This document shows positions 1-64,000 of a stretch of DNA of 64,000 nt, piece after piece. The stretch is taken from NCBI GenBank assembly GCA_030950485.1, contig JAUZRK010000001.1, positions 103,998 to 167,997 of the forward strand, in the 5' to 3' direction. Positions within the stretch are counted from its first letter, which is position 1; the number at the start of each line of letters is the position of its first letter. Below the pieces are notes generated by a model. The model did no database searches, was not told where the DNA came from, and saw nothing but the letters and a program-made list of their open reading frames with translations. Made by a program: the position numbers and the translations under genes. This stretch comes from Candidatus Dojkabacteria bacterium (GTDB lineage: Bacteria; Patescibacteriota; Dojkabacteria; J137).

Positions 1-7
1 TTGATTT

Positions 8-37
8 AAAAGGAGATCGTAGTAATACGATCTCCTT
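8..37. terminator. stem-loop (11-bp perfect stem, GTAA loop) at the 3' end of recJ; T-rich on the + side
   Basis: aggagatcgta/gtaa/tacgatctcct, flanked by tttgttatt on + and tttaaa on -. Confidence 0.45.
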
Positions 38-73
38 TGTTATTAAAAATATCTTAAATTTTCAAAATATTAA

Positions 74-1798
74 TCAAGAAAATTCAGTTGCACGTACATC
101 TTTCAATATAAGATTAATCTTCCTATTCCCATTCCATTCATTTATATCTAGATAGCCAGCTAGATCGAGAGTAGAGTAGTCTTTAATTTTAAACTTTTCT
201 TTAAAATTAAAACCAATAGCTTCTATTGGTGAGGACTCTGATTTTACAATAAATTTCAAATGCGTTTTATCCCTACCTATTTCTAATTTATCAATAATCT
301 CACACCCCATAAGAGCTACTGTTGGTTTAGCGTTACCATAGCCAAAAGGTTGTAGTAAATTCAATTTTTCTATTACTCCAAAGTCAAGATTTTTCAATGC
401 TATTACCCCGTCTATGCTTAGAGTTTCTTCAATATCTCCCTGACTTATTTCTTCATCAATATATTTTTTTAGATTCGTTGAAAAAGAATTGAGAGCAGAG
501 TAATCTAAACTAAAGCCAGCTGCGCCTGCATGACCTCCATGTCTAAGTAGGTCACTATCTAGCTCTTTAAGAGTTTCAGCCAAATTAAGATACCCAGGGC
601 TTCTTGCAGAACCCTTTAATATACCTTCATCAGTATTATAAGAACAAACAAATGTAGGTTTATTGTATTTTTGTGAAAGTTTTCCAGCTATTAGACCAAT
701 TATCCCTTCAGGCCAATTTTCTCCATATACAAGAATATGCTTATCCTGTTTATCAAGTTTAGCCTCAGCTTCTTCATAAACCTCTTTTGTAATATTTTGT
801 CTCCTTATATTTAATTCATTTAATTCGCCAGCATATTGCCTAGCGTGTTCTTCAGAACTAGTAGACAATAATCTAACTCCTCCCATAGCAGTTTCTAATC
901 GTCCGGCTGCATTTAATCTTGGGCCAATAATATATCCTAAATGATATGTTGAAGCTTCTTTAATATCTGAGCCTGCAATTTCAAACAGTGCATTAATTCC
1001 TGGATTAGTACTATTTTTCATCTTATCTAATCCAAGCTTTACGATAGCTCGATTTTCATCTATTAACGGCATAACATCACAAACTGTTCCTAAAGCTGCT
1101 AGTTCAAGATAGGAATTAGCATCAAAGTTTTTATCATAAATAATCCCATCTACTGAATTATTAGTTAAATATTTGGATATAGCTTTACAAACTTTCCAAG
1201 AAACTACCGCTCCACAAACCTCCTTGAAAGGGTAATCACCTAATTTCGGATGTACAACTGCTTTAGCGTATTTAGAAATTGCATATTCGCCTTCAATAAT
1301 AACTTTATCTTGTATTTCGTCAGCAACTTCAGAAGCATTTAGCAGAGTATGGTGGTCAGTTATTAAAAAATCAATTTTTTCTTTATACTTTTCAACTAGT
1401 AATACATCTTTAACTCCGCAATCAACAGTTATTATTAGCTCCCCTCCAGCTTCGATTATATTGCCTATTGATTCATCAGATAATCCGTATCCTTCATCAA
1501 ATCTACTTGGTATGTAGGGTACAACGTCAGCTCCCAATCTTCTGTATAAAAAGTCCCACATTATGCTAGTAGCTGTTATTCCATCGGCATCAAAATCTCC
1601 ATGTATAAGGATCTTTTTCTTATCCCTAACAGCACCTAGAATAGTATCTATAGCCTTATCAATATTAAGTAATAGAGTAGGGGAGTGAATCTGATCGAGA
1701 GTGGGATTTAAAAACCCATCTATATCATTTATATTTCTCTTAGATAACAAAAAGCTAAAGAAGTTATCCGAAGATTCTTCCGGTAATATCCATTTCAT
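74..1798 (-). CDS. recJ: single-stranded-DNA-specific exonuclease RecJ (DHH/DHHA1 family)
   Basis: 574 aa; DHH motifs HGDFDADGITA and ITDHH; length and overall architecture typical of RecJ. Confidence 0.8.
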   Translation of the reverse strand: MKWILPEESSDNFFSFLLSKRNINDIDGFLNPTLDQIHSPTLLLNIDKAIDTILGAVRDKKKILIHGDFDADGITATSIMWDFLYRRLGADVVPYIPSRFDEGYGLSDESIGNIIEAGGELIITVDCGVKDVLLVEKYKEKIDFLITDHHTLLNASEVADEIQDKVIIEGEYAISKYAKAVVHPKLGDYPFKEVCGAVVSWKVCKAISKYLTNNSVDGIIYDKNFDANSYLELAALGTVCDVMPLIDENRAIVKLGLDKMKNSTNPGINALFEIAGSDIKEASTYHLGYIIGPRLNAAGRLETAMGGVRLLSTSSEEHARQYAGELNELNIRRQNITKEVYEEAEAKLDKQDKHILVYGENWPEGIIGLIAGKLSQKYNKPTFVCSYNTDEGILKGSARSPGYLNLAETLKELDSDLLRHGGHAGAAGFSLDYSALNSFSTNLKKYIDEEISQGDIEETLSIDGVIALKNLDFGVIEKLNLLQPFGYGNAKPTVALMGCEIIDKLEIGRDKTHLKFIVKSESSPIEAIGFNFKEKFKIKDYSTLDLAGYLDINEWNGNRKINLILKDVRATEFS

Positions 1799-1852
1799 TG
1801 TAATAATTTTAAAATTACTTATAACAACTCGATATTATAAGAGATTTTAAAA

Positions 1853-2548
1853 CTAACTATTTTTAACTACATTACCCCCTTCAGAAACAAATCTATCTTC
1901 TTTATTTTCTTCAAATGCTTTAACTTCGTCCCTATCATACCATTTTAAGAATTTTTTTAGTCCATAAGTTGCAAATACAGCAGCTATTATTAACGTTACT
2001 GCAACTATACCTACAGTCCTAATTAAATTAGTAGTCTTTGCAGATTTATATTCATCAGTAATTGGAAGAATTTCCCCATCAATATTTGAGGCGTAATTTT
2101 TTCTTACAGTAACTACAAATGAATTATTTAATTCAAATGATTCAATTTTACCTATTAGTTCTGTAATACCTTGCCCAGTTGGTATAATTGTAATAGGGAG
2201 AATGTATTCACCTCCATCCTCTATACTTGTTACGCTTACTGAAGATTGTGGATATTTAAAGGCGCTCTTACCATCTAAAGTCCAAGTAACCCTAACTTTA
2301 TCTGAAGTCACTCTTGATGTCAGTTTTATTCCAAATTCTATTTCCTTACTTTTAGGGTCCTGTGTTTTTTGAAAAAATTCAGCTCTTAGTCCTGGTATGT
2401 CATCAATTACCGCATCAATATTCTCTTCACGCAGTATTTCTTCTGTTGGTTGCGAGTCTACTTGTGCTAAAAGTGGGGTAGCTAAGGAAAAACTTAGTAT
2501 GAACATTAGTAGCAGTGAAGTAGAAAATTTTTGAATATTTTTCGTCAT
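1853..2548 (-). CDS. hypothetical secreted protein with N-terminal signal peptide and C-terminal TM anchor
   Basis: hydrophobic N-terminus LLLMFILSFSLATPLLA, C-terminal TM helix IVAVTLIIAAVFATYGL. Confidence 0.5.
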   Translation of the reverse strand: MTKNIQKFSTSLLLMFILSFSLATPLLAQVDSQPTEEILREENIDAVIDDIPGLRAEFFQKTQDPKSKEIEFGIKLTSRVTSDKVRVTWTLDGKSAFKYPQSSVSVTSIEDGGEYILPITIIPTGQGITELIGKIESFELNNSFVVTVRKNYASNIDGEILPITDEYKSAKTTNLIRTVGIVAVTLIIAAVFATYGLKKFLKWYDRDEVKAFEENKEDRFVSEGGNVVKNS

Positions 2549-2921
2549 AGTTCATTCTAATGCTTAATGATTCATTTTTCTACAAATTTCTTATCACGTG
2601 AAATATTCTCGAAAGAATTCCTTGAAAACTTTAGCTTGTTTAGGATATAATCAACTAACGCTTTGAAGGAGAATACGTCGCTCCGGAGCACCAGAAAGAA
2701 AAGAGATAAGCAATAAGATAAAAGATTTAAGACAAAAATGTTCTTACTTCTTAGTTCTTATACCTTATTTCTTATTAGAAATTGGCGGGTAAGCCCGAGA
2801 AAGCTGTAATTAAGTGCCCATCTAAACAAAGTTTAGGTTGGGAAAAGGGGTGGTAACACCGTGACTTCATAGGTCCCCTAAAAGTTGAATTAAGATTTAA
2901 GTAATAAGATCTAAGACTTTT

Positions 2922-3284
2922 ATGGTGGACTTTACAAAACTAAACATCTGGATTCGTGCTAAGAATTTATCCGTTGAGATATATAGACTTACAGATGATT
3001 ATCCTAAAATAGAACAATTTGGCATCTCAAATCAAATGAGGCGAGCAGCGACTTCAGTTCCAGCAAATATATCTGAAGGGTGTAGCCGGGATTCTAAAAA
3101 AGATTTTTCTTATTTTTTAAGCATAAGCATTGGTTCACTAAATGAGATCTATACTTTTCTAGAAATCTTCTCAGATCTGAAATATCTACAATTAAGCAAG
3201 AAGAATACACTTATTAAAGAAATTAATGAACTTAAAAGCATGATCTATTCTTATAAAAAAAAACTTAAGACTAAGGAGTCTTAG
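2922..3284 (+). CDS. four-helix-bundle protein (23S rRNA intervening-sequence protein family)
   Basis: 120 aa, residues typical of TIGR02436-like proteins (..GSLNEIYTFLEI..); paralog at 43322-43687. Confidence 0.6.
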   Translation: MVDFTKLNIWIRAKNLSVEIYRLTDDYPKIEQFGISNQMRRAATSVPANISEGCSRDSKKDFSYFLSISIGSLNEIYTFLEIFSDLKYLQLSKKNTLIKEINELKSMIYSYKKKLKTKES

Positions 3285-3324
3285 ATCTTATGTCTTAAAT
3301 CTTATATCTTATATCTTTAAATAA

Positions 3325-6189
3325 ATGGCATTACCAAAAGGAGCTTACAATCCAAAAGAAAATGAACAAACTATACTTGATAGGTGGTTAGAAGCTTGTG
3401 CTTACAAACCCGAATATGATCCAAAGGAGAGCAGAGTAGTTAGTTTTGAGGAAATGAAAAATGATTCAAGAGAGGCGTGGAGTTTAATCTGTCCACCTCC
3501 AAATGCTTACGGAAGACCTCATATTGGAAATATTTCTGGATATGCATATATGGACGTAATGGCGAGATTTCAGAGAATGAATGGGAAAAAAGTTTTAGTT
3601 TTGCCAGGTAAAGACCATGCTGGTCTCGAAGGAGAGGGAGTATTCGTTAGAGAAGTACTTGAAAAGCAAAAAAGAGACAAATTCGACATGAAAAGAGAAG
3701 AGTTCTATTCAGAAATGATGGATTTCTTTGAAAACAATATGGATATTGCTATGAAAGATGAGAAAGAAATTGGACTTTCTGCAGATTTTGATAGAGATAC
3801 TTTTACACTTGACCCTGATATTGTAGAGACTGTTTTAGATACATTTGTTGAAATGTATAACGCAGGAATGATTTATAAGGGGGTTAGATTAATCAACTGG
3901 GATCCAAAGGCCAGAACTGCAGTTGCAGACAATCAAATACTTTATAAGGAATCAAAGACGCCTTTCTTTTATTTTAAGTATATTTATAAAACTGGAGACG
4001 AGAAAAGGGCCATTGAGCTGAAAAATGAATTTGAAGGAAAAGAGCTTGAATGGAACTATGAAAGAAATATGACAAAAGACGGGAAAGAGGATTTAACTTT
4101 TTCATATGGTCATTTGGATAATCTTGAGATTATGGGATATGGATACAGTAACGTCCAATCAGGAGACAAAATCAGGGGTAGAGTAGTGGGCATACAAATG
4201 AGGTTGGATAGTAAATACCGATTAGTGGTTATCCATCCTGACTATTCAGGAGACATCAAAAATGATATTGCTCAAACATTTTTATTCGAAGCAAAGTACT
4301 ACGCTGGAGCACACATTCTTTTATTCGAAGAGAATTCAAATGATTCAGATTATACAAATGGATTTGTAATTGGAACAGTACGACCTGAAACTGTATTTTC
4401 AGACACGGCAATAGCTTGTGATCCAAAAGATGAAAGATACAAAGAATTTGTTGGAAAAGAGGTTGAAGTAGAGTTCTTAGGAGAGAAGAAAAAATTAAAC
4501 TTCATTGCAGATTTTGCAGTTGATAAAGATTTTGGAACAGGTTTACTTAAGGTAACTCCAGCCCATGCAAAAGAAGACTGGGAGATTGCAAGCAGACATC
4601 CTGAAGAATGTTTACCTGCTATTCAGTGTATTAATTATGATTTAACAATGAATCATATATCTGGAGAGAAATATTCTGGTAAAAAGGCAAAACTTGTTAG
4701 AACTGAAATGAGAGAGGATATGTTAAAGAAGGGAAATCTTGTTTACGTTAATGATGAATACGAGAATAAAATACAGGTTGCAGAAAGAACTGAAGCCCCA
4801 ATCGAGCCTTTATTGTCTTCTCAGTGGTATTTAAGATACGACGGTATAAAGGAAGCTACAATTTTAATGGCGTTTAATGAGCATAATGATGATACAAATT
4901 TGGAACAGAGCAGAGAAGAACTGGAAGAGATATTGGAGAAATTCAATTCCGTAGGGGCAAATAATTATTTGCCCCTACGGAACGATTTACCCTTACAGAA
5001 GAGTTTACCTGAACAGAATGAAGATATTGAAACGAGAACAGATTCAAAGGCAACGAACCCGCAACCAGAGACCCATAACTCAGTTCACATACACCCCGAA
5101 ACAATGGTTCCAAAGTTTAATCATTGGATGAATAATTTAAGGGATTGGGCAATTTCAAGAAGTTTATGGTGGGGGTATAGATTGCCGGTTTGGTATTCAG
5201 GAGAGGTTAAGGAGGTTATTGATGAGAATGGACAGGTAAAGGAGTTGATTATGCAAAATGGTACATTTGTTGAATTAGAATATGCTAATCCAGAGCATAT
5301 TAAAGTACAGAAAGAATCACCTGGAGAAAGCTGGATCCAAGACGAAAACGTACTCGACACTTGGTTTAGTTCTGGGCAATGGGTTTATGCGACATTAAGA
5401 AAACATAATTTAATGGATGAATTTTTCCCATCAGACGTTATGGTTTCAGGTTTTGACATAATGGAGAATTGGATTAGTAGGATGATGATGTTTACTTATT
5501 TTAAAGAGAAGTCTATTCCGTTTAAGGATGTATATCTAACAGGATTGGTAAAAGGTACAGATGGACAGAAAATGAGTAAGTCAAAAGGTAACTTAATAAA
5601 CATTGACGAGGTTAGAGAAAAATACGGAACTGACGCGGTTAGAATGGTTTATTATTACCAAAATACTGCTGGTGCTGATTATGCAATGACTTATGAGAAG
5701 CTTGATACATTTAAGAAGTTTGTAAATAAGATTTGGAATGCGAGTAAATTCGTAGAGATGAATGTTGATGGCTCCGAAGGCGTAGGGACAAATAATAATT
5801 TGTCCTTACAAGATTTTCAATTGCCAGAGACAAAAGCCTTATTTAATCACATTCAAGAAATTAAAGAACAGATTACAAAGAATATTGAATCATTCGAGTT
5901 AGGTCATGCAACCTACAACCTTTATCATGGGTTCTGGCATGAATTTGCAGATGTCCATATTGAGGCTGTAAAGAAATATACTTATACTCAAAGAGATAAA
6001 GAAACAGGAGAGATAATTAGTGAGCCAAAGGCTGAAGAAAAAATTGAGGTGGGTAGAGTGTTGCTGTATGCTTTAAAGAATTACCTAAAAATGCTACATC
6101 CATTTATGCCATTTGTAACTCAAAGAATTTGGGATGAGTTAGAAAAGGAAGAGGGGGAGCATGAGTTTTTGATGTATTGCAAGTGGTAA
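3325..6189 (+). CDS. valS: valyl-tRNA synthetase (class I aaRS)
   Basis: 954 aa; HIGN-type motif PHIGNISGYAYMD, KMSKS motif GQKMSKSKGN, editing-domain-sized insert; carries an in-frame palindromic insertion at 4947-4983. Confidence 0.8.
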   Translation: MALPKGAYNPKENEQTILDRWLEACAYKPEYDPKESRVVSFEEMKNDSREAWSLICPPPNAYGRPHIGNISGYAYMDVMARFQRMNGKKVLVLPGKDHAGLEGEGVFVREVLEKQKRDKFDMKREEFYSEMMDFFENNMDIAMKDEKEIGLSADFDRDTFTLDPDIVETVLDTFVEMYNAGMIYKGVRLINWDPKARTAVADNQILYKESKTPFFYFKYIYKTGDEKRAIELKNEFEGKELEWNYERNMTKDGKEDLTFSYGHLDNLEIMGYGYSNVQSGDKIRGRVVGIQMRLDSKYRLVVIHPDYSGDIKNDIAQTFLFEAKYYAGAHILLFEENSNDSDYTNGFVIGTVRPETVFSDTAIACDPKDERYKEFVGKEVEVEFLGEKKKLNFIADFAVDKDFGTGLLKVTPAHAKEDWEIASRHPEECLPAIQCINYDLTMNHISGEKYSGKKAKLVRTEMREDMLKKGNLVYVNDEYENKIQVAERTEAPIEPLLSSQWYLRYDGIKEATILMAFNEHNDDTNLEQSREELEEILEKFNSVGANNYLPLRNDLPLQKSLPEQNEDIETRTDSKATNPQPETHNSVHIHPETMVPKFNHWMNNLRDWAISRSLWWGYRLPVWYSGEVKEVIDENGQVKELIMQNGTFVELEYANPEHIKVQKESPGESWIQDENVLDTWFSSGQWVYATLRKHNLMDEFFPSDVMVSGFDIMENWISRMMMFTYFKEKSIPFKDVYLTGLVKGTDGQKMSKSKGNLINIDEVREKYGTDAVRMVYYYQNTAGADYAMTYEKLDTFKKFVNKIWNASKFVEMNVDGSEGVGTNNNLSLQDFQLPETKALFNHIQEIKEQITKNIESFELGHATYNLYHGFWHEFADVHIEAVKKYTYTQRDKETGEIISEPKAEEKIEVGRVLLYALKNYLKMLHPFMPFVTQRIWDELEKEEGEHEFLMYCKW
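4947..4983. repeat. GC-rich perfect palindrome ttccgtaggggcaaataattatttgcccctacggaa embedded in-frame in valS (encodes SVGANNYLPLRN)
   Basis: perfect inverted repeat; same element recurs in two other genes. Confidence 0.8.
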
Positions 6190-6218
6190 AGTCGAAGATT
6201 TAAGTTTTAAGATATAAG

Positions 6219-6243
6219 AAGGTGCCAAATTTCTTGGCACCTT
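6219..6243. terminator. 10-bp perfect hairpin aaggtgccaa/atttc/ttggcacctt downstream of valS
   Basis: stem-loop directly after the valS stop; weak U-tract. Confidence 0.4.
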
Positions 6244-6289
6244 AGCTAAAAGAAATGGGATTACAAAACATGAACAAAAACAACTTCTT

Positions 6290-6754
6290 TTGCGACTAAA
6301 TAAACTAGAGCCGGGATTTTTTCCATTAGATATATTTCACGAATTTTGTAGACTAACTACTACTTCAGTTATTGAGTTAGTTCCATTTTATAAAGATAAT
6401 AAAGGAGAATTATTTGTTCATCTTGTAAAAAGACAGACAACCGATCCATTTTGGCCAAATATGTGGCATAACGTTGGTTCTGTAATTAGAGCTAGTGATA
6501 ATTTCGAAAGTGTAATAAAGAGATTAATTACTGAAGAGATCGGATTAAAGCAGAGTAGTACTGTAAAACCTACTTATTATGATCACTTCATAGAAAATAG
6601 TTTAAGAGGTAATACTTCGGCATTAATCTATTACATCCTACTTAATGAGGTCCCAGTAAATGGCAAGCTTTTCAATATTGCTAAGTTACCAAATGATCTT
6701 ATTGAATACCAAAAGAGATATATATTAAGGTGTTCAGATCATATTTTTTCCTAA
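6290..6754 (+). CDS. Nudix hydrolase family protein (TTG start as given; true start uncertain)
   Basis: Nudix-box-like segment VIKRLITEEIGL; Nudix-typical N-terminal beta strands. Confidence 0.5.
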   Translation: MRLNKLEPGFFPLDIFHEFCRLTTTSVIELVPFYKDNKGELFVHLVKRQTTDPFWPNMWHNVGSVIRASDNFESVIKRLITEEIGLKQSSTVKPTYYDHFIENSLRGNTSALIYYILLNEVPVNGKLFNIAKLPNDLIEYQKRYILRCSDHIFS

Positions 6755-6896
6755 AAAAAATAATATTGATATCATCAAAAGATAAACAATAGATATTTTA
6801 CAAGTTCACCTAAAACCCCCAGCTCAGAGTATATGAAAACATTCGACTACTGATGATATATATTGGTAACATATAGTAAAAATGCTATAATAATAT

Positions 6897-7691
6897 ATGG
6901 CAGAAAATACTATTGAATTACATATAACCAACGATCCATCAATAAAGGAGAGTGAAATACTTACTGAAGAGGGCTTACTAGACTTTTGGGCTGAAGATAT
7001 AAATTTTTCTTGGGATATATTATCGGAATTCTTTGAATATATAGGTAATAACCAATTGGATCCTCTTCAAACACTTAAAGCAAATTCAAATTCGTTCTTA
7101 CCTATGGTATTAGCAATAGATCACCTACCTAAAGATACGATGTACTTTGGGATTTGGCAGAGACCTTCGAAATACCTTGGCGAGGGAGATCATGAGCTCA
7201 TACTACAGGATAGACGCGTGCTTTTTAATTCTCTTATTAAATCTCAAGCAAGAAACAGCACTCCTCATCTATCTGATGTAAATAATATAATAAATAGCCC
7301 AAACATAGGCAAAACACTAGTTGAAAAACTGTCCCAAGATGGTATCGATCTATACACTAGATACCTTAGCTTTATGTCTGATAAATATCAGGTAGCACAG
7401 CTATCAGACAATGTAATAAATAACAAATTTTTTTGTGGGGCAAATTATGCAACATTCATCTTGACACAGGGTATACATATGGTATACGTTCTACATGATG
7501 ATCCATTCTCTAGGGATAATTTTGATTCGATATCAAGTTGTGAACTACTCACTCTAATATTTATATTATTAAACGACGAATATAAGGAACTTCATCAGTA
7601 TATAAATATCACTTATGGGATTGATAAAATGGTTGTCAAAAATGAAGATGCTAACTATATCCCTACAAGACAAAGTCAACAGTCTACCTAG
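6897..7691 (+). CDS. hypothetical protein
   Basis: 264-aa ORF, no recognisable motif. Confidence 0.4.
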   Translation: MAENTIELHITNDPSIKESEILTEEGLLDFWAEDINFSWDILSEFFEYIGNNQLDPLQTLKANSNSFLPMVLAIDHLPKDTMYFGIWQRPSKYLGEGDHELILQDRRVLFNSLIKSQARNSTPHLSDVNNIINSPNIGKTLVEKLSQDGIDLYTRYLSFMSDKYQVAQLSDNVINNKFFCGANYATFILTQGIHMVYVLHDDPFSRDNFDSISSCELLTLIFILLNDEYKELHQYINITYGIDKMVVKNEDANYIPTRQSQQST

Positions 7692-7700
7692 TTAATCTTT

Positions 7701-8911
7701 CTACAGATTAACCAGTCTTATTTTCTCACTCCCATAATACTCCAAATCATACTTAGGTGTTTTATAACCAGGCAATCTCCACTCCTCCAATTTCTCTAGA
7801 TCTGCTTTACTAAGCTTAAAATTAACCGCATCAATGTTTTCTTTAAGATGAGAAATATTAGTTGATTTTACAATCGGCAATACCCCTTTATTTACTAAGT
7901 AATTGATTGCAATTTGAGTTGTCGTCATCTTGTATTTATCAGCAAGCTTATTTAGAACTTTGTCTTCTGTTCCTGCAAAGTAACCCATTCTTAATGGCCT
8001 ATATGCTATTACTAAGATATTATTTTTGTTACAAAAATCTACAACACCGCTTTCTTCTGAGGTTCTTACCACTAAATTATAATGAGTCTCATTTGCAACA
8101 ATTCCATGTTTAGTATATTTCAAAGCTTCTTTCATATGATTAACTGAGAAGTTACTTACAGTTATAGATTTGATTTTCCTGAGTCAACTAATCTATCTAA
8201 TTCTTTAAACATTTCTTCAAAACCCATTTCTTTCGCTAGAGCAGGGCTATGGATCATGAACGAATCTAAATAGTGTGTATCTAGAATTTCTAAGTATTCA
8301 TCAACTTGTCTTTCTAATTCTTTAACATCTTTAATATTTCTAGCCTTATGCATATTTGTAAATTTCCCATTTATAAATAGTGATTCTCTAGGATAGTCTT
8401 TAATAGCTTTTGCTGTAGTTTTAATTGATTCACCTTGCGAATAATCTAAACAGAAATCAATATAGTTTAATCCCTGACCAATTGAGTATCTTAAAGCGTC
8501 AATTTCCTGAAATTCGCTAGTATATTTATTTTTAAACATATATCCTCCAACGCCCCAAGTACCTATCCCCATGGCTGATATATCTTGTCCATTCAACTTC
8601 AACCTTGGAAACTTATTATTTGGACCATAGTACGTAGAGCTTCTTTCCCAAATAAAGTCGTACATACTTTTTAAAAGTTCTACAAAGAACTTATTTTTTA
8701 TTGTAATAACAGTGTAATCTCTAAATCCGTTATCTTTTGTTATTATTATTGTATTGTCAAAGATCATCAATTCTACACCAGTAAAAATATTGTGAGGTGG
8801 GACTCGCACTTCTTTAAATAAAGATTCAGAAGTATGTGCAATATCTGACGCACCATAAGGTTTAGCCATAGGAATCAATTGATGTAGGTATACCTTTTTA
8901 TCTAACCTCAT
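7701..8911 (-). pseudogene. aldo/keto reductase disrupted by a 1-nt frameshift in an A-run (ORFs 8162-8911 and 7701-8135)
   Basis: N-part has IGTWGVGG and ends VDSGKSNL*; in the -1 frame the text continues KIKSITVSNFSVNHMKEAL.. (AKR SNFS motif) into the C-part ORF; shift at ggaaaatcaaa (+ coords about 8171-8180). Confidence 0.7.
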
Positions 8912-8980
8912 CTTTAAGTATCCTTTTAAATATTTATAATGAGATTCATCATCATAAACTCTAGATTTTGTATTAATTAT

Positions 8981-9403
8981 TTACCTAACCGGTAGTTCTT
9001 TTGCAGATAGTTGAGCTTCCATAGCATTTCTTTGCGCATCAACCCCTTTCTCAACTTTCATCCATGCTAGATTCTCATTGTTTTCTACAGCAAATCCTTG
9101 AAGATCTTCAACAACCTCTGCGATATTTCTAGCTTTCATATCTGCAGCTTGCTTTTCTTTATTTGCTAAGATATTTAATACTTCAGGGTCAGTTGCTTTA
9201 TAAGTAGAACCTCTTTTCTTTGGAATCTTAACTAGTAAACCTAATTCCTCTAGTTCATCTACTGATCTATATACTGTAGATTTATCATAATTTAGTTTAC
9301 CTGCAAGTTCCGCAGGGTTTTGTTCTCCGTTCTTTAAGAAATCTTCGTAGATTTTTATTTGGTAAATTGTAAGTCCTAGACTTGCTAGAGTAGAATAGTT
9401 CAT
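8981..9403 (-). CDS. TrmB-family winged-helix transcriptional regulator
   Basis: N-terminal HTH LTIYQIKIYEDFLKNGEQNPAELAGKLNYDKSTVYRSVDELEELGLLVK typical of TrmB. Confidence 0.6.
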   Translation of the reverse strand: MNYSTLASLGLTIYQIKIYEDFLKNGEQNPAELAGKLNYDKSTVYRSVDELEELGLLVKIPKKRGSTYKATDPEVLNILANKEKQAADMKARNIAEVVEDLQGFAVENNENLAWMKVEKGVDAQRNAMEAQLSAKELPVR

Positions 9404-9543
9404 AGTTTTTATTTATTACTAGAAGCAGTATAACACCATTAGCTATGGCATAGGTAGTTGCAATACAATACTACTAATTCACCAGTCGCTTAAATTGCAA
9501 CATACCTTACAATAGTGTATAATATGCTATACATAATATACAT

Positions 9544-10344
9544 ATGAGTACTAACTTTGACAAAATTGGAATCAGTTCAGAAGAATATTCTATATATGAA
9601 CTTCTTCTCAAACAACCTACATTAAATATCTCCGAACTCGCAAGAGAGAGCGGAATAACCCGAGTAACGGTTTATTCAGTCCTAGATTCATTACAAGAAA
9701 AAAATTTAATAAAGAGAGTCGATAATAAAAAAACAAAGGTTAAGTACTTTGCACAAAGTCCTGATGTGTTAAATGATTTTATAGTTAATTTCAAAAATGA
9801 TTCAGAAAAAGAGCTTAAAGAGTTAGAGAGTAGAATAAGTACATTAAAAGCTATAGCTGGCGATACAAAAGATCTAGATAGCTCAAACTTAAATGTAATA
9901 AGAGGAGCTGATGCACTAGATATTCTTGATCAGCTAATCTTAGACTGCGGGGAAAGCCTCTGCGGTATTTCATACGATTACCATGTCGACGCATGCTTTG
10001 AGTTCGATATAGACTATAGATTAAAAGATAACAAATACTTAGAACTAGTAATGAAACTTGGAGATAAATTTGCTTTTACTGGAACGAGCGAATCAATCAA
10101 ATCTTGTCAGAAATTAGCAAAAATGAATCCATTTTTAGAAGGTAAATGGGAGCCAAGGTGGATCGATAATAAAAAATTCAAGTTCAATATAAATCTTTAT
10201 TGCTACGGGGACAATACAGCTTTTTCATTAGGATCTAAAAAGCAGAAAGATTATCTAGTTTACATAATTCAAGATAAAAATATAACAGAGTCTATGCGGA
10301 ATTTAAGCCTATATTTATGGGATACAGCTAATTCTATTAACTAA
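9544..10344 (+). CDS. TrmB-family transcriptional regulator (HTH plus C-terminal domain)
   Basis: N-terminal HTH SIYELLLKQPTLNISELARESGITRVTVYSVLDSLQEKNLIKR; divergent from 8981-9403. Confidence 0.6.
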   Translation: MSTNFDKIGISSEEYSIYELLLKQPTLNISELARESGITRVTVYSVLDSLQEKNLIKRVDNKKTKVKYFAQSPDVLNDFIVNFKNDSEKELKELESRISTLKAIAGDTKDLDSSNLNVIRGADALDILDQLILDCGESLCGISYDYHVDACFEFDIDYRLKDNKYLELVMKLGDKFAFTGTSESIKSCQKLAKMNPFLEGKWEPRWIDNKKFKFNINLYCYGDNTAFSLGSKKQKDYLVYIIQDKNITESMRNLSLYLWDTANSIN

Positions 10345-10365
10345 TAAATTTATTATTCAAACATT

Positions 10366-10758
10366 ATGAAATTAAAAAAAATTGATTCAATAGCAATTTG
10401 GTAAGAAAACTGGAGAGAGCTTGCTGATTGGTATAAAGACATTTTTAGCCTAGAAGAAAACATGACTTTAGATCTTGCTGATGATACTGGTACAAATTTA
10501 ATTATTGGATATGGGAGCGTATTATTCTGGATTGGCTATCATGACCAAATTAAAGGCAAAAGCAAAGATCCGTTAAGAGTGATGCCTCCATTTGAAATAG
10601 ATGATGTTTTTGAAACTGAGAAAGAGCTTAAAGAAAAGGGAGTTCAGATTATCGCAAATGCTCAGTTATCTCCTACTAAAGATTTCTATTATTTAACTAT
10701 TCAAGATTTAGATGATAATACTATTAACTTATATAGCTTTAACTTAAAAAATGACTAA
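10366..10758 (+). pseudogene. VOC/glyoxalase-family protein with an in-frame TAA at 10402-10404 (paralog of 56708-57109)
   Basis: ATG 10366: MKLKKIDSIAIW*ENWRELADWYKDIFSLEENMTLD.. aligns with the paralog ..ILFWSENPDELAKSYTDVLELE..; WIGYHDQIKGKSKDPLRVM vs WIGHHDSIKGVTKDPLRRM. Confidence 0.7.
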
Positions 10759-11944
10759 TAATTTAGAGTTATTAAAACTAGAAGTTAACAAACTTGATGA
10801 GCCGATTGAAAAAATCAAGAATCGAATTACAGGAGCAGATGTCTCTAGCTTGATCGAGAAAGAGTTTCTTTCCGAATACAAGCGTTTAATCAATGTAATC
10901 ATTGAGTTCGAAAAACCTACTGGAGAAAAGATAGAGAAAATTCTAAGCTTAGTCAAAAGCATTCAAAATCTTGCTAAAATTGATGTAAGTGAGTTTAAAA
11001 AAAGTGCAAAGGATATTCGAAGTTATATAACTAAAGCGCTTGATGATGTAGCAGCAGGAAACTACAGTATTTGGGCTCCGACTTATAATAAGCTTTTCTT
11101 CTATTCAGAAGTTGAGGCGTGGAAACTTGAAATCAAAACCATTAGAAAATTTGTAGAAAACAATACCGATATCAATAAGTCCTTTGAGATACTTGATGTT
11201 GGAACGGGAACTGGCTTCCCCTCTTTATTACTTTCCAGACTTTATCCAAACTCTCAGGTTAATGCTTTTGATAATTCAGATAAGATGCTTGAAATGGCTC
11301 AGGAGTTTGAAAAAGATGAAATACTTGATTCTAAAGAATTGAGTTTAACAAAGTTGATTCAAGAATATTTAGATCTTAATTACAAAGACTCTAAAAAACC
11401 AAAAAAAAAAAATTTTGTTCATTCACCAATTGTAACCTTAGATAATGAATCCGTCGACATAGGCGTCATGGCAACGGCTATACCTAGTTATACACCTTTT
11501 ACTAAACAGTTAGTTGAAAGTATTTACAGCTCACTTAAACCTGGATCGAGCGCCATGATAAATTTTTCATACATGAGCCTTCCTAGATTTATACTTCTTT
11601 GGAGAGATTATGGATTTACAAAAGCTAGAGAAGAATATAGAAAAAATGCTATTACAGATATTATTTTAGAACCGACAGAAGGAGGAAAGAGTGTTTTTAG
11701 TTTTAAAATTAGTTTTAAAAAATCAATTTGTGAAAAAATTCTTACAGAAACTGGATTTAAAATTAAAAAGAAACATTCTGTTTTTCCATTGTTATATCTA
11801 ATTCTTTCTCTTGGGAAGAAATCTATGCGACAAGATGACAAAAGAATTAGAGCGCCTTATATGTATTTTGAGTTTCCTAAAAATAGACTTCAAAAAGTAT
11901 TGTTTGGAACTTTAACTAAAATTGATTCGTTTCTGTCTAGATGA
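10751..11944 (+). CDS. class I SAM-dependent methyltransferase
   Basis: motif I ILDVGTGTGFPSLLLS. Confidence 0.6.
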   Translation: MTNNLELLKLEVNKLDEPIEKIKNRITGADVSSLIEKEFLSEYKRLINVIIEFEKPTGEKIEKILSLVKSIQNLAKIDVSEFKKSAKDIRSYITKALDDVAAGNYSIWAPTYNKLFFYSEVEAWKLEIKTIRKFVENNTDINKSFEILDVGTGTGFPSLLLSRLYPNSQVNAFDNSDKMLEMAQEFEKDEILDSKELSLTKLIQEYLDLNYKDSKKPKKKNFVHSPIVTLDNESVDIGVMATAIPSYTPFTKQLVESIYSSLKPGSSAMINFSYMSLPRFILLWRDYGFTKAREEYRKNAITDIILEPTEGGKSVFSFKISFKKSICEKILTETGFKIKKKHSVFPLLYLILSLGKKSMRQDDKRIRAPYMYFEFPKNRLQKVLFGTLTKIDSFLSR

Positions 11945-11994
11945 GCTTTATTTACTGCGTATGAGTTACATTATGAGGTAGAAAAACCTAACAT

Positions 11995-12912
11995 TTAAAT
12001 ACTCCCTGGATTCAAAATTACAAACCCAACTAAAATCACAACAATAAAAAATGATTTATGAAGCAAAGTTCCCTTATCAATCCGCTCCGAAATAAGCCTA
12101 GGAAGAAACGTAGTAAGCAAAATACCCGCAATAAACATAAACACTGGATGAGTACCGTTTATTAACCACGCGATACTTAGAGGAGCAGCTAGAGCCGCTG
12201 CGTGAAAAGTTAGCCACGCTACTAAATTTACTACTTCATTAAAAATATTTATACCGATTAGATTTCTATCTGAACTAGAAGAGAAACTAAAAACCTTTTC
12301 TCTAGTTTCTCTAGATATAAACAAAACTCCTAAAGCAAATATCAAATAGCCTATATATTCCCAAAAAGTTGTCTTCCAAAGATCTTCTTCAAGAGCAACA
12401 TATTTAAAAGCTGTTGTATGTGCAGCAGCTAAGAAAGTAGCAAAAAGCATTAGTAGCACTCCTTTAATTGGAGCCCTGAAAGATCTTTCTCTAAAATCTA
12501 TAGCAAAAGATAGAGTTCCAATAAGAATAATTATTCCACCAAAAATCTGACGCGGGCTTAAAGTCTCACCTAAGAATATATAGGCTAAGAAAAATGAATA
12601 TATTGGTAAACTTTGAGTCATTACAATAAGTATTGAAGTTTCTCCATAGCTTAAAGACTTAAAGTAAGGGATTAATTGAAAGATAGAAATCATTCCAAAC
12701 AATATCAGTAGAATTGCGTTTTTAAATTCCACATCAAATGGATCTGCAAAAAATAATAAAAAGGGTAGTCCGAGAGTTGCGGATAAACCCGAAATAACAA
12801 CCAAAGAATTTAATCCCAGTTCTTTATTAAACTTAGTTACTAAAATTTTGTCTAAGTAGGCAACTATCGTCCAGCAAAACGGTGCGAGTAGAGCGTAAAA
12901 TAACCAGGTCAT
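11995..12912 (-). CDS. EamA/DMT-superfamily membrane transporter
   Basis: about 10 predicted TM helices in a two-half duplicated arrangement. Confidence 0.5.
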   Translation of the reverse strand: MTWLFYALLAPFCWTIVAYLDKILVTKFNKELGLNSLVVISGLSATLGLPFLLFFADPFDVEFKNAILLILFGMISIFQLIPYFKSLSYGETSILIVMTQSLPIYSFFLAYIFLGETLSPRQIFGGIIILIGTLSFAIDFRERSFRAPIKGVLLMLFATFLAAAHTTAFKYVALEEDLWKTTFWEYIGYLIFALGVLFISRETREKVFSFSSSSDRNLIGINIFNEVVNLVAWLTFHAAALAAPLSIAWLINGTHPVFMFIAGILLTTFLPRLISERIDKGTLLHKSFFIVVILVGFVILNPGSI

Positions 12913-13126
12913 GTTTAATTTTTATTTTGTTGAATTATAGCGCAGGTAAGTAATATTTACTCAGTTCGATTAAGTAAAATACATACATAAAGCAATATTA
13001 ACATATGTAAAATGGTAAACTAAACTTACTATTAATCAATTTAAAATGGAAGATAAAGAAATTACAAAAAAGAAGAAATCTTGGTGGTAATTAAAATTCT
13101 GCCTACTGATAATACTATTACTTTTA

Positions 13127-13840
13127 ATGATAATTGGAGTTGGAATACTTTATATATACTTTGATAAAGATACTGTCTGCGAAGAAGTTGAGAGAGTAGA
13201 AATCCCTTTACTTTCAGAGCTTCCAAATGAAGTTAACATCAAAATTAACGAAGGAGAGTCTCTTTACTATGAAGTTGATTTAGATTCTGATAGCTCAGTA
13301 AAATATTCATTAATTATTTATTCTGATAAAGCTAGCGTACAAGATAATGTAATTTTATGGCAAAAGCCACCTACTGGAGAATACGTAATCTCTGTAGAAG
13401 CATCTACTTCTGAAGATCTGGATTTATTTAAAATTAATCTTACTGTAAAAGAGGCTAGTTCAAATAATAAAACAGAAGAAGGTATTACAGAGGAAGCTAT
13501 ACCTGGTCCCTTAGTTGATCCAGTACCAGTAAAATTACCAGAACAACAGGCAGAAGTTATTGAAGAACCAGTTGTTGTAACAGATAATTGTACTCCTGAA
13601 CTTACAAGGTCTTACTGGGAAAGCAAATATCCGGGAACTATATGGTATACAGCTAATACTTCTATTACCCCAACAATGATTAGTACTACAGGCGCAGCTG
13701 GTGGATGTCATGTAAAAATAGATACTCCAGAAGGATGTTTGTTTTCAGGTTGGAAAGTGAATAGCAATACTGTTAGCTTAGCTAATTCTACAAAAACAGC
13801 TGTTAGCTCAGCATGCCCAGGCGTTACTATAGTTGAATAG
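13127..13840 (+). CDS. hypothetical secreted protein
   Basis: N-terminal hydrophobic segment, Cys-rich C-terminus. Confidence 0.4.
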   Translation: MIIGVGILYIYFDKDTVCEEVERVEIPLLSELPNEVNIKINEGESLYYEVDLDSDSSVKYSLIIYSDKASVQDNVILWQKPPTGEYVISVEASTSEDLDLFKINLTVKEASSNNKTEEGITEEAIPGPLVDPVPVKLPEQQAEVIEEPVVVTDNCTPELTRSYWESKYPGTIWYTANTSITPTMISTTGAAGGCHVKIDTPEGCLFSGWKVNSNTVSLANSTKTAVSSACPGVTIVE

Positions 13841-13865
13841 AACTTATTAATGGGAAGTGATTAAG

Positions 13866-15593
13866 CTAGTGCTTACTCGCCTCCCACAATCTTTGATAAA
13901 CTTCATTATTCTTAATCAGCTCATCGTGATGTCCAGTACCAATAATCTCCCCTTTATCCATTACAACAATCCTATCAAAAAATGGTCCAGAGGAAATACG
14001 ATGAGTAATTGCAATCATCGCTGTGCTATGAAGTTCAGATAATGATTTGTAAATATTCTTCTCCGTAACTGTATCTAAACTTGCAGTAGCTTCATCTAAA
14101 ATTAGAATCTCCGGCTTAGTAACCAGAGCTCTAGCAATACAAATTCTTTGTGTTTCACCACCGGAGAGTTGTTTCCCTTTACTTCCTATAAGCTGATGGA
14201 TTCCGTCTTCGTACATTGAAATAAAATTCATTGCATCAGAGAGCTCCAACGCATCAACAACTTCTTTATCTGAAAGATCAATGTCACTAACTAATTGCAG
14301 ATTATCCTTAATGCTCCTACTTAATAGCTCATTTGCTTGAGGTACTACTTTTATATTCCCAAGTAATGAATCATTCTTAATATCTAATACATTTAAATCA
14401 TTTATATTTATCACTCCATCGTCTGGAAGATATAATTTCATTAAAAGCTTTGTTAGGGTAGATTTACCAGACCCAGAAGCTCCAACTATAGCGAGTTTCT
14501 CATTCTTATATATGTCTAGATTTATATTATTAAGTATTTTAGTACCTTCTAAATATGAAAAGTTAATTTTATTAAAGTTAACTTTTGTCCATTAACTGGG
14601 AAAATCTTTATCTCCTTCAGGAATCTTCCTCCCTATTTTAAAGATAGAAGATATTCTTTGTAATCCAGTTACGTTCTCTACTAAGTTTTCATAATCAGTC
14701 CAAACATTTGATGCTCTTGAGGTAATCTTTGTATAGTAAGCATATAATGTTACAGCAACATCAATATTCATATTCCCCTCAATAGCCATATATGCAACAA
14801 AAGCAAGTACTATAACTTCTGAAAGATCCAGCATTAAACTTTGAGATGCAGATGTAATTCTCTCAAACCTCCTTAATACTCTAGTACTATCAATGACTTT
14901 TTCATAAGCACTATCTAGATTTTTAAGTAACTTTGAAGTGATATTTAAAAACCTTACAGTTTTAATTTTTGAAGTAAACTCAAAAAGACTAGAATAGTTA
15001 TTTTCTTCCTCTTTTTGTAGTTCTAAATTAAGTTCTTGGTATTTTCTTGCATTTCTATTTACTGATAGAAAAAAGAAGATTAATATTATTATCGACCAAA
15101 TCCCAACTCTAACATCGAATAGCATTAATAAAATTATTGAGAAAAATAATTCTGCTACTCTTTGAAAAGTTGCAGTAAACATAATTTTCAAAATCATCCT
15201 AACTGCTTTAGATCCCAAGGATATTCTTTCTAGATAGCCTCCCTGAGCTTCATTTTCATGAAAGTCATAATCTAAAGTAAATAAATACTGTAGTGCAAGA
15301 ATTCTAGATCTATTTCTAATATATTCTGAAAGTACTTTTGTTTTATAAGCAACTATATTTCTTATTACTGTGACCAATACTAAGCTAATAGCTGTCAAAG
15401 CTATCATCTGGTAAATATTATCAAAATTCTCATTTGCAAAACTTCCAACAATCTTACCGTATAAAAAAGGTGGGATCATTGCAATTAAAGACACTACTAT
15501 AGTAACGCCAAAGTAAAACAATAATTTCCTTTTATATCCTTCTGTAAAAAAGGACATGTCTTTTAAAACATTTTTAATAGGGTAGTGCTGCAT
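13866..15593 (-). pseudogene. ABC exporter (TMD-NBD fusion, MsbA-like) interrupted by an in-frame TAA at 14592-14594
   Basis: TMD ORF (14592-15593) and NBD ORF (13866-14441) are in one frame. The 150 nt between them read WTKVNFNKINFSYLEGTKILNNINLDIYKNEKLAIVGASGSGKSTLTKLL (Walker A). LSGGETQRICIARAL signature and DEATASLD Walker B lie downstream. Confidence 0.8.
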
Positions 15594-15603
15594 TTATTTT
15601 TAA

Positions 15604-16095
15604 CTAAATATATTCATTTAAATCATTAATCTCTATACTATGTTTGATTATCTCATCTTGAAAGCTCTTATAGAAATTAAAATTCAAGCTATCATTCTCA
15701 AACTCAAGGTATTTCCCAGATTCGTCATAGTTTAACTTAAGCACAGTCTTGTTATCAATATTCCAGAAATCTATTTTTGGTAAATCTAATTGATTAAATT
15801 CGCTATCCATTATAATTTTTATATCATCTCCGTATTTCTTCGCTACTTTAAAAACTTCGATTTCAAATTTTGTATAGTCATTAATTGGGAGTGTAACTAA
15901 TCTAACTCTTTTTGTAGAAACTCCACCTTTATTCTTTGATTTTAAGAAATCGAACCATTCAGCATTATCAGTCATATCTACTTTACCAGTCTTAAGATAT
16001 TTATCTAAACTTTCTTTATCTTCAGATAAGTATTGTAAGCTCTCAAATCTAAAAAGAGATTTCTGTGAATTTTTTAAATATTCAAATAGTTCCAT
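15604..16095 (-). CDS. hypothetical protein
   Basis: 163-aa ORF, no motif. Confidence 0.4.
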   Translation of the reverse strand: MELFEYLKNSQKSLFRFESLQYLSEDKESLDKYLKTGKVDMTDNAEWFDFLKSKNKGGVSTKRVRLVTLPINDYTKFEIEVFKVAKKYGDDIKIIMDSEFNQLDLPKIDFWNIDNKTVLKLNYDESGKYLEFENDSLNFNFYKSFQDEIIKHSIEINDLNEYI

Positions 16096-16117
16096 TATCT
16101 AACTTTAATTTAATATT

Positions 16118-17194
16118 CTATAAATATTCATCCATTCCCCTTTTCTTTAACTCATCTAAGATTTTCTTAATATTTCCCACCCTATCTTTAGTTGTAACTA
16201 AAAGAGCATCTTCAGTATCAACAATAACAATATCCTTAAGCCCTAAAGTTGCAATCAACTTCTTTTTCTTTCCCTTTATGAGAACATCTTTAGAATCAAT
16301 ATTAATAATATCTCCATCTAAATAATTCCCATCATCAGCGGAAAAGAACTCAGAAATACTTCCCCAAGCTCCAATATCTTTCCATTTAAACGGAGTCAAA
16401 ATAACATAACCTTCCTTCATGGAATGACTAATAACTTCTCCTGTCATTCCTGGCTCCATTTCTGAATAAACTTTATCTGTTAACTCATCTTCATTCTCCA
16501 ATCCAAATGTAGCCTCAATCTTCATTAAATCTTCATACCAATTAGGTTTATATTTCTTATAATCATTTAATAGCAAGCTTGGATACCAGCACGTGTGGTT
16601 ACAGTGTGTAGAAACTCTATATTTTTCTACAAGTTCTTTAGTTTGCTTATAATCTCCGAGCCTATTTATAAATCTATTTACTTTAAAAACCTCAATATTA
16701 TTTTCATTCATAATCGAATCGCCGAGTTCCATATAATCACTTCCCATATCCGGATAAATCGCTTTCTGACCAGCAGTTTTAAATTTCTTATCTCTTCTTA
16801 CAAGTTTTTCTGCAAGAGCTATCATATCTAAAAATCTTTCTTCAGGTACCCTAAAATCATCAGATTGAACAAGCATAAATGGTTCGTCGTCTGTAAGATG
16901 CATCAATTTCAGAAAAGCAAAACCTTCTCCTGGACCTCTATTTTTCTGATAATCAGGTTCATAAATAATATTTTCCTTTGGGATCTCGTTAGCTTGTTCA
17001 TCAATAAAGTTTTTATATCTTTTTTTAGTTGATATAAAAATATCAGCTGGTGAATAAGCTTTAAGTAAAGTTTTAATTTGATATTGGAATAATGATTCGT
17101 TACCTATTATTTTCTAAAACTGCTTTGGAGCTGAGACTCTACTGTAAGGCCAGAGTTTGGTTCCTTGTCCTTCCGCTACTATTAATAATTTCAT
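16118..17194 (-). pseudogene. mannose-1-phosphate guanylyltransferase-like sugar nucleotidyltransferase with an in-frame TAG at 17114-17116
   Basis: Upstream of ORF 16118-16906, the same frame reads MKLLIVAEGQGTKLWPYSRVSAPKQF*KIIGNESLFQYQIKTLLKAY.. (GxGTRLWP nucleotidyl-transferase motif). The C-terminus has the ManC-like KDIGAWGS. Confidence 0.75.
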
Positions 17195-17254
17195 CTAGTA
17201 AGTGTATAAATGAATTAAGTTTTCTTATAGAATACTATAAGTACGCCATTTTAC

Positions 17255-18457
17255 ATGAAAAACAAAGAATCATTACAAAGATTAGAAATTGCCCAGCAGC
17301 AAGTGCTTTTTCGAGTACTTTATCAAATCGGATCGCTAATATTTTTTCCTTATTATTATATACGCTTATATAAAACCACTGGATCTCTTTCGATAATATT
17401 CTTAGAATCATTAGTGTTTTTTATATCACTTTGGGCAGCATTTACAATTTTCACATTTATAATTGATAAGAATGGCTACCTTAAATCGTATAGACTCTCT
17501 TTTATAATTCAAGCAATAGCATTTGGAGCAGTCTTTATATTTCTTGACCAAATTGAAGAGCTATATATTATTTTCGCCATATTAGTTGGTTTTGGAAGAG
17601 GTACATTCTGGCCAATTTATCATGGAGCTAGCCTTAAGGAATTCCAAGGAATAAGAAGAGGGAAGCTTATTGATATAAATGAATCTATAATACAAATTCT
17701 ATCTATTCTTCTTCCGATTATGGCAGGAGCTGTAATAGGTTTTAGCAATCAAGGGTTAAGAATAATTATTTTAATTTATATTTCAATAATATTGACGGCT
17801 GTTCTATATCCTTGGAAGTACAATAAAAAGCCTAGAAATAAAATTCGCTCATCTGAAATAACAGCGATATTTAAAAAGAAGCATTTTAAAAGATATTTTT
17901 GGATAATGTTCTTTGAAGCTGGAGTATCTAGGTTTATGGGATCGTTATTTTTGGTTATCCCATATATTTTAATTGGAAATGAATTCGGAGTAGGAGGATT
18001 AGCAACTTTAACAGGTATTGTTGCTGCGGTTGGTTCTTTCTCAGAAAGAAATCTAGATATAAAATATAAAACCCCAATAGCTTATTTCGTTTATATTCTC
18101 TCTGGAATAGGAACATTACTATTAGGAATAATCTGGACAGTTCCAATGCTAGCTATCAGAAGTTTAATAGTAAATTTAAGATCATCACTTGGAAGTACTC
18201 TTTATGCAGAATTGAACTACAAAGTAAAAGAAAAGCTACTTGGTGACTTTAAAGATGAATCTGCGCTCGAAATGAATTTAATTGATGAAACTATTGCAAT
18301 GCTTGGTAGAGTTTTTGCTTTAATACTCTCATATTTTTTCATAACTGAAGTTAAAGATATTGAGATCGTCTTAAAAAGTGGCTTAATAATATTTGCTTTC
18401 TACCCTCTATTATCATTCACTCTTAGCAAAAAGCTTAACGATAAATTAAAAAAGTAG
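17255..18457 (+). CDS. MFS-like multi-pass membrane transporter
   Basis: about 12 hydrophobic helices. Confidence 0.5.
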   Translation: MKNKESLQRLEIAQQQVLFRVLYQIGSLIFFPYYYIRLYKTTGSLSIIFLESLVFFISLWAAFTIFTFIIDKNGYLKSYRLSFIIQAIAFGAVFIFLDQIEELYIIFAILVGFGRGTFWPIYHGASLKEFQGIRRGKLIDINESIIQILSILLPIMAGAVIGFSNQGLRIIILIYISIILTAVLYPWKYNKKPRNKIRSSEITAIFKKKHFKRYFWIMFFEAGVSRFMGSLFLVIPYILIGNEFGVGGLATLTGIVAAVGSFSERNLDIKYKTPIAYFVYILSGIGTLLLGIIWTVPMLAIRSLIVNLRSSLGSTLYAELNYKVKEKLLGDFKDESALEMNLIDETIAMLGRVFALILSYFFITEVKDIEIVLKSGLIIFAFYPLLSFTLSKKLNDKLKK

Positions 18458-18458
18458 A

Positions 18459-18818
18459 TTAAACTCCGGCAGCGGTTTTAGCTGCATCTAATGAAATTGA
18501 AGCGCATTTTAATCTTGAAGAAGTAAGCTCTATACCTATAAGCTCTAAAAGACTGTCTAGATTAAATTTAGAAAGTTCACTAATTTTCATACCAATAATC
18601 TTTTCATAAAGTAGGGAAGCTGAACCTATACAAATAGAACAACCTTCTCCATTGAAAGAAACATCTACAATTACGTCATTTTTTATATCTAGCTGAATTG
18701 TAACTCTATCTCCACAAGATAAATTCTTAGAAGTAGCCTTGTTTGTATATTCGATTTGTTTATCGAAATTCTGGGGATTTTTATAATGATCTAGGAGTTG
18801 TTCTTGGTATTCATTCAT
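18459..18818 (-). CDS. SufU/IscU-type Fe-S cluster scaffold
   Basis: LSCGDRVTIQL and GEGCSICIGSASLL conserved Cys ligand motifs. Confidence 0.7.
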   Translation of the reverse strand: MNEYQEQLLDHYKNPQNFDKQIEYTNKATSKNLSCGDRVTIQLDIKNDVIVDVSFNGEGCSICIGSASLLYEKIIGMKISELSKFNLDSLLELIGIELTSSRLKCASISLDAAKTAAGV

Positions 18819-18913
18819 AATAAATTATACTATAAGTAATTGTGTTTATATTAGTTTATTACTAGTATTTTATTCAAAAATGTTAAATAATATATCAGAT
18901 AACTCAATCCCAA

Positions 18914-20206
18914 GTGAACGACAAAAATAATAGTGAATTAAAAGTAATAGGAATCTCTGGAACTAGAGGTAAAACTATAGTCGCCCATATACTTTATGAT
19001 CTTCTATACTCTTCTGGTATAAGAGTTTCTTTATTATCAACAAACGGGATAGTTATAAATGGAGTTAGTCAAAATGATGCAGCAAATTCTTACAATATTA
19101 ATAAGAAAACATTAAAGAACTTTTTCAGAGATTCAAATAAAGAAGAATGTCAGTATGCAATAGTTGAAATTTCTTCACAAAAAATTAAAGATGGAACATT
19201 TAATGGAGTTGAACTTTCTCATGCAATACTTACAAATATCCATGAAGATTCGCTAGAGATTCATGGAACACTAAATGAATATATCCATACAAAAATCGAA
19301 TTTGTAAAACTTATTAAAGATGGAGGTGCATTAATAGTTGACTCAAGTGATAAAAATTCAAAGAGTATAATAAGAGAAAATAAAGATAAGATTGAAAATA
19401 ATATCTATGTAATTAATGCAAATAGAAGCATCATTGCTAGAGAAGAGCACTTTATAGATGGTACAAGATTCTATATTGACGAGCTCGGAGAGGTTATTAC
19501 TAGGCTTTCTGGTGACTTTAACATCGGCAATATTATTCTTGCAGTAATGTTAGCGAGATTTTTAACAAATCCAAAAACTTTAATACCTAGTCTTAGAAAA
19601 GCAGAGCCGATTTTAGGTAGGTTACACTTGTATAGAAAAACACCAGCTAATATTTTTGTAGATTATGCAAAGAAACCTGGAACACTTAAGGCATCTCTTG
19701 AGCATCTAACCAAAGTAAAAAGTCCAAAATCACGAATAATTAGTGTGTTCGGAGCTTCAGGGGACAAAGATAAACTAGGAAGAGAATCTGGAAATGTTTT
19801 AAAAGACTTATCGGATTATGTAATATTAACCTCCCAAGATCCTAATTTTGAAGATGTGTCAAAAATAAATTCAGAAATACATACCTCTTCTGGTGATTAT
19901 GGTAGTGTCTTAATAGAGAGAATTGGATCGGAACAAGAGTACGAACTAATTAAATATGATAATTTGGCCAATAAAATTGAAAGAGTATATTTAACAGGAG
20001 ACGTTCCGTTTATTGCTTTTGACGAAAATGCATATACAAGTAGGCTAAATGCAATAGACTTAGCGTTAAAAATATCTAGACCTGGAGATATTATTTATAT
20101 AACAGGAAAAGGTCACGAAAAGTCTTCAATTTATAACAATATTGAATATGAGTGGTCTGATTATGAGGCTATTAATCTTTTATTAAGCCAATATGGATAC
20201 CAATAA
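18914..20206 (+). CDS. Mur ligase family protein (MurE/MurF-like)
   Basis: GISGTRGKT P-loop of Mur ligases; C-terminal ligase domain. Confidence 0.65.
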   Translation: MNDKNNSELKVIGISGTRGKTIVAHILYDLLYSSGIRVSLLSTNGIVINGVSQNDAANSYNINKKTLKNFFRDSNKEECQYAIVEISSQKIKDGTFNGVELSHAILTNIHEDSLEIHGTLNEYIHTKIEFVKLIKDGGALIVDSSDKNSKSIIRENKDKIENNIYVINANRSIIAREEHFIDGTRFYIDELGEVITRLSGDFNIGNIILAVMLARFLTNPKTLIPSLRKAEPILGRLHLYRKTPANIFVDYAKKPGTLKASLEHLTKVKSPKSRIISVFGASGDKDKLGRESGNVLKDLSDYVILTSQDPNFEDVSKINSEIHTSSGDYGSVLIERIGSEQEYELIKYDNLANKIERVYLTGDVPFIAFDENAYTSRLNAIDLALKISRPGDIIYITGKGHEKSSIYNNIEYEWSDYEAINLLLSQYGYQ

Positions 20207-20756
20207 AAAATTAATATTAGTAGAAAGAGTTGAAACATTCTTTATATTACAAGCAATTGTATTAGTTATAATGGCTAGTCTTTTGTTCTTAGTTATAGTT
20301 TCACCAAAACCTCTATCTGAAAAAAGTAGTTTAAATCCAAGCGTCCAAGGTATTAGTGATACTATTAGCAACTTAGAATTCAAAAATGAATACAGTTATA
20401 TAAGTCATAATACGAATGAATACAGTGAATTTGACAAAAATATTTACCATATAAACATTACTCCAAACCAATTATTACAATCTCAATATATTTCAGATCT
20501 TGTTGAAATAACTAATTTAAATACATCAGAAGCAAAGATAAATTTAAATTTAGCTATAAAAGGAAATCTGGGCTACGATTTAGACTTATTTATAATTGAT
20601 AGAGGTATTGAAAAACTTTTATTCGATTCGATTTCGGGTCCAAGAAATGTAGAATTATTACTAAAACCTTCAGAAATTCGAAATATAAAAATAAAAATAA
20701 TTTCTCATGATAAGATCAATTACCCTATTACACTAGGCTTAGAGTTTAAATACTAA
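20193..20756 (+). CDS. hypothetical membrane protein
   Basis: single TM helix near the N-terminus. Confidence 0.4.
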   Translation: MDTNKKLILVERVETFFILQAIVLVIMASLLFLVIVSPKPLSEKSSLNPSVQGISDTISNLEFKNEYSYISHNTNEYSEFDKNIYHINITPNQLLQSQYISDLVEITNLNTSEAKINLNLAIKGNLGYDLDLFIIDRGIEKLLFDSISGPRNVELLLKPSEIRNIKIKIISHDKINYPITLGLEFKY

Positions 20757-20856
20757 TTCTTTCAAAATCCTTACAGTACAATTTGTTTCATTCTTGATTT
20801 GACTATATATAAAGGGCTAATGTAATATATTATTTGTATAATTATTAACATCATTT

Positions 20857-21876
20857 ATGGCTAAAACTAAAAAAGAACCTGAAGATAAAAACGAGTCTGG
20901 TAAGCAAAAAGCAATCAACGTAGCAATCGAACAAATTACAAAACAATTTGGAGAAGGATCAATAATGACCCTTAAAGAAGGTAAGGTTAAAAAAATGGAT
21001 GTCATTCCAACAGGTGCTGTCTCTTTAGATATTGCGTTAGGAGTAGGAGGTGTACCAAGAGGAAGAATTGTAGAGATTTATGGACCTGAATCATCAGGTA
21101 AAACTACTTTAGCTCTACATATAATTGCTGAAGCACAAAAAATTGGAGGAGTATGTGCATTTATAGATGCTGAGCATGCATTTGATCCAGTATATGGAGA
21201 GGCATTAGGTATTAAAACAGAAGATCTTCTAGTTTCTCAACCAGATTATGGAGAACAAGCACTAGAAATATTAGAAACTTTAGTTAGATCTGGTGGAATT
21301 GATTTAATAGTTGTAGATTCAGTAGCAGCGCTAACACCTAAAGCTGAGATCGATGGCGAAATGGGAGATTCTCATATGGGTCTTCAAGCAAGATTAATGA
21401 GTCAGGCCTTAAGAAAAATAACTGGTATTACTGGAAAAACAAATACTACTGTAATTTTCATCAATCAGCTTAGAATGAAAATCGGTGTAATGTTTGGAAG
21501 TCCAGAAACAACAACCGGTGGAAATGCTTTAAAGTTCTATTCTTCTATTAGAATGGATGTGAGACAAAAAGAAAAAATTAAAAACGGAGATGAAATTATA
21601 GGTGCTATTACAAGAGTGAAGATTGTAAAAAACAAATTAGCTCCTCCTTTTAGAGAAGCATTTTATGAATCAAGACATGGAACAGGTATCGATAAAATCT
21701 CTAGTCTAATTGATGCTGCAGTAAAATTCGAAGTAATTGAGCAAGCGGGAGCATGGTTCAAATACAATGGAGGAAATTTAGGACAAGGTAGAGAAACAGT
21801 TAAAGAAGTTCTTAAGACAGATCAAAAACTTCTGAAAGAAGTATGGGCAGCAGTTAAAGAAAAAGTTGGTTTATAA
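20857..21876 (+). CDS. recA: recombinase RecA
   Basis: [13 protein letters not shown] Walker A and the full bacterial RecA architecture, 339 aa. Confidence 0.9.
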
Positions 21877-21890
21877 TTTAATCGAATCTA

Positions 21891-22484
21891 ATGTCTATAA
21901 ACGAAAAAACTCTAGAACAACTCTTTGTTTCAAAGGTTAGAATTAAAGCGCTTAGATACTTTATGACTAATCCTACAATATCTATTCATCTTAGAGGAGC
22001 TGTTAGGGAGTTTGATGAAGAGATTAATGCTGTAAGAAGAGAACTAATGAGATTAGAGACTGTTGGACTAATAAAAGTAGAAACTAAGGGTAATAGAAAA
22101 TATTTTAAGTTAAATATAAATCATTCTTTAGTAGATGAATTAAGTAATTTAATTCATAAAACTTTTGGTTTAGGAGGAGAGATTACATCCCAAGCAAGTA
22201 AACTTGGTGATATTAAATTTGCATTCTTAACTCCATCTTTTACAAAAGGTTTTCAGTATGGAAACCAAATTATTGACCTTGTTCTTATAGGTACAGTAAA
22301 TATGAACGATTTAAACAAAATAGTAAAAGTACAAGAAGATGCTACCGGTAAAGAAATACACTATACTGTAATTAGTAATACTGAATTTGATCTAAGAAAA
22401 AGAAGAAAAGATAACTTTTACACAGATTTAATTGAGCAAAGTCTTGTAATGTTAGTAGGAAAACAAGAAGACCTTATCTCATAA
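21891..22484 (+). CDS. hypothetical winged-helix protein downstream of recA
   Basis: N-terminal HTH-like IKALRYFMTNPTISIHLRGAVREFDEEINAVRRELMRLETVGLIK. Confidence 0.4.
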   Translation: MSINEKTLEQLFVSKVRIKALRYFMTNPTISIHLRGAVREFDEEINAVRRELMRLETVGLIKVETKGNRKYFKLNINHSLVDELSNLIHKTFGLGGEITSQASKLGDIKFAFLTPSFTKGFQYGNQIIDLVLIGTVNMNDLNKIVKVQEDATGKEIHYTVISNTEFDLRKRRKDNFYTDLIEQSLVMLVGKQEDLIS

Positions 22485-22487
22485 AAT

Positions 22488-23765
22488 ATGAATAAATTAT
22501 TAACTAAAGCTCTTATTATATTGTTAGCATTTAGCTTTCTAACTACTATCATTCCTAATTTTACGAGCATTGATAATACTATTGAAGCTGATGATACTGA
22601 TACAGCAGATTTAGAGCAAGAGTTGAGAGATATAGAAGCACAAAGAAGAGCACTTCAGTTAGAGCAAGAAGAAATTCAAAATAAGATCAACGAAAATAAT
22701 TATCTTATAGAAGGATATAACGACCAGGCGTCTTCTTTATGGGGAGAAATTCAGATTTTTCAAAAAGATATAGATATTTTAGCTTTAGAAATTAATGAAA
22801 TAGAAATTAGTATTGAAGCTTTAAATGGACAAATAGAAAAAAAACTAGCTAAAATTGAAGTTAGTGAAGGTAATATTTCAGAAATGGAAACAGAATCTGA
22901 TAAGAGAATAGTAAGTAGTTATAAAAATTTTAGAGTTTATGGACACGATTTAGGGTCTGGATCTAGCTTTCTTAATGTAGACGAGGTTAATGATTATTTT
23001 AAAGATACAAAATATAGAGATATTATCCAATCTGATGCAAATCAGATTATTAATGATTTACATGATTTAAGAGAAGAATTAAGAGTAAAAAAAGCTGATT
23101 TAGAAGAGAATTTAATTGAAGTAAAAAAAGAAAGAGAAAATATTGAATCTAGAAAATTAGATTTAGATACTAAAAAGGCAGAGATACAAGCTAAATGGAG
23201 TACTTATGAATCAGAGATAAATAATATAGCGAATAGAAATGCAGAAAACCAAAACCTACTATTTGTTATTTCACAAGAAGATATTGATTTAAATACAAGA
23301 GCTGAACGAATTAGAGAAGAGATATTTAATACTTTTACTCCACCTAGTGATGGGGAATATGTAACTGCAGGAAGACCCATAGGTACACAAGGTTGTACAG
23401 GTCTTTGTACTGGAGCTCACTTACATTTTATAGTCTGGGATTATGGTAACTATCAAGATCCTTGCGGATATCTTCCTTCTGGTAATGTCGCAGGATGTGG
23501 TTGGGGAAATAGTCTTGATTGGCCTATAGGTAGCGCTGTATTTACTAGTGGATATGGAAGCAGATGTTTTAACTGGGGAGGTCAACAATACTGTGATTGG
23601 CATAATGGTGCTGACTTTGCTGGACCTGCTGGAAGTACAATATTCTCAGCTCATGATGGATGGTTATATTATGGATGGGATCCATATGGAGCTCACTATG
23701 CAATAATTTGTCAAAATGCAGATTGTAATACTGGTATTAAAACTGGGTATTGGCATATGCAGTAG
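22488..23765 (+). CDS. EnvC-like coiled-coil protein with C-terminal M23 (LytM) metallopeptidase domain
   Basis: signal/TM N-terminus, long coiled coil, HLHF and WHNGADF M23 zinc-ligand motifs. Confidence 0.6.
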   Translation: MNKLLTKALIILLAFSFLTTIIPNFTSIDNTIEADDTDTADLEQELRDIEAQRRALQLEQEEIQNKINENNYLIEGYNDQASSLWGEIQIFQKDIDILALEINEIEISIEALNGQIEKKLAKIEVSEGNISEMETESDKRIVSSYKNFRVYGHDLGSGSSFLNVDEVNDYFKDTKYRDIIQSDANQIINDLHDLREELRVKKADLEENLIEVKKERENIESRKLDLDTKKAEIQAKWSTYESEINNIANRNAENQNLLFVISQEDIDLNTRAERIREEIFNTFTPPSDGEYVTAGRPIGTQGCTGLCTGAHLHFIVWDYGNYQDPCGYLPSGNVAGCGWGNSLDWPIGSAVFTSGYGSRCFNWGGQQYCDWHNGADFAGPAGSTIFSAHDGWLYYGWDPYGAHYAIICQNADCNTGIKTGYWHMQ

Positions 23766-23774
23766 GAACTATAT

Positions 23775-24350
23775 CTATGAAGCTTGATCCTCAGCTACCA
23801 TTTTAAAAATCACAGGTTTAAAGTCTGCTTTAATCTGGTACATTTGATTACCAAGTGCTTGTGAAATTTTATCTGAGTCTTCTGATCTCGCTTTCTCAAG
23901 CTCCCTTGCAATATCATATAAGAAATAAAGCCCAAGGAAATCTGGGATTTTCGGATCTTGCTCTAGACGTTTTCTTTCGTCTTCAATTATTTTATCTAAT
24001 TCAATATTTTCATCCCGGTTAACATTTTCTATCGCATTTGCAATTCTTTTAAAGCTATCCTGATATGCATTTATTTCATATGGGAATAATCTAGGATCTC
24101 TATTCTCTATAAATATTGAAATTCTATTAACTCGCCAATCATATCCCTGATCATGTAGATATTCTTCTCCTTCATTGTCAGATATGATGTTATTTGTACC
24201 TCTTTTAGCCTGCCTCCAGTTACTGTAAATATTTATTAATAAATTACGAAGAGGAAGTGAATTCGGATTAATAGCAGGATCCCCATCAACTCCACCAATA
24301 ATTTGAACTATACTTCTAACTGTTGTGGCTGATTTTAATTCTTTAATCAC
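23775..24350 (-). CDS. hypothetical protein (reading frame stays open upstream to about 24590 without an ATG; may be longer or disrupted)
   Basis: ORF from the track; the upstream extension translates cleanly. Confidence 0.35.
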   Translation of the reverse strand: MIKELKSATTVRSIVQIIGGVDGDPAINPNSLPLRNLLINIYSNWRQAKRGTNNIISDNEGEEYLHDQGYDWRVNRISIFIENRDPRLFPYEINAYQDSFKRIANAIENVNRDENIELDKIIEDERKRLEQDPKIPDFLGLYFLYDIARELEKARSEDSDKISQALGNQMYQIKADFKPVIFKMVAEDQAS

Positions 24351-24971
24351 ATCGCCTAGGCTCTCTATCTGTTCACTTGTAAATCCACTGTCTATAATTA
24401 CCTTTGCAATCTCAGACCACTGCTTATTTCGATTACTCCAATCTTCTCTAATAGCTATAACATAATTTCTTATAAGTACGGGGTTATGAATTAATGCGTC
24501 ATTAATCTCAGCTATTAGTCCATCAATGTCATCTTCCAGTATTTTTTTCTGTCCAGGCTCGAAATTAGATAATTTAGCTCTCTACACTTTCATTACTTTG
24601 ACAATTTTACCCACTATAGTCTCAGCCTCTGTTGGTTTTCATCATCACCAGTACCTATTCCTGCTATTAGTCCTAAGACATATGCAGGGACTTTACCTTG
24701 ACGAGATTCCTTCTCTCCAGAGCTTGGATCTCTAATGTCAATTAACCCCAACTTATAGTTTTTAACATTATCACGGAACCACTCATCATGAGCTTCGTCC
24801 TCAATTCTATTAAATAAATCCTTCTCTTGTGTTTCTATGTTAATTCCACTAACTATTGCTTCTGCTCCCATACCGAATTATAGTACTAAATCTTCATTTA
24901 TAGAAATCGTTTTCTATAGATTCAGGTTATACTCTAAGTGATAATCGGCTATAAACTTTTATAACTCATTA

Positions 24972-25677
24972 ATGGAACTACACTATATTCAAGCAGCAAT
25001 ACTTTTAGAACTAGGCCAGATAAAAGGCCTAACTTTTAGTGGATTCAAAATACCGACTGAGCTTAATATAGAAGCAGATAAATTTAACTACCATCTTAAA
25101 ACGCTAGTAAAACTAAAACTAGTAAATAAAAAAAGAAGGAGAGTACTCATTAAGTTTTGAAGGTAAGAAGATTGTAAGTAATCTAGATTTTATAAATAAA
25201 CAAAAAGAGGAAACACCTAAAATAAGTATTATGGCTAGGATATTCAGAGAGAAAAAAGGTATTAAGCAAATTTTAGTTAGCCAACGACTTAAACATCCTT
25301 ACTTAAACGCACTCGGTTTAGTTACTGGAAAAGTCAAAGTTGGAGAAAAATTTGAAGACGAGATGATTCGAGAATGTATTGAAGAAACGGGGCTTGTTCC
25401 TACTAAGTTTGAAATGGTAGGAGTAGCTAGATGGATTGATTATGATTCGAAGAAGACATTGCTACACGATGCTACTTTTATAATTTTCGATGTTTATGAA
25501 ACTGATGGAGTATTAATAGAGCAGAGTGATGAATCTAAAAATTTCTGGGTAGATTATTCAGAATTAAAAAATATGGACAATTTATTGCCTACTTTAAAAG
25601 AGATGGCTAAGGGGAAGGAGCTCCAGAGTAGAACAATGGTTTTTGAGGAAAGAGTAGCTGTTTTGGATAATTTTTAG
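24972..25677 (+). pseudogene. winged-helix + Nudix hydrolase fusion, split by a +1 frameshift in an A7 run (25128-25134)
   Basis: ORF1 ends ..LVNKKRRRVLIKF*. Dropping one A gives LVNKKEGEYSLSFEGKKIVSNLDFINKQKEETPKISIMARIF.., which joins ORF 25231-25677. Canonical Nudix box GKVKVGEKFEDEMIRECIEETGL. Confidence 0.65.
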
Positions 25678-25689
25678 GGGTTAGTTTGA

Positions 25690-25860
25690 AACGTTTCGGG
25701 ACACGGTTCAACCTTGACCCAGCCAGGGTCACAACCTAGATCATCCGCAAGTGTACATACACTGGCGCATGGTTTGCCATTTTTATGCAGGAGCATGGTT
25801 GTACCATGCTCCGATACGTTTTTATGACAAAGCTAAAAGTTCATGAGAAAGTATATTTAC
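25690..25860. ncRNA. GC-rich structured island in convergent intergenic space (candidate small RNA or 3' element)
   Basis: perfect 9-bp hairpin ggagcatgg/ttgta/ccatgctcc and hairpin ttgaccc/agcca/gggtcaa; GC content well above surroundings. Confidence 0.3.
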
Positions 25861-25869
25861 GAATCAAAT

Positions 25870-26325
25870 CTAAATCGACTCAGTCTTTACAAGCTTCATA
25901 TCATCATCAAAAGTATATTTAGCCTCATAGAAGTCTGGGGAGCTAAGAATTATTGGAGCATACACTTTATCTGCTTGAGGTAAAGCTATTTCGTCTAACT
26001 TAACGATTGATATCCATTGAAGCTTATGACCTTCTACGTCTTTTGTTGTCTCTCCTTTGAAATCCTCTATAAGGTAAATGAATAAATGCCATTGAATATC
26101 TTTTGATACTTCAGTTACTAACCCTTTTAATTTAGTATCAGCTATCTCTAGTCCCGTAGTTAAACAGTTTCTTCGTACATTTTCGAAAGTTGATTCACTA
26201 TCTTTTACTAGATCACCCAGAGGAATATAGATTTCTCCATAGTGTAAATGAGGCTTTTCAACTAATAAAATCTCATTTTTATTATTTCGAATAAATATTA
26301 CAGTTTCCGGTCTTATCTCTCTCAT
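25870..26325 (-). CDS. Nudix-fold protein with degenerate Nudix box
   Basis: VIFIRNNKNEILLVEK.. and ENVRRNCLTTGLEI resemble the Nudix fold but lack the EE pair. Confidence 0.4.
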   Translation of the reverse strand: MREIRPETVIFIRNNKNEILLVEKPHLHYGEIYIPLGDLVKDSESTFENVRRNCLTTGLEIADTKLKGLVTEVSKDIQWHLFIYLIEDFKGETTKDVEGHKLQWISIVKLDEIALPQADKVYAPIILSSPDFYEAKYTFDDDMKLVKTESI

Positions 26326-26326
26326 A

Positions 26327-27520
26327 TTATTTTTTATAGATTTTAATTGCCCCCTTTAAGCCCTCTATAAGCTTAGCAATGTCTTCCTCGTTATTATAAA
26401 CACTAATACTAGCTCTTAAACTTGCAGGAACATTTAGCACGTCTCTATGCAGGATCTGGGTACAGTGATGTCCTGCTCTTACACAAATGTTTTTCTCTCC
26501 TAAGTAAGCAGATATATCATGTGAATGAATTCCTTCAATATTAAAACTAACTACAGCTAGAGCCTCTTTACCTGTAACATTTTTAGGATGATATATTTCT
26601 ATATTCTCAATTTCATCTAATCTTTCTAGTAAATAAAGTCTAAGCCTTTCTTCACTTAGCTTTATTTCTTCAAAACCAATACTGTCAATAAATCTTACAG
26701 CTTCTGCAAGTGCTATCGCTGCTGCTATATTAGGTGTACCAGCTTCAAATTTTGTTGGACCGCTTGCGTAGGTAGAACCGTTCCGTGTTACTTCATCTAT
26801 CATTCCTCCACCTAGCTTAAATGGATTTAGTTCTTTCATAATCTCTTCTTTTATATATAGAACACCTATTCCCGTTGGGGCAAACAGTTTATGTCCCGAG
26901 AAAGTTAAGAAATCTACATCTAAATCTTTGACGTCTATTTTCATATGCGCTATTGATTGAGTCGCATCTATAATTGAGTAGGCATTTTCATTAGAAGTTA
27001 TTATCTCTTTTATCGGTATTATTGTTCCAGTAACGTTACTGGCATGAATACTTGCAAAAATGTCAGAATCTTTGAATATCTTTGTATCATTTATTAAGTA
27101 ATTATCATCTAATCCTAAATATTGAATCATTTCTGGCTGTAAGTCCTGCCATGGTAGGACGTTAGAGTGATGTTCAAGATCTGTTAATGTGATTTTTGGA
27201 GGAACATTGATAAAACCACTTGAATAAAGTGATCTAGAAACTCCGTTAATTGCCTCTGTTGCGCCAGATGTAAAGATTATTTCATTAGGTTCCGCATTTA
27301 TAAATTTAGCAATTGTCTCTCTTACTTTTTCATATTCATCTGTGGCTTTTTCAGAAAGAGGGTAGAGTCCCCTATGAACATTCGAATTATATTCCGTATA
27401 AAATTCTACTAATTTATCAATTACTACTTTTGGTTTTTGAGAAGTAGATGCACTGTCTAGATAGACAAGTCCTTTATTTTTAGAAAAAATTGGGAATTGA
27501 TTTTTTATATTATTATTCAT
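26327..27520 (-). CDS. sufS: cysteine desulfurase SufS/CsdA-type (class V aminotransferase)
   Basis: PLP-lysine motif TFSGHKLFAPTGIGVLYI; C-terminal active-site Cys region HHCTQ. Confidence 0.75.
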   Translation of the reverse strand: MNNNIKNQFPIFSKNKGLVYLDSASTSQKPKVVIDKLVEFYTEYNSNVHRGLYPLSEKATDEYEKVRETIAKFINAEPNEIIFTSGATEAINGVSRSLYSSGFINVPPKITLTDLEHHSNVLPWQDLQPEMIQYLGLDDNYLINDTKIFKDSDIFASIHASNVTGTIIPIKEIITSNENAYSIIDATQSIAHMKIDVKDLDVDFLTFSGHKLFAPTGIGVLYIKEEIMKELNPFKLGGGMIDEVTRNGSTYASGPTKFEAGTPNIAAAIALAEAVRFIDSIGFEEIKLSEERLRLYLLERLDEIENIEIYHPKNVTGKEALAVVSFNIEGIHSHDISAYLGEKNICVRAGHHCTQILHRDVLNVPASLRASISVYNNEEDIAKLIEGLKGAIKIYKK

Positions 27521-27580
27521 GTTTATATTTTACCAGACAAACAGAAGTATAGATGTTTTTAATCATACTAAAGTTACTAT

Positions 27581-29518
27581 CTATATATTGAAGTCGCCGT
27601 TTAAAACAAGCTTATAATTCTGAGGCTTATCTAAATCTAGAATAAACATACCCTTATTTCTTATTAGATAAAATAGGTAGTCTCCCTGGATAAAGAAATT
27701 AGTAATTATATCTGAAGTATTTAAACTTGTAATTTGCTCTTCACTATTTTTATCTATGTTAAACAAAAATATATTACTTCTTCCGTCCTCGTTATTTATA
27801 TATAAGAATTTATTGTTAGATCCATTTAAGAATCTATAATTATTTCCTTCATTTCTAGTAGCTAATGTTCTAAGTTCAGATGTTCTTAAATCATAGACTA
27901 CCAGCTCTACAAATCTTGTATTTTCATCTATTGCTGTTAATAAAACTCTAGTTCCATCTGGCGAGACATCTAAGATACTGATAGCTGGGTTCTCAAGTAC
28001 ATCTCTCCTATCAAGTGTCTGTATATTCATTCTAGTAAGTGTCATTTCAGAATCTTTATTTGGCCTATAAGTATAGTAAAGCCAAGTACTATCATCGCTA
28101 ATTCTTGAGTCTAAAAACTCTCCTTCACTTGCTGAAGTTATATCCTTAAATGTAGATCCGTTAAGATACTTTAAACCTAGTGTTACAAAATTTGATTTTC
28201 TATCAGGATAATAAACTGTGCTAAATAGTTCAGCCTTATAGTTCGGGATTATTCTTCCTGACAAGGAGATATCTTCTTGTAGGTACTGGAACGAATTATT
28301 ATTTAAATCTAATGCGTAGATTGGAGAAATAACTTCTTTCTTAGAATCTTCAAGTTCTTGAAATCCAGATTGAAAGTAAATTTTATCTCTTGTTTCATCT
28401 AAGTACAGATTGATAGGATTAATATTTAGAAAGCCTTTTGTAAGATTTACTAGGTTTTCTCCGTCATAGCTAGACTTATATAGTTGATGTCCTTCATCAA
28501 TCTCTCCAGCATCGTATCCAAAGTAAACAGTCCCTTCCTCTACTAGTCTAAAGTTAAATGGTTTATTTACACCTTGCTTAATGTCTAATTCATATTCCCT
28601 TTCTTCATATCCATCAGCTGATACTCTTACAAGATATTTCTTTCCTATTTCAAGATCTTCTACAACAAAAATCTCCATATCTTTGTCTATAATTACTCTT
28701 TCTTCTTGAACATTATTAATTCTTATCTTTAAGTCTTCAACAAGATCTCCTTTAACATAGCTTATTATTGATCCTTCAAGTCTTCCAGATGGCGCTAGCT
28801 CTAATGATCCAATATTATTAATTCCAGCATTTATTGTAATTGTTTTATTTATCTCGTTAAAATTTGGAGATGTAAATATTAGTGGGTATTCTCCAACTTC
28901 AATTTGTCCTAGGTTAAATGTTCCGTCAAGACTATATGTTATTTTCTTACCATTTATCATTAACTCATCTTTGTTTACGTCTAGTTGATATCCGTCTGGG
29001 GCTATTATTGTTCCTGATACATTAGCTAAGGATTCAGAGTTCAAGAGTATACTTTTCTCATTTTTATAGTTAAACAAGCTTCTCGTAACTTCTATATTTT
29101 CAGTGTAGGTAGCGTATCCATCTTTAGTTACAGTAAGAGTATAAGTTCCTAGGTCTAGATTTTCTAATTTATAAAACCCCTCTATATTTGATACATTTTG
29201 ACTGTATCCATCAATTGAAACTGTTGCTCCAGGGAGAACGTCTTGTTCTAGATCACTTACGATGTAGCCCTCTAGGGTAATGTTTGCAAGGGTTGCGTCT
29301 GTTTTTGTAAAGTATAGTCCTAGTGTTAGGGAAAATATTACAAAAGAGAGTAGTAGTACCGTTAGTAATATCTTTTTTATTGTTTTAAATCCTCCTGATA
29401 AATCGGGCAGGTAGCTTTTCATTTCTATTTTTTGCTTATATGGCTGTGCAACTGGGGTTGCTACCTGTGGATTTGTAACTTGAGTTGTAGTAATTGGTTG
29501 AGCTTGGATTTCTGCCAT
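27581..29518 (-). CDS. large membrane-anchored surface protein with Ig/carboxypeptidase-regulatory-like and TolB-like beta-propeller repeats
   Basis: N-terminal TM helix; repeated beta-rich segments. Confidence 0.45.
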   Translation of the reverse strand: MAEIQAQPITTTQVTNPQVATPVAQPYKQKIEMKSYLPDLSGGFKTIKKILLTVLLLSFVIFSLTLGLYFTKTDATLANITLEGYIVSDLEQDVLPGATVSIDGYSQNVSNIEGFYKLENLDLGTYTLTVTKDGYATYTENIEVTRSLFNYKNEKSILLNSESLANVSGTIIAPDGYQLDVNKDELMINGKKITYSLDGTFNLGQIEVGEYPLIFTSPNFNEINKTITINAGINNIGSLELAPSGRLEGSIISYVKGDLVEDLKIRINNVQEERVIIDKDMEIFVVEDLEIGKKYLVRVSADGYEEREYELDIKQGVNKPFNFRLVEEGTVYFGYDAGEIDEGHQLYKSSYDGENLVNLTKGFLNINPINLYLDETRDKIYFQSGFQELEDSKKEVISPIYALDLNNNSFQYLQEDISLSGRIIPNYKAELFSTVYYPDRKSNFVTLGLKYLNGSTFKDITSASEGEFLDSRISDDSTWLYYTYRPNKDSEMTLTRMNIQTLDRRDVLENPAISILDVSPDGTRVLLTAIDENTRFVELVVYDLRTSELRTLATRNEGNNYRFLNGSNNKFLYINNEDGRSNIFLFNIDKNSEEQITSLNTSDIITNFFIQGDYLFYLIRNKGMFILDLDKPQNYKLVLNGDFNI

Positions 29519-29665
29519 AGGTATATTGTACAGGAAATATCTTAGAGGTTAAATATTAAGCCGCTTCTTCATTATTAACCCAAAGTACGTCTAAATCCTG
29601 TATTTGATAAGACGGTTTATAAGAAAAATCTTTGAACCCTTTTAGCTGATACCTTTCACCTACTT

Positions 29666-29971
29666 CTAGAATTTTGAATTGATAGCCCTCTCAAAAAGTC
29701 CTCCTGTCCTATTAGTTCTAATGGCTCCATTTGTTGACATTGCGACTCTTTTAAAACCATTGGCTTTTGCAAAAGCTACTACCTGATCTAATGCAGCGTA
29801 AAAGAATGCTTCTTCATCTGTTGAGTAAAGAAACGTACTAGATGGATTCATTGAAATTACCAATACTCTTTCACCATCCTGTTCGTAGTGGTGCATCATA
29901 GTTAATCCTACAGATACATCAGACCCTTCAGGTACATAAATCATTTGTATAAAATTTTCTTGATCCCACAT
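29666..29971 (-). CDS. hypothetical protein, last gene of the six-gene operon (C-terminus may continue in another frame)
   Basis: the adjacent frame reads QFKILEVGERYQLKGFKDFSYKPSYQIQDLDVLWVNNEEAA* just downstream. Confidence 0.4.
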   Translation of the reverse strand: MWDQENFIQMIYVPEGSDVSVGLTMMHHYEQDGERVLVISMNPSSTFLYSTDEEAFFYAALDQVVAFAKANGFKRVAMSTNGAIRTNRTGGLFERAINSKF

Positions 29972-30021
29972 GTTTTTTCTGCTATAGATGGATTATCCCC
30001 GGAAACGCATACTCCTCCAGT

Positions 30022-30528
30022 TTACCTTGCATGTGCTGACTCCTTGGTTTTAGTTATTATTCCAAATACTCTTGTTTCTTTGCTATCACTGTTATCAACC
30101 GCTTGAAACTTGTCTATTTCAGTTTTTACTCTATGTGCCTGATCCGAGAAAATATACTGCATTTCACCTGCAATATAATACTTGAATTCGTCTGGATTAA
30201 AATTTATTTCATCTGAAACATCCAATGTAGCATTTTCTAATATTTCATCTAACTCGTCCTGCGTTACAAGCTCATTACTACTGTCAATTCCTAAGATTTC
30301 ATACAGTGCGTCACGGGCAACTACTCTATTTCTTAACTGTCCGAATACTTGTTTACTATCTTTTGAAGCTCCAGAGTCTCCAGTTTGCCTTGAAAATCTT
30401 GAAGCTTTTCTAATAAATCTAATGACAGATTCTTCACTTTTGTATCTGCCATTTGGATATCTCTTTATCAATATTCTCTTTACATTCTTTACTAAGCTAG
30501 GATCTATTCCTATTTTTGATGGGTTCAA
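30022..30528 (-). CDS. hypothetical protein (basic N-terminus, acidic C-terminus)
   Basis: ORF in operon. Confidence 0.4.
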   Translation of the reverse strand: MNPSKIGIDPSLVKNVKRILIKRYPNGRYKSEESVIRFIRKASRFSRQTGDSGASKDSKQVFGQLRNRVVARDALYEILGIDSSNELVTQDELDEILENATLDVSDEINFNPDEFKYYIAGEMQYIFSDQAHRVKTEIDKFQAVDNSDSKETRVFGIITKTKESAHAR

Positions 30529-30540
30529 TTGATTAACTCT

Positions 30541-32664
30541 TTACTCCTTCTCATTAATAAGTAACTGATCAAATACCTCTCGTAATCTTGTATTAAGAGC
30601 ACCATTATTTTCAACTCTCTCAGCTAGATCTTTAATAGCGTCTTTCATTTTACCAGCAAAAAACTCATGCATTTCTAAGAGTAGTGCATATTCTTCATTC
30701 CTAGAATTCTCTACTCTTATACCGGTTGCATTAATATATCTTTGCATATCCTCAAACTCAGTGAACTGATAAAGCATTACTATCTTACTTAGTTCATACA
30801 TTGTTATATCTTCCTCTCCATAGAGGTGCTGAATCGCAATCGCATAAATTTTCTCTTCATCAGAGGCTTCCATATCAATATCTATTTCATATTTCCGTAA
30901 TATGTTATCAACCTCAATAGTCAGAACATTCTGTCTCCCCTCCTCTTTTGGACTATAAATCGCTCTTTCCCTTACCCAAACTATGTCTTGTTGAAGCGAT
31001 TTAGTTCTTAATCTTATTTCCTCAATATCTTCACCTTCCTTCAAAACTATTTCTTTTGCTGCCCTAGAATCAATAACATATCTATCTTCAATTTTGAACC
31101 CAGCAAGGTCTTCAGATCTATCTTTAGCGGAGTCATTAGATTCATGATTAGTCCAGTTACCTACATTATTTGGATAAGTTGCTGCTAAAACCTCAGCGTA
31201 ATAGGGTAGCTCTCTCTCAGTTTGAGAAAGTTGTTCTCTTGAAACCATCTTTGATTGCACACTCTTAACAGATTCTATGAAGATTCTTCTTTCTGTTGTA
31301 GTATTTCTCCTTTTATATTCTTTTATAATTTCTGGGGTTAGTACTCTTATTTCAGTTATAAATTCTAAAACTAATCTTTTGTCTTCTATACTTTGCTCAA
31401 GTACACCTGCCTTTCTTGCATTTAGGTAACCTCCTAGTAAATTTTCTGCACTACCTCCTAAATTAATAATTCTAATAAAAAAATTAATATCATCTTTACT
31501 ACTCAAAAACTCATTCGTATTCATAATTAATATTCTGTTTAAAGCAGGATTGCTTCTTTCAAGAATCTGTAAGCCTGCAGTATGATTTACGAGAGTCATG
31601 ATGGGCTCTGGATTATCAATTAATAGCTCCATTATGTTACTGGAATGATAGAATTCCCTAAAGCTACGTATAGAATTTTCTATTGTAGATGCCAGTTTGT
31701 CTTCTGAATGTTTCCTTAAAATTTCAGCTCGTATTTCGTCTTCTCTTTCCCCCATTCTAATATGAGCAGCTATTACTCTGTCAAGCTTATCTTGCGATTT
31801 CTCTCCCTCTCTTTTAAGAAGCACTATACTAATTAATGTATCATTAGTCATATGCTTTATACCCTTCAAAGTATCTAATATTTCAGCTGCTTCATTTATT
31901 TCTATTTTTGGGTATAGCCTAGAACTAGTTCTTGTATTGACAAGACTATCAAACCATTTCGCTGCTGTGACAATATCAAGCCCCTCCAATTTTGGTAGTA
32001 TTATATCTAAATCATTCAGATTGGGTTGAAATCTTGAAGTAAAAGTAGCTACATGATAAAGCAAATTCGACACATCATCTTTATTCATGTCTTCATCTAT
32101 TCTTAAATCGGATTTCTCTATTATTCCTATTAAGAAGTCTGAACTTGTAAACAAATTTTCTAACCGTATATTATGATTAAATAGTACCCTTACAGCTTCT
32201 ATATAATGTTCGTTAGCGAATCTTTCCAAAAGAATTTCTTTTACTTGAAATACATTTTCTATAAAGTCTGAATCTTGCCCTATTAAAATTCCAATTTTCA
32301 TGGCAAGTTCCTTATCAATGCCAGGATGACTTAAGCTCTTGATCAATAGATTAGATGGTGTAATATATGCTTGAGCTCCTTCTTTTCTTTCTTGAAGTTC
32401 TACATTTAATGGAATGCAAGTGTTTAAATATACTTTAACCCCATCTAAATAATCTAGATTTAGCTCGAAACCAGTATTATTGGTTCGACCTAGGGTAAAA
32501 CTTGATATTTGATATTCTAGCTGCCATATTAACTTACGAGCTATTTCAGCACCGAGTTCATCAATTTCGCCTTCTCTCTTAATAGCTATTTCAATTAGCT
32601 GTATTATTTCATTTAGTTGATAGCCATAGGCCTGAGATGCTTCTGCTGTGTTCCCTGCCAACAT
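30541..32664 (-). CDS. hypothetical 707-aa protein, no recognisable catalytic motif
   Basis: long ORF in operon; no P-loop or nuclease motifs seen. Confidence 0.5.
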   Translation of the reverse strand: MLAGNTAEASQAYGYQLNEIIQLIEIAIKREGEIDELGAEIARKLIWQLEYQISSFTLGRTNNTGFELNLDYLDGVKVYLNTCIPLNVELQERKEGAQAYITPSNLLIKSLSHPGIDKELAMKIGILIGQDSDFIENVFQVKEILLERFANEHYIEAVRVLFNHNIRLENLFTSSDFLIGIIEKSDLRIDEDMNKDDVSNLLYHVATFTSRFQPNLNDLDIILPKLEGLDIVTAAKWFDSLVNTRTSSRLYPKIEINEAAEILDTLKGIKHMTNDTLISIVLLKREGEKSQDKLDRVIAAHIRMGEREDEIRAEILRKHSEDKLASTIENSIRSFREFYHSSNIMELLIDNPEPIMTLVNHTAGLQILERSNPALNRILIMNTNEFLSSKDDINFFIRIINLGGSAENLLGGYLNARKAGVLEQSIEDKRLVLEFITEIRVLTPEIIKEYKRRNTTTERRIFIESVKSVQSKMVSREQLSQTERELPYYAEVLAATYPNNVGNWTNHESNDSAKDRSEDLAGFKIEDRYVIDSRAAKEIVLKEGEDIEEIRLRTKSLQQDIVWVRERAIYSPKEEGRQNVLTIEVDNILRKYEIDIDMEASDEEKIYAIAIQHLYGEEDITMYELSKIVMLYQFTEFEDMQRYINATGIRVENSRNEEYALLLEMHEFFAGKMKDAIKDLAERVENNGALNTRLREVFDQLLINEKE

Positions 32665-32703
32665 ATATGTACTAAGTCGGCTTAGCTCACTTGCACCTTG
32701 TGA

Positions 32704-33231
32704 CTAATGTTTCATTAAGCCCAGAATAGTTTTATCTCCTCTTTCATAAAAACTTTTAACTGTGTCAATTTCTTCACCCTGAATAGATTCCTGTCTATAT
32801 TTATCAAAATATTCATCTTTGTTTATGACTGGAGCATCTTTTATAAACTCTAGAGCTAACAGTACTTCCGCATCTTCAATTGAACCTGAATCAAGTATTT
32901 GATTTGACCAAAACTTAGAAAACTGGCTATTAATCCTACCACTATGACTAGTAAAATCTACAAGCATGTGTGGTATAAAAGTGGCGCCATTCGTGCTACT
33001 TTCTGATAAAACAAATAAAGCTATCATACCAACAATATCTGAATCTTCTGCACCTATTGCAGCTAAAGTCATTAAAGGGTCTAACACATCGTTTCTTCTA
33101 AAATGATGCGCATCACTACCTATTGTTATTCCACGGAGACTATATTCTAATCGAGTTCGTTTAATTACAGTTATAAAATCTCTCAGAGAACCTAGATCTT
33201 CCTGTGAACCAATCTTATCCGCCTTAGACAT
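32704..33231 (-). CDS. hypothetical protein
   Basis: ORF in operon. Confidence 0.4.
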   Translation of the reverse strand: MSKADKIGSQEDLGSLRDFITVIKRTRLEYSLRGITIGSDAHHFRRNDVLDPLMTLAAIGAEDSDIVGMIALFVLSESSTNGATFIPHMLVDFTSHSGRINSQFSKFWSNQILDSGSIEDAEVLLALEFIKDAPVINKDEYFDKYRQESIQGEEIDTVKSFYERGDKTILGLMKH

Positions 33232-33849
33232 CTATAGATAGGGAAACTCGATATCCTCTATAGCCATAGCTTTATGAAAATCATTTTTAATACCATAATT
33301 CCACGATCTTGTTTCTTTAAAAACACTCCTATCCCTGTCTTTTTTACCCTCATATCTATTAGCTATACCAGACATTCGACTAGTAATATAAATTGCTAAG
33401 CTTTGCAATTCTACAAGATCCCCAGCATTTTGAGTAAGTTGAATTTGTCTATGCAGCTGGGCTTCATATCTTTGTGCGAAACCATTTATTACAGCTACTC
33501 CGCTTATAGAGTCAGGGACATCGCCATCAAATAAGTCCCTGACAAATGCCCAATTTATTTCACCGCTTAAATATGCGTCTCGTAATTGTTGCTTTTTATC
33601 TAAAGGTACGTCATTTGCTTCTACCAGAATTGCATCAATCGTACTTTCCTTTACCCATTGATTATTGTCAGAATTCTCCTTGATCGTAGTTAACTCTTTT
33701 AATTTAGTTTCTACCTGTTTTTTTAACCCACTATTATATAAACTCTCAGCTATTACACGCTCTATCTCATTTATTGTTTGGCTTGCTTCTCCCATATTGG
33801 GACTATATTTAGCACCTGAATAATTTTGAACTTTCCCAATTCTTCTCAT
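33232..33849 (-). CDS. hypothetical protein
   Basis: ORF in operon; start abuts the stop of 33853-34434. Confidence 0.4.
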   Translation of the reverse strand: MRRIGKVQNYSGAKYSPNMGEASQTINEIERVIAESLYNSGLKKQVETKLKELTTIKENSDNNQWVKESTIDAILVEANDVPLDKKQQLRDAYLSGEINWAFVRDLFDGDVPDSISGVAVINGFAQRYEAQLHRQIQLTQNAGDLVELQSLAIYITSRMSGIANRYEGKKDRDRSVFKETRSWNYGIKNDFHKAMAIEDIEFPYL

Positions 33850-33852
33850 TTC

Positions 33853-34434
33853 CTATAATTCATTATTCTTTGCCAATTGATCCTTACTGATTTCGTCTCT
33901 TCTGGTAACAAGTTCTTCTCTTTGTTGTCTTAAAGTTTTAACTGTACCCAATGGTTTCAACCATCTAGCTTCAGCTACCTTAATATCATTATCTATCTTT
34001 ATTATCTCGTCATAGAGCTTTTTATCTTCAGTGTATAGAAAAGCCGTTTCTTCCTCAAGTGTACCTGCCCTTGAATCATATAAATTTTTAATTTTGTATT
34101 CATTTGTCTTAAACTGTTTATATAGTGCAATAGCCCTTGTCACATTCCCTTGGTTACCCTCTTTAAGTGCATCTCCAATAATAACAAGCTCTGCAAGTAG
34201 TTCCGAGTTCGCTCCTTTTAAATCTTTTATAACTCTAACAACATCAATATCGCTTCCTTCTAAATTTTCAAACTCCTCATTATAATCCTCATAGTTTATT
34301 TCTATTAAGCCATCTATCTCTTCTAATGAATCTATAAGAAAGTCAAATTCTATTAGTTCTGGAGATTTTTCAGCACCTCCCTCTATATTACTAGTTAAGT
34401 CTAAATTATCTTTACTTTCATCAAAATCTGACAT
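33853..34434 (-). CDS. hypothetical acidic coiled-coil protein (first gene of the operon)
   Basis: ORF; diverges from murB with a 50-bp shared promoter region. Confidence 0.4.
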   Translation of the reverse strand: MSDFDESKDNLDLTSNIEGGAEKSPELIEFDFLIDSLEEIDGLIEINYEDYNEEFENLEGSDIDVVRVIKDLKGANSELLAELVIIGDALKEGNQGNVTRAIALYKQFKTNEYKIKNLYDSRAGTLEEETAFLYTEDKKLYDEIIKIDNDIKVAEARWLKPLGTVKTLRQQREELVTRRDEISKDQLAKNNEL

Positions 34435-34484
34435 CTTTATTCAATTATTTAATTTATTGTATAATGCTGTAAACTAATAAGAGT

Positions 34485-35570
34485 ATGACAAACCTTAAAC
34501 AAAACCTCAATCTTAAAAAATACAACTCTTACAGAGTAGAAGCTTTTGCTAAACACTTTATAGAAATAAATAACGAAAAAGACCTTGAAGAACTAAAAAA
34601 CATATCTGATTTTAAGAGCTTGAGAAAAATGGTCTTAGGTGACGGTTCTAATACTTTATTTGTAAATGATTATGATGGATTAATTATTAAAAATGATCTT
34701 AAAGGTAAAGAAATAGTTAAAGAAACAGATGAATACATATTAGTTAAAATTAATTCAGGAGAGAATTGGCATGAGTTTGTAACTTGGGCAGTAGAAAGCA
34801 ATTACGCAGGAGTTGAAAATATGGCTTTAATACCTGGAAGTATAGGAGCAGCTCCGGCTCAAAACATTGCAGCTTATGGACAGAACCAAAGTGATATTTT
34901 TGTAGAGCTGACAGCTTTCAATCTAGAAACTTTCGAATATGAAGTTTTTAATTCAGATAAATGTGATTTTAAATATAGGAGCAGTGTTTTCAAAAATGAA
35001 TTCAGAGATAAGTATTTTATTACTGACGTAACTTATAAACTTAGTAAGTACACTAAAGAATTAGAAACTAGTTACCACGAAAGAAAGCGAAGATATGGAT
35101 CACTTCAGGACGCTTTAGAAGCAGTTGGAAAAGAGCCTTTTGGGATTGATGATATTTATAATGCAGTTATTTACATGAGGAAAAGAAGATTACCTGATCC
35201 TGATAAAGTAGGAACAGTAGGTAGCTTTTTTATTAATCCTATCGTCTCTAAAGAAAAATTTGAAGAACTTTCGAAAATGGTTTCAGAACTTCAACATTAT
35301 CCTTTTGATAAACTAATGTATACAGAAAAAGAGTGGGATGTCATTAAGGATGACTATGTTAAAGTACCTGCTGCTAGATTTATTGACGAGAGAGGCTGGA
35401 AAGATAGATGGATAAATAATGTTGCAAGCTCCCCATCTCATGGGCTTTGTATAATTTCAAACTGGAGAGCTTCAGGTCAAGATATTCTAGACTATGCAAA
35501 CTTAGTTAAAAAAGATATTTTTGATACCTATGGAATTGAACTAGAGAGCGAGGTAAATATTATTCAGTAA
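34485..35570 (+). CDS. murB: UDP-N-acetylenolpyruvoylglucosamine reductase
   Basis: FAD-binding domain with VLGDGSNTLF, C-terminal MurB domain. Confidence 0.7.
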   Translation: MTNLKQNLNLKKYNSYRVEAFAKHFIEINNEKDLEELKNISDFKSLRKMVLGDGSNTLFVNDYDGLIIKNDLKGKEIVKETDEYILVKINSGENWHEFVTWAVESNYAGVENMALIPGSIGAAPAQNIAAYGQNQSDIFVELTAFNLETFEYEVFNSDKCDFKYRSSVFKNEFRDKYFITDVTYKLSKYTKELETSYHERKRRYGSLQDALEAVGKEPFGIDDIYNAVIYMRKRRLPDPDKVGTVGSFFINPIVSKEKFEELSKMVSELQHYPFDKLMYTEKEWDVIKDDYVKVPAARFIDERGWKDRWINNVASSPSHGLCIISNWRASGQDILDYANLVKKDIFDTYGIELESEVNIIQ

Positions 35571-35582
35571 AGTAGTAGTTTA

Positions 35583-35730
35583 AAAGTAAAAAGTTAGAAG
35601 TAAAAAGTATAAGACGCAGTTATTACCTTACTTACTATGCAATACTTCTTATGTCTTAAATCGTATTTCATAAATCTAGCTTCTTGCCACTTTTTTTATT
35701 TGACTTTTTACTTTTAAATTTTAACTTTTC
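35583..35730. repeat. inverted pair of AT-rich promoter-like repeats (aaagtaaaaagt.. and ttgactttttacttttaaattttaactttt) flanking an 80-bp core
   Basis: same motif family at 45352-45438, 53350-53386 and 53685-53715. Confidence 0.5.
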
Positions 35731-35810
35731 CTCTTAACTTATTTCACTAGTCACTCATCACTTATCGCATATTTCTACCTCTCATCTTAACGCTGTAGTA
35801 TAATCTAGTA

Positions 35811-36518
35811 ATGAAACTTACTATTTTAGGAACACCAATAGGAAATCTTGAAGATGTTACTATACGAGGACTAAGAACAATCTTCGAATCAAAAATAATT
35901 CTTGCTGAAGACACACGGTCGTACTCGAGACTCAAAGGGTTAATTAAACAAAGATTTCTAGAAACATTAAAAACATTAGAAATTGCATACGATACTGACC
36001 AAATGGTTACTTCTTATAGAGATCAAAACCATGATAGAGTAATAGAGCGAATACTTGATATTTTAAGATCTGGAGAAGAAGTTACTTTAGTTAGTGATGC
36101 TGGAATGCCTGGGATATCTGACCCTGGGTTTAAATTAATTAGAAGTGTAATAGAAGCTGGGTTTGAAGTTGATGTAATTCCTAGTACAACTGCAATAGCC
36201 CCTGCACTAATATTATCAGGTTTACCTACAGATAGATTTACTTTTCTAGGGTTTTTACCTAAACAGAAAGGAAAAGCTATTAAGCTTATAGAAAAAGATA
36301 TTGAAGAAAGAACGGTAGTATTTTATGAATCTCCATTTAGAATTAAAAAAGTAATTGATAATATATTTGAAAGTTACCCAGAAATAGATGTAGCATTAGT
36401 AGGAGAGATAACTAAAAAATTCCAAAGCACTTATCGAGGGAAAATCGCAGACGTAAAGGCTGCAATAAAAGATAAAAAATTCAAAGGAGAGTGGGTAATT
36501 TGTCTTAGAAAATTATAA
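35811..36518 (+). CDS. rsmI: 16S rRNA (cytidine1402-2'-O)-methyltransferase RsmI
   Basis: MKLTILGTPIGNLEDVTIRGL tetrapyrrole-methylase fold N-terminus typical of RsmI. Confidence 0.7.
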   Translation: MKLTILGTPIGNLEDVTIRGLRTIFESKIILAEDTRSYSRLKGLIKQRFLETLKTLEIAYDTDQMVTSYRDQNHDRVIERILDILRSGEEVTLVSDAGMPGISDPGFKLIRSVIEAGFEVDVIPSTTAIAPALILSGLPTDRFTFLGFLPKQKGKAIKLIEKDIEERTVVFYESPFRIKKVIDNIFESYPEIDVALVGEITKKFQSTYRGKIADVKAAIKDKKFKGEWVICLRKL

Positions 36519-36520
36519 CC

Positions 36521-37234
36521 ATGGAAATACAAAAATCAATAAATAAAGTTTTTATAGTAACAGCAGTCTATGTTGTTGGAATTTCTGTATTTTTAGCAAA
36601 TGTAACTTCTACAAAAGATAATAATAATGATTTCATTTTTGCAAATGATTCAATTTCTAAAAATAATTTAGATGGTACAAATGAAGAGATAGTCAAAGAA
36701 GAAATCGCTAACCAAGAAGATGTCATTGAAGATGTATTAACAAATGCAGTTGTAGACATAGAGTCTTTAAAGGATTCAAGTTTAAAATTAGAAAAATGCG
36801 GACTTTCATTTAGTAATATTACAAATGAACTAGATTCCAAGATACTAGTTACTCCATATAGAAATTTCTTTGGCAACAGATTAGAAGGCGCAAGAATCTT
36901 CCAAACAAAATCGGACGGAATAGAACTTCAGAGAGAGATTCTAGTTGAATGTGTAAAGACTAAAGATGATCTTGTAAGCTTTTATAAAAAAGTAATCTTA
37001 GAAATTAATAATGGTCAAAGTTATAGCTTTGAAAGCTTAAGTCCTGACACTAGATTCATTCTTACTGATCACATTGCGCTAAAATATACATTAGCTTCTA
37101 ATTCAAATACACCTGAATATTTAATAGTTTTTAAAAATAAAGCTACAGGAATAGGATATGTAATGAGAGTAATAGATAACTCTGATGATAAGAAAATTAT
37201 TGATAATATTATTTCAAGTATTGAGTTTATATAA
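36521..37234 (+). CDS. hypothetical secreted protein
   Basis: N-terminal TM/signal segment. Confidence 0.4.
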   Translation: MEIQKSINKVFIVTAVYVVGISVFLANVTSTKDNNNDFIFANDSISKNNLDGTNEEIVKEEIANQEDVIEDVLTNAVVDIESLKDSSLKLEKCGLSFSNITNELDSKILVTPYRNFFGNRLEGARIFQTKSDGIELQREILVECVKTKDDLVSFYKKVILEINNGQSYSFESLSPDTRFILTDHIALKYTLASNSNTPEYLIVFKNKATGIGYVMRVIDNSDDKKIIDNIISSIEFI

Positions 37235-38570
37235 TGAAGAAGTTTCCGAAAAACTTTCTATGGGGTTCAGCAACTGCAGCTTATCAAGTTGAGAGCAATA
37301 TAGAGAATAATTGGACCGCGTATATTCAGACAAGTGCACAACATAAAGCTAAAAATGCAAAAGAAGATCTTAAAAAACAAACTAACCTTTACGGTGAACT
37401 TAATAAAGTTACTCTAGATAGAATTGAAGATGATATTGATGATGTAGCTAATTATATTCCCAATGTATCAATTTCTCATCAAAAAAATTATAAACAAGAT
37501 ATAGCGCTAGCTAAAAGTTTAAATCATAATTCGTATCGTTTCTCACTTGAATGGGCAAAGATTGAACCTACAGAGGGGAATTACAACCAAGATGCAATAG
37601 AGCATTATCGTAATGTAATTAAAGAGCTTAGAGAAAATGATATAGAGCCTTTAGTTACTTTAGTACATTTCACTCTACCAAAATGGTTTCAAGATAAGGG
37701 AGCGTTTGAAAATAAGGATAATATAAAGTACTACTTAAAATATGTAAAAGAGTAGTTGGAGAGTATAGTGATGTTAATTATTGGATTACTATTAATGAAC
37801 CATTAATTTATACAATGGCGTCCTATCTTGCAGGGGTTTTCCCACCTAATAAATCAGTAGGTCTCTACGGCGCTTTCAAAGTCATTAAGAATCTAGCAAG
37901 AGCACATATTGAAGCTTACAAAGAAATCAAAAGTATTGATAATACAAAGAAGGTCGGAATTTCTAAAAATACAGTGTCTTCTAAAGTAGATAAGAGGTCT
38001 TTTATATTCTGGCCTCTTACTAAATTCCTAGATTATACTTTCAATACTTATTTTGTTAGTAAAACTAAAAAGCATTTAGTTTTCTTAGGTCTTAACTATT
38101 ATTATCTAGTTTACGGTAGGTTTAGTAGATTTATTAACTTAATTAAAATCTTATTCTTTGGAAGCGAGCCCGACCCATTCTCGAGCAGGCATTTAGAAGA
38201 TCCTGATATTATTGGTACTTCGGACATGGGTTGGTATTTGTATCCTAAAGGAATGTATGAAAGAGTAATGTTTTATCATAAAAAATATAAGTTACCTATT
38301 ATGATTACGGAACACGGACTCGCAGACAAGGAGGATCGAATACGATTGGAATATACTAAACAATCTCTTGAATATTTACATCAAGCTATAACTGATGGAG
38401 CTGAGGTTTTAGGATATATGCATTGGTCTTTGTTAGATAATTTTGAATGGGATAAAGGATATTGGCCTAAGTTTGGGTTAGTTGAGGTAGATATAAAAAC
38501 AGGAGAGAGAAGAGTTAGAGAGAGCGCTAAGAAAATTGGAGAAATTTATAAAAATAACTACATAGAATAG
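37234..38570 (+). pseudogene. GH1 beta-glucosidase split by a 1-nt deletion near 37749-37753
   Basis: ORF1 has YRFSLEWAKIEP and ends YYLKYVKE*. The +1 frame continues KRVVGEYSDVNYWITINEP (acid/base NEP), joining ORF 37815-38570, which has the nucleophile ITEHG. Confidence 0.7.
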
Positions 38571-38635
38571 AATTGAAATCAGTTTTATAAGCCAAGAATA
38601 AATTTTTTCTAATTTAACTTATTTATAACTCTAGT

Positions 38636-39262
38636 ATGATTGAAATTGAAAAGAGAAGTCTAATTGATAAAGTTAAATTTAACCAATTTAGATCCGAATT
38701 AAGAAAAATTTCAGACGAATCTGTTCAAAAGAGATTTACAGTAGTTTTCGTCGAAAGAGAGGATTTCGTACCTGATAAAAATGCTACTAATGATTTTAAA
38801 TTACGTACAATTAATGGTACGGGAGAGCTTGTATTAAAACAGGGGAATTGGCACAGTAGTTCTGAGAGAAAAGAATTCACAGTAAAATATGACGTCTCAA
38901 CATTTGGGGACTTATTGCATATGCTAGTTGCTCTTGGCAGAAAATACGGAGTAACTACTTACGTTAATAGATATAAATATATAATCGGAGATCTTACTAT
39001 TACTATTGATTCCTACGATTTAATGAGTGACTACTGGGTTGAGATCGAGAAAGTGGTTATGGATGGTGAAGATACTACGGCTGCTAATTCTGAAATTGAT
39101 GCGTTTATGCAAGAATATAATCTCGACTTTTTAGATTCAAAGGGAACTGTTGATTATATTACTAAAATGAATAATCAAGAAGAAAGAAGAGTTTTATTTG
39201 ATAAAGTAGATATTCAAAAATGGGTAGAGGAGAGAATTGATTATATTAATGGACTAAAATAA
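38636..39262 (+). CDS. CYTH-domain protein (triphosphate tunnel metalloenzyme / CyaB-like)
   Basis: N-terminal ExExK motif MIEIEKR. Confidence 0.55.
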   Translation: MIEIEKRSLIDKVKFNQFRSELRKISDESVQKRFTVVFVEREDFVPDKNATNDFKLRTINGTGELVLKQGNWHSSSERKEFTVKYDVSTFGDLLHMLVALGRKYGVTTYVNRYKYIIGDLTITIDSYDLMSDYWVEIEKVVMDGEDTTAANSEIDAFMQEYNLDFLDSKGTVDYITKMNNQEERRVLFDKVDIQKWVEERIDYINGLK

Positions 39263-39265
39263 GTA

Positions 39266-39886
39266 ATGAAACTAAACATTGCATTAAAAATAAATGATTC
39301 AGATATAGAAAAACTCATTTCTTTTACTGACGGTATTACAGCTAAATATAACCCTGTTTTTAAAATAAACGATACTGACAGAATCCCTCATCTTACTTTA
39401 TTTCAAGGTAACTTTAATGATTCAGAGATAGATGCTTTAAATGATTCTATAAAAAGACTTGCTAGTAATTATTCTCCGTTTAAACTTTACGGACTTCGGC
39501 TTTTAAGTGAACATTTAACTCCTACTTCTATTTGGTATCAATTTGCTAATAGAATTAAATTAATAGCCCTTCATTTTGAAACATTAAGTTTAGTAAGCGA
39601 GTTTGATATTTCTTTAGAAGATAAATTTAAAAAGGGTAGTGAGTTTTTAGATAAGCTTAATCCAATTCAGAAAGAGCAGATTGAAAGATTTAAAAATCCA
39701 TATCTTGGGTATGTTTATGATCCACATATTACTCTTTGTAGATTAGAAAATAATGAAGATGTTCAAAATATAGTAAATGAATTTACACCTGATCTTTGGG
39801 AAATTAGAATTGAGGGTATTTCTATTTTTGAGGGTGGAGAGCACGGGACTTGTAAGAATGTCATTAATGAATTTACTTTTACGTGA
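39266..39886 (+). CDS. 2H phosphoesterase (LigT/ThpR-like RNA 2',3'-cyclic phosphodiesterase)
   Basis: two H-x-T-x motifs, PHLTLF and PHITLC. Confidence 0.65.
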   Translation: MKLNIALKINDSDIEKLISFTDGITAKYNPVFKINDTDRIPHLTLFQGNFNDSEIDALNDSIKRLASNYSPFKLYGLRLLSEHLTPTSIWYQFANRIKLIALHFETLSLVSEFDISLEDKFKKGSEFLDKLNPIQKEQIERFKNPYLGYVYDPHITLCRLENNEDVQNIVNEFTPDLWEIRIEGISIFEGGEHGTCKNVINEFTFT

Positions 39887-40529
39887 TTAAATTCTGGAGT
39901 AGAGTAATAGCTGGGTTTAGGTAACAACTTTGAATTTTTGCTTTTATTATATTATCTGGTATTTCAATCAATAAATCGTCATCGCCAGCAATATCTTTCC
40001 ATTTCTTTAAATCATTCAATTCAACCCATATATATCCATCTCCCTCTGTTAAAACTGGCTGAAAACTATTTCTTACCTGAATTGAATAAAAGTGAAACTT
40101 AATATCATGTCATCCGACTTTCTTACCTAGTTTTGAATTTGCAAATTCGCCTCTTAGAATCCCCAACTCCACATTTGTTTCATCCAACCTATATATTTCT
40201 CCATTCTCTGATTTAATTTTTCTTCTTAGTGTAGTAGCTAGATTAGGTTCTGTACTTTCCATTCTTCCTCCTGGAAAAGCAAAGAAAAGTTGGCCATCAG
40301 CTCCCTTTTCTATAATCATTAATAATTTGTTACTCTCGTTAATGATCATAGCTTTAGCAGCTAACCAACAGTCTTCTATTGGATCAACAACTAGCTCTTG
40401 TTTCTTTCCACTTCGATATTCAACGATTTCAAATGTCATGCCATTTTCTATATGCATCGCTCTAATTTCTTGATTTGTTGTATACTCATGAGTACTTTCG
40501 TTATTTTCTTGTTTATCAGGTTTATCCAA
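39879..40529 (-). pseudogene. Nudix hydrolase with an in-frame TGA at 40110-40112
   Basis: ORF 40110-40529 ends ..GKKVG*. The same frame continues HDIKFHFYSIQVRNSFQPVLTEGDGYIWVELNDLKKWKDIAGDDDLLIEIPDNII.. to a TAA at 39879-39881. Nudix-box-like FPGGRMESTEPNLATTLRRKIKSENGE. Confidence 0.65.
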
Positions 40530-40647
40530 TTATTAAATTATAACTTATCTCAAAGGCTATATATGTTTTCAAAAATATATAAATATTTAGTTGCTATATT
40601 TAGGCACACTAGTACAACATATCTTGTTAATATATTAAAGTAAAGAT

Positions 40648-41004
40648 ATGAGTGATCAATATGAAGATACACAGATAATACCTCATTTAGAAGAAATTGC
40701 AGAGGCAGATCCTGAGTTAGGACTAATACTTAATGAGTTAGATGGAAAAGAGGCTAGTACTGAAGAGCGTAAAAATCTTAGTGGTATTAATACTGAGGCA
40801 AAAGTAAATCTTGCTCAATTAAGGCCAGCGAAAAGAACACGACTAGCATTAGATACAATAGATTTATTACAAACTACGGAGACTGTTTCTGGAGCTATAA
40901 AATATGTTTCCACAACACCTTATGGGGAAGTAAGCACTCCAATGAAATTAATTCAGGGTTTGAATCAGGTAAGTGGCTTACCAAGACATGATGATGAGTC
41001 ATAG
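40648..41004 (+). CDS. hypothetical acidic protein
   Basis: ORF followed by a strong terminator. Confidence 0.4.
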   Translation: MSDQYEDTQIIPHLEEIAEADPELGLILNELDGKEASTEERKNLSGINTEAKVNLAQLRPAKRTRLALDTIDLLQTTETVSGAIKYVSTTPYGEVSTPMKLIQGLNQVSGLPRHDDES

Positions 41005-41024
41005 TATAGAAAAAGAAAGCTAAT

Positions 41025-41053
41025 AAAAAAAAGCCCCTTCGGGGGCTTTTTTT
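41025..41053. terminator. bidirectional rho-independent terminator
   Basis: aaaaaaaagcccc-ttcg-ggggcttttttt between convergent genes. Confidence 0.85.
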
Positions 41054-41058
41054 ATTCA

Positions 41059-41619
41059 TTAGAATTTTAATCTCTTGGTCTTCTCTAAAGCCTCTTCAAA
41101 AGAAAGATTCAACTTATTCGCATAATAATCAGTAACTGAATGATAAACTTTATCATCCCAGTTAAAACCTAATTTTTCTGCAACAGGCTTAATACTTTCT
41201 ACACTTTCGCCTTCAATTTCAACTAAAGGCTCAACTATTGGATAAGTATCAATAACTATCTCACACCCGTCTAACTCCCAGATCTCTCTATATTTTTCTT
41301 GGACATAATCATACTTTAACCCCGCTAATTCTAAAATCTTTACTGCATCTTCAAAATTTGAAACATTAATTTCTGTTTCTTTTTGATCAGAGATTTCATC
41401 ACCTTTTCTAGCGTGAATTTTTGCAGTCATTGTAATCTTATCCCCCTCGTCTCTAACTCTAACGTAATGTACCTTCATTTCTTTATTCTCGGTATTCCCA
41501 AACATAATTATCCTCATTAATGTTTCCGCCTGAATAAGTTCAGCGTTTGACTCTTTTAATGATTTTCTAACATTATCTTTATTTATATCTAAAAATTTTA
41601 CTTCTAATTCTGTATTCAT
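41059..41619 (-). CDS. CYTH-domain protein (second copy)
   Basis: N-terminal ExExK, TELEVKF. Confidence 0.55.
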   Translation of the reverse strand: MNTELEVKFLDINKDNVRKSLKESNAELIQAETLMRIIMFGNTENKEMKVHYVRVRDEGDKITMTAKIHARKGDEISDQKETEINVSNFEDAVKILELAGLKYDYVQEKYREIWELDGCEIVIDTYPIVEPLVEIEGESVESIKPVAEKLGFNWDDKVYHSVTDYYANKLNLSFEEALEKTKRLKF

Positions 41620-42512
41620 TATTCGCCTAATTTAACTAAATTATTTAAAGTAATATATCCAGCCCATTCAATCTTTGCTGCTTCCCATTCTGAATCGTAA
41701 TCACCATACCAGCTCCAACTAGGATACCATCCGCCATCATTTTCTTGTTTTAAAACTAACCATTCTAAATTTTCTTTGTATGAATCATTTAATAATTCAT
41801 AATACTGATCATTTTCAGAATCTATAAAGTTAATAGGCATTGGAACATAATTATCCCAATTACTAGAATCTAAATCTACAGATTTTAATATCAGTTCCCC
41901 CAATTTTTTCGATAGAGATTTATCACCGCTTTCAACTAAAACTTTATTCAATCTTTTATAGCAGAGTAATTCATGGTATTCCATATCTTGTGAATTCAAT
42001 AATCTATCCTTAGCAAAGCCTAATATCCTTTCAAGATTAACCTTATCAAAGTTATTTTTATATTTTAATAAGTACCCAATTATTTCAGCACTAGGATTCC
42101 CCCAGGTCAAATCAAATCCAGTTTTATCATTCTCTAAATCAAAGTTCCACCAAGGAGCATGAGCTGATTTATTAGCCGCCAGAGTTATCGCTCTCCACAT
42201 ATTTCTTTCTTCATCAAATGTATTAATAAAATAATTTAATGAATCATTTAAAAAATCTGGAAGTTTATCTATATTTAATCTTTCAAAATATTGAAAGGCT
42301 AGAGTAGTAGCTATCGCAGAAGAATTGTTAGTTCTCATGTCTGGCTCTAGTGCGTTTCCAAACCCGAAATCAGCATTTTGATAATTCTTTAGTTCATTTA
42401 AAACTCTATCACGTGAACCTCTCTCGAATAAATACTCGTATAAAGTTTTATCTAATTCCCTTGCATTAGATTTAATGAATTCTTTAGCTTTATTTATAAC
42501 TTGTGATTTCAT
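41619..42512 (-). CDS. hypothetical protein co-transcribed with CYTH (start overlaps the downstream gene by 1 nt)
   Basis: 297-aa ORF, Trp-rich, no clear motif. Confidence 0.4.
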   Translation of the reverse strand: MKSQVINKAKEFIKSNARELDKTLYEYLFERGSRDRVLNELKNYQNADFGFGNALEPDMRTNNSSAIATTLAFQYFERLNIDKLPDFLNDSLNYFINTFDEERNMWRAITLAANKSAHAPWWNFDLENDKTGFDLTWGNPSAEIIGYLLKYKNNFDKVNLERILGFAKDRLLNSQDMEYHELLCYKRLNKVLVESGDKSLSKKLGELILKSVDLDSSNWDNYVPMPINFIDSENDQYYELLNDSYKENLEWLVLKQENDGGWYPSWSWYGDYDSEWEAAKIEWAGYITLNNLVKLGE

Positions 42513-42622
42513 ATTTTTTAGATCTGTGTAAATCTGTAAGATCTGTTAAATCAGTGTTCTATTAGATTTGTTAAAAGTGCAAGCAGTTTAGGCGGATTCC
42601 TGCAGATTAACTTTTCTTCGCT

Positions 42623-42952
42623 TTAATCAATTTCTACAGTAATTCTATATGGCCTTCCAATAGCATCTAGAACCTTAGCTAAATATTCAACTGAAATATT
42701 CTGCTGACCTCTTTCTAGCCTAGAAATTGATGCAGGCTTTGTATTAATTCTTTCAGCTACTTCTTTTTGAGTTAAACCTTCTGCGATTCTCGCTTTTTCA
42801 ACTTTCTCTGCTATGTCTAAGCCGTATTTTTTTCTAAGCTCCAACCTGGTCTCTTCTGCTTCTTTATAAAATTTTTCACGATCTTTAAGATCGGGATAGT
42901 ATTTTCTTATTAGTTGCTCATGGCTTATTAATTTTGATTCATCTATTTTCAT
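42623..42952 (-). CDS. XRE-family HTH antitoxin (HigA-like)
   Basis: HTH AEGLTQKEVAERINTKPASISRLERGQQNISVEYLAKV. Confidence 0.6.
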   Translation of the reverse strand: MKIDESKLISHEQLIRKYYPDLKDREKFYKEAEETRLELRKKYGLDIAEKVEKARIAEGLTQKEVAERINTKPASISRLERGQQNISVEYLAKVLDAIGRPYRITVEID

Positions 42953-42959
42953 AGATCTG

Positions 42960-43271
42960 TTACTTAATAAATAAATCTTTATATCTTTTTGAAGCCAAAT
43001 TTAAAACCTGCATTGGTGTTTTCTGTGACTTCTTATGAAATACAAGTAGTACATATATGTTAGGACTTACCTTTACTGTAATAGATCTATAGATATTTCT
43101 ATCAACCCTAATTCTAAATTCGTAAAATCTACTACCTTTTAATTTCTTTAGTGTCTTTATCTTTAGCTGTTCATTAGCTATGAATGAATTAAATACCGCA
43201 AAGAATTTATTCCTTACCTTAGAAGGCAGCTTTTCCAATTCTTTGTCTACTTTATAGTAATGTTTTATCAT
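42960..43271 (-). CDS. RelE/HigB-like toxin (Gp49-like, COG4679-type)
   Basis: FYEFRIRVDRNIYRSITV..IYVLLVFHKKSQKTPMQVLNLASKRYKDL; toxin-first HigBA arrangement with the downstream XRE gene. Confidence 0.55.
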   Translation of the reverse strand: MIKHYYKVDKELEKLPSKVRNKFFAVFNSFIANEQLKIKTLKKLKGSRFYEFRIRVDRNIYRSITVKVSPNIYVLLVFHKKSQKTPMQVLNLASKRYKDLFIK

Positions 43272-43321
43272 AAACTTAACATATATGTTAATACTGAAAT
43301 TGTTCTAATTAACCTAATTGT

Positions 43322-43687
43322 CTAAAGGTTCTTAGACTTAACTTTTCTGTAAATTGAGTTTAGTATTAAGTTCAATTCATTTGCTTCTTTCCATAAGACT
43401 CCTATTTCTTTTTTTATGTATGGAACAGCCGTTGCTAACATCCTGAGGTGATGCTTTGTTTCTCTAGCTTCTTTTTTACTGATACCAATTTTATTTGCAA
43501 AGTCTTTAGAACTAACAGCGTCATCAGCCTCTGCATAATTAGCGCCAACACTTGTAGATGACCTGATTAGTTGAGAGATTATAGGTTTAGAAATAATATC
43601 TACACTAATTCTCTTACACATTAAGATTACATTTTCTCCAAATTTTGCCGTTCTTTCCTCAAGGTTATACTTTTCTTTATTTTGCAT
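43322..43687 (-). CDS. four-helix-bundle protein (23S rRNA IVS family), second copy
   Basis: ISQLIRSSTSVGANYAEADDAVSSKDFANKIGISKKEARETKHHLRML typical of this family. Confidence 0.6.
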   Translation of the reverse strand: MQNKEKYNLEERTAKFGENVILMCKRISVDIISKPIISQLIRSSTSVGANYAEADDAVSSKDFANKIGISKKEARETKHHLRMLATAVPYIKKEIGVLWKEANELNLILNSIYRKVKSKNL

Positions 43688-43763
43688 TCTTTTAGAGTAA
43701 TTAGGTTAATTAGTGCAATTAGAATAATTTTTCAATTTATATTTTTTACTTTTACATTTTTAG

Positions 43764-45281
43764 TCACCCTCCAATCTCAACCCTATAACTCAACGCCTCC
43801 ATTACTTCAGTTTTAGTAATTTCTTTTGAGCCATTTAAATCAGCTATTGTTCTCAATACTTTTAAAAGTCGATAGTAAGATATAGCACTTAAGTTCATTT
43901 TATTAACTGCTAGTTTAAGAATATCTGTGGTTTCTTCATCAAGTTTTATAAATTCCTTAAGTTCTTTTCCATTTAAATCTGAATTAGAAATGATAGAGGG
44001 GTAGTTATTATATCGAGTAATTTGAAGGTTTCTAGCTTTTAGGACTCTCTCTAATTGACTCAGAAGATTCAGAAGAGCTTTGAGAAAAGAGTTTCTCATT
44101 CTCTACTTTCGGAACATTGATCAATAAATCTATTCGGTCCAGAATTGGCCCTGAGAGACGCTTTAAGTACCTAGCAGATTCCATTGGATTACAGCTACAT
44201 TCTCTAACAGGATCTCCTTTATAACCACATTTACAAGGATTCATTGCTGCTACTAATGTAAAGTTCGCAGGAAATGTTAAAGATCCAGAGGCTCTAGAAA
44301 TTGTGACAACTTTATCTTCAAGGGGCTGTCTTAGTGCTTCTAATGATTTAGAAGAAAACTCTGGGAACTCATCAAGGAAAAGTACTCCTCTGTGTGAAAG
44401 AGAGATTTCTCCTGGTTTAATTTGTCCTCCACCTCCGACTAGCGCTACTTGCGACGAAGTATGGTGGGGACTTCTAAATGGTCTGTCTTTAATAAGTGGT
44501 TCTTCTTTTGAAGTAAGGCCACATACGCTATAAATTCTTCTAATTTCTAATGATTCATTCGTGGTTAGTTCAGGAAGTATTGATCAAAAGCATTTAGAAA
44601 GCATAGTCTTTCCAGATCCAGGAACTCCCGACATTAAAACAGACCTCCTGCAGCTGCAATTTCCAAAGCTCTTCTCGCATGTTCCTGGCCTTTTACCTGG
44701 GCGAAATCATAGGCATATTCCTTAATCTTTTGCTTCATGTCTTTCTCTTTTCTTTGATAGACAGGTATTTCAGTTATTCCATCAAAATGATTCAATATTT
44801 CTTTTATAGTATTAACTCCATAAACTTTAATTCCAGAAATTAGGGAAGCTTCATCTGCATTTTCAATAGGAAGATATATCTCCTTATAGCCAAGCTTATG
44901 AATAGCATCAGCAATTGGCAGTATCCCTTTTACTGGTCTTAACCTTCCATCGAGTGCAAGCTCTCCAATAAATAGTTTATCTTTTGTATTAAAGTGAATT
45001 TGTCTTGAAGCTAGTAAGTAACCGAGGGCTAGCGGAAAATCGTAACTTGGACCAGACTTATTTAATTCTGCAGGCGCTAGATTCATAATTATTTTCATTG
45101 GAATAAACTCAGCTCCTGAGTTTATTATAGCCGACGGTATACGATCATTCGCTTCTTGAATAGATTTATCAGCAAGCCCTACAATTGAGATATGTGTATT
45201 TCCTTTCCTATAATCAACCTCAACTTCAACGATTTTACAGTCTAGACCAACAAGAGCTGCGGTATATAGTTTTGCAATCAT
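43764..45281 (-). pseudogene. comM: Mg-chelatase-like ATPase ComM/YifB with multiple frameshifts and an in-frame TGA (44584-44586)
   Basis: N-terminus MIAKLYTAALVGLDCKIVEVEVD..EIAAAGG, then the frame shifts to VLMSGVPGSGKTMLSKCF*SILPELT.. A further shift precedes NPCKCGYKGDPVRECSCNP, and another precedes the C-terminal domain ORF 43764-44099. Confidence 0.8.
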
Positions 45282-45873
45282 TCTTTATTTTAAATCGGAA
45301 AGTAATCTGTGGATTTAGAAAGTAGAGTAGAGTGAAAGAGTTTTGAAAGAATTTCAAAGTAAAAAGTACAAAGTCAAAATGTCTTATACACTGAATTTCA
45401 TGTTAGTTTTATTACTTTTGATTTTTTACTTCTTGATAGTTAATATTGTGCCATGGCGCATTTAATGATATACTTACTCTCGATACATAAGATATTACAA
45501 AATAATATGGAAATGTATTAAAAACGGTAAGGCCGCCTGATGAAGGGCCACAGAAACCTACTGAGAATATCAGTATTTTCGATAAGTTCATTAATGCTTC
45601 ACTAGATCTTCTTCAACATTACATTGACTACAAAATAAAATCAGAACTCTGGGAAATTGGGACAGAGCTAGTATCAGGATTTCTTGAAGGTGTAAACCTG
45701 ACAGATATAAATTTTGATGAGCTACTAGATGGATTTGAAGATCTGGTAAGTGGAGGACTGGAGCAGTAGTTACAGGCTATTTATTAGCTTCCTTGTGTTT
45801 TGTATACTCCTGAAAGAATTTTTATTTAGAATAATTAGTTAAATTAGAGCAATTAGCATAATTCTGTATTGAT

Positions 45874-46494
45874 CTAATAATTTAACTCCTCGAAATCAAC
45901 TAGCTCATTCGCATCATCAAATTTAAGTTTCATAGCTCCTCCCATCGGAATAAAATTTGCTTGCTTATGTAGCGAGACATTTGGATCAATTTCAATACTT
46001 CGTTTTTTCATAGAATAAATCATCATTGGGTCGCCATGAGAGCAAATTATAAATGATTCATTTTTATGCTCTTTCAATTTTGAAGAAATGAATTTATTCA
46101 TTCTTGTATAAACTGAATCTAGAGTTTCACCTCCAGCAGCTATGTGTTCTTCACTAACATACATAGTAGTACCATTATTAAGTTTATAGTACTCATCAAT
46201 TCTTAATCCTTGAAGAGGGGAGTAGGGCTCGATTAAATCAAGGCTAACATCCACTTTTTTCTCATTTCTTTCCTCATCCTCCCAAATCCCATATTGAAGA
46301 ATGTCTACAGTTTCTAAAATTCTATTAATTGGACTTGCGTAAATAGCAGAGATTTCTAGTTCTTTGTAAAAAGGACATAGTTCCTTTATCTGCTTTATTC
46401 CCTGGATAGCAAGACTAATATCTGGCATCCTTAGCGGCATTATATTTCTAGGATTTGAGTAGATCCCATGTCTTTGTAAAAAAATCGTTGTCAA
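45874..46494 (-). CDS. histidine phosphatase superfamily protein (PGM-like)
   Basis: RHG motif LQRHGIY near the N-terminus. Confidence 0.5.
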   Translation of the reverse strand: MTTIFLQRHGIYSNPRNIMPLRMPDISLAIQGIKQIKELCPFYKELEISAIYASPINRILETVDILQYGIWEDEERNEKKVDVSLDLIEPYSPLQGLRIDEYYKLNNGTTMYVSEEHIAAGGETLDSVYTRMNKFISSKLKEHKNESFIICSHGDPMMIYSMKKRSIEIDPNVSLHKQANFIPMGGAMKLKFDDANELVDFEELNY

Positions 46495-46633
46495 TTTAGT
46501 AATTATTAATTTTTAATTATTTTTGCTTATATTTCTTGGCTATTATAAGCAACACCATAAGTCATAGTAACTAAATAACTAATAAGACAAAGCTTACTCT
46601 AAGTTACCTAGTTACTATTTTTTCAATTTGATT

Positions 46634-48091
46634 TTATCTATACAGATCCTTAAAATTCTCCCAAACATTATAATATCCATATTCATTTACATAACCTTTA
46701 TCACTTACATCTAAGCTATCCCATTGATCGTCAGTCATATATTCTTTTAATACATAAAGATTATGATTAGAAGATAGATAATCAAATTGAGCGCTTAACT
46801 CATAATAAGTTCCTTCATTATACTTATAGCTATCATATCTATATGCTTCAGGTTCTGGAAATCTTTTATTTGTATTAATTTCACCATCTTTTATTAAATC
46901 AGCATCCTCTAAGAGTTCAACCAATCTATTGCTCTGGCTTCTTTCAGACACTGAGAACATATTAAAATATGGAACTAGAATAAAAAATGCCAGTAAAAGA
47001 AAGTTGAATATTGGTAAAAACTTCAAAGAAATTTTCTTATGTAGTTGTAGTTGAACAAATGCGAATATCGCTGTTACCCAAATTAATACATAGTTAAATC
47101 TAGATGCAGTTATACCAAATTCATTAATTCTAATCATTAACCCCACTATAAACATTATCAAAGGAATTATTCCAACAATACCTAAAACTCTAATTGATTT
47201 TTTAAACCACTTATTTCCTTCCTCAAACAGAAGTGGATACATTGTATATGCATAAAATAAGTACGCTCCAATAAATGCACTTGATGCTGGAGTCAAAGTA
47301 TTCTCTGGTGTTTCATCAACAATAACTCTTATAGCAAATAGTATTAATATAAAACTATAAATAGATAAAAACGGAAGTGTAATTATCTGATTTAGTTTAA
47401 TTAAGAATCTTTGTGAATGGACATCCGCGTCATGTTCTTGAAAGTTCTCAGGAATCCAATTTAAGAAGAGTGCTGTACCTGTTAGTGTTCCTAATGTTAA
47501 TAAATACATTGAAATCCTAGCTGTAAAATTACCGCTAAAATCAATACCTAATAATCCCAAAGTTAAAGCAAGCAGTAGGAACAATGCTCCTGTTGCTAGT
47601 GCTGCAAAAATATATCCTATAAAGAAGCTTCTAATTAAACTCACTACGTAATACCAATATCTACTGTCCTTTACTTTTATCATTAAGAACGGCCCAGTAA
47701 ATAAACCTACTGAAATTAGATTCGTTAATAATGAGTAGTATGAAAATCGCCTCATACTTTCAGCAGGATACTCTACCTCTCTAAAAAGCCAGAAAGTTAC
47801 TGCAGAGATGAAACCAAATGAAACAAGGTATGAAAATACAGCTAAAGCCGTATCTTTGTTTTTTCTTCTTTCCAAAGTCAAACCAATTGCTAGGAATGCT
47901 ACTGTTGAAACTGCTACAGAAGCAAATAATTTAAACATAAATGTTGCTTGATCAAGATCACCGCTTGTCTCTCCTATTAACTGTGTCTCAATTAATATAT
48001 TAAAGATTAAAGTAGCCGAGACTATTCCTATTAGTACTGCAGGAAATCTCTTAGGTAAATAGGCAATATTTTTTAATGATTCGAAATTCAT
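46634..48091 (-). CDS. polytopic membrane protein of unknown function
   Basis: more than 10 hydrophobic helices. Confidence 0.45.
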   Translation of the reverse strand: MNFESLKNIAYLPKRFPAVLIGIVSATLIFNILIETQLIGETSGDLDQATFMFKLFASVAVSTVAFLAIGLTLERRKNKDTALAVFSYLVSFGFISAVTFWLFREVEYPAESMRRFSYYSLLTNLISVGLFTGPFLMIKVKDSRYWYYVVSLIRSFFIGYIFAALATGALFLLLALTLGLLGIDFSGNFTARISMYLLTLGTLTGTALFLNWIPENFQEHDADVHSQRFLIKLNQIITLPFLSIYSFILILFAIRVIVDETPENTLTPASSAFIGAYLFYAYTMYPLLFEEGNKWFKKSIRVLGIVGIIPLIMFIVGLMIRINEFGITASRFNYVLIWVTAIFAFVQLQLHKKISLKFLPIFNFLLLAFFILVPYFNMFSVSERSQSNRLVELLEDADLIKDGEINTNKRFPEPEAYRYDSYKYNEGTYYELSAQFDYLSSNHNLYVLKEYMTDDQWDSLDVSDKGYVNEYGYYNVWENFKDLYR

Positions 48092-48233
48092 TTTTAATTT
48101 ATTAAGTGTTAGTAATAGTATAGTAGACTAATAGGGGAATATAAAGGGACTATTATTTTGCTATTATTTTAGTATGGTAATAACCACATAATTAATTGTC
48201 AACATCAGTCTGACGCGTTTCATCAAGCACTTG

Positions 48234-48797
48234 CTAGACAACTTTTACATATATTCTAAATTCATACCTAATCTCACACTCTAAAACTCTAGTTACAAAT
48301 TTCTGACTTTTCTCTATCTTCCATATTGAATCATTAATTTCGGGGAAGAAAATATCACCTTCTATTTCATGATCTAAAACAGTTAAATATAACTTATCTG
48401 CTTTATCTATAAATTCATTATAAAGACTCGCACCTCCAAAAATAAAAATCTCTTCAGAACCAGGAGAGTTGTTTGCGATTTCTAAAGCGCTTTCAATATT
48501 ATTAGCTAATTGCCCCTCACCCGTTTCTAAATCACTATTTGAGCTAAGAATTATATTTGTTCTGCCTGGTAGAGTTTTTGGTTTATCTAATTTCTTTCCA
48601 TCTGAACCCTTAAATGATTTAAAACTAGAGATGGACTCGAAGTTCTTTCGCCCCATTATTATCGGATGTCCCATTGTAAGTTTTTTGGTTCGTTGATAGT
48701 CTTCAGTTATATGCCAAGGGATTGTATTACCCTTTCCTATAACATTATTTTTAGACATTGCTGCGATTATTGAAATCATTCTTTTTATTGATACCAA
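48234..48797 (-). CDS. folA: dihydrofolate reductase
   Basis: MISIIAAMSKNNVIGKGNTIPW and GRKNFESI motifs. Confidence 0.75.
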   Translation of the reverse strand: MVSIKRMISIIAAMSKNNVIGKGNTIPWHITEDYQRTKKLTMGHPIIMGRKNFESISSFKSFKGSDGKKLDKPKTLPGRTNIILSSNSDLETGEGQLANNIESALEIANNSPGSEEIFIFGGASLYNEFIDKADKLYLTVLDHEIEGDIFFPEINDSIWKIEKSQKFVTRVLECEIRYEFRIYVKVV

Positions 48798-48849
48798 TTC
48801 TATTTTACATCATGGGAAATATTAAGGCGAGTTTATGGTGTTGGTTCGG

Positions 48850-48905
48850 GCGACGATGAAGGCGACAATCATGATTGTCGCCTTCGGATAATTGCCGCCT
48901 TCATT
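48850..48905. promoter_or_regulatory. perfect 28-bp palindrome gaaggcgacaatcatgattgtcgccttc plus two extra half-sites (ggcgacgat, aattgccgccttc) in the folA / kinase divergent region
   Basis: GC-rich dyad symmetry in an AT-rich spacer; operator-like or hairpin. Confidence 0.45.
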
Positions 48906-48930
48906 AAAAAAGGTTAATGAAATATAATCA

Positions 48931-49962
48931 TTGAAAATGACTGAAAAATTAATAAAAAAAATATTAAAAAAATATGGATATGATGTTGTAAAAATATATC
49001 CAGAGCAATCAGGGTATCGTAATAAATCTTATGCGGTTGATGTGATGCATTTGTATGATTCTGTAAGGGCAAAAAATATTTTGCCCCTACAGAGAAAACG
49101 AAATTTGATCCTTTATAAAAATGAGCAAGGAATTATTAAAAAAATACAAAACGCAAACGCAGTTTCAAATTTCCTCGCAGAACAAGGCATTCCATCAAGA
49201 AAATCTCTTGGGAAAATAATTAGGTTGCATGATGAGAAAATAGAAAGATTCGCATGTTTGTACAACTATCTTCCAGGAGAAACCATTTCATGGGAAGCTT
49301 ACAATAAAGAACATATTAAACTATTAGGGAAGGCAATGAGCGATATGCATTTTTATTTAAAGGATTATTCTAAAAAGGATAAGTTGGAAAGTATTGATGA
49401 AATCATTAAAAACCAGGCGAATAAAATGATTCAATATTTTAAAAAAGAGGGTGTTAGAAATGCGATGGTTAGGAAATTGGGATTGATATGTAATATAAAT
49501 TTTATAAACAAATTCGTAGGGGCCGAAAATCTTCGGCCCCTACAAAACATATATTCAGATCAATCTATTCCCCTCCACATGGACCTCGTCCGTAGCAACG
49601 TTCTATTTGATTTAGATAAAAATAAAGACATATTTATTTCAGGAATCATAGATTTCGAAAAAGTAGCAAAGGGAAATCGAATATTTGATATCGCGAGAAC
49701 CTTGGCGTTTCTTCTTGTAGATTGTAAATATAAAGATCCAGTTAAAATTAGGAAATACTTTTTAATAAGTGGATATAAAAAAAGAGAGCTAGAAGATTTA
49801 CCAGATTTAACTCATTTAAACTATTTAATTTACTATTTTTTAACATACGATTTTTATAAATTCTTAAGACATAATCCTTATGAATCATTAAACTCGAATG
49901 AGCATTTTATTCGTACGAAAAACTTTTTACTAAGTAAAAAAATCCTGATAAGCTGTAGTTAA
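48931..49962 (+). CDS. APH/choline-kinase-like phosphotransferase
   Basis: Brenner motif HMDLVRSNVLFD and IIDFEK; carries two in-frame palindromic insertions. Confidence 0.6.
   Translation: MKMTEKLIKKILKKYGYDVVKIYPEQSGYRNKSYAVDVMHLYDSVRAKNILPLQRKRNLILYKNEQGIIKKIQNANAVSNFLAEQGIPSRKSLGKIIRLHDEKIERFACLYNYLPGETISWEAYNKEHIKLLGKAMSDMHFYLKDYSKKDKLESIDEIIKNQANKMIQYFKKEGVRNAMVRKLGLICNINFINKFVGAENLRPLQNIYSDQSIPLHMDLVRSNVLFDLDKNKDIFISGIIDFEKVAKGNRIFDIARTLAFLLVDCKYKDPVKIRKYFLISGYKKRELEDLPDLTHLNYLIYYFLTYDFYKFLRHNPYESLNSNEHFIRTKNFLLSKKILISCS
49061..49092. repeat. palindrome gtaagggcaaaaaatattttgcccctac embedded in-frame in the kinase gene (SVRAKNILPLQR)
   Basis: family A element, one arm mismatch. Confidence 0.7.
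49515..49546. repeat. palindrome gtaggggccgaaaatcttcggcccctac embedded in-frame in the kinase gene (VGAENLRPLQN)
   Basis: family A variant, perfect 12-bp arms. Confidence 0.7.
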
Positions 49963-50010
49963 CTTAGAACAAAAAAAGACTCTCCATTTTAAATATTTAC
50001 TTCAAAAAAA

Positions 50011-50589
50011 ATGGCTGAAAAAAAGAAGAGAACTAGTTTTAACTGGCGGACCAGACTCGCGGCGCAATCAGATTTAATGGATTTAGGAGAAAGGATTAGA
50101 GCAAAGAAAAAGAAAATAGTTTTTACAGCAGGAAACTGGGATTTACTTCATGTAGGACAAACTAGATATCTTCAAAAAGCTAAGGAATTAGGAGATGTAT
50201 TAGTCGTTGGAGTAGCTAGTGATATTGCTGTTAGAGAGAAGAAGGGAAAGAACAAGCCTATTTTAGGAGAATTAATTAGAGCCGAAATGTTAGCTAATAT
50301 TCGGTGGGTAGATTTTGTTACTATCTTTCCAGAGACAAGTTGCCAGCCATCTTTAGGACTTTTAAAACCAGATGTGTTTCTAACTGTTGTAGAAGATTGG
50401 AATACAGATTTTGAAAATTCCAAGGAGTATAAAACTGTAACTAGCTATGACGGGGAAGTTGTAAAAGCCGATAGGCAATCTCCATTTCTTTCAACAACAA
50501 AAATACTAGATAGAGCAATTGGAGGAAAGCTTAGCGATATGTTTAAAGATTTTATGGACTACAGAAAGGATCCGTTAAGAGAAAAATAA
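50011..50589 (+). CDS. HxGH cytidylyltransferase-like nucleotidyltransferase (RfaE-II/TagD/CCT-like fold)
   Basis: FTAGNWDLLHVGQTRYLQKAKELGDVLVVGVASD. Confidence 0.55.
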   Translation: MAEKKKRTSFNWRTRLAAQSDLMDLGERIRAKKKKIVFTAGNWDLLHVGQTRYLQKAKELGDVLVVGVASDIAVREKKGKNKPILGELIRAEMLANIRWVDFVTIFPETSCQPSLGLLKPDVFLTVVEDWNTDFENSKEYKTVTSYDGEVVKADRQSPFLSTTKILDRAIGGKLSDMFKDFMDYRKDPLREK

Positions 50590-50592
50590 TAT

Positions 50593-51177
50593 ATGGAAAA
50601 GAAATTAAACGAAAAATTACTAGAAGCTATAGCAATTATGTCTAATGTTATGCGAGATGTAGTTTCTAAAGGCTATATTTGGGGCGGGTGTGTAGCTGAT
50701 GTATATTCAGGAGACTTTGTAAGAGAGCATGAAGATATTGAGTACTTAATTGAAGATCTTCATAAAAAATTATTGCTCATTATTAAAACATTTAACGTTT
50801 ACGGTTGGGAGATCGAAAGTTTAACTAATGGAGATCTTAAAGCTAAATCTGGAGATGTTGAAATTTTAATGAGTCATGCAGAATTTCCTGAAGGGAAGGA
50901 GTATGCGAGATGGTATTACAAGCCAGAACTTGGTTATATTGAGTTTCCATATGAATGGTTAAATCAAGAAACTATCCTGTTTAACGGTGTCCCTCTTAAT
51001 GCAGTCAGCCCTGAATTCCAATATGTATTAAGGAAAAATCCTAAGTCATTAAATCCTATTTGGAAGACTAGAGATAAAGATTCTCATGATCTAGCTAGAT
51101 TAAAAGAGATCATTATAAAAAGGGGAGTAGATTTGGAAAGTCTAGATTCAAATATAAAATTAGTAAAAATTATATAG
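50593..51177 (+). CDS. aminoglycoside-2''-adenylyltransferase-like minimal nucleotidyltransferase
   Basis: IWGGCVADVYSGDFVREHEDIEYLIED resembles the ANT(2'')/PF10706 signature. Confidence 0.45.
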   Translation: MEKKLNEKLLEAIAIMSNVMRDVVSKGYIWGGCVADVYSGDFVREHEDIEYLIEDLHKKLLLIIKTFNVYGWEIESLTNGDLKAKSGDVEILMSHAEFPEGKEYARWYYKPELGYIEFPYEWLNQETILFNGVPLNAVSPEFQYVLRKNPKSLNPIWKTRDKDSHDLARLKEIIIKRGVDLESLDSNIKLVKII

Positions 51178-52182
51178 TTGAAAGTAGATAACAAAGTAAC
51201 AGCAAAATTAAATGAACAAGAAAAACAGGAGCTCTATAAAAACGCTAGGGCTAAAGCTTGGTACGATGGGATTTGGCAAACTGTAGGAAAGTGTGTTTTC
51301 TGCGATCTTCGAGATAAATATATTATTCATGAGGAACATGGAATTGTTTTAACTGTAAATATCTACCCGTATATTGACGGTCAAATGCTAGCTGTTCCTA
51401 GAAATCATATTAAATCCCCGAAGGAATTAACTGAAAGACAATGGGAGACAATGAGAAAATTTAGCTATATTGCTAAGAAATTAATAAGAAAGACTCATGG
51501 TCATAAAGGTATGTGGAGCCTACTTAGAGAGGGCGGCATTAATGCTCAGATGAGTGTTTCTGATCATTTACATATGCAATTTATACCCTTCGATAACTCA
51601 GACCTTGCGACATGGAACTACCGTGAGTTAAAGCATACGCCGCTTGAGAATGCTGGACTTTATAAAGAGAACTTTAAGGTTATTCAAAAGAATGCTATTA
51701 AGTTCGATGAGAAATATAGCTCAGGGCAGCTATTAAATTTAATCACGGATTGTATTTTCAAAAATGAAAAAGGTGAAGCGCTTCTAATAAAAAGATGTGA
51801 AGATCATAAAATAGAAGGTTATGATTATTGCTTCCCGGGAGGTCATCTTGATCATGTAGATCAAGGAGTTTTTGGATCACTTTTCGATGAAATGAAAGAA
51901 GAGGTAAATTATTCGATAAAAGAGGAGAGTGTTAAGTTACTCGATTCGAGACTTTCTAAAATCACTTATCTAAATGATTCAAAATATTTAGGAGTCGAGA
52001 TGAAGAATTCTGAAAACGTTTTATGGAATATATACTACTACGATAAAGTAGTTAATTCATCAGAGTTTAAAGCAGGCGATGATGCCGACAGTTTGTATTG
52101 GATAAAAGAAGACGAGGTCGATAAATTCAAAGGTATATCTAAGGAGACTAAAGAAATTTTACATAAGTTTTTTTCACTATGA
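51178..52182 (+). CDS. HIT-superfamily (GalT-like HxHxQ branch) and Nudix-like fusion protein
   Basis: N-terminal CVFCD zinc knuckle and DHLHMQFIP; C-terminal FPGGHLDHVDQGVFGSLFDEMKEEVN Nudix-like box. Confidence 0.5.
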   Translation: MKVDNKVTAKLNEQEKQELYKNARAKAWYDGIWQTVGKCVFCDLRDKYIIHEEHGIVLTVNIYPYIDGQMLAVPRNHIKSPKELTERQWETMRKFSYIAKKLIRKTHGHKGMWSLLREGGINAQMSVSDHLHMQFIPFDNSDLATWNYRELKHTPLENAGLYKENFKVIQKNAIKFDEKYSSGQLLNLITDCIFKNEKGEALLIKRCEDHKIEGYDYCFPGGHLDHVDQGVFGSLFDEMKEEVNYSIKEESVKLLDSRLSKITYLNDSKYLGVEMKNSENVLWNIYYYDKVVNSSEFKAGDDADSLYWIKEDEVDKFKGISKETKEILHKFFSL

Positions 52183-53138
52183 AATTCTTCGACTGGAATG
52201 AATACGCATTTAAAAGTAAGAGTGATATCAAATCATTAAAACCATTGGTGTTTTTAGCCGCTCCGAGGAAATTAAGTGAACAATATGTAGTAAATTTATT
52301 CAAGAGTTATGCTACGAGTTCCAATGTACTTATAGGTATAGCTAAAGAGGACTTTATTAAAGGTTTTGAAGACCAAGAGCAATTTCGTACTTTGAAGCTT
52401 ACTGATATAGAAAATTTTGTCGATAAGGTTCGGAAGTCTAAGGCTAAAGATCGACTGCATTTTATTGAATACTTCCAAGATGATCTAATCCATATTTTAG
52501 AGAAGATACCTTTTAAAAAAGTACTGTTTGTTAACGGGTCATGGAGTAGAGTCTTCCATACAAGGTCTGAATTTTATACTTTGGTAAAAAATAAAATAGA
52601 TTATGAACTAGTCTCTGCGTTTAGTTCGGAAGAAGAGGCGAAAGAGTATTTTAAAAGTATAAAGTCAAAAGTACAAAAAGATACAAAGAAAATTAAAATT
52701 GGACATATATTTAAAGATGATAACGAGGCGTTTGAACTTGTAGATAACATAGCTAAATTCAGTTTTGACAATTCTTTTCAGACCGGAGCAGTCTTAACTA
52801 AGAATAAGAAGTTACTTGCTTATAGTTGGAACAGGGTCGTGCCGTATGAAACGTACGCTTTGTTAAACGGTTATCAAAGAGAAATTCATTTAAGTCCGCC
52901 TAACGATACTAATCATTACGATACTAATCACGCGGAGGTTGAAATGTTAATTAAGGCGAATAAAGAAAATATTGATTTAGCTGGAACGACTCTTTATATA
53001 AATTTATTACCTTGTCCTAGTTGCGCAAGAATGATTTGCAATACTGAAATTTCTGAGATTAAATATAAGATCGATCATAGTGAGGGTTATGCGTTTGATT
53101 TGCTCAAAAAAGCTGGGAAGGAGGTGGAGAGAGTTTAG
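52179..53138 (+). CDS. unknown N-terminal domain fused to a CMP/dCMP-type zinc-dependent cytidine deaminase domain
   Basis: HAEVEML .. PCPSCARMI (H[AC]E..PCxxC) in the C-terminal 140 aa; overlaps the upstream gene by 4 nt. Confidence 0.55.
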   Translation: MKFFDWNEYAFKSKSDIKSLKPLVFLAAPRKLSEQYVVNLFKSYATSSNVLIGIAKEDFIKGFEDQEQFRTLKLTDIENFVDKVRKSKAKDRLHFIEYFQDDLIHILEKIPFKKVLFVNGSWSRVFHTRSEFYTLVKNKIDYELVSAFSSEEEAKEYFKSIKSKVQKDTKKIKIGHIFKDDNEAFELVDNIAKFSFDNSFQTGAVLTKNKKLLAYSWNRVVPYETYALLNGYQREIHLSPPNDTNHYDTNHAEVEMLIKANKENIDLAGTTLYINLLPCPSCARMICNTEISEIKYKIDHSEGYAFDLLKKAGKEVERV

Positions 53139-53469
53139 AGTTATGGGTTTTGGGTTTATAGTGTACTAAAATTTTCGTACATTCTTTAAAAATTTAATCT
53201 GTATTATTCACCTCATAGGGGGATAGAAAACCTAAAGATCTGTATTAATCCGTTTAATCAGTTAAATCTGTGTTCTATTTTCAATGGTCAAATTGAACAC
53301 TGATAAAACTGATCAGTACTGATTCTATTACAATTTGAACAATTTACTTTTGACTTTATATTTTTAACTTTTTACTTTATTTATAGTTAAAGGGATCATT
53401 TAAATGTTTAGTTATAAGCCAACCGGCATACGGGGTTTGATATAGTAAACTAAACAATTCAGCTCTTAA

Positions 53470-53640
53470 AAAAATTAGTGCAATCCCCTCCTACGGAGGG
53501 GTACCCGACAGGGCAGGGAGGGTAGCGAGCATTTAAAAAGCTCTCGAGTCAGGATTTAACATACCCAACCCCTTCCGTATTAGCTACGCTAATCCACCTT
53601 CCCGAAGGGAAGGATTAAAACATAAATACAGAGTGAGACT
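53470..53640. ncRNA. GC-rich structured island upstream of thyA (candidate riboswitch or small RNA), flanked by AT-rich direct repeats
   Basis: hairpins cccctcc/tac/ggagggg, ccttccc/gaa/gggaagg and gtgaga/ctttttt/ctcac; long-range gggagggtagcgagc vs gctacgct..ccaccttccc complementarity. Confidence 0.3.
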
Positions 53641-53719
53641 TTTTTCTCACAACTTTTATTTTAGAATAATTAGGATAATTTGCTTTTGACTTTATACTTT
53701 TAACTTTTTACTTTGCACT

Positions 53720-54673
53720 ATGATCCATCCAGAATACGAATACCTAAAACTTTTAGCGAAGCTTTTAAAAAATGGTAAGGGAAAAAAGACTAGAGGGATA
53801 CATGGAGGGAAATCTCTTTTCGGATATCAAATGCGATTTGATTTTCGACATGGATTTCCAGTTTTAACTACGAAGAAAATGCCTTGGAAGATTATGACGA
53901 GGGAGTTACTTTGGTTCATTTCTGGTTCTTCAAATATTAGGAAGCTACAAGAAAAGGGGATTAAGTATTGGGATGATTTTGCAGATACTGAGGGAAATCT
54001 CGGTCCGGTTTATGGTGTTCAGTGGAGAAAGTGGCCTGCTTTCACGCCTTTAACTCAACCTAAACCTGACTTTTATGCGCACGAGATGAGTGAAACAGAT
54101 TCGTTTAAATCTGATTTTCCTAAGCCTAAATATTGGGTTGATGAGAATGGAGATAAACATGAGTTTGATAATAAAGTTGGTTTGTATCAGAGGACTGAAC
54201 TTGATCAGTTAAAGTGGGCAATTAGTGAGATTAAAAATAATCCCGATTCTAAGGCGATTATTGTTCAAGCTTGGAATACTGCTTACTTAGATTCGATGAG
54301 ATTACCTCCTTGTCATACTATGTTTCAATTCGATGTTACTAAGGGTAAGTTAAGATTACATCTTTATCAAAGAAGCTCTGATGTATTTCTAGGGTTACCG
54401 TTTAATATTACGCAGTACGCTCTTTTATTAGCTATGGTCGCGCACGTTACGGGCTTAGAGGCGAGAGAGTTTGTTGTTAGTATCGGTTCGGCTCTACTTT
54501 ATTATAATCATATTGAGCCTGCGAAGGAGCAGCTTAAAAGAAAACCTTATCCATTCCCAAAACTTTGGTTAAATCCGGAGGTTACGGATATTGATAATTT
54601 TAGCATTAAGGATATAAAGAGGAAGGGGTATGAGGCTCATCCAAGGATTAAGGGGGAGTTGGTAGTGTTATAA
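53720..54673 (+). CDS. thyA: thymidylate synthase ThyA
   Basis: catalytic Cys in LPPCHTMFQF; 317 aa with a typical ThyA insert. Confidence 0.8.
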   Translation: MIHPEYEYLKLLAKLLKNGKGKKTRGIHGGKSLFGYQMRFDFRHGFPVLTTKKMPWKIMTRELLWFISGSSNIRKLQEKGIKYWDDFADTEGNLGPVYGVQWRKWPAFTPLTQPKPDFYAHEMSETDSFKSDFPKPKYWVDENGDKHEFDNKVGLYQRTELDQLKWAISEIKNNPDSKAIIVQAWNTAYLDSMRLPPCHTMFQFDVTKGKLRLHLYQRSSDVFLGLPFNITQYALLLAMVAHVTGLEAREFVVSIGSALLYYNHIEPAKEQLKRKPYPFPKLWLNPEVTDIDNFSIKDIKRKGYEAHPRIKGELVVL

Positions 54674-55046
54674 ATTAAAACGATTAACAACCTAAATTTA
54701 TGAAATACCTTTTGCATCCATAAAATACTGGATTGCATAACTAAAAAGGTGCTACACTTTATATACAACTTAGCTGTTGAACGAATCAAGAGTATTCTTA
54801 CCTCTGCTCTTGTTAATTATCATTTGAATTTTGATCATGTAGTGACTCTGATACTTGATCAGTATTTAAATACTGAATTATTTTATTTATTAATATACTC
54901 TTTATGAAGTATAAAACCAAATCAGAACGAATCCAGCCCTTGGCTCAAAAGCTCTTGCTACTAGCTTATTCAGAGGTTATTCATAAAAATAAAGCTTATA
55001 CAAATACAATTATCCTGAATAAAGCACATCTTACACTCAGTACAGT

Positions 55047-55160
55047 CTCTAGAAATTTACGATTGAAGGGATGTAAAATACAAACCCGGTGCAGTCTCGA
55101 GTGATTTACGACCGAAGGGATGTAAATTGTATCGAGAGGCGGACACCCCCTCCGCTTCGC
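55047..55160. repeat. two tandem copies of a 35-bp unit containing the dyad ATTTAC-N12-GTAAAT, followed by a GC-rich hairpin
   Basis: gtctctagaaatttacgattgaagggatgtaaaat / gtctcgagtgatttacgaccgaagggatgtaaatt. Confidence 0.5.
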
Positions 55161-55175
55161 TCCAGGCACTCGACA

Positions 55176-56615
55176 CTACACTTTTATAATAAGCTTATTA
55201 TAAATATCAATATGCCCCTGGAGCATTTTTCTTAGAGTAAATTTATTCTCAAAGCTATCTCTACAAACGCTCCTATCAACTTGATTAATTTTCTCCATCA
55301 CTTCAACTAACTCATCGACAACCCTAGACTCACCATAATAGAAATCTCTCACCTTCTTCATCTTACTCTCATAATAACTCTTTCTCTTTTCCCGGTCAGA
55401 ATCATTAATAACAAAACCATTTTTCCCATTTTCTATCAGCTCTTTTGTAGCCCCATTATCTAAACCTATAACCGGAGTCCCACATGATAAGGCCTCTATA
55501 GTAACCATTCCAAACGGCTCCTTAAATATAGAAGGTACTAACAACGCCTTAGCATTCCCTAAAAATTTCTGCTTAGCTTTGTCGCCTGAAACGTATCCAA
55601 CGTATTCAACTGTATCATTTAGTTCAGGCGCAATTACAGAATTCCAATATGAATCATTCGACTCATCTGAATAATGCTTTCCTGCAATCTTTAGAGTTAC
55701 GGGTTTCGAGTTTCGGGTTGCGAGTTCCTCATTATATTTTTTTACTGCAGCTATTGCGTAGTGGACCCCTTTTGGTTCAATTATTCTCCCGAGATAAGCA
55801 AAATATTCTGTATCATTTTGGCCAGCAGGAGCAGGACTTGGCTCACCAGCTGGAGATGGGTTGTACCCTGGTCCTAAATATTTTGGCTTAAACCTTTTTT
55901 CATCAATTCCATGATAAACATTCCCAACCCAATTCGTATCATCCGGCATATCTTCTCTTTGAGATAGAGACATTGAGATAAAATTTCTATCTTTATATTT
56001 CGGTAAAATAGTTCGATATTTCGTTAGAAAAGAGTAGGGATCATGATGCGTAAATACAACTGGCTTATTACAAAGCCCGCTCATCTCAAGTGCGATCTGT
56101 TCTTCCAACATGTAAACATGAACAATATCAAACATATCATCATTAGCCATTTCGTAGGCTTTGGCTATTATTTCAGATTGAAAATGTCTAGAGAGAGTAG
56201 TGAACAGTAAGGGATGTTTTTTAAGGAGTTCTTTTAGACCGTAACCCCTAGTTTCCAGTTCTTCTTTCAGTAGGGTTTGGTCTGCGGTGATGTTTTTTAC
56301 GGTAGGGGCAAAATATCTTTTACCTTTACTCTTTTTTGTTGGATCAAAAAATCTTTTGCCCTTACTGTTATCTCGACCAACAACCCCAGGCGAAAACAAC
56401 GTAACCTCAGCTCCTGCCTCGGCAAGACCATTTGCAAGATCAATAGCAAGATCTCCCGGAGAAAATATATTATCAGACATCAATTCATCCGACATAAAAA
56501 TATGCGGACAAACGAATGCAATTCGTATTGGAAAATTAGGGGCTGTCATCTGCTCTCGTAGGGGCAAAATATTTTTTGCCCCTACGGATTCGATTACATT
56601 ATTTTTCTTCCTCAT
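55176..56615 (-). CDS. GT4-family glycosyltransferase with several in-frame repeat insertions
   Basis: EPFGMVTIEALSCGTPVIGLDNG near the C-terminus; family A palindromes at 56293-56368 and 56557-56586; family C repeat at 55694-55726. Confidence 0.6.
   Translation of the reverse strand: MRKKNNVIESVGAKNILPLREQMTAPNFPIRIAFVCPHIFMSDELMSDNIFSPGDLAIDLANGLAEAGAEVTLFSPGVVGRDNSKGKRFFDPTKKSKGKRYFAPTVKNITADQTLLKEELETRGYGLKELLKKHPLLFTTLSRHFQSEIIAKAYEMANDDMFDIVHVYMLEEQIALEMSGLCNKPVVFTHHDPYSFLTKYRTILPKYKDRNFISMSLSQREDMPDDTNWVGNVYHGIDEKRFKPKYLGPGYNPSPAGEPSPAPAGQNDTEYFAYLGRIIEPKGVHYAIAAVKKYNEELATRNSKPVTLKIAGKHYSDESNDSYWNSVIAPELNDTVEYVGYVSGDKAKQKFLGNAKALLVPSIFKEPFGMVTIEALSCGTPVIGLDNGATKELIENGKNGFVINDSDREKRKSYYESKMKKVRDFYYGESRVVDELVEVMEKINQVDRSVCRDSFENKFTLRKMLQGHIDIYNKLIIKV
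56557..56586. repeat. palindrome cgtaggggcaaaatattttttgcccctacgg in-frame in the GT4 gene (ESVGAKNILPLRE)
   Basis: family A element; degenerate copies at 56293-56330 and 56343-56368. Confidence 0.75.
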
Positions 56616-56707
56616 CTAGAAAATCTAGATCTAGTTCATCAGAAAGACCTTCTTCGTTGTAATCGTATGTATCTGTATCAGCCATATTTTTGTTTTAATA
56701 TAAAATA

Positions 56708-57109
56708 TTATAACTTACCCATAAATTGCCAGCAATTTCCTTCAGGATCTTTCCAAGCACAAACATAGACTTGGTTCTCGACAGTAGCAAATGGAGTAAG
56801 TATAGGTTCTTGAATAATTTTACATCCAGTATCTCTAACTTTCTCATACCACTTTTGAACTTCATCTGTATTTAAATTTATCATTCGTCTAAGCGGGTCT
56901 TTAGTCACGCCTTTTATAGAATCATGATGGCCTATCCAAAGAATATTCGTGTCGCTCAGTTTTAAATCATGGCCATAATCTTTTTCTAAACCATCTTTCG
57001 CTGGGATGTCAGTTTTAACTAAATATTCTAGTTCTAAAACATCAGTGTAAGATTTAGCAAGTTCGTCTGGATTCTCGCTCCAGAAAAGAATGTATTTTGA
57101 TTGAAACAT
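56708..57109 (-). CDS. VOC/glyoxalase-family protein (intact paralog of the 10366-10758 pseudogene)
   Basis: 133 aa; WIGHHDSIKGVTKDPLRRM. Confidence 0.5.
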   Translation of the reverse strand: MFQSKYILFWSENPDELAKSYTDVLELEYLVKTDIPAKDGLEKDYGHDLKLSDTNILWIGHHDSIKGVTKDPLRRMINLNTDEVQKWYEKVRDTGCKIIQEPILTPFATVENQVYVCAWKDPEGNCWQFMGKL

Positions 57110-57129
57110 AATTTATTAGCGTAATTAAT

Positions 57130-58611
57130 TTAATCTAACACAATCTCCTCATCAATCTCCGCATTAGGATCTCGATCAACTCGATCAAAGTTATTAAATA
57201 AAACTCCCAGAGACTCTGCTTTATCTTTATTCTCTCTAAGATAATCAAATAGACTTCCCATTTTATTTACCCCGTTTCCTGTTTCTCGACCCAACTCGAT
57301 ACCCGCAACCCGTAACTCACCTCCCGCTACTCCTAACTTAATATTCGCAGCTACTCCAATCATCGCAGCATTATCTCCAGTCAGCTTAGAAGAGTAGGGA
57401 TACTTTAATTTAACATCATTCTTCTTACATAAACTTCTAAATTCTGATCTTAATCTCTTACTTGCAATAACCCCTCCACCAAGCCAAAGTTCACTTGGAT
57501 TATGCTTCTTTATAGCTCTTTCTAATTTAACTTTTAATTGAGTAATTGCCGAAGCTTCAATCATTACGCATAGATCATTTATTTGATCTCCCGATAAGTT
57601 CTTAGTTTCTTTATTAAGTTGATCTTCAATAGTTATCTCATCTTTTACCAATGAATTAGTTAATTCTTTAAAAGCAGTTTTTAAACCTGAAAAACTAAAG
57701 TTAAAATCTCCAGATCTATACATAGGAATTGGAAGAGAGTAGCTAGTGCCACTTTCTTTATTAGTACCTATAACATTTGTGCTTTTATTATTCTTTTTTA
57801 TTTCAATTTTAAATTTCTTTCTTTGATCATCTGCAAACCTACTAACTGTAGGACCTGCAGGATATCCTAATCCAAGCATACGCCCAGCCTTATCGTAATA
57901 TTCTCCACATGAATCATCTAAAGTAACCCCAATTTTTTCGTAATCTCCAATCCCATTTACTTTAATCATTTCCGTATGCCCCCCAGATATAAGAAAGCCC
58001 AGTACTGCTTTTCCTTCCCTTGAGGGAAGGTCCCTGAAAGGGGGATGGGTGATTTGACCATGTTCTTTATCGTGCTTAATTTTTACCTTAGAATTTCTCT
58101 CAACAAAACCAGACAACAAATGCCCTTCCATATGATTAATAATCATCAAAGGCTTATCAAATTTTTCAGCTAAAGCAATGGCCTTTCTAACTCCAACCTC
58201 TAACGCAATAGCTAATCCAGGACCATAAGTAACAGCAACTAAATCGACTTCACTCATATACTTTCTTAAATCACTTTCTTGTGTTTCCCCCTCTCCTGGG
58301 AGAGGGCTGGGCCTGTCCGAAGCTGCTGCATCGTTGCTGGCGGAGTGAGGGATAGCTCTTTTTAAAGCTTCCACCACTACATTATCAATCCTCTCTGTAT
58401 GAGCTAACTTAGCAAGGCTTGGCACAACACCTCCATATTTTTCGTGGTATTTTTGTTGAGAAGGCATTACGCTAGATAGAACAGTAGTACCTCTAACAAT
58501 TGAACAAGATGTTTCATCACAAGATGTATCAATCGCCAAAGTTGTAATTTCGTTTATAGATTTAGAATTCATTAGGTAATTATACCAAATGAAATTAGAT
58601 CGAACCTGCAA
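57130..58611 (-). CDS. tsaD: tRNA N6-threonylcarbamoyladenosine synthase TsaD (Kae1/Gcp), extended by insertions
   Basis: LAIDTSCDETSCSIV and INHMEGHLL motifs; 493 aa vs about 340 typical; contains a family B palindrome (58287-58307) and a family C repeat (57285-57318). Confidence 0.7.
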   Translation of the reverse strand: MQVRSNFIWYNYLMNSKSINEITTLAIDTSCDETSCSIVRGTTVLSSVMPSQQKYHEKYGGVVPSLAKLAHTERIDNVVVEALKRAIPHSASNDAAASDRPSPLPGEGETQESDLRKYMSEVDLVAVTYGPGLAIALEVGVRKAIALAEKFDKPLMIINHMEGHLLSGFVERNSKVKIKHDKEHGQITHPPFRDLPSREGKAVLGFLISGGHTEMIKVNGIGDYEKIGVTLDDSCGEYYDKAGRMLGLGYPAGPTVSRFADDQRKKFKIEIKKNNKSTNVIGTNKESGTSYSLPIPMYRSGDFNFSFSGLKTAFKELTNSLVKDEITIEDQLNKETKNLSGDQINDLCVMIEASAITQLKVKLERAIKKHNPSELWLGGGVIASKRLRSEFRSLCKKNDVKLKYPYSSKLTGDNAAMIGVAANIKLGVAGGELRVAGIELGRETGNGVNKMGSLFDYLRENKDKAESLGVLFNNFDRVDRDPNAEIDEEIVLD

Positions 58612-58639
58612 CTTTTTTATACAAGTTCCAGTATTTATA

Positions 58640-58929
58640 AGCAGTGTTTTGATTTACTCTAACTATTAGTGAGTCATGTGCAATTGGCTCGAAGTCTGAC
58701 TTTTCTGGCTCACCTGTTATACCATTTACTTTTCGATATGTATCAAGTATCTCAAGAATAGAAGTTTCATTTGGCTGAATCGTTATACCTATTAAGTCTA
58801 TCTGTGAGTCCTTTCAAGCTTCTCTCAGAAGGATATTCGTGTCGACCTGAAGGCAATGCACGTGCATAATCCTCTAAACATGTAACCTCATCAATCGTAT
58901 CCTCTCTTTCAAAAATTTTTTTCAGACAT
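58640..58929 (-). pseudogene. decayed small gene (at least two frameshifts, one in an A7 run at 58916-58922)
   Basis: reading across frames gives MSEK|KIFEREDTIDEVTCLEDYARALPSGRHEYPSERSLKGLTDRLNRYNDSAK|PNETSILEILDTYRKVNGITGEPEKSDFEPIAHDSLIVRVNQNTAYKYW.. Confidence 0.4.
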
Positions 58930-59182
58930 ATTACTAATTCTTAAACGCTGAATTATAGCATCAAACTACTATCCCATTGCAAATTCAAACATTAGCGCAG
59001 TATCAAGTGCTTTTCGAGAGAAACGAGAAAAATGTATCGAGATACGGGAACAGAGTTATTCTCTATCCCTACTTCTCATTTCAAGCCTTGTCCAGCACTT
59101 GCCCCTCAACCCTAGTCTCTAGTCTCTAGTCTCTAATCACCAATATTATGATAAAATACACGATCAATATTAAAAAGATCAC

Positions 59183-59644
59183 ATGTCTAAATGCCTAGTC
59201 CTATATGGGACACTAACAATGAATACAGAAATAGTTGCGGAGAAGCTACACGAAGCTGTTGGTGAATTAGGTGTATTTGATGAATTAGAATTGATGAATA
59301 TGATTGAAATAACTGATACCTCTATTCTTGAAAGCTATGATTTTATTATAGTAGGTACTTCTACTTGGGGAGAAGGAGATTATAATCCGGATACAGATGA
59401 ATTTATTTATTTGCTTGAAGAGCAAAATCCCAATTTAGAAGGTAAGCCTTATTCAATTTTTGGACTTGGCGAAATTTCTTATGATGATTATTGCGGTGCT
59501 GCTAAAAATTTAGACAGAATGTTTTCAGATGATTTCAAAATGGTAAAAAAAGGTGAGTTATTTACTATTGATGGATATCCTGAATACGAGATATTAGAAC
59601 TGGTAAGAACCTGGATTAATACTATCTTAGAATCAAATATATAG
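59183..59644 (+). CDS. flavodoxin
   Basis: CLVLYGTLTMNTE flavodoxin signature and IIVGTSTWGEGD. Confidence 0.7.
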   Translation: MSKCLVLYGTLTMNTEIVAEKLHEAVGELGVFDELELMNMIEITDTSILESYDFIIVGTSTWGEGDYNPDTDEFIYLLEEQNPNLEGKPYSIFGLGEISYDDYCGAAKNLDRMFSDDFKMVKKGELFTIDGYPEYEILELVRTWINTILESNI

Positions 59645-59646
59645 AA

Positions 59647-59847
59647 TTATTTAGACCCAAAAATCCTAATTGCTACGTATATTCCAAAAGAAGAAAACAT
59701 TAAGAAGAATGTTGTAAGTAATGCTTTCCCTACTACGTCACCGTCAACTACTCCCCAGATTCCTAGAACTACAATAAATGCACTAATAACTAATACAGAA
59801 ATTATAGTTAAACCCAATGCTTTTCTCATTTTTTGTAATGAAGTCAT
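59647..59847 (-). CDS. small membrane protein
   Basis: 66 aa, two TM helices. Confidence 0.35.
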   Translation of the reverse strand: MTSLQKMRKALGLTIISVLVISAFIVVLGIWGVVDGDVVGKALLTTFFLMFSSFGIYVAIRIFGSK

Positions 59848-59862
59848 ATTTATATTTTTAAA

Positions 59863-60438
59863 CTATAAATTTATTATATCATTTATCAGTTCAGGATAAT
59901 CATATCCATGGTCGAAAGCTTCAGTTTCTATTAATTCAATGTTTTTAAATTCACCAAATTGCTCATTTATAAATTCAAAACTTCCTAATGGATCATTTGA
60001 ATTCTGAATGATAGTTATTTCTAATTTTGTTTTTCCAAGAACCTGCTTATATTTTTCTAACCTCTCATTTTTAGAATCTTCCTCCCAATTCTGAATCGGC
60101 AATCCCATAAAAACAACTTTATCAATCTGTTCTTCATAATCCTCAATCAGATTCAAAGAGAGTAGCGTCCCAATCGACTTAGCAACTATACTGTATTTCT
60201 CCCTCTCTTGGGAGAGGTCCGGGGTGAGGGTTTTCGGCACGATACCAAATTTATCACTCATCTCCTTCTCAATAACCCCCAACTCATAACTCCCTACCCA
60301 AGACTCATAACTCACATCATCCCATTTCCTCCATCTATGTTTAATTACATTATGTCCAGATTCCTCCAAAGCATCAGTAACTGATTTCCATTCTGCTTCG
60401 TTGTATATACCTTGTCCTGGTAGATAGAGTATGTTCAT
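59863..60438 (-). CDS. alpha/beta-hydrolase-like serine esterase with an in-frame family B palindrome insertion
   Basis: nucleophile elbow IVAKSIG; palindrome ccctctcttgggagagg (60199-60218) encodes DLSQERE. Confidence 0.45.
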   Translation of the reverse strand: MNILYLPGQGIYNEAEWKSVTDALEESGHNVIKHRWRKWDDVSYESWVGSYELGVIEKEMSDKFGIVPKTLTPDLSQEREKYSIVAKSIGTLLSLNLIEDYEEQIDKVVFMGLPIQNWEEDSKNERLEKYKQVLGKTKLEITIIQNSNDPLGSFEFINEQFGEFKNIELIETEAFDHGYDYPELINDIINL

Positions 60439-60468
60439 ATTATTTTAATTTATTCCAATATTCATTTT

Positions 60469-60966
60469 TTATATATTTCTGATCTTTGTACTTTGAATCA
60501 GAGATTTTTTTGCAATTAGCTTTGCGTCTTCTAAATACCTTTCTGTATAAACTCCTCTTATAACCGAGAGCATCATTAGCTTTTCCAAACTAATAACCAA
60601 AAAATCTTTTTCATCTAAAGCATTATCTTTTAATTCATCGTATCCAAAAAGCATAATACTATCCCAAAGTTCAAATTCATAAATTAAAATTCCATGATCT
60701 CCAAAAAGATCTGAGAATTGCGATTTTTCTTTAAAACCAGATTTATGTGGCTCTTCTAAAATATCTGCCTCATCAATCAATTTTTTAGAAAGTTCTAAAT
60801 GATCCCTTCTTATAAGAATCATGTCTATATCTTTATCCGATTCTCTAAGCTCATGATACATCATTGCAACTCCTGAAACTAAAAGTGGCTTATCCTTAAA
60901 TTTAAAATCTAATTTTGAAAGATTTATAAACTTCAGTGCTTTTTGTTTAAGATTTTTCTCATTCAT
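60469..60966 (-). CDS. minimal nucleotidyltransferase (pol-beta-like NTase fold)
   Basis: VSGVAMMYHELRESDKDIDMIL (GS..DxD). Confidence 0.45.
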   Translation of the reverse strand: MNEKNLKQKALKFINLSKLDFKFKDKPLLVSGVAMMYHELRESDKDIDMILIRRDHLELSKKLIDEADILEEPHKSGFKEKSQFSDLFGDHGILIYEFELWDSIMLFGYDELKDNALDEKDFLVISLEKLMMLSVIRGVYTERYLEDAKLIAKKSLIQSTKIRNI

Positions 60967-61804
60967 TTTGCTTCATTATACTTCTAACAGCCTTCTCTTG
61001 CATTACCGCGTGACTAGCTCCAAATATTATAAATACCTTATCGTATTCCTGAAGCTTAGCTTGTATATATTCTAAAATATACGTATCCCTGAAAGAACTC
61101 AATTTATTCCCTATCTCATTAACAATGGTCCATTTCTGTCCTCTCGGAATAGGATCTAAAATATCTCTATAATCATTTGTATCATTATAAATACCAGTTC
61201 CTAAATATTTTTTGTGTAAATCTATAAAATTTCTCAAATCATACTTAGCTCACTCATTTCCTAAACAAAATCTCTCTATAGCTGCTTCCAATCGTACTAG
61301 TCTTTCGTCAGAACTTTTATATTTCCAAGTAGGTAAATAATGAATGCAAAAAAAGAAGAATATTTCGTCATTACTAAATCCATTTTCAAATAAATACTTG
61401 ATCTCATCTTGATGATTTATATCAGCAGAGTATGTATCAGCCTTGTTCTCATTTGCTTTTATTAAACTAAATATTGGCTCGCCAAATTCTTCAATAATTG
61501 CAGAAATATTGTTTCTATTTCTATAGATTTTATTCTTTAACTCTTCAGCTAATAGCTCATTAACAAAAGTATGCCCCTCGATAAGTAAGACTTCTGGATT
61601 AAACTCTTTTATAGCACTTTCAATTATATTAAAAATTTCATCTTCAGGATCCCTTGAATGGTAAGTTCCAAAGTAATAAAGCTCTTTATTATTATTTTTA
61701 ATTTCGTAAATATATGGGGTTTTATGAGCTAGAGAAGAGTATTCTTCTGGCGTCATTAACAATTCTTTTAGTTGATTTGAAGATAACATATTAAATTCTA
61801 CCAC
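60959..61804 (-). pseudogene. TraB/GumN-family protein with an in-frame TGA at 61250-61252
   Basis: N-part ORF ends ..ERFCLGNE*. The same frame continues AKYDLRNFIDLHKKYLG.. into ORF 60959-61237, which has VFIIFGASHAV. The N-part has YYFGTYHS and LLIEGHT. Confidence 0.65.
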
Positions 61805-61812
61805 TGAACCTT

Positions 61813-62598
61813 CTACTTATCTTCTATACTAAATGGTCTGCCCCTTAAATTTATTATAGGCCGCTCCGCTTCTACATTTCTTTTAACTTTATCGGTATCT
61901 TCTAGCCATTCGTAGTCAAATACAATCTCTAGGCAGTCATTTCCACATTGGATTTGAAAGTTTGTAGTTTTATCTTTAATCTCAATTCTAGTACTAAATG
62001 ATAGAGCAGTATTTATATCGTCTATTATTCCCGGGTCCATATTATTAGAGCTTATAAAGTCAGAAATTCTGGAATCATAGTCATTAAGCTTTGGATCTCT
62101 ATTCATAAGTCTTCTGAAATTTTCTCTTATTTCCTCAAATTCAATTGTATTACCTTCCGGAAAATCAAAATTCAAAGATACTATTGAACTTCCATAAACT
62201 AAGCTATGACTAAAAGAAAGGCCACTTTCAAGTCTTACAAGAACTGAAGATTCATCCGTATCCTCCCTAAAAGCTATATATCGTATATCACTAGCTAGAT
62301 TACTAATAATCTCACTTTCTAAAGCCAGGAAAGTCATTAGGATATGGCTATCTCCTTCATAGTTAGGAATCCTACCTATATGGAACTTATCGCCATAATT
62401 AAGATTCAAATTCTGCCAAATTGATCGCTCTTTAGTATTTACCTCAAATTTTGAATATTTCTGGAAGTCATTCGAATCATTATAAACTGTTATTGTTTCA
62501 CCTAACTTATCAGCTGCAGCTTGCAAAACATATTCTCTGTAACCCTGTGGCGTTACCTCGTTGATAAATTCTTCTCCAGAAGGCAGATCACTCATCAT
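61813..62598 (-). CDS. hypothetical protein
   Basis: 261-aa ORF. Confidence 0.4.
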   Translation of the reverse strand: MMSDLPSGEEFINEVTPQGYREYVLQAAADKLGETITVYNDSNDFQKYSKFEVNTKERSIWQNLNLNYGDKFHIGRIPNYEGDSHILMTFLALESEIISNLASDIRYIAFREDTDESSVLVRLESGLSFSHSLVYGSSIVSLNFDFPEGNTIEFEEIRENFRRLMNRDPKLNDYDSRISDFISSNNMDPGIIDDINTALSFSTRIEIKDKTTNFQIQCGNDCLEIVFDYEWLEDTDKVKRNVEAERPIINLRGRPFSIEDK

Positions 62599-62684
62599 TT
62601 TTGTTTTAAGTCACGAATTTTATCATATTGTGATTTCATATATCTACAGATAGGTATTACAATGTTTAAAGATTAATTACTAAT

Positions 62685-63137
62685 ATGAACATTTTTCTAG
62701 AATATATAAAACAAAATAATATTAAATTAGAAATTCAAACATTTACTGAAACTACACATACAGCTGAAGAAGCTGCAGCTAGATTAGGTATTGAAGTAGG
62801 GCAAATTGTTAAATCCCTCTTGTTTAAAACTAATGAAACTAACACTCCAATAATGATTCTAACCTCAGGAAAAAACAGAGCAAATTTAGAGGTAATTGAG
62901 AATTTATTAAATGAAAAATTAGATAAGCCCGATGCAGATTACGTTAAAGAAGTAACTGGTTTCTCAATAGGAGCAGTAACTCCTTTCGGACATAAAACAG
63001 AATTAAAGACATTTATAGATTCAGATCTACTTACGTACGATGAAGTTTCCGCTGCAGCAGGCGATAGGTTCTCTGTGTTTATGATAGAACCTGATATACT
63101 AACAGAAATTATAAATGGTGAAGTTGTTAAATTTTAA
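62685..63137 (+). CDS. YbaK/ProX-type aminoacyl-tRNA deacylase (editing domain) protein
   Basis: SIGAVTPFG motif. Confidence 0.6.
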   Translation: MNIFLEYIKQNNIKLEIQTFTETTHTAEEAAARLGIEVGQIVKSLLFKTNETNTPIMILTSGKNRANLEVIENLLNEKLDKPDADYVKEVTGFSIGAVTPFGHKTELKTFIDSDLLTYDEVSAAAGDRFSVFMIEPDILTEIINGEVVKF

Positions 63138-63140
63138 ACT

Positions 63141-63671
63141 ATGGAAATAACAAATATTTTTATTCGATCATTTCTTCAAATCAATAATTATGAAGTTTTG
63201 GAAATGGATGAAGGAAAGAATTGGGGAGGATATTATATTCTTAGATCTGATGAAAAAAGTGATTATAAAATTCTTTGGCTTAAACCTAAACGAGTCAGAG
63301 CATTAAGGTATCATGGACTTACTGGGTCAGCTCATAAAGAAACTTGGAAAGCATTAACTGAAATCAGAGTCATATTAGGGCATACAGATTTAGCAATAAA
63401 CAAAGATCAGTTTGATGAGGAAATCTCCAATTTACAGATACTTGATGTTGACCCAAATGAAACAGTAGAAATTCCAAAAGGTTATTTACACGGATTAGTT
63501 AATCCTTTTGAAACTGATATTTATCTTTTTGAATATAGAGAATCAGATCACGTAGAAACTACTGAAGAAAGGGAGAAAAATACTAAAGTAGTTTACGATC
63601 AAACTGGAGAATTTAATGCACCAAGATGGCCTAGTGAGCTGCTGTTTAGGATTATGGAGAAAAGTGAATAA
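63141..63671 (+). CDS. hypothetical protein (possibly cupin-like)
   Basis: 176-aa ORF. Confidence 0.35.
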   Translation: MEITNIFIRSFLQINNYEVLEMDEGKNWGGYYILRSDEKSDYKILWLKPKRVRALRYHGLTGSAHKETWKALTEIRVILGHTDLAINKDQFDEEISNLQILDVDPNETVEIPKGYLHGLVNPFETDIYLFEYRESDHVETTEEREKNTKVVYDQTGEFNAPRWPSELLFRIMEKSE

Positions 63672-63760
63672 TTTGTGAACTCAGCTTTTAATGGATTATC
63701 CCCTCAATCTTACTATAAGCATCTCTGAACTCGTTTCAGAGTTAGCACCGTCTACTTTTT

Positions 63761-64000
63761 ACCTAAGAACTACTCGCTCTAACACTTAAATTTATTATCG
63801 GCCTTTCACTTTGAGCGCAAAGCATAACTCTTTCGAGATTTCTAAGAAATACCCAATCAAAAGTTACTTGAATGCTAGATTCACCATTCGAAATTAAGTA
63901 CTCTGTAATTTCGTCTACAATAACAAGGCTATGGGTTAATGATAATGCTTCTAAAACGTCATCAACAAAATCATCGCTGAGCCCGACACTATAGGCAAAT
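63761..64000 (-). CDS. partial CDS running off the window end (histidine-phosphatase / SixA-like C-terminus)
   Basis: minus-frame reads ..FAYSVGLSDDFVDDVLEALSLTHSLVIVDEITEYLISNGESSIQVTFDWVFL..SVRASSS*. Confidence 0.35.

Follow-up and report, generated by a model that had tools for sequence, protein, structure and literature searches.

Probable copies of a GTAG-tagged REP within three genes of a Candidatus Dojkabacteria lineage

REPs (repetitive extragenic palindromes) are commonly regarded as residents of the DNA between genes in proteobacteria, passed on mostly by vertical descent. The E. coli REP/BIME repeats with TnpA-REP and the Pseudomonas REPIN-RAYT system are both built from short GTAG-headed genomic hairpin repeats that bracket a single-copy HUH/Y1 transposase gene, and RayT-family enzymes are believed to cleave and religate hairpins of this kind as single-stranded DNA. 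A REPIN is an inverted REP pair that moves as a unit with its short spacer. In Rickettsia, the palindromic elements RPE-1 to RPE-8 colonise ORFs in frame within a reduced genome and leave their peptides at tolerant sites; the long ones measure ~100-150 bp, and we know of no transposase dedicated to them. Small dispersed repeats (SDRs) of Nostoc and Anabaena, reportedly described by Elhai et al. in 2008 as mobile-looking hairpins of 21-27 nt, have to our knowledge not been linked to a RayT gene. They can be likened to the 28-mer reported here by size, hairpin form and cyanobacterial hosts.

Closest to our element is the superfamily of GTAG-tagged REPs. A 2013 survey (Di Nocera, De Gregorio & Rocco, PMC3733652) describes 24 families from eight phyla, CPR/Patescibacteria not included, and documents GTAG REPs inside genes, tRNA synthetase genes among them, where they encode VGA... 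peptides; such intragenic copies, a minority among REPs, are known from Opitutus terrae, Pseudomonas and Xanthomonas. With this superfamily our unit has in common a GTAG terminus, a 20-40 bp stem-loop, compensated stem variants, occurrence as dimers or clusters, copies in ORFs (again with VGA... peptides and a tRNA synthetase gene) and, in other phyla, association with a RAYT gene. It departs from the canonical form in its symmetry: a canonical GTAG REP bears its tag, unpaired, at a single end, whereas here a mirror-image CTAC occupies the opposite end of every intact copy, so that the symmetric unit has no definable orientation. REPs are also mostly extragenic by definition, whereas all seven copies in the window are intragenic, and the host belongs to the CPR/Patescibacteria, most of whose genomes the survey predates.

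We analysed a stretch of 64,000 nucleotides (hereafter the window) whose palindrome-bearing genes are assigned to Candidatus Dojkabacteria by their best homologues and source names. An initial annotation had placed a 37-bp perfect palindrome of about 50% G+C inside valS. The palindrome is real and in frame; its perfect symmetry spans 36 bp (4947-4982, TTCCGTAGGGGCAAATAA joined directly to TTATTTGCCCCTACGGAA), base 4983 being unpaired, and its G+C content is ~44% against 30-37% in the window. In frame 0 of ORF 3325-6189 it encodes SVGANNYLPLRN. The underlying 28-bp unit, GTAGGGGCAAAA-N4-TTTTGCCCCTAC, occurs seven times in the window, in each case within the ORF of valS, an APH-type kinase or a GT4 glycosyltransferase (Table 1). 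The kinase and GT4 assignments had been proposed from the outset, and matches to PF01636 and PF00534 bear them out. The initial list of palindromes needed two amendments: it lacked the degenerate second copy in valS, and what it took for one palindrome at 56293-56368, correctly seen as part of the family, resolves into two degenerate REP-derived copies in tandem.

Table 1. Host genes, REP copies and related segments in the window
Feature	Position	Strand	Unit start	Description
valS	3325..6189	+		954 aa; intact; HIGH and KMSKS motifs; Pfam tRNA-synt_1 and Anticodon_1
REP copy 1, valS	4947..4982	.	4951	28-bp core GTAGGGGCAAATAATTATTTGCCCCTAC at 4951-4978; frame 0, (S)VGANNYLPL(R)
Probable 18-bp tandem duplicate, in frame, of copy 1 right arm	4984..5001	+		GATTTACCCTTACAGAAG vs TATTTGCCCCTACGGAAC; identity 13/18
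REP copy 2, valS	5782..5809	.	5782	degenerate, GTAGGGACAAATAATAATTTGTCCTTAC; 3 mismatches to arms; frame 0, VGTNNNLSLQ
APH-family kinase-like protein	48931..49962	+		343 aa; PF01636 APH
REP copy 3, APH-like kinase	49060..49093	.	49063	core 49063-49090, GTAAGGGCAAAAAATATTTTGCCCCTAC; frame 0, VRAKNILPLQ
REP copy 4, APH-like kinase	49513..49546	.	49516	core 49516-49543, GTAGGGGCCGAAAATCTTCGGCCCCTAC; frame 0, VGAENLRPLQ
GT4 glycosyltransferase	55176..56615	-		ORF 479 aa; PF00534; likely true start Met23
REP copies 5 and 6, GT4	56299..56368	.	56302, 56338	degenerate tandem pair; units 56302-56329 and 56338-56365
REP copy 7, GT4	56557..56586	.	56558	30-bp perfect palindrome; core 56558-56585, GTAGGGGCAAAATATTTTTTGCCCCTAC
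Marginal, possibly decayed copy	26874..26900	.		GTTGGGGCAAACAGTTTATGTCCCGAG; 5 mismatches; spacing 5, not 6

The repeat far exceeds chance. A mismatch-tolerant scan allowing up to 4 mismatches returned the 7 copies in the window and 0 in 30 simulated sequences, and the pattern GTAGGGGC-N(4-30)-GCCCCTAC was found 3 times against 0 in 100 shuffles. The marginal segment in Table 1 was left out of the seven; at its stringency the null expectation is 0.07 matches per window. As DNA hairpins with a 12-bp stem and a 4-nt loop, the copies fold with dG of -8.5 to -18.8 kcal/mol (z -5.4 to -8.5), the lowest values on both scales (-18.8 and -8.5) belonging to copy 1. Pairing holds in 94% of stem cells across the seven copies, and at 4 of the 12 pairs both sides have changed; neither the covariation score nor the paired percentage was reached by any of 500 shuffles. 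In valS copy 2, for example, one G-C pair has become A-T through changes in both arms, and in copy 4 of the kinase two stem pairs have gone from AA/TT to CG/CG in the same way. The tandem copies 5 and 6 keep intact outer arms, which pair with one another (dG -11.6 kcal/mol), and have decayed inner arms. The other five copies stand singly; a REPIN, by comparison, is an inverted pair, an orientation that a symmetric unit does not define. GTAG stands exactly at the start of 4 of the 7 copies, with GTAA in one and GTTG in another; on the opposite strand, two copies show GTAA where GTAG is expected. Scans of the window against Rfam (at gathering thresholds) and for tRNAs gave no match, and by their sequence the palindromes belong to no known RNA family.

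Translation of the unit explains how one DNA repeat can yield recurring peptides. Frame 0 reads VGA...LPL, frame 1 reads (R/K)GK...APT and is open for some loop variants only, and frame 2 holds TAG. Two frames are in use in the window, in genes on both strands, and because a palindromic unit leaves the same frames open on both strands, the same peptide can appear whichever strand carries the gene. Every copy had been said to be in frame with a single VGA..LPL peptide. This describes 5 of the 7 copies, which encode a similar decapeptide; the remaining two, copies 5 and 6, are translated from the minus strand in frame +1 (SKGKRFFDPTKKSKGKRYFAPT) and give the unrelated SKGKRYFAPT and SKGKRFFDPT, that is, SKGKR[FY]F[DA]PT. 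As 28 bp is not divisible by three, in-frame copies need extra bases or compensating indels.

Alignments place the encoded peptides in variable loops of ValRS, GT4 and APH proteins and limit them to this lineage: the REP-encoded peptide was found in 0 of 390 homologues (120 ValRS, 120 GT4 and 150 APH). Orthologues with the peptide but without the palindrome, which had been named in advance as evidence against a selfish element, were thus not encountered among them, and this favours the selfish-element idea. The peptide of copy 1 is present in the host ValRS only, among 24 aligned, and falls where confidence drops in an AlphaFold (AF2) model, whose residues 545-584 are coil with pLDDT <50. Copy 3 coincides with a 13-residue insertion missing from 15 aligned APH homologues, and copies 5 and 6 with a 23-residue insertion missing from 14 aligned GT4 homologues. 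Copy 2 occupies a variable ValRS loop whose length shows no net increase over homologues, and copy 4 a loop of variable length; neither site shows a clear net gain, and simple 'insertion' may not describe these two. Copy 7 keeps the frame of the annotated GT4 start, supplying residues 11-20 (VGAKNILPLR), and lies upstream of the conserved N terminus (Met23, MTAPNFPIRIAFV); most GT4 homologues begin at M..(R/K)(V/I)ALVVPHIF. From this position copy 7 may be part of the 5'-UTR and not coding.

All seven copies lie in ORFs of at least 100 aa, one of them probably in a 5'-UTR, and the extragenic predominance that characterises REPs is therefore absent from this window. With ORFs making up 85.6% of the window, the confinement of all copies to them is not significant (P = 0.34); the clustering of the seven copies into three genes is (P ~7e-4). 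Four sister Dojkabacteria loci, 57 kb in total, contained 0 copies.

Outside the Dojkabacteria the same element is widespread. The exact pattern GTAGGGGCAAA-N6-TTTGCCCCTAC was recovered from at least 119 loci (131 copies), in cyanobacteria, Bacteroidota, Fibrobacteria, Chloroflexi, Desulfobacterota, Beta- and Gammaproteobacteria, Chlorobium and Margulisbacteria; the presence of GTAG in all 131 copies follows from the search pattern. Cyanobacteria are rich in the 28-mer among these loci, and the valS 28-mer itself turns up 26 times. In these genomes 88 of the 131 copies lie outside ORFs of at least 100 aa, and the 43 inside ORFs use frame 0 (27) and frame 1 (16), never frame 2. This distribution supports the initial idea of a palindrome that behaves selfishly at the nucleotide level and that ORFs tolerate: the 28-mer is found between genes and in unrelated genes, on either strand and in two reading frames. 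The exact pattern was present in only 5 viral contigs, which lends no support to phage spread of the element.

One neighbouring gene ties the 28-mer to a transposase. A RayT-like ORF lies within 1.5 kb in 9-10 of the at least 119 loci, and its product is the sole neighbour that recurs across many of the loci listed (9). In two of them the REP copies bracket this ORF: at 2182 and 2787 around ORF 2237-2761 (locus L042), and at 3918 and 4599 around ORF 3985-4530 (locus L031), an arrangement shared with the E. coli and Pseudomonas systems. The RayT-like proteins match the NCBIfam model NF047646 ('REP-associated tyrosine transposase') with E values of 1e-15 to 1e-19 and scores below its curated 80-bit cut-off; matches to Pfam Y1_Tnp are sub-threshold, and similarity to PDB 4ER8, E. 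coli TnpA-REP (RayT), is weak (E = 0.08). Their homologues carry the source name 'REP element-mobilizing transposase RayT'. A profile search of a 5.8-billion-protein set gave at least 8000 candidates, the best 120 of which come from Proteobacteria, Bacteroidota and similar groups; in 42 of these 120, a REP-encoded peptide follows directly after the HUH motif. The clade is thus divergent from the RayT proteins of E. coli and Pseudomonas, both in falling below curated cut-offs and in its hypervariable REP-derived insert. In 70.8 kb of the Dojkabacteria genome, tblastn with six RayT-like proteins found no RayT gene, only the REP-encoded decapeptides.

Two other origins were considered and set aside. 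The palindromes might have been solo ends of a PF05635 (23S-rRNA-IVS/Avd-like) cassette upstream of valS; tblastn of that protein against 119 palindrome loci returned nothing. A MITE is disfavoured by flanks that lack direct duplication; among 130 external copies, 121 also show no more palindromy in the flanks than chance predicts. The palindrome runs at least 3 bp into the flanks in the other 9 of 130, against ~2 expected, and with a distribution so near chance its extension is not informative on the insertion mechanism.

In aggregate, we consider it likely that each palindrome is a copy of a GTAG-tagged REP that spread locally into three genes of this Dojkabacteria (CPR) lineage. The REP would be a 28-bp miniature, non-autonomous element whose hairpin forms on single-stranded DNA, and which elsewhere adjoins, and sometimes brackets, genes for RayT (REP-associated tyrosine, HUH/Y1) transposases. 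After local spread into the three genes, copies would persist solely at harmless sites, whether loops that are variable or at the surface or positions ahead of the true start codon, and solely in stop-free frames. Weighing against this reading are the symmetric tag, the confinement of all seven copies to genes, a unit length not divisible by three, with two sites that show no clear net insertion, and RayT matches below the curated cut-offs. The absence of a RayT gene from 70.8 kb means that we infer mobilisation in this genome; RayT-type transposition, and not local duplication or recombination alone, would have placed the copies, and the peptides would be neutral passengers.

That the copies are passive relics strikes us as rather unlikely, though it accounts for several features. 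The element would have entered once, on a RayT system since lost or carried by a phage or plasmid, and then multiplied by local duplication, slippage and recombination with no ongoing transposition. Such a history suits the tight clustering of seven copies in three genes, the lack of a RayT gene in 70.8 kb, the degenerate state of 4 of the 7 copies and the tandem pair (56302-56365) with decayed inner arms. It also suits the segment beside copy 1 (4984-5001), probably a tandem duplicate of its right arm on a rough estimate from the aligned sequences, the arm and the duplicate encoding LPLRND and LPLQKS. Against it, 3 copies are perfect or one mismatch off although the genome has 31% G+C, and one matches exactly the variant most common in other phyla, which points to recent arrival or active maintenance. 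Distances of 44 kb and 6 kb separate the host genes, and these would call for at least two longer-range moves.

It is improbable that the palindromes are instead DNA or mRNA hairpins kept symmetric by selection on the host, for translational pausing, mRNA stability or protein binding. The strong folding and the compensated changes at 4 of 12 stem pairs would fit such a role, and an mRNA hairpin at copy 7, just upstream of the probable GT4 start, could affect translation. REP subfamilies or palindrome-templated repair predict compensated changes equally, however, and G-T pairs show no consistent placement on the sense strand. The element occupies three genes of unrelated function and is missing at these sites from sister lineages and from the 390 homologues.

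The initial annotation had read the palindromes as a shortened form of Rickettsia palindromic element, and the behaviour is alike, since both are palindromic repeats that sit in frame within unrelated ORFs without breaking any. We nevertheless hold membership of that family to be very improbable: RPEs are confined to the alphaproteobacterial genus Rickettsia, whereas the host here is a Dojkabacteria and not one of the Rickettsiales, the unit is only 28 bp long, and it is spread over many non-rickettsial phyla. Its GTAG tag and RayT linkage point to the GTAG REP superfamily, whereas the short RPE-4 and RPE-6 are CGTC-tagged members of another superfamily according to the survey (PMC3733652).

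Selection for a peptide motif VGAxNxLPL gained independently by three proteins, as the similar decapeptides of 5 copies might suggest, has next to no plausibility: the frame data already contradict it, two copies giving an unrelated peptide in another frame, identical DNA is mostly intergenic in other phyla, nucleotide identity exceeds what a peptide constraint needs, and the ValRS peptide sits in a predicted disordered loop. Chimeric reads or contamination of the bin by a REP-rich organism, an idea prompted by ~44% G+C in a 31% G+C genome and by identity to copies in unrelated phyla, can practically be dismissed, because all 7 copies are identical in a second, independently assembled contig (JAUZSD010000008.1) that differs from the window by scattered indels elsewhere, and each copy keeps the frame of a native Dojkabacteria gene, with uninterrupted sequence on either side. 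The initial annotation had itself raised assembly artefacts as a possible undoing of its proposal, and the second assembly answers that concern.

As a separate observation, the two assemblies show a cluster of A-to-G differences at 62998-63090. A DGR was considered as its source and rejected, no template copy being present in 70 kb.

Taking the palindromes as a GTAG-tagged REP, a broader proposal can be put forward tentatively, as possible but on the whole doubtful. The 28-mer could represent a REP type of its own, 'double-tagged' and fully symmetric, served by one divergent RayT clade, moving between phyla and as far as ultra-small CPR genomes, there settling in coding loops for want of intergenic space and adding lineage-specific insertions typical of CPR proteins. 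Its in-frame presence within the gene of its own transposase, directly behind the HUH motif in roughly one-third of the best homologues, hints at self-targeting or autoregulation, of which we found no mention in the REP/RAYT literature consulted. Among the best-ranked results of a literature search, we found no report of REPs in CPR/Patescibacteria, and the exact arm sequences retrieved unrelated primers only.

The kind of element is already known, and no new kind is revealed here; CPR/Patescibacteria as a host phylum is new within the literature searched. The picture of REPs is widened in that this one is almost invariant over many phyla, whereas REPINs are doublets, largely extragenic and lineage-specific, and in that a genome from the Candidate Phyla Radiation, about one megabase in size, carries it. 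In the window's genome all observed copies add codons to a gene, including one for an essential aminoacyl-tRNA synthetase. The element thus offers a source, at the nucleotide level, for part of the peptide insertions that have lacked an explanation in CPR proteins, and VGAxxxLPL and GKRxFAPT can serve in annotation as flags of a translated repeat. For the RayT family, the 28-nt unit provides a compact substrate, together with a candidate enzyme clade, for work on specificity.

The palindrome in the valyl-tRNA synthetase gene valS (4947-4982, TTCCGTAGGGGCAAATAA followed by TTATTTGCCCCTACGGAA) is perfect and in frame, as the initial annotation had it, but it measures 36 bp rather than 37; it lies in frame 0 of ORF 3325-6189 (+). 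Its G+C content is ~44%, against 30-37% across the window, and the HIGH (PHIGN) and KMSKS motifs of the enzyme are both intact. Searching the window for GTAGGGGC-N(4-30)-GCCCCTAC gave 3 matches, compared with 0 in 100 shuffles. A mismatch-tolerant window scan with two 11-nt arms then yielded seven copies at ≤4 mismatches, all with 6-nt spacing (consensus GTAGGGGCAAAA-N4-TTTTGCCCCTAC), and 0 in 30 simulated sequences. The three host genes were those already named, but a copy in valS found by the degenerate scan (5782) had been left out. Copies are grouped in three clusters (P ~7e-4); their location inside ORFs is not significant (P = 0.34) because ORFs make up 85.6% of the window. The first two GT4 copies form a degenerate tandem pair whose frame and peptide (KGKR...PT) contradict the claim that every copy encodes the same peptide.

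Copies of the 28-bp element in the window and the peptides they encode
Copy start	Host gene	Frame	Peptide
4951	valS	0	VGANNYLPL
5782	valS	0	VGTNNNLSL
49063	APH-family kinase	0	VRAKNILPL
49516	APH-family kinase	0	VGAENLRPL
56302	GT4 glycosyltransferase, minus strand	+1	KGKRYFAPT
56338	GT4 glycosyltransferase, minus strand	+1	KGKRFFDPT
56558	GT4 glycosyltransferase, minus strand	0	VGAKNILPL

Assembly artefact is contradicted by public contig JAUZSD010000008.1 (GCA_030949735.1), which carries the same genes and is not byte-identical to the window. Scattered single-base indels set the two apart, so they are independent assemblies, and all seven palindromes are identical in both. Differences are isolated 1-bp indels except at 62998-63090, within a tRNA_edit/YbaK-like ORF (62685-63137), where 11 A (window) to G (public contig) substitutions and small indels fall in ~95 bp. 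This patch, with no second (template) copy within 70 kb, could be strain variation, assembly error or adenine-directed mutagenesis.

Folded as single-stranded DNA, every copy forms a hairpin with a 12-bp stem and a 4-nt loop (-8.5 to -18.8 kcal/mol), and no shuffled sequence folds as well. Taken over all seven copies, pairing holds at 94% of stem positions, and 4 of 12 stem pairs have changed on each arm, as in GGGGC/GCCCC to GGGAC/GTCC or AA/TT to CG/CG. Pairing and covariation exceed all or nearly all shuffles and all slid registers. Two further palindromic sites were seen in the window. A perfect 28-bp palindrome (GAAGGCGACAATCA followed by TGATTGTCGCCTTC) at 48858-48885, intergenic and upstream of the APH-like gene, has a related half-site at 48888-48904; it lacks the GTAG tag, is a member of another family and could be an operator. 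Between convergent ORFs 40648-41004 (+) and 41059-41619 (-), AATAAAAAAAAGCCCC-GAA-GGGGGCTTTTTTTATT at 41022-41056 looks like a bidirectional intrinsic terminator.

The element is widespread. A search for GTAGGGGCAAA-N6-TTTGCCCCTAC, with each species represented by a single genome, returned at least 119 loci, in cyanobacteria, Bacteroidota, Fibrobacteria, Chloroflexi, Desulfobacterota, Geobacter, Nitrosomonas, Nitrotoga, Moraxellaceae, Chlorobium, Margulisbacteria and others. Among the matches listed, the valS 28-mer itself is the most frequent variant (26 of 131 copies), 75 of 130 copies have a self-complementary central hexamer (~2 expected by chance) and 88 of 131 fall outside any ORF of ≥100 aa. 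The 43 listed copies inside ORFs use frame 0 (27) or frame 1 (16) and never frame 2, which contains TAG; the AAATAATTATTT variant also has TAA in frame 1. Stop-free reading is thus limited to frames 0 and 1, the only ones used in the window, and a recurring peptide arises on either strand without peptide selection, bearing out the palindrome-and-strand argument of the initial annotation.

ORF clustering around all listed loci revealed one dominant recurrent neighbour family, at 9 of the at least 119 loci, with motifs MPNH[IV]HG...WQRNYYEHIIRN...EYIxxNP. These proteins are RayT relatives: they match NCBIfam NF047646 'REP-associated tyrosine transposase' (E 1e-15 to 1e-19, under the 80-bit equivalog cut-off), Pfam Y1_Tnp weakly and PDB 4ER8 (TnpA-REP) at E = 0.08, and they align to the E. 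coli RayT sequence. A six-protein profile of the family retrieved at least 8000 proteins, named 'REP element-mobilizing transposase RayT' by UniRef/JGI. In 42 of the 120 best of these homologues (P0391-P0510), a REP-encoded peptide (for example HVHGIITVGANNVGANDYLPLP) directly follows the HUH motif, in many cases accompanied by partial tandem repeats, so the RayT gene itself carries its cognate REP, in frame and at a constant hot spot. The 28-mer flanks RayT ORFs in the classical REP-RayT-REP arrangement in Nitrotoga locus L042 (28-mer at 2182 and 2787, ORF 2237-2761) and Geobacter locus L031 (3918 and 4599, ORF 3985-4530). No RayT gene was found in 70.8 kb of this Dojkabacteria genome. In the Geobacter MAG (L031:655-5804), the RayT gene lies between hsdR and hsdS of a type I restriction-modification system, and the hsdR ORF (1100 aa) carries three in-frame REP copies (VGAKNLLPLQ); HsdS-like and Fic/RhuM-like ORFs again adjoin REP in two Nitrosomonas loci (L078 and L086).

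The cross-phylum 28-mer, its RayT-like neighbours and the REP-RayT-REP loci identify the element as a GTAG-tagged REP. Its tag, size, stem-loop and covariation are those of a REP, as is the RayT linkage in other phyla. It differs from a textbook REP in its full symmetry (CTAC mirrors GTAG), in the intragenic position of every copy in the window and in its host, a CPR genome. The GTAG superfamily is known from >80 species in 8 phyla; some of its copies lie within ORFs and encode VGA... peptides, several in tRNA synthetase and DNA-repair genes, and N-terminal copies are often truly extragenic (Di Nocera et al., PMC3733652). Assignment to the Rickettsia palindromic elements (RPEs), as first proposed, fails on host (Dojkabacteria), unit length (28 bp) and tag (GTAG), although the element works in the same way; RPE-4 and RPE-6 of Rickettsia belong to the other REP superfamily, CGTC (PMC3733652). 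RAYT groups occur across 17-21 bacterial classes (Bertels et al., PMC5581495). The kind of element is therefore already known, whereas our literature searches turned up neither REPs nor RAYTs reported from Patescibacteria, nor any paper citing the REP arm sequences.

Best homologues and source names identify the organism as a Candidatus Dojkabacteria bacterium (CPR/Patescibacteria). In a 24-sequence alignment, the ValRS copy 1 segment SVGANNYLPLRNDLPLQKSLPEQNEDIETRTDSKATNPQPE is unique to this protein; its closest relatives, at 60-65% identity, have part of a larger loop expansion there, which most Dojkabacteria lack entirely. The copies occupy tolerant sites. Copy 1 maps to a predicted low-confidence, unstructured segment of the AlphaFold2 model (mean pLDDT 78.8; residues 545-584 <50, without secondary structure, right after helix 530-542). 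The second ValRS copy occupies a variable loop between helices and adds no net length. In the kinase, copy 1 inserts 13 residues that 15 homologues lack, and copy 2 falls in a loop of variable length. The GT4 tandem pair is a 23-residue insertion (RDNSKGKRFFDPTKKSKGKRYFAPT) missing in 14 aligned homologues. The remaining GT4 copy is upstream of the conserved N-terminus (homologues begin M..R[VI]ALVVPHIF; here Met23) and so may lie in the 5'-UTR. VGA...PL or GK...APT motifs occur in 0 of 120 ValRS, 0 of 120 GT4 and 0 of 150 APH homologues; the insertions are lineage-specific, and 57 kb of sister Dojkabacteria sequence, from four loci around valS, holds 0 copies even allowing 5 mismatches.

Dojkabacteria ValRS proteins (alignment A1, P0005-P0120) range from 756 to 1477 aa, many with extra fused or inserted domains (acetyltransferase PF13673/PF00583, His_Phos_1 PF00300, Ser_hydrolase PF06821, DUF559 PF04480), making this gene an unusual insertion hot spot in the clade. 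Upstream, a T-box leader (2654-2881 (+); 40.7 bits, E = 1.8e-7) falls short of Rfam's gathering score (93) owing to stretches inserted in it. Between it and the valS start (3325) lies a 120-aa PF05635 gene (2922-3284; 23S rRNA intervening-sequence/Avd-like four-helix bundle) with TAAGA-rich inverted repeats (AAGATCTAAGAC ... GTCTTAGATCTT) on both sides, which together look like a small cassette inserted in the leader.

We propose that the REP entered this Dojkabacteria lineage horizontally, since it is absent from the sister loci and one copy equals the pan-phylum consensus despite a host G+C of 31%. A RayT-type HUH/Y1 enzyme would have moved it, acting on single-stranded hairpins. Local duplication may have added further copies, as suggested by the GT4 tandem pair and by 4984-5001, probably an 18-bp duplicate of the right arm of valS copy 1. 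As 28 is not divisible by three, every copy that survives needs extra bases or compensating indels; net gains at REP sites are 39 bp and 69 bp. Selection would then have purged all insertions that broke frame or fold.

Follow-up and report, generated by a model that had tools for sequence, protein, structure and literature searches.

The window analysed here, a 64-kb stretch of DNA from a MAG of Candidatus Dojkabacteria (CPR/Patescibacteria), is AT-rich (32% GC), and genic sequence, pseudogenes included, occupies approximately 91% of it. Stop codons and frameshifts were examined by three-frame translations and codon views, and the repaired translations were searched against Pfam. Ten well-supported disrupted genes and a doubtful one were found among approximately 69 genes, a broken share of around one-sixth, the break being a single stop codon or a small frameshift; this count covers 64 kb only, a region that may be unusually accessory and paralogue-rich. 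The lesions comprise seven nonsense changes versus five to seven frameshifts, and the dense gene disruption described in an earlier sequence-only reading is confirmed. No IS elements were found within the 64-kb window.

An aldo/keto reductase (AKR) gene (7701..8640, minus strand) carries a 1-nt frameshift at an A4 run (8174-8177), where the coding strand reads GGAAAATC. With A5 instead of A4 the peptide GKIKSITVSNF is regained, and the repaired product matches PF00248 (Aldo_ket_red) over profile positions 2-288 of 291 (E=1e-52). The adjoining TrmB-like regulator pseudogene (about 8641..9403, minus strand), absent from the sequence-only list, contains an in-frame TAA (8978-8980). Its residues 6-74 correspond to the Pfam TrmB HTH domain, and the BLASTP alignment of its residues 9-257 with residues 8-264 of an intact paralogue (9544-10344) crosses the stop. 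This pseudogene has no terminator of its own and its reading frame continues into the AKR gene. The VOC/glyoxalase-like gene (10366..10758, plus strand) is interrupted at codon 13 by a TAA (10402-10404), which lies opposite a Ser of an intact paralogue (56708-57109; 38% identity, E=5e-17). The paralogue carries PF00903, while the interrupted gene itself gives no direct Pfam match.

An ABC exporter with transmembrane and ATPase domains (13866..15593, minus strand) has an in-frame TAA (14592-14594) in the linker, ahead of the first strand of the ATPase domain and the Walker A motif. The repaired protein contains ABC_membrane (24-288) and ABC_tran (354-504) domains in Pfam, and its alignment with homologues, each a single ORF of 579-593 aa, continues across the stop position. 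The ManC-like nucleotidyltransferase gene (16118..17194, minus strand) is interrupted at codon 27 by a TAG (17114-17116) that follows PKQF; after repair, the NTP_transferase domain (4-130) spans the stop and a ManC beta-helix (294-349) is recovered. The family residue at this position is, presumably, usually Leu, and thus TTG>TAG is the simplest path to the stop.

Two genes with Nudix domains are affected. The winged-HTH-Nudix gene (24972..25677, plus strand) is shifted in an A7 run (25128-25134) inside the wHTH domain, and an A6 run regains the frame; in the repaired product, the shift, at approximately residue 54, lies within both HTH_45 (26-76) and DUF7347 (9-69), and NUDIX (85-203) follows. 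The Nudix hydrolase gene (39879..40529, minus strand) contains an in-frame TGA (40110-40112), beyond which the frame remains open for 76 codons until a TAA (39879-39881), with the stop inside the NUDIX match (33-160, profile positions 5-128 of 134). In the glycoside hydrolase family 1 (GH1) gene (37234..38570, plus strand), a 1-nt frameshift at an A4 run (37746-37749) leads to a premature TAG (37753-37755) shortly before the catalytic NEP motif. Replacing A4 by A5 regains VKRVVGEYSDVNYWITINEP, and the repaired product matches PF00232 (Glyco_hydro_1; E=3e-77).

The TraB/GumN-like gene (60959..61804, minus strand) carries an in-frame TGA (61250-61252), and its homologues are single full-length ORFs of 286-318 aa that span the stop and cover 95-98% of the repaired protein. 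By our reading, the TGA would replace a Trp invariant among homologues in one step (TGG>TGA), at a position directly preceded by a 2-residue gap in the MAFFT alignment. The match of the repaired protein to PF01963 is borderline (26.7 bits, with a cut-off of 26.8).

Three lesions were located in comM, encoding a Mg-chelatase-like AAA+ protein (43764..45281, minus strand): a 1-nt loss at about 44632-44648, outside homopolymers, an in-frame TGA (44584-44586) and a 2-nt loss that leaves (AG)4 at 44042-44055 where (AG)5 is expected. The sequence-only reading had correctly placed the TGA but had proposed at least three frameshifts, of which two were found. The repaired protein contains ChlI (1-121 of 121), Mg_chelatase (1-206 of 207, E=1e-88) and Mg_chelatase_C (2-94 of 94). 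Finally, a possible small-gene remnant (58590..58929, minus strand), recognized from its reading-frame pattern, is doubtful. Stitched with two frame changes, in an A7 at 58914-58923 and near 58764-58775, it gives a product of approximately 115 aa, which matches no Pfam family.

Pfam domains therefore run across the lesions in the repaired AKR, ABC, ManC-like, wHTH-Nudix, Nudix, GH1 and comM products. The in-frame stops in the VOC, ABC exporter, ManC-like, Nudix, comM and TraB/GumN genes lie exactly where the sequence-only reading had put them, and codon views and Pfam matches of the repaired products bear out its frameshifts in the AKR, wHTH-Nudix and GH1 genes. Nine of the ten genes that it flagged are interrupted as claimed, the tenth being the remnant at 58.6-58.9 kb.

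Recoding of the stop codons was ruled out, in agreement with the sequence-only reading, by the use of all three stop codons as terminators of intact genes (TAA 29, TAG 22 and TGA 4, n=55). UGA is reassigned in the CPR lineages Gracilibacteria/Absconditabacteria (genetic code 25) and in Mollicutes (code 4). The window resembles these cases in belonging to a CPR bacterium with in-frame TGAs, including one where a Trp is conserved, and in its low use of TGA as terminator (7%). However, TGA does end genes in the window, one of them in an ATGA overlap with the start of the next gene (52179-52182), in-frame TGAs number only three in the disrupted genes, each of which has hundreds of sense codons, and TAA and TAG are likewise found in frame.

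The sequence-only reading had warned of consensus errors, a caveat that was justified by comparison with a second MAG of the same population, GCA_030949735.1, which covers the entire window at 99.9% identity and may share reads with it. The two sequences differ at 67 alignment columns, all of them away from the lesions. This sister MAG has approximately 25 further indel events, all small (34 gap openings, mainly of 1 nt and in homopolymers), and 25 substitutions. Its noisy, G<->A-rich patches break recA, sufS, rsmI and ybaK, and sister-only indels fall in these genes and in the end of murB. This is exactly the pattern of homopolymer artefacts in long-read (Nanopore/PacBio) MAGs. The disruptions of the window could likewise be systematic or low-coverage errors of error-prone long reads that survived polishing and entered both MAGs through reads in common or a shared pipeline, with the genes intact in the organism. 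In line with this, three of the five well-placed frameshifts (AKR, GH1 and wHTH-Nudix) alter an A-run by 1 nt, and the demonstrable errors of the sister MAG are of this type too. Moreover, isolated substitution differences, at which the sister mostly has G/C and the window A/T, could reflect polishing rather than true SNPs.

The lesions themselves are nevertheless unlike the sister-MAG noise, and this explanation is rather unlikely. All 12-14 of them are identical in the sister MAG, the independence of the two read sets being unproven and shared consensus errors thus possible; the AKR lesion is unchanged, the sister annotation holds the identical 173-aa GH1 fragment and the remnant region is the same in both. 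No lesion of the window is repaired in the sister. At coding indel differences the longer ORF is always that of the window, except at two gene 3´ ends (35567 and 51102), where the comparison is ambiguous, and 119 homopolymers of at least 6 nt inside long ORFs (an A12, three 8-nt runs and 115 others) are all in frame. The window assembly is therefore accurate at the places where errors are expected. Both comM frameshifts also lie outside homopolymers.

The type of lesion points in the same direction, with more than half being substitutions to stops. The differences between window and sister amount to 8-25 substitutions and 25-34 indels, and 5.5% of substitutions create stops. This error process predicts a nonsense share of 1.7-3.9%, 25- to 60-fold below the share found (P<1e-6). 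The probability of at least seven nonsense changes among 12 lesions is 3e-10 to 9e-8, and seven nonsense errors would imply approximately 127 substitution errors in the window. A systematic miscall of the methylation-motif type is not supported, since the sequences around the in-frame stops have no k-mer in common. Furthermore, none of the 14 housekeeping genes, by our own gene classification, carries a lesion, a contrast with accessory genes whose significance is no more than marginal (P=0.035 by length, 0.066 by gene count).

A further possibility, raised in part by the sequence-only reading, is that the genes are rescued: readthrough, chiefly of UGA, and slippage at A-runs during transcription or translation would provide enough full-length protein for selection to continue. 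In most genes the lesion is indeed single and the catalytic motifs are intact (Walker A, Walker B and the signature motif in the ABC exporter, NEP in GH1, Walker A and B in ComM). TGA, a rare terminator (4/55), accounts for three of the seven in-frame stops, including the one at the conserved Trp of TraB, and in wHTH-Nudix the frame might be regained if tRNA-Lys slipped by +1 on the A7 run. The window also shares with the poly(A) slippage of Buchnera/Blochmannia (PMC3017870; review PMC5009743) an AT-rich small genome and A-run frameshifts in otherwise intact genes. However, bacterial transcriptional slippage has been documented at runs of approximately 9 or more A/T (PMC5009743) and at an 11-A tract (PMC3017870), and slippage rescue is unlikely here because the shifted runs are of only 4-7 nt (A4, A7 and A4). 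The heptamer found in wHTH-Nudix, A_AAA_AAG, would favour shifting by -1, the wrong direction. Stops and indels outside homopolymers make up most of the lesions, which are known here from the DNA only. TAA accounts for three or four of the stops, and the ManC-like TAG comes at codon 27; TGA works as a terminator, with Trp aligned at only one of three TGA sites, and comM would require three independent rescues. As a whole, rescue is highly improbable.

The lesions exist, interrupt genes that each belong to a single family, are common to two deposited MAGs and do not fit the error process between them, so that gene decay is the best-supported reading. They are probably genuine, recent mutational inactivations of dispensable, accessory or paralogous genes in the Candidatus Dojkabacteria population. 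Stop-creating single-base substitutions and 1-2-nt replication-slippage indels, at short A-runs and an AG repeat, would inactivate accessory or redundant targets: extra Nudix, VOC and TrmB paralogues, AKR with its adjoining regulator, the ABC exporter, ManC, GH1, the TraB-like gene and comM. The lesions may persist because purifying selection has ceased to act on these functions, and truncated products without function are to be expected. Most genes have one lesion with all catalytic motifs kept, so the inactivation would be young; comM and the TrmB-AKR pair may be further along in decay. We infer that the organism has fixed these lesions, that selection on the affected genes has relaxed and that genes are still being lost; the closest sequenced relatives (47% identity in the ABC exporter, 65% in ValRS) are too distant to provide intact alleles or to gauge such relaxation.

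Alternatively, the consensus could represent a defective clone, or a majority allele of a polymorphic population, for example after a bloom or an enrichment bottleneck, with rarer intact alleles alongside. The two MAGs, which belong to one project and have the lesions in common, differ by isolated substitutions at 8049 (synonymous), 18978 (Thr/Ile) and 52145 (Val/Glu), a hint that the populations are close relatives rather than identical, and genes with a single lesion imply very recent events. Against this, every lesion is in both consensus sequences, where minority alleles are invisible, and such a mixture seems improbable. It differs from fixed gene loss in allele frequency only.

Recent gene loss of this kind recalls the reductive accumulation of pseudogenes in host-restricted bacteria such as Mycobacterium leprae and Sodalis glossinidius, and the gene erosion of Blochmannia/Buchnera (e.g. 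PMC3017870, PMC3164680). The sequence-only reading had likened the decay to that of a recently host-restricted symbiont, an analogy that is tentative on 64 kb and with relatives this distant. As in these, many genes are lost via single nonsense mutations or small A/T-run indels, accessory and redundant functions go first, lesions per gene are graded from one up to three (comM) and the DNA is AT-rich. Unlike these, the organism belongs to a lineage that was already small-genomed, and the largely genic window displays neither IS expansion nor large non-coding decay. Gene loss by such lesions is ordinary biology, yet it has seldom been documented in Candidatus Dojkabacteria. Within the window, the lesions cluster in functionally linked neighbours (the TrmB-like regulator and AKR) and in genes that have an intact paralogue close by (VOC, TrmB and Nudix).

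Ten well-supported disrupted genes and one doubtful case were found among the approximately 69 genes of the window (11/~69, 16%, with the doubtful remnant included), in agreement with the claim of the sequence-only reading that at least ten genes are broken. Three-frame translations and codon views confirmed every in-frame stop that it had reported, in a VOC gene (10402), an ABC exporter (14592), a ManC-like gene (17114), a Nudix gene (40110), comM (44584) and a TraB/GumN-like gene (61250), together with the frameshifts in an AKR gene (8174-8177), a wHTH-Nudix gene (25128-25134) and a GH1 gene (37746-37749). The eleventh case, absent from that list, is a TrmB-like regulator located directly upstream of the AKR gene and interrupted by an in-frame TAA (8978-8980). 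In comM, where three or more frameshifts had been proposed in addition to the TGA, two were found: one nucleotide is missing at approximately 44632-44648, away from homopolymers, and two are missing from an (AG)n repeat at 44042-44055. For the small remnant at 58590-58929 (minus strand), with putative indel sites at 58914-58923 and about 58770, the reading-frame pattern described earlier was found, but no Pfam family matched it. Several fragments of the broken genes are currently annotated automatically as ordinary proteins.

Pfam domains cross the lesions in the AKR, ABC, ManC-like, GH1 and comM genes, in both Nudix genes and in the wHTH domain. When the lesions were bridged in a conceptual translation, the repaired AKR matched positions 2-288 of 291 of Aldo_ket_red, the ABC exporter contained ABC_membrane and ABC_tran, and the ManC-like protein contained NTP_transferase and the ManC beta-helix. 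Glyco_hydro_1 was found in the repaired GH1 protein, NUDIX in two repaired genes, and ChlI, Mg_chelatase (1-206/207) and Mg_chelatase_C in the repaired comM product, while the wHTH domain extends across the A7 shift in the repaired wHTH-Nudix protein. In homologues of the ABC exporter, a single ORF of 579-593 aa continues across the aligned position of the stop; those of the TraB-like protein measure 286-318 aa, with the repaired protein covered at 95-98%. As we read this alignment, the TraB TGA would sit at a Trp that is invariant in the homologues, which would make TGG>TGA the simplest change. The VOC stop lies opposite a Ser in the alignment with the intact paralogue at 56708-57109.

The TrmB-like regulator aligns end to end with a paralogue at 9544-10344. 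Its frame, with the C-terminus 'FIWERSST' (8590-8640, minus strand), enters the AKR gene without an intervening stop, and the AKR start is probably an in-frame TTG ('MKLNGQDISAMG'). A TAATAA in another frame, 20 nt downstream, suggests that a further small indel took away the original stop of the regulator. Adjacent same-strand ORFs were also observed at 23775-24871 and 29666-30528 (both minus strand), where further broken genes may lie; an 85-aa and a 191-aa ORF are joinable via one frameshift and one in-frame stop. No Pfam family was found for these two regions.

The same region is carried by a second MAG from the same population and submission series, referred to here as the sister MAG (GCA_030949735.1; locus tag Q9M91_, contig JAUZSD010000008.1, 70,790 bp), while the window belongs to a 179,567-bp contig of the MAG with locus tag Q9M76_. 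The sister contig was rebuilt from five loci and aligned across the whole window. The two sequences are 99.895% identical, and the 67 alignment columns that differ are mostly 1-nt homopolymer indels. All of the lesions are identical in the two MAGs, which may share reads, and intact versions, sought in the sister MAG, were found for none of the window lesions. That the lesions are real but polymorphic in the population is considered quite improbable.

The sister sequence contains noisy patches opposite 27.08-27.43 (27084-27434), 35.57-35.72 (35567-35719) and 62.78-63.09 kb (62777-63089), made up of G<->A-rich differences, many of them with G in the sister and A in the window, plus small indels; the YbaK-like and SufS ORFs of the sister are lost in these patches. 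Wherever a coding indel separates the two sequences, the window has the longer ORF, with 35567 and 51102 (gene 3' ends) ambiguous, and the sister has broken copies of recA, sufS, rsmI, ybaK and an M23-like gene, among others. Because sister ORFs are broken where those of the window are longer, the assemblies appear to be of the long-read type, with the sister the noisier of the two; users of the deposited GCA_030949735.1 should be warned that it holds many artefactual frameshifts. In this way, assembly noise can be told from shared lesions where two MAGs of one population have been deposited. One substitution difference, at 18978 in a Mur ligase family gene (18914-20206), gives ATA (Ile) in the window and ACA (Thr) in the sister within the P-loop 'GTRGKT[I/T]V'. 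Thr is the more canonical residue in Mur ligase P-loops, and the difference reflects a genuine SNP or else a rare substitution error in the window.

Three of the window frameshifts share their type with the demonstrable errors of the sister MAG, and the reads behind the two MAGs may not be independent; both points speak for an origin of the lesions in assembly or consensus errors. This origin is nevertheless unlikely, given that the lesions are unchanged in the sister and that their nonsense share is far above the expectation for an error process. Stops are created by 5.5% of random substitutions in intact genes, so seven nonsense errors would imply approximately 127 substitution errors. From the substitution:indel ratio between the MAGs, nonsense changes are expected to make up 1.7-3.9% of ORF-breaking errors, compared with an observed 7 of 12-14 (P between 3e-10 and 4e-7). 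The lesions do not have the profile of long-read homopolymer artefacts: seven are substitutions, and the frameshifts are not concentrated in the longest runs. They lie in two A4 runs, one A7 run, an AG repeat and a site without a homopolymer, and 119 homopolymers of at least 6 nt, among them one A12 and three runs of 8 nt, are in frame within long window ORFs. A systematic miscall of the methylation-motif type was ruled against by the absence of any k-mer common to the surroundings of the stops. The lesions also do not behave like artefacts that vary between assemblies and strike genes regardless of function; they are constant, and housekeeping genes are spared (0/14 with lesions; P=0.035 by length, 0.066 by count). 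The sister-only indels strike five housekeeping genes, including recA, sufS, rsmI and ybaK, which is the behaviour expected of random noise.

Codon reassignment, already dismissed in the sequence-only reading, is excluded by the use of TAA, TAG and TGA as terminators of intact genes. Among 55 such genes, 29 end in TAA, 22 (40%) in TAG and 4 (7%) in TGA, an unusual stop usage for a genome with 32% GC content (~32% in the window). TGA represents three of the seven in-frame stops despite its low use as a terminator. One TGA terminator overlaps the ATG of the next gene (ATGA at 52179-52182), so TGA still works as a terminator. Codes 4 and 25 were rejected, with four genes ending in TGA and in-frame TGAs limited to three in disrupted genes; only one of these three aligns with Trp.

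It had also been proposed that some sites are rescued by readthrough or by slippage on poly(A). Bacterial transcriptional slippage is documented at runs of ~9 or more A/T (PMC5009743), and the Blochmannia case involves an 11-A tract (PMC3017870). The frameshifted A-runs of the window (4, 7 and 4 nt) fall short of this documented length, and neither comM shift lies in a homopolymer, so rescue by poly(A) slippage is not supported. Programmed frameshifting on the A_AAA_AAG heptamer of the wHTH-Nudix gene was rejected because its direction would be -1, where the frame requires +1. Three to four of the in-frame stops are TAA, and comM would take three separate rescues. The short runs, the wrong direction of the heptamer, the TAA stops and the three lesions of comM make it highly improbable that the lesions are real but functionally rescued.

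The lesions are probably real, recent inactivations of dispensable genes, which the AT-rich genome would have acquired by point substitution and by small slippage indels. The broken genes either count as accessory or have intact paralogues nearby, with several Nudix, two VOC and two TrmB genes in the window, and a regulator and its adjacent target have both been struck (TrmB-like and AKR). Most genes carry one lesion and keep their catalytic motifs, which indicates that the events are young; comM carries three. In better-studied bacteria, comM acts in recombination during natural transformation.

CPR/Patescibacteria have small, streamlined genomes, and their reduction is usually deduced from the absence of genes rather than from genes in mid-inactivation. 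More tentatively, this Dojkabacteria (CPR) lineage could be in an active burst of inactivation, with about one gene in six freshly lost, including comM and the redundant paralogues of the Nudix, VOC and TrmB genes, and with some products perhaps sustained by +1 slippage or UGA readthrough at a low level. If such a burst is true, the process that shrinks CPR genomes becomes directly observable. Confirmed lesions would provide a snapshot of the functions being shed (Nudix/VOC/TrmB paralogues, sugar-nucleotide, glycosidase, exporter and comM) and would also make visible the mutational spectrum behind gene loss.

The pattern is similar to the early gene erosion of host-restricted bacteria and insect endosymbionts (PMC3017870, PMC3164680). 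However, IS proliferation and falling coding density, hallmarks of host-restricted decay, were not observed in the window: no transposase was seen among the ORF translations or Pfam annotations, and ~91% of the window is genic, with pseudogenes counted in. The lesions also fall outside the slippage-rescue and code-reassignment classes because tests on features that define each of them gave negative results.

The nearest other ValRS, in other Dojkabacteria MAGs, shows 65% identity. Beyond the sister MAG, the best ABC exporter homologue reaches 47%, with none above this value in the homologue search, and exact-protein look-ups for intact alleles in other assemblies returned the sister MAG only. 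The contigs of the two best ABC exporter homologues show no synteny with the window, and one of them carries the archaeal/eukaryotic-type ribosomal protein L37ae. A neighbouring DUF6879 gene had no match in the JGI metagenomes, and a RecA search of genome contigs gave, among the matches listed, unrelated phyla only. No tRNA genes or long repeats were found in the window, and its large intergenic gaps gave 0 Rfam matches to structured RNAs at the gathering threshold.

Five Nudix-domain genes (6290-6754, 24972-25677, 25870-26325, 39879-40529 and 51178-52182) are accompanied by two CYTH genes (38636-39262 and 41059-41619), two four-helix proteins of the 23S-rRNA-intervening-sequence type (2922-3284 and 43322-43687) and a Gp49/HTH toxin-antitoxin pair (42623-43271). 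Rich in paralogues, the window has the look of an accessory region of the genome with high turnover, and this character may inflate the local density of pseudogenes.

Arrays of a AAAGTAAAAAGT / ACTTTTTACTTTT motif occur between genes, at 35569-35729, 43728-43762, 45352-45379, 52650-52677, 53322-53378 and 53658-53714. The 580-bp gap upstream of thyA contains one direct-repeat pair that brackets a GC-richer segment of ~280 nt. The arrays matched no Rfam family.

Finally, a palindromic element of ~36 nt with a GC-rich stem, TCCGTAGGGGCAAA....TTTGCCCCTACGGA, is present in five to seven copies, always within long intact ORFs (5 pattern matches, with 0 expected by chance). The copies are located in the genes for ValRS (4946-4981 and 5777-5812), an APH-like kinase (49058-49093 and 49511-49546) and a GT4 glycosyltransferase (56302-56329, 56333-56368 and 56553-56588). 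In ValRS, the copies occupy variable loops, which the six closest homologues lack or have in shorter form. The element resembles the Rickettsia palindromic elements, and it is perhaps less commonplace than the pseudogenes. Its in-frame translation yields '(V)GA(K/N)N(I/Y)LPLR'-like peptides.

Follow-up and report, generated by a model that had tools for sequence, protein, structure and literature searches.

A single in-frame TAA at the TMD-NBD junction of a Dojkabacteria ABC exporter gene, probably a young pseudogene

Introduction

Can an ABC exporter gene that is interrupted by one in-frame stop codon, just where its transmembrane domain (TMD) passes into its nucleotide-binding domain (NBD), still give rise to a transporter? 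The question is raised by a locus on the minus strand of a 64,000-nucleotide stretch of Dojkabacteria DNA, hereafter the window, to which all positions refer. GenBank carries the locus as two coding sequences, one for each domain. An initial annotation had instead read the two as one gene split by a single TAA, and had suggested that two polypeptides might still be made if an internal start codon were used. Here we ask what the locus encodes, whether any start codon, readthrough or recoding could restore a complete transporter, and whether the stop codon is genuine.

Results

One exporter frame interrupted by a single TAA

Translation of the minus strand of 13866-15593 gives one 575-codon frame consisting of 333 codons, a TAA, 241 further codons and a terminal TAG (Table 1), which bears out the initial annotation in that the two open reading frames are one and that the TAA is its sole break. 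The codons around the stop are GAT TTT CCC AGT TAA TGG ACA (DFPS*WT), and the frame continues as DFPS*WTKVNF. In profile searches, residues 24-288 of the first part match ABC_membrane (PF00664, profile positions 1-268 of 274, E 2.4e-16), the TMD of type IV half-transporters, while residues 20-170 of the NBD frame match ABC_tran (PF00005, E 8e-33). The ABC_membrane domain of type IV exporters comprises six helices. When the two parts are joined, with an X placed at the stop, the resulting 575-residue protein matches full-length fused exporter models, among them TIGR01846 (E 3e-77), in a single ungapped stretch (residues 20-572). Its residues 16-571 also align to residues 8-574 of Sav1866 (PDB 2HYD), and the structures of HlyB and BmrA align too. 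The ungapped TIGR01846 match and the Sav1866 alignment put the identity of the locus as one exporter frame far beyond chance.

The TAA sits in the linker between the two domains. NBD alignments to ABCB1 and ABCB4 begin at query residues 336-337, i.e. the stop lies 2-3 residues ahead of NBD strand β1, and the earlier description of a break at the TMD-NBD junction is accurate. In an alignment with homologs, the stop falls in a linker column that varies (S/K/T/N/K/E/N/D/H). The exporter keeps every one of the 41 columns found invariant when it is aligned with nine homologs (10 sequences), and most of these columns lie 3' of the stop. The A-loop aromatic residue, Walker A, Q-loop, signature, Walker B and H-loop are all read in frame, Walker A being intact as had been reported. 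No second lesion was found within the 1,725 nt of the exporter. Given this, and the 41 of 41 invariant columns retained, the proposal that the event is recent is plausible.

Table 1 Features of the exporter locus and of other genes in the window
Feature	Positions	Strand	Remarks
TMD part, 333 codons	14595-15593	-	ATG at 15591-15593; PF00664
GenBank CDS of TMD part			MDQ6984792.1 / MDQ7021022.1, 'ABC transporter transmembrane domain-containing protein'; exact product in two NCBI MAGs
In-frame TAA	14592-14594	-	TTA on + strand; next base T (TAA-T)
NBD frame, 241 codons + TAG	13866-14591	-	PF00005; first 50 codons without ATG, GTG or TTG
A-loop Tyr (Y347 of joined protein)	14553-14555	-	invariant in family alignment
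ATA start of 219-aa GenBank CDS (NBD codon 23)	14523-14525	-	MDQ6984791.1 / MDQ7021023.1, 'ABC transporter ATP-binding protein'
Walker A GASGSGKST	14457-14483	-	invariant columns G371-T379
First canonical start, ATG (M51 of NBD frame)	14439-14441	-	3' of Walker A
Q-loop Q	14337-14339	-	read in frame, intact
ABC signature LSGGETQR	14145-14168	-	read in frame, intact
Walker B ILILDE	14091-14108	-	read in frame, intact
H-loop H	14001-14003	-	read in frame, intact
DUF6879 gene	15604-16095	-	PF21806, E 1.9e-26; directly upstream of exporter
ManC-like nucleotidyltransferase	16118-17194	-	in-frame TAG 17114-17116 (PKQF*KIIG); heads the gene string
ComM/YifB-like, Mg-chelatase family	43764-45281	-	two frameshifts and in-frame TGA 44584-44586
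Family 1 glycosidase (GH1)	37234-38570	+	frameshift near 37745, A4 run where A5 is expected
Aldo-keto reductase	7701-8980	-	frameshift near 8165, A4 run where A5 is expected
IscS	26327-27520		397 aa in window, 66 + 177 aa in JAUZSD010000008.1
EamA			305 aa in window, 262 aa in JAUZSD010000008.1
MFS			400 aa in window, 344 aa in JAUZSD010000008.1
DUF4153 protein			485 aa in window, 376 + 105 aa in JAUZSD010000008.1

In domain order, one ABC_membrane (PF00664) domain followed by an NBD, the exporter resembles Sav1866, BmrA, MsbA and HlyB without its C39 domain, and it shares with type IV half-transporters the A-loop Tyr, Walker A, Q-loop, LSGGQ-type signature, Walker B, D-loop and H-loop. Unlike Sav1866, BmrA, MsbA and HlyB, it carries a TAA ahead of the NBD and is not encoded as one polypeptide. 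By score it falls into none of the named subfamilies (HlyB T1SS, MsbA, PglK, CydDC, bacteriocin ABC), staying below the curated NCBIfam cut-off in 25 of the 25 models listed, and far below it even in the best, TIGR01846, with 260 bits against a cut-off of 726. That the ManC-like neighbour might point to a glycoconjugate or lipid-linked substrate is speculation.

No canonical start codon that would yield a complete NBD

The initial annotation had described a 50-codon bridge after the stop, and indeed the first ATG, GTG or TTG is the ATG at 14439-14441; none of the three occurs in the 50 codons in between. Its further suggestion, that a second polypeptide might start at this methionine, does not hold: the product would be 191 residues long and would lack both the A-loop Tyr347 and Walker A, and because the start is 3' of both, it could not bind ATP. 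A restart at the overlapping TAATG was also considered and rejected, the ATG being out of frame and its open reading frame ending after 4 codons.

The 50-codon lead does contain near-cognate codons, ATT at codon 9 (14565-14567) and ATA at codons 19 (14535-14537), 23 (14523-14525), 27 and 35. Any start from codon 19 onward loses the A-loop Tyr and strand β1. This includes the ATA from which GenBank begins its ATPase: an exact look-up of the sequence M+NLDIY... confirmed a 219-residue product devoid of strand β1 and of the invariant Tyr347. The ATA is a gene-caller choice and does not in itself show that initiation occurs there. Thus, the NBD frame was not found to have a start of its own 5' of the A-loop and Walker A.

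Initiation signals do not single out any of these codons. A check for a ribosome-binding site before 14441, which had been recommended, turns out to be uninformative, Shine-Dalgarno motifs being practically absent from the starts of the window. Even GGA precedes just 2 of the 46 well-defined starts (positions -20 to -4, 17 nt scanned), and therefore the organism does not use Shine-Dalgarno sites. The regions 5' of window starts are A/T-rich, several with TATAAT-like hexamers 5-15 nt ahead of the ATG. Such A/T-rich start regions devoid of Shine-Dalgarno sites suggest leaderless or Shine-Dalgarno-independent initiation. Nor was an internal promoter apparent between 13700 and 17400, where we counted 14 promoter-like sites against the 18.8 expected from shuffles.

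These observations bear on whether the locus could be functional despite its stop, either as two polypeptides through non-AUG reinitiation at the ATT (14565-14567) or at an ATA (14535-14537 or 14523-14525), as the GenBank annotation of a 219-residue NBD implies, or as a full-length protein through UAA readthrough. Full conservation of the NBD frame after the stop is in keeping with this, and in an organism that initiates without Shine-Dalgarno sites the start-site rules differ from those of E. coli. We nevertheless judge it very improbable: starts at codon 19 or later sacrifice the A-loop Tyr and strand β1, the ATG at 14441 sacrifices Walker A as well, a canonical start has not arisen, and the relatives are not split.

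Readthrough, recoding and the genetic code

At the position of the stop, orthologs (none more than 48% identical) carry sense codons. Since the stop occupies a variable linker position, at which any amino acid would be tolerated, trace readthrough would be expected to give an active protein, but nothing points to readthrough above background. UAA followed by U is a strong terminator context, +4U lowering readthrough in bacteria (PMC5289835), and it is a normal one in the window, where TAA-T accounts for 11 of 60 stops. Around the stop, a 151-nt stretch (from 29 nt before it to about 120 nt beyond it) folds more weakly than its shuffles (z = +0.97), giving no indication of RNA structure after the stop, and no tRNA gene, hence no suppressor tRNA gene, was found within the 64-kb window. 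Neither a leaky context nor a stimulatory RNA structure is thus present, and neither promoter signal above chance nor tRNA gene lends weight to a locus that functions through its stop.

The chance that TAA has been reassigned to a sense codon in this organism is close to negligible. Stop usage in the window is unusual for a 31% GC genome (30 TAA, 28 TAG and 6 TGA among the 64 open reading frames of at least 120 residues), and three genes contain in-frame stops, both of which could hint at a deviant code. But TAA is itself the terminator of 30 of these 64 long frames, often with the next ATG 1-6 nt further on (22482-22484 then 22488; 39260-39262 then 39266), each of the three in-frame stops is a different codon, and coding density is high under the standard code. 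TGA is likewise still a true stop, as RecJ (74-1798) terminates at one.

Relatives encode both domains in one protein

The closest homolog is P0001, a fused protein of 579 residues that is 47-48% identical to the exporter and is encoded among other neighbouring genes, on a contig of 33% GC. The TMD part is 47.7% identical, without gaps, to P0001 residues 1-333, and the NBD frame is 48-49% identical to the NBDs of P0001-P0003. P0002 (593 residues, 39% identical) is fused too. In a word-index protein search, 120 of the 120 homologs among the matches listed have both domains in one protein. This search omitted the window's own 333- and 219-residue products, although both are in the collection, and so the absence of close matches in it is not proof. 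The 333-residue product was found clustered under an unrelated 47-residue representative (P0122).

The TMD was therefore used as query in a second, exhaustive search for orthologs, in which HMMER scanned 1.84 billion cluster representatives. At E<=1e-30, 6 of these matched, P0001 again being the closest. With so few representatives at this threshold, the exporter clade is small and rarely sampled. No ortholog closer than 48% was found in the word-index and exhaustive protein searches, and contig scans of GTDB species representatives and JGI metagenomes returned no other copy of the exporter locus.

We looked for TMD-only proteins that might represent a natural split. Several hits of 360-380 residues were rejected: all of them run into NBD strand β1, and the closest of them (P0130) is truncated by the end of its contig. 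Among relatives, a natural split at the TMD-NBD junction was not found, and the division is not a conserved one. The comparison with orthologs that had been called for therefore returned fused, uninterrupted relatives alone, and no split. In passing, the loci of P0002 (23% GC, from a 1.02-Mb contig) contain a HerA-like gene that is intact at 742 residues in one sample and falls into 350, 205 and 96 residues in another (2623-4849 in L002 versus 2620-4848 in L003), a strain- or assembly-level breakage.

The same stop in two assemblies

Exact-protein look-ups led, for every window protein queried, to one and the same contig, JAUZSD010000008.1 of GCA_030949735.1, another GenBank assembly from this Dojkabacteria population. 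As protein records, the products belong to two NCBI MAGs of 'Candidatus Dojkabacteria bacterium', with contigs of 70,790 and 179,567 bp. We compared JAUZSD010000008.1 with window positions 1-55281. Over about 55 kb, the two are 99.9% identical, with 34 differences; 9 of these are substitutions and about 24 are indels, most of which fall in homopolymer runs. Because the differences are mostly homopolymer indels, both look like long-read assemblies. Eight of the differences crowd within 27038-27434. At each difference checked within a window open reading frame, the longer frame is that of the window (IscS, EamA, MFS and the DUF4153 protein in Table 1), which makes the window the cleaner of the two. 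Between 12758 and 17020 there is no difference at all; the two assemblies agree over the entire exporter, and with it over the TAA.

Premature stops and frameshifts are known consequences of long-read errors (PMC12007338), and it must be asked whether the TAA is a consensus error shared by both assemblies, the organism itself having an intact fused exporter. Such an error could take the form of a systematic substitution, for example at a methylated site, or of a compensating pair of run-length errors that turned CCC AAG TTA TGG into CCC AGT TAA TGG. The latter has some appeal, since the AAG TTA reading (PKLW) restores the K of the DFPK found in P0004, P0011 and P0013 (DFAK in P0014). Errors of a related kind are plainly present, as the mostly homopolymer indels and the IscS gene, which is split in only one of the two assemblies, demonstrate. 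They may also be shared: the protein accession numbers of the two MAGs are close together, from which a single submission batch is presumed, and a systematic basecalling or polishing error could then be common to both. The exporter, moreover, shows no other decay.

However, the site has no homopolymer, and either a substitution or two nearby short-run errors would be required. Only 9 of the 34 differences between the assemblies are substitutions, a rate (9 in 55 kb) at which a random error of this type is rare, and yet the TAA is called in both, which makes a shared random substitution error very unlikely. On balance, we regard a shared consensus error as unlikely, while giving it appreciably more weight than a functional locus. 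The absence of other decay in the exporter does not discriminate, being as much to be expected of a very recent mutation as of a sequencing error.

Other broken genes in the window

The exporter closes a minus-strand gene string in which a ManC-like gene is followed, after a 22-nt gap, by the DUF6879 gene and, after a further 10 nt, by the exporter. The product of the first gene, which we take to be of the GDP-mannose pyrophosphorylase type, is itself interrupted: its TAG falls inside PKQF-L, a motif that is conserved. In the joined protein, residues 4-130 match PF00483 with the stop in between, and PF22640 is matched too. A T7/T6 homopolymer difference between the assemblies lies at 17020 in the same gene.

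Further away, the ComM-like gene carries three lesions. One of its two frameshifts stems from an (AG)n repeat near 44050 that has lost 2 nt, and the TGA of the gene is embedded in TGATCA; once repaired, the protein matches Mg_chelatase (PF01078) end to end (E 1e-88). Genes of the 23S_rRNA_IVP-type four-helix bundle (PF05635) occur at 2922-3284 (+) and 43322-43687 (-).

Four genes besides the exporter, namely the ManC-like, ComM-like, GH1 and aldo-keto reductase genes, are broken identically in both assemblies. The A4 frameshifts of the GH1 and aldo-keto reductase genes could reflect systematic homopolymer under-calling or real slippage mutations; as A5-to-A4 contractions common to both assemblies, they indicate that residual errors can be shared, and to that extent they favour a consensus error in the exporter also. 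The remaining lesions point the other way. The three in-frame stops of the window (TAA, TAG and TGA) have no sequence motif in common, as a single methylation-linked error would require. In addition, the lesions are clustered, with three in the ComM-like gene and two nonsense codons in the ManC-DUF6879-exporter string; by a rough estimate, a single 1.5-kb gene would receive three of the seven lesions by chance with a probability of about 0.03. Clustering of this kind follows a first inactivating hit, and is thus expected of real decay and not of random error.

The presence of two more in-frame stops within 30 kb of that of the exporter could also be taken to favour a functional locus. In its broadest form, the proposal would be that a CPR bacterium without Shine-Dalgarno sites tolerates or exploits in-frame stops, the exporter being made either as a non-covalent TMD + NBD pair, by reinitiation at a non-AUG codon after termination, or as a full-length protein by UAA readthrough; the same tolerance would then account for the TAG of the ManC-like gene and the TGA of the ComM-like gene. 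We consider this very improbable, slightly more so than a functional exporter taken by itself.

Discussion

The exporter is probably a pseudogene that arose by a recent, genuine nonsense mutation. Its ancestor would have encoded a homodimeric type IV (ABCB-like) half-transporter, with the TMD preceding the NBD, before a single TAA arose in the linker just ahead of the NBD. The ancestral codon was probably one substitution away, i.e. CAA, AAA, GAA, TTA, TCA or TAT/TAC. As encoded, translation would end after residue 333 and leave a membrane domain with no ATPase, and with no usable NBD start retaining both the A-loop and Walker A, the outcome would be a non-functional transporter and a young pseudogene. 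The gene is disrupted where its homologs are intact, and no route to a complete product was found. We infer that the population does carry the stop in its DNA and that translation yields nothing past residue 333.

A pseudogene created by a single nonsense codon is an ordinary kind of event. Like other bacterial pseudogenes of this type, the exporter combines a premature stop with intact homologs, no compensating start and disrupted accessory genes nearby; unlike typical ones, it does not yet show secondary decay. Gene fragmentation in long-read assemblies offers a second parallel, homopolymer indels there splitting genes that annotation then presents as two coding sequences (PMC12007338), but the break in the exporter is an in-frame stop outside a homopolymer and is the same in both assemblies. 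A third parallel is with natural two-gene ABC systems, such as importers and type V ABC-2 exporters, which the GenBank pair of a TMD and an NBD coding sequence resembles. Importers and type V ABC-2 exporters use other TMD folds. In such two-gene systems the NBD genes have their own starts and complete NBDs, whereas the NBD of the exporter has no canonical start before Walker A.

One accessory exporter is probably dead in one uncultured Dojkabacteria population, which carries little biological weight; if the several disrupted accessory genes are real, they would speak for ongoing gene loss in the lineage. Both MAGs carry long-read-type errors, and inferences from them about gene content or split genes need read-level checks. 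For annotation, a single gene with an internal stop would describe the locus better than two coding sequences, the second of which begins in GenBank at an implausible ATA and so loses the A-loop tyrosine.

Follow-up and report, generated by a model that had tools for sequence, protein, structure and literature searches.

Rescue of frameshifted genes by transcriptional slippage has been demonstrated at poly(A) tracts of 9–12 nt in the insect endosymbionts Buchnera aphidicola and Blochmannia (PMC3017870, PMC5009743). Mixed transcript pools were measured in these systems, and some of the frameshifts are shared by several populations or species. Insertions during transcription of A/T runs rise exponentially with run length and are overwhelmingly of the +1 type; deletions inside homopolymers are rare, and no frame-restoring transcript errors were detected in Buchnera transcriptomes (PMC5574713). 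In E. coli, indel bypass at runs of 4–8 nt has been described for a selected, plasmid-borne enzyme (PMC3812077). Apparent frameshifts also arise during sequencing, as homopolymer errors in long-read (Nanopore-type) consensus sequences fragment gene calls (PMC9262707).

The locus described here lies in a 64,000-nt stretch of DNA, referred to below as the window (positions 103,998–167,997 of contig JAUZRK010000001.1, assembly GCA_030950485.1). It comes from a metagenome-assembled genome (MAG) of an uncultured CPR bacterium, Candidatus Dojkabacteria, which is reduced and has a GC content of 32%. The contig is 179,567 bp long (locus tag prefix Q9M91), and the window proteins are deposited at NCBI as MDQ69848xx. 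Like the endosymbiont cases, the locus shows a gene that is intact except for a single indel in an A run, and the genome is AT-rich and reduced. It differs from them in that the run is only 7 nt long, the change needed to restore the frame (−1 or +2) is the disfavoured one, and the frameshift is represented by just two assemblies that are ~99.9% identical.

A wHTH–Nudix gene split at a run of seven adenines

Positions 25128–25134 of the forward strand are exactly seven adenines, flanked by T and G. The run lies within ORF1 (24972–25160, forward strand; 62 aa), annotated by NCBI as hypothetical protein MDQ6984804.1. This ORF encodes the N-terminal part of a winged helix (helices 1–3 and the first wing strand), followed by eight out-of-frame residues, RRRVLIKF, and a TGA stop codon at 25158–25160; its C-terminal peptide ends in LVNKKRRRVLIKF. 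ORF2 (25231–25677, forward strand; 148 aa) encodes a Nudix domain and is annotated as "NUDIX domain-containing protein" (MDQ6984805.1). Its frame is +1 relative to that of ORF1 (frame 0). Frame +1 is closed by a TAA at 25123–25125 and open from 25126 onward, and the two frames are both open over the 32 nt of 25126–25157 (forward strand), which contain the A7 run. A +1 or −2 shift at any point of this interval joins ORF1 to ORF2. The stretch between the run and ORF2 (25135–25230, forward strand, frame +1) is coding and belongs to no annotated ORF. It encodes the second wing strand, a helix (residues 62–69) and a linker, and it retains the family-invariant residues Y58, G64 and K65, located after the shift and before the ATG of ORF2.

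Removal of one A yields a fused protein of 234 aa with the junction LVNKKEGEYSLSFEGKKIV. Addition of two As also restores the frame, giving 235 aa with the junction LVNKKKEGEY, while addition of one A leads to early stops. The predicted trans-frame junction peptide of the fused protein is LVNKKEGEYSLSFEGK or LVNKKKEGEYSLSFEGK. The Nudix box, GKVKVGEKFEDEMIRECIEETGL (25327–25395, forward strand), fits the pattern GX5EX7REUXEEXGU exactly when read from the sequence. An earlier, sequence-only reading of this DNA had proposed that an A7 frameshift separates two ORFs, that A6 would fuse them into a wHTH–Nudix protein, and that the second ORF is a canonical Nudix hydrolase. We confirmed the run, the +1 relation of the frames, the 234-aa product with its junction, and the Nudix assignment, the last by both the box and a Pfam match. 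The frame-restoring length A9 was absent from that reading.

Pfam analysis of the A6 fusion identified a NUDIX domain (PF00293) at residues 85–203 (E = 9e-12, above the gathering score). The wHTH models DUF7347 and HTH_45 matched residues 9–76, both just under their gathering cut-offs, and these matches run across the position of the shift at approximately residue 54. A database search retrieved ORF2 itself, as the annotated NUDIX protein of the Dojkabacteria MAG, and two intact homologues of 236 aa (53% and 31% identity), both halves of the protein being covered. An exhaustive profile-free search that used the closest homologue as the query returned 276 representative clusters (E ≤ 1e-10); almost all have lengths of 225–240 aa and are matched over nearly their full length. 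Since intact homologues exist and the family is matched over nearly its full length, ORF1 and ORF2 are halves of one ancestral wHTH–Nudix gene.

The A6 reconstruction is colinear with, and 27–53% identical to, members of this uncharacterised family of ~225–240 aa (P0002, P0003 and P0007–P0040); the window copy is likewise colinear over the full length, but it is split by one base. In an alignment of 32 sequences, all 13 family-invariant residues are intact in the reconstruction. They include Q7, H41, K53, Y58, G64, K65, P109, G119, R133, E137, E138 and W192, among which R133, E137 and E138 belong to the Nudix box. The locus has the features of the family only with one A removed or two As added. 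These two repairs are equally acceptable, because the spacing between K53 and Y58 is four or five residues among family members and both wing turns are common. Family length is for the same reason indecisive as an arbiter between A6 and A9. The A9 product, NKKKEGEY at the junction, aligns to the closest homologue without gaps.

The AlphaFold2 model computed on this alignment (pLDDT 91.8, pTM 0.83) predicts a three-helix wHTH with a wing hairpin (strands 51–54 and 57–60) and an alpha/beta/alpha Nudix fold, and places the shift at the tip of the wing beta-hairpin. The top structural neighbours of the model are Nudix domains only: the Nudix domain of NrtR (3gz8), MutT and MTH1. The best Foldseek match was 3gz8 (E = 1.9e-10), and phmmer matched 5bs6 (E = 2e-4). 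The Nudix-related regulators NrtR and AraR (PDB 3gz8, 5bs6, 2fml) likewise join a Nudix domain to a winged-helix DNA-binding domain. In NrtR, however, the Nudix domain is N-terminal and the wHTH C-terminal, whereas the order in the window protein is the reverse, and only the Nudix domain can be aligned between them (18–24% identity). The reversed order rules out membership of the NrtR family, and structural and sequence searches found no solved structure in which a wHTH precedes a Nudix domain. As the Nudix box is fully canonical, the domain has likely retained catalysis.

Orthologues and other lesions in the window

The gene of the nearest homologue (53% amino acid identity) reads aac-aaa-agc-tca-gaa at the corresponding site and has neither a long run nor a shift. 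All 31 homologues in the alignment can be read without a shift. The A7 run with its frameshift is known only from two assemblies that are 99.8–99.9% identical, and no intermediate relatives were found. Searches for further copies of the locus were negative: a related-locus search of GTDB genomes found no independent copy with an A run of any length, a gapped pattern search gave no match in JGI metagenomes or GTDB genomes, and a search of JGI metagenomes with a 29-mer from the Nudix box gave none.

Two family matches that comprise only the Nudix domain (L006 and L007) proved to be broken full-length genes and not fragments at contig edges. In L006, from a JGI metagenome contig, the AAG codon of K49 has become an in-frame TAG, five codons ahead of where the window copy shifts, and the sequence beyond it is still conserved. 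L007 lies on an ENA contig whose k141 name is of the MEGAHIT style; it has a 1-nt deletion at approximately residue 30, which shifts the frame, and its C-terminus is truncated too. Both copies are disrupted independently of the window copy, by different lesions, and they show that the wHTH–Nudix gene is often caught disrupted in nature by lesions other than homopolymer miscalls. As the two were picked for their missing N-terminus, they are no proof of a bias towards the wHTH half. The L006 gene lies upstream of ftsZ, as does that of the nearest homologue.

Disrupted genes were sought across the window by a coding-potential scan, inspection of junctions and Pfam analysis of reconstructed proteins. 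This revealed at least 13 disrupting lesions in nine of the approximately 68 genes. Five are in-frame stop codons. In the gene of an ABC exporter, a TAA (14592–14594, reverse strand) falls between the TMD and the NBD, and the first available start codon comes only after the Walker A motif. A TGA (40110–40112, reverse strand) interrupts a degenerate Nudix domain (39879–40529), and another (61250–61252) splits a TraB/GumN-like gene. The divergent neighbour of the split gene (23775–24877, reverse strand) carries both a TAG (24582–24584) and an A4 run (24636–24639) that would have to be A5. Three lesions were found in a ComM/Mg-chelatase-like pseudogene (43764–45284, reverse strand): an indel at ~44640, a TGA at 44584–44586, and an (AG)4 repeat at 44045–44052 where (AG)5 is needed. 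A GH1 beta-glucosidase gene (37234–38570, forward strand) needs one extra A in the A4 run at 37746–37749. Reassignment of UGA was considered for the three in-frame TGAs and rejected, as TGA is the regular stop of six other ORFs and code 11 leaves most genes intact. The small ORFs at 42623–43705 were also examined as a possible broken gene and are instead three normal genes (HTH_3, Gp49 and 23S_rRNA_IVP).

Two loci had been put forward alongside the A7 run as A-run lesions of a similar kind. In the aldo-keto reductase (AKR) gene (7701–8911, reverse strand) the break is real: after repair the protein has 403 aa and a single Aldo_ket_red match across the break (model positions 2–288 of 291). The run, however, is only A4 in the sense direction, its coordinates are 8174–8177 (T4 on the forward strand), one base away from those first given, and an extra A is needed. 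At the second locus, a remnant at 58595–58940 (reverse strand, ATG at 58929), the A7 run at 58916–58922 (T7 on the forward strand) and the break are real as well. The run lies 6 nt after the ATG, giving MSEKNF and a stop, and its repair opens only 53 codons before the frame is broken again at ~58790. No Pfam match was obtained for the remnant, and given this and the second break, it is dead whatever happens at its A7 run.

Lesions share a gene more often than random placement predicts (five same-gene pairs, P = 0.026). The nine genes affected are all accessory; the intact ones include those for IleRS, Mur ligase, MurB, SufS, TsaD, ThyA, RecJ and DHFR. The in-frame stops, the (AG)n indel and the clustering indicate that real gene decay is ongoing in this genome. 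The wHTH–Nudix gene itself does not resemble a decayed pseudogene, as it has a single lesion and has kept all invariant residues, in contrast to the ComM-like gene (three lesions), the gene at 23775–24877 (two) and the remnant at 58.9 kb (two).

Mutation, sequencing error or recoding

The same ORF1 and ORF2 products occur in a sister assembly, GCA_030949735.1 (contig JAUZSD010000008.1, proteins MDQ70210xx). Four pieces of the sister contig, covering the window from end to end, were used; the base-by-base comparison covers 38.5 kb, and within window positions 1–19404 only the AKR site and an A12 run were read, by eye. Identity between the two assemblies is 99.8–99.9%, and the A7 run is the same in both. 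Their differences are mostly 1-nt changes in homopolymer length, in both directions, and the rate of discordance climbs smoothly with run length: 0.009% for single nucleotides, 0.07% for runs of 3 nt, 0.58% for 4, 1.6% for 5, 3.5% for 6 and 8.3% for 7. Such dependence on run length is a signature of long-read-type consensus error. At the discordant sites that could be decided by ORF intactness, the window assembly was intact in six of six cases and the sister assembly broken. The longest run is A12 in the window, which is in frame, and A11 in the sister. The window assembly thus showed no private homopolymer errors (0/6 decidable sites). At its lesions, in turn, the sister assembly never had an intact version.

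We consider the A7 run to be a real, recent and unprogrammed frameshift in the DNA, with a probability of about one half. Favouring a real lesion, the A7 run is common to both assemblies, as is every one of the 13 lesions; lesions outside homopolymers and pseudogenes hit more than once lie nearby, only accessory genes are affected, and orthologues of the gene decay elsewhere. Against it, a gene that is pristine but for one base is also what an assembly artefact looks like, and most differences between the assemblies are homopolymer indels whose frequency depends on run length. The artefact reading, in which the run truly has six or nine As, the gene is unbroken and encodes ~234–235 aa, and A7 is a systematic miscall in both MAGs, is a serious possibility that we put at somewhat under even odds. 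It draws on the discordance pattern, which matches the known signature of long-read consensus error (PMC9262707) in its ±1 differences that break ORFs, and on the lack of any other decay in the wHTH–Nudix gene. The five lesions linked to homopolymers would all be explained by under-calling (of A5 as A4 in three cases, of A9 as A7 in two), the sister assembly does under-call an A7 run by 2 nt at 49971, and the A9 product has a gap-free alignment and a wing turn of a length found in the family. The two MAGs also belong to one accession series (MDQ6984805, MDQ7021009), so a common platform and shared systematic errors are conceivable. However, unlike in the typical long-read case, the two assemblies agree at this site, and a coincident identical miscall would have a probability well under 1% per run if the errors were independent. 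Nor did the window assembly err privately at the decidable sites, and none of the 29 A/T runs of at least 7 nt within the listed intact ORFs, A12 and A9 included, breaks its ORF. Homopolymer miscalls do not explain the nonsense codons and multi-lesion genes of the window.

The sequence-only reading had taken recurrent poly(A)-associated shifts in an AT-rich reduced genome as compatible with transcriptional-slippage rescue rather than dead genes. We regard it as improbable that the frameshift is real and that some transcripts with A6 or A9 encode full-length protein at a functionally meaningful level. The proposal has in its favour that the lesion falls in an A run, that the genome is AT-rich and reduced, that the gene is otherwise undecayed, that insect endosymbionts are known to rescue genes at poly(A) tracts (PMC3017870, PMC5009743) and that indel bypass at 4–8 nt has been shown in E. 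coli (PMC3812077). Yet seven As fall short of the demonstrated 9–12, and slippage frequency drops exponentially as runs get shorter. The change required here is −1 or +2, whereas slippage in A/T runs is overwhelmingly +1, and the favoured +1 product, A8, has early stops; deletions in homopolymers are rare, and no frame-restoring errors were detected in Buchnera transcriptomes (PMC5574713). No hairpin or other structure was detected upstream, and the run and the shift are missing from the closest homologue, which reads aac-aaa-agc-tca. The argument from recurrence does not hold either: the AKR lesion and two further ones lie in A4 runs, the remnant at 58.9 kb is broken twice, and the five in-frame stops and the multi-lesion genes are beyond the reach of any A-run slippage. 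A MAG source, with a sister assembly that differs mainly in homopolymer length, moreover supplies a trivial alternative.

Ribosomal +1 frameshifting, programmed or leaky, in which tRNA-Lys would slip on AAA-AAA-A and translation continue with GAA-GGA-GAG, is barely credible. P-site re-pairing would be perfect in the +1 frame, and the product would be the A6 protein (...LVNKKEGEYSL...). The next zero-frame codon, AGA, accounts for 404 of the 587 Arg codons (27 per 1000 codons) and is the most used of them, and the site therefore offers no slow A site or hungry codon. An SD-like core precedes just one gene of 48 (a recheck gave 1 of 41); the genome thus makes practically no use of SD motifs, and the site lacks an upstream SD-like stimulator. 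For the same reason, the AAGGAG that follows the run has no plausible role; re-initiation driven by it just 3' of the run was also rejected, as no in-frame start lies within range. The RNA near the run has no structure, a 121-nt fold being no better than shuffled sequences (z = −0.5), and no Rfam model matched the whole window or its GC-rich gaps at the gathering score or at E ≤ 0.1. The site is conserved in none of the 31 aligned homologues. Marks of programmed +1 frameshifting of the prfB or antizyme type (a slow or stop A-site codon, a stimulator, conservation) are absent. We do not read the A7 run as a recoding site, either programmed or maintained by selection, and functional recoding of any kind is here quite unlikely. 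By analogy with the 4–8-nt runs of E. coli (PMC3812077), low-level leaky bypass may leave a trace of full-length product; none of the features examined shows a sign of selection for it.

Returning to the real frameshift, the run would very recently have expanded by one base, from A6 to A7, in the DNA carried by this Dojkabacteria population. The expansion would interrupt a dispensable wHTH–Nudix gene at the wing tip of its DNA-binding domain. Its products would be a truncated, wingless wHTH fragment of 62 aa and at most a stand-alone Nudix protein of 148 aa if the ATG at 25231 is used. The region upstream of this putative start codon is A-rich and SD-less, like those of other genes in the window. 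The lesion would be one of many ordinary ones (nonsense mutations, homopolymer indels and dinucleotide-repeat indels) in accessory genes.

Meaning for the organism and the family

Most likely, the finding is an ordinary homopolymer frameshift or miscall in a MAG. The slippage mechanism proposed for it is already well documented elsewhere, and the A7 site lacks its hallmarks; real or artefactual, the site raises no new question about recoding. If it is an artefact, it serves as a caution: about 8% of 7-nt A/T runs differ between the two MAGs, and inferring recoding from a single homopolymer in such data therefore needs read-level confirmation.

Two broader readings are, taken together, a long shot. 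In one, a free-living or episymbiotic Dojkabacteria would tolerate ~12% interrupted genes, and those with a single lesion (wHTH–Nudix at A7, AKR and GH1 at A4) would keep part of their function because transcription or translation is error-prone at short A runs. If true, "rescue by polymerase infidelity", as described in endosymbionts, would also occur in Patescibacteria and at tracts far shorter than the documented ones. In the other, the wHTH half would be severed recurrently (in the window, L006 and L007), with selection keeping a stand-alone Nudix enzyme.

If the lesion is real, as we think about as probable as not, the locus would show a reduced CPR genome in the act of losing a gene or splitting its domains, with a ligand-binding or catalytic Nudix domain being severed from its DNA-binding domain.

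Nudix-fold genes and the adjacent GC-rich island

Four Nudix-fold genes were located within 27 kb of the window: the Nudix ORF of the split wHTH-Nudix gene (25231-25677), a degenerate gene convergent to it (25870-26325), a second degenerate gene interrupted by TGA (39879-40529), and a gene for a DcpS_C/NUDIX-like protein of 334 aa (51178-52182). Two CYTH genes, a LigT-like gene, and a nucleotide-metabolism cluster (thyA, DHFR, and dCMP deaminase) were found near these four genes. Orthologues of the wHTH-Nudix gene were broken independently in two further metagenomes. In the orthologue from the JGI contig L006 (1010-1720), the K49 codon was replaced by an in-frame TAG; that from the ENA contig L007 (690-1303) carried a 1-nt deletion at approximately residue 30 and was also truncated at the C-terminus. 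A Nudix ORF remained downstream of each break.

The convergent Nudix genes of the window are separated by a GC-rich island (25678-25835; 46% GC vs. 32% in the background). A very stable multi-branch fold was predicted for both of its strands (-57 and -58 kcal/mol, with z-scores of -5.1 and -4.8). An Rfam search of the island yielded nothing significant, the top match (E = 0.78) scoring well under the gathering score. The island could encode an unclassified ncRNA or act as a bidirectional terminator.

Repeats were observed in ORF-free stretches. A 57-nt direct repeat (84% identity, 53322-53714) brackets a GC-richer insert of ~280 nt without ORFs just 5' of thyA, and a near-tandem 43-nt repeat (81%, 55035-55126) lies inside the ORF-free gap 54673-55176; Rfam returned zero matches for both repeat regions. 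Three to four tandem copies of CTAGTCT (59105-59135) occupy the ORF-free stretch between the flavodoxin gene and the remnant, a doubly broken ORF.

Translation starts

For 41-48 start codons in the window, we inspected the preceding 30 nt. Shine-Dalgarno-like cores were nearly missing (1 of 48; 1 of 41 on rechecking), a count below the number expected by chance, itself a rough estimate. Many genes possessed a TATAAT-like box merely 8-25 nt 5' of the ATG. These data suggest that translation starts independently of Shine-Dalgarno motifs, on mRNAs that are leaderless or have very short leaders. The aldo/keto reductase gene encodes an N-terminal extension of ~110 aa preceding the reductase domain (8580-8911, minus strand), for which no Pfam match was found.

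Interrupted genes and comparison with the sister assembly

In total, 9 of the ~68 genes in the window were interrupted, together carrying at least 13 lesions. Besides the split wHTH-Nudix gene, the affected regions were 7701-8911, 13866-15593, 23775-24877, 37234-38570, 39879-40529, 43764-45284, 58595-58940, and 60959-61816. The lesions comprised three A4 runs needing A5, two A7 runs, one (AG)n indel, further indels, and five in-frame stops (TAA at 14592, TAG at 24582, and TGA at 40110, 44584, and 61250).

The differences between the window and the sister assembly (GCA_030949735.1) included those at the following two loci. The longest homopolymer of the window, an A12 run (11401-11412), lies in frame within an unbroken methyltransferase-like ORF of 397 aa; the sister assembly has A11 instead, and the gene is split. 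For slippage or phase variation, this run is a stronger candidate than the A7 run of the split wHTH-Nudix gene. Dense divergence was also seen in a ~300-bp patch (62776-63089) within a YbaK/tRNA_edit-like gene, with ~15 substitutions (A in the window vs. G in the sister) and many indels, whereas the compared sequence outside the patch was 99.9% identical. The ORF is unbroken in the window and disrupted in the sister assembly. Recombination of the allele, low coverage of the region, or systematic error could account for the patch.

Every lesion in the window was also present in the sister assembly, and all were confined to accessory genes. If real, such a lesion load would be out of the ordinary for a small CPR genome.
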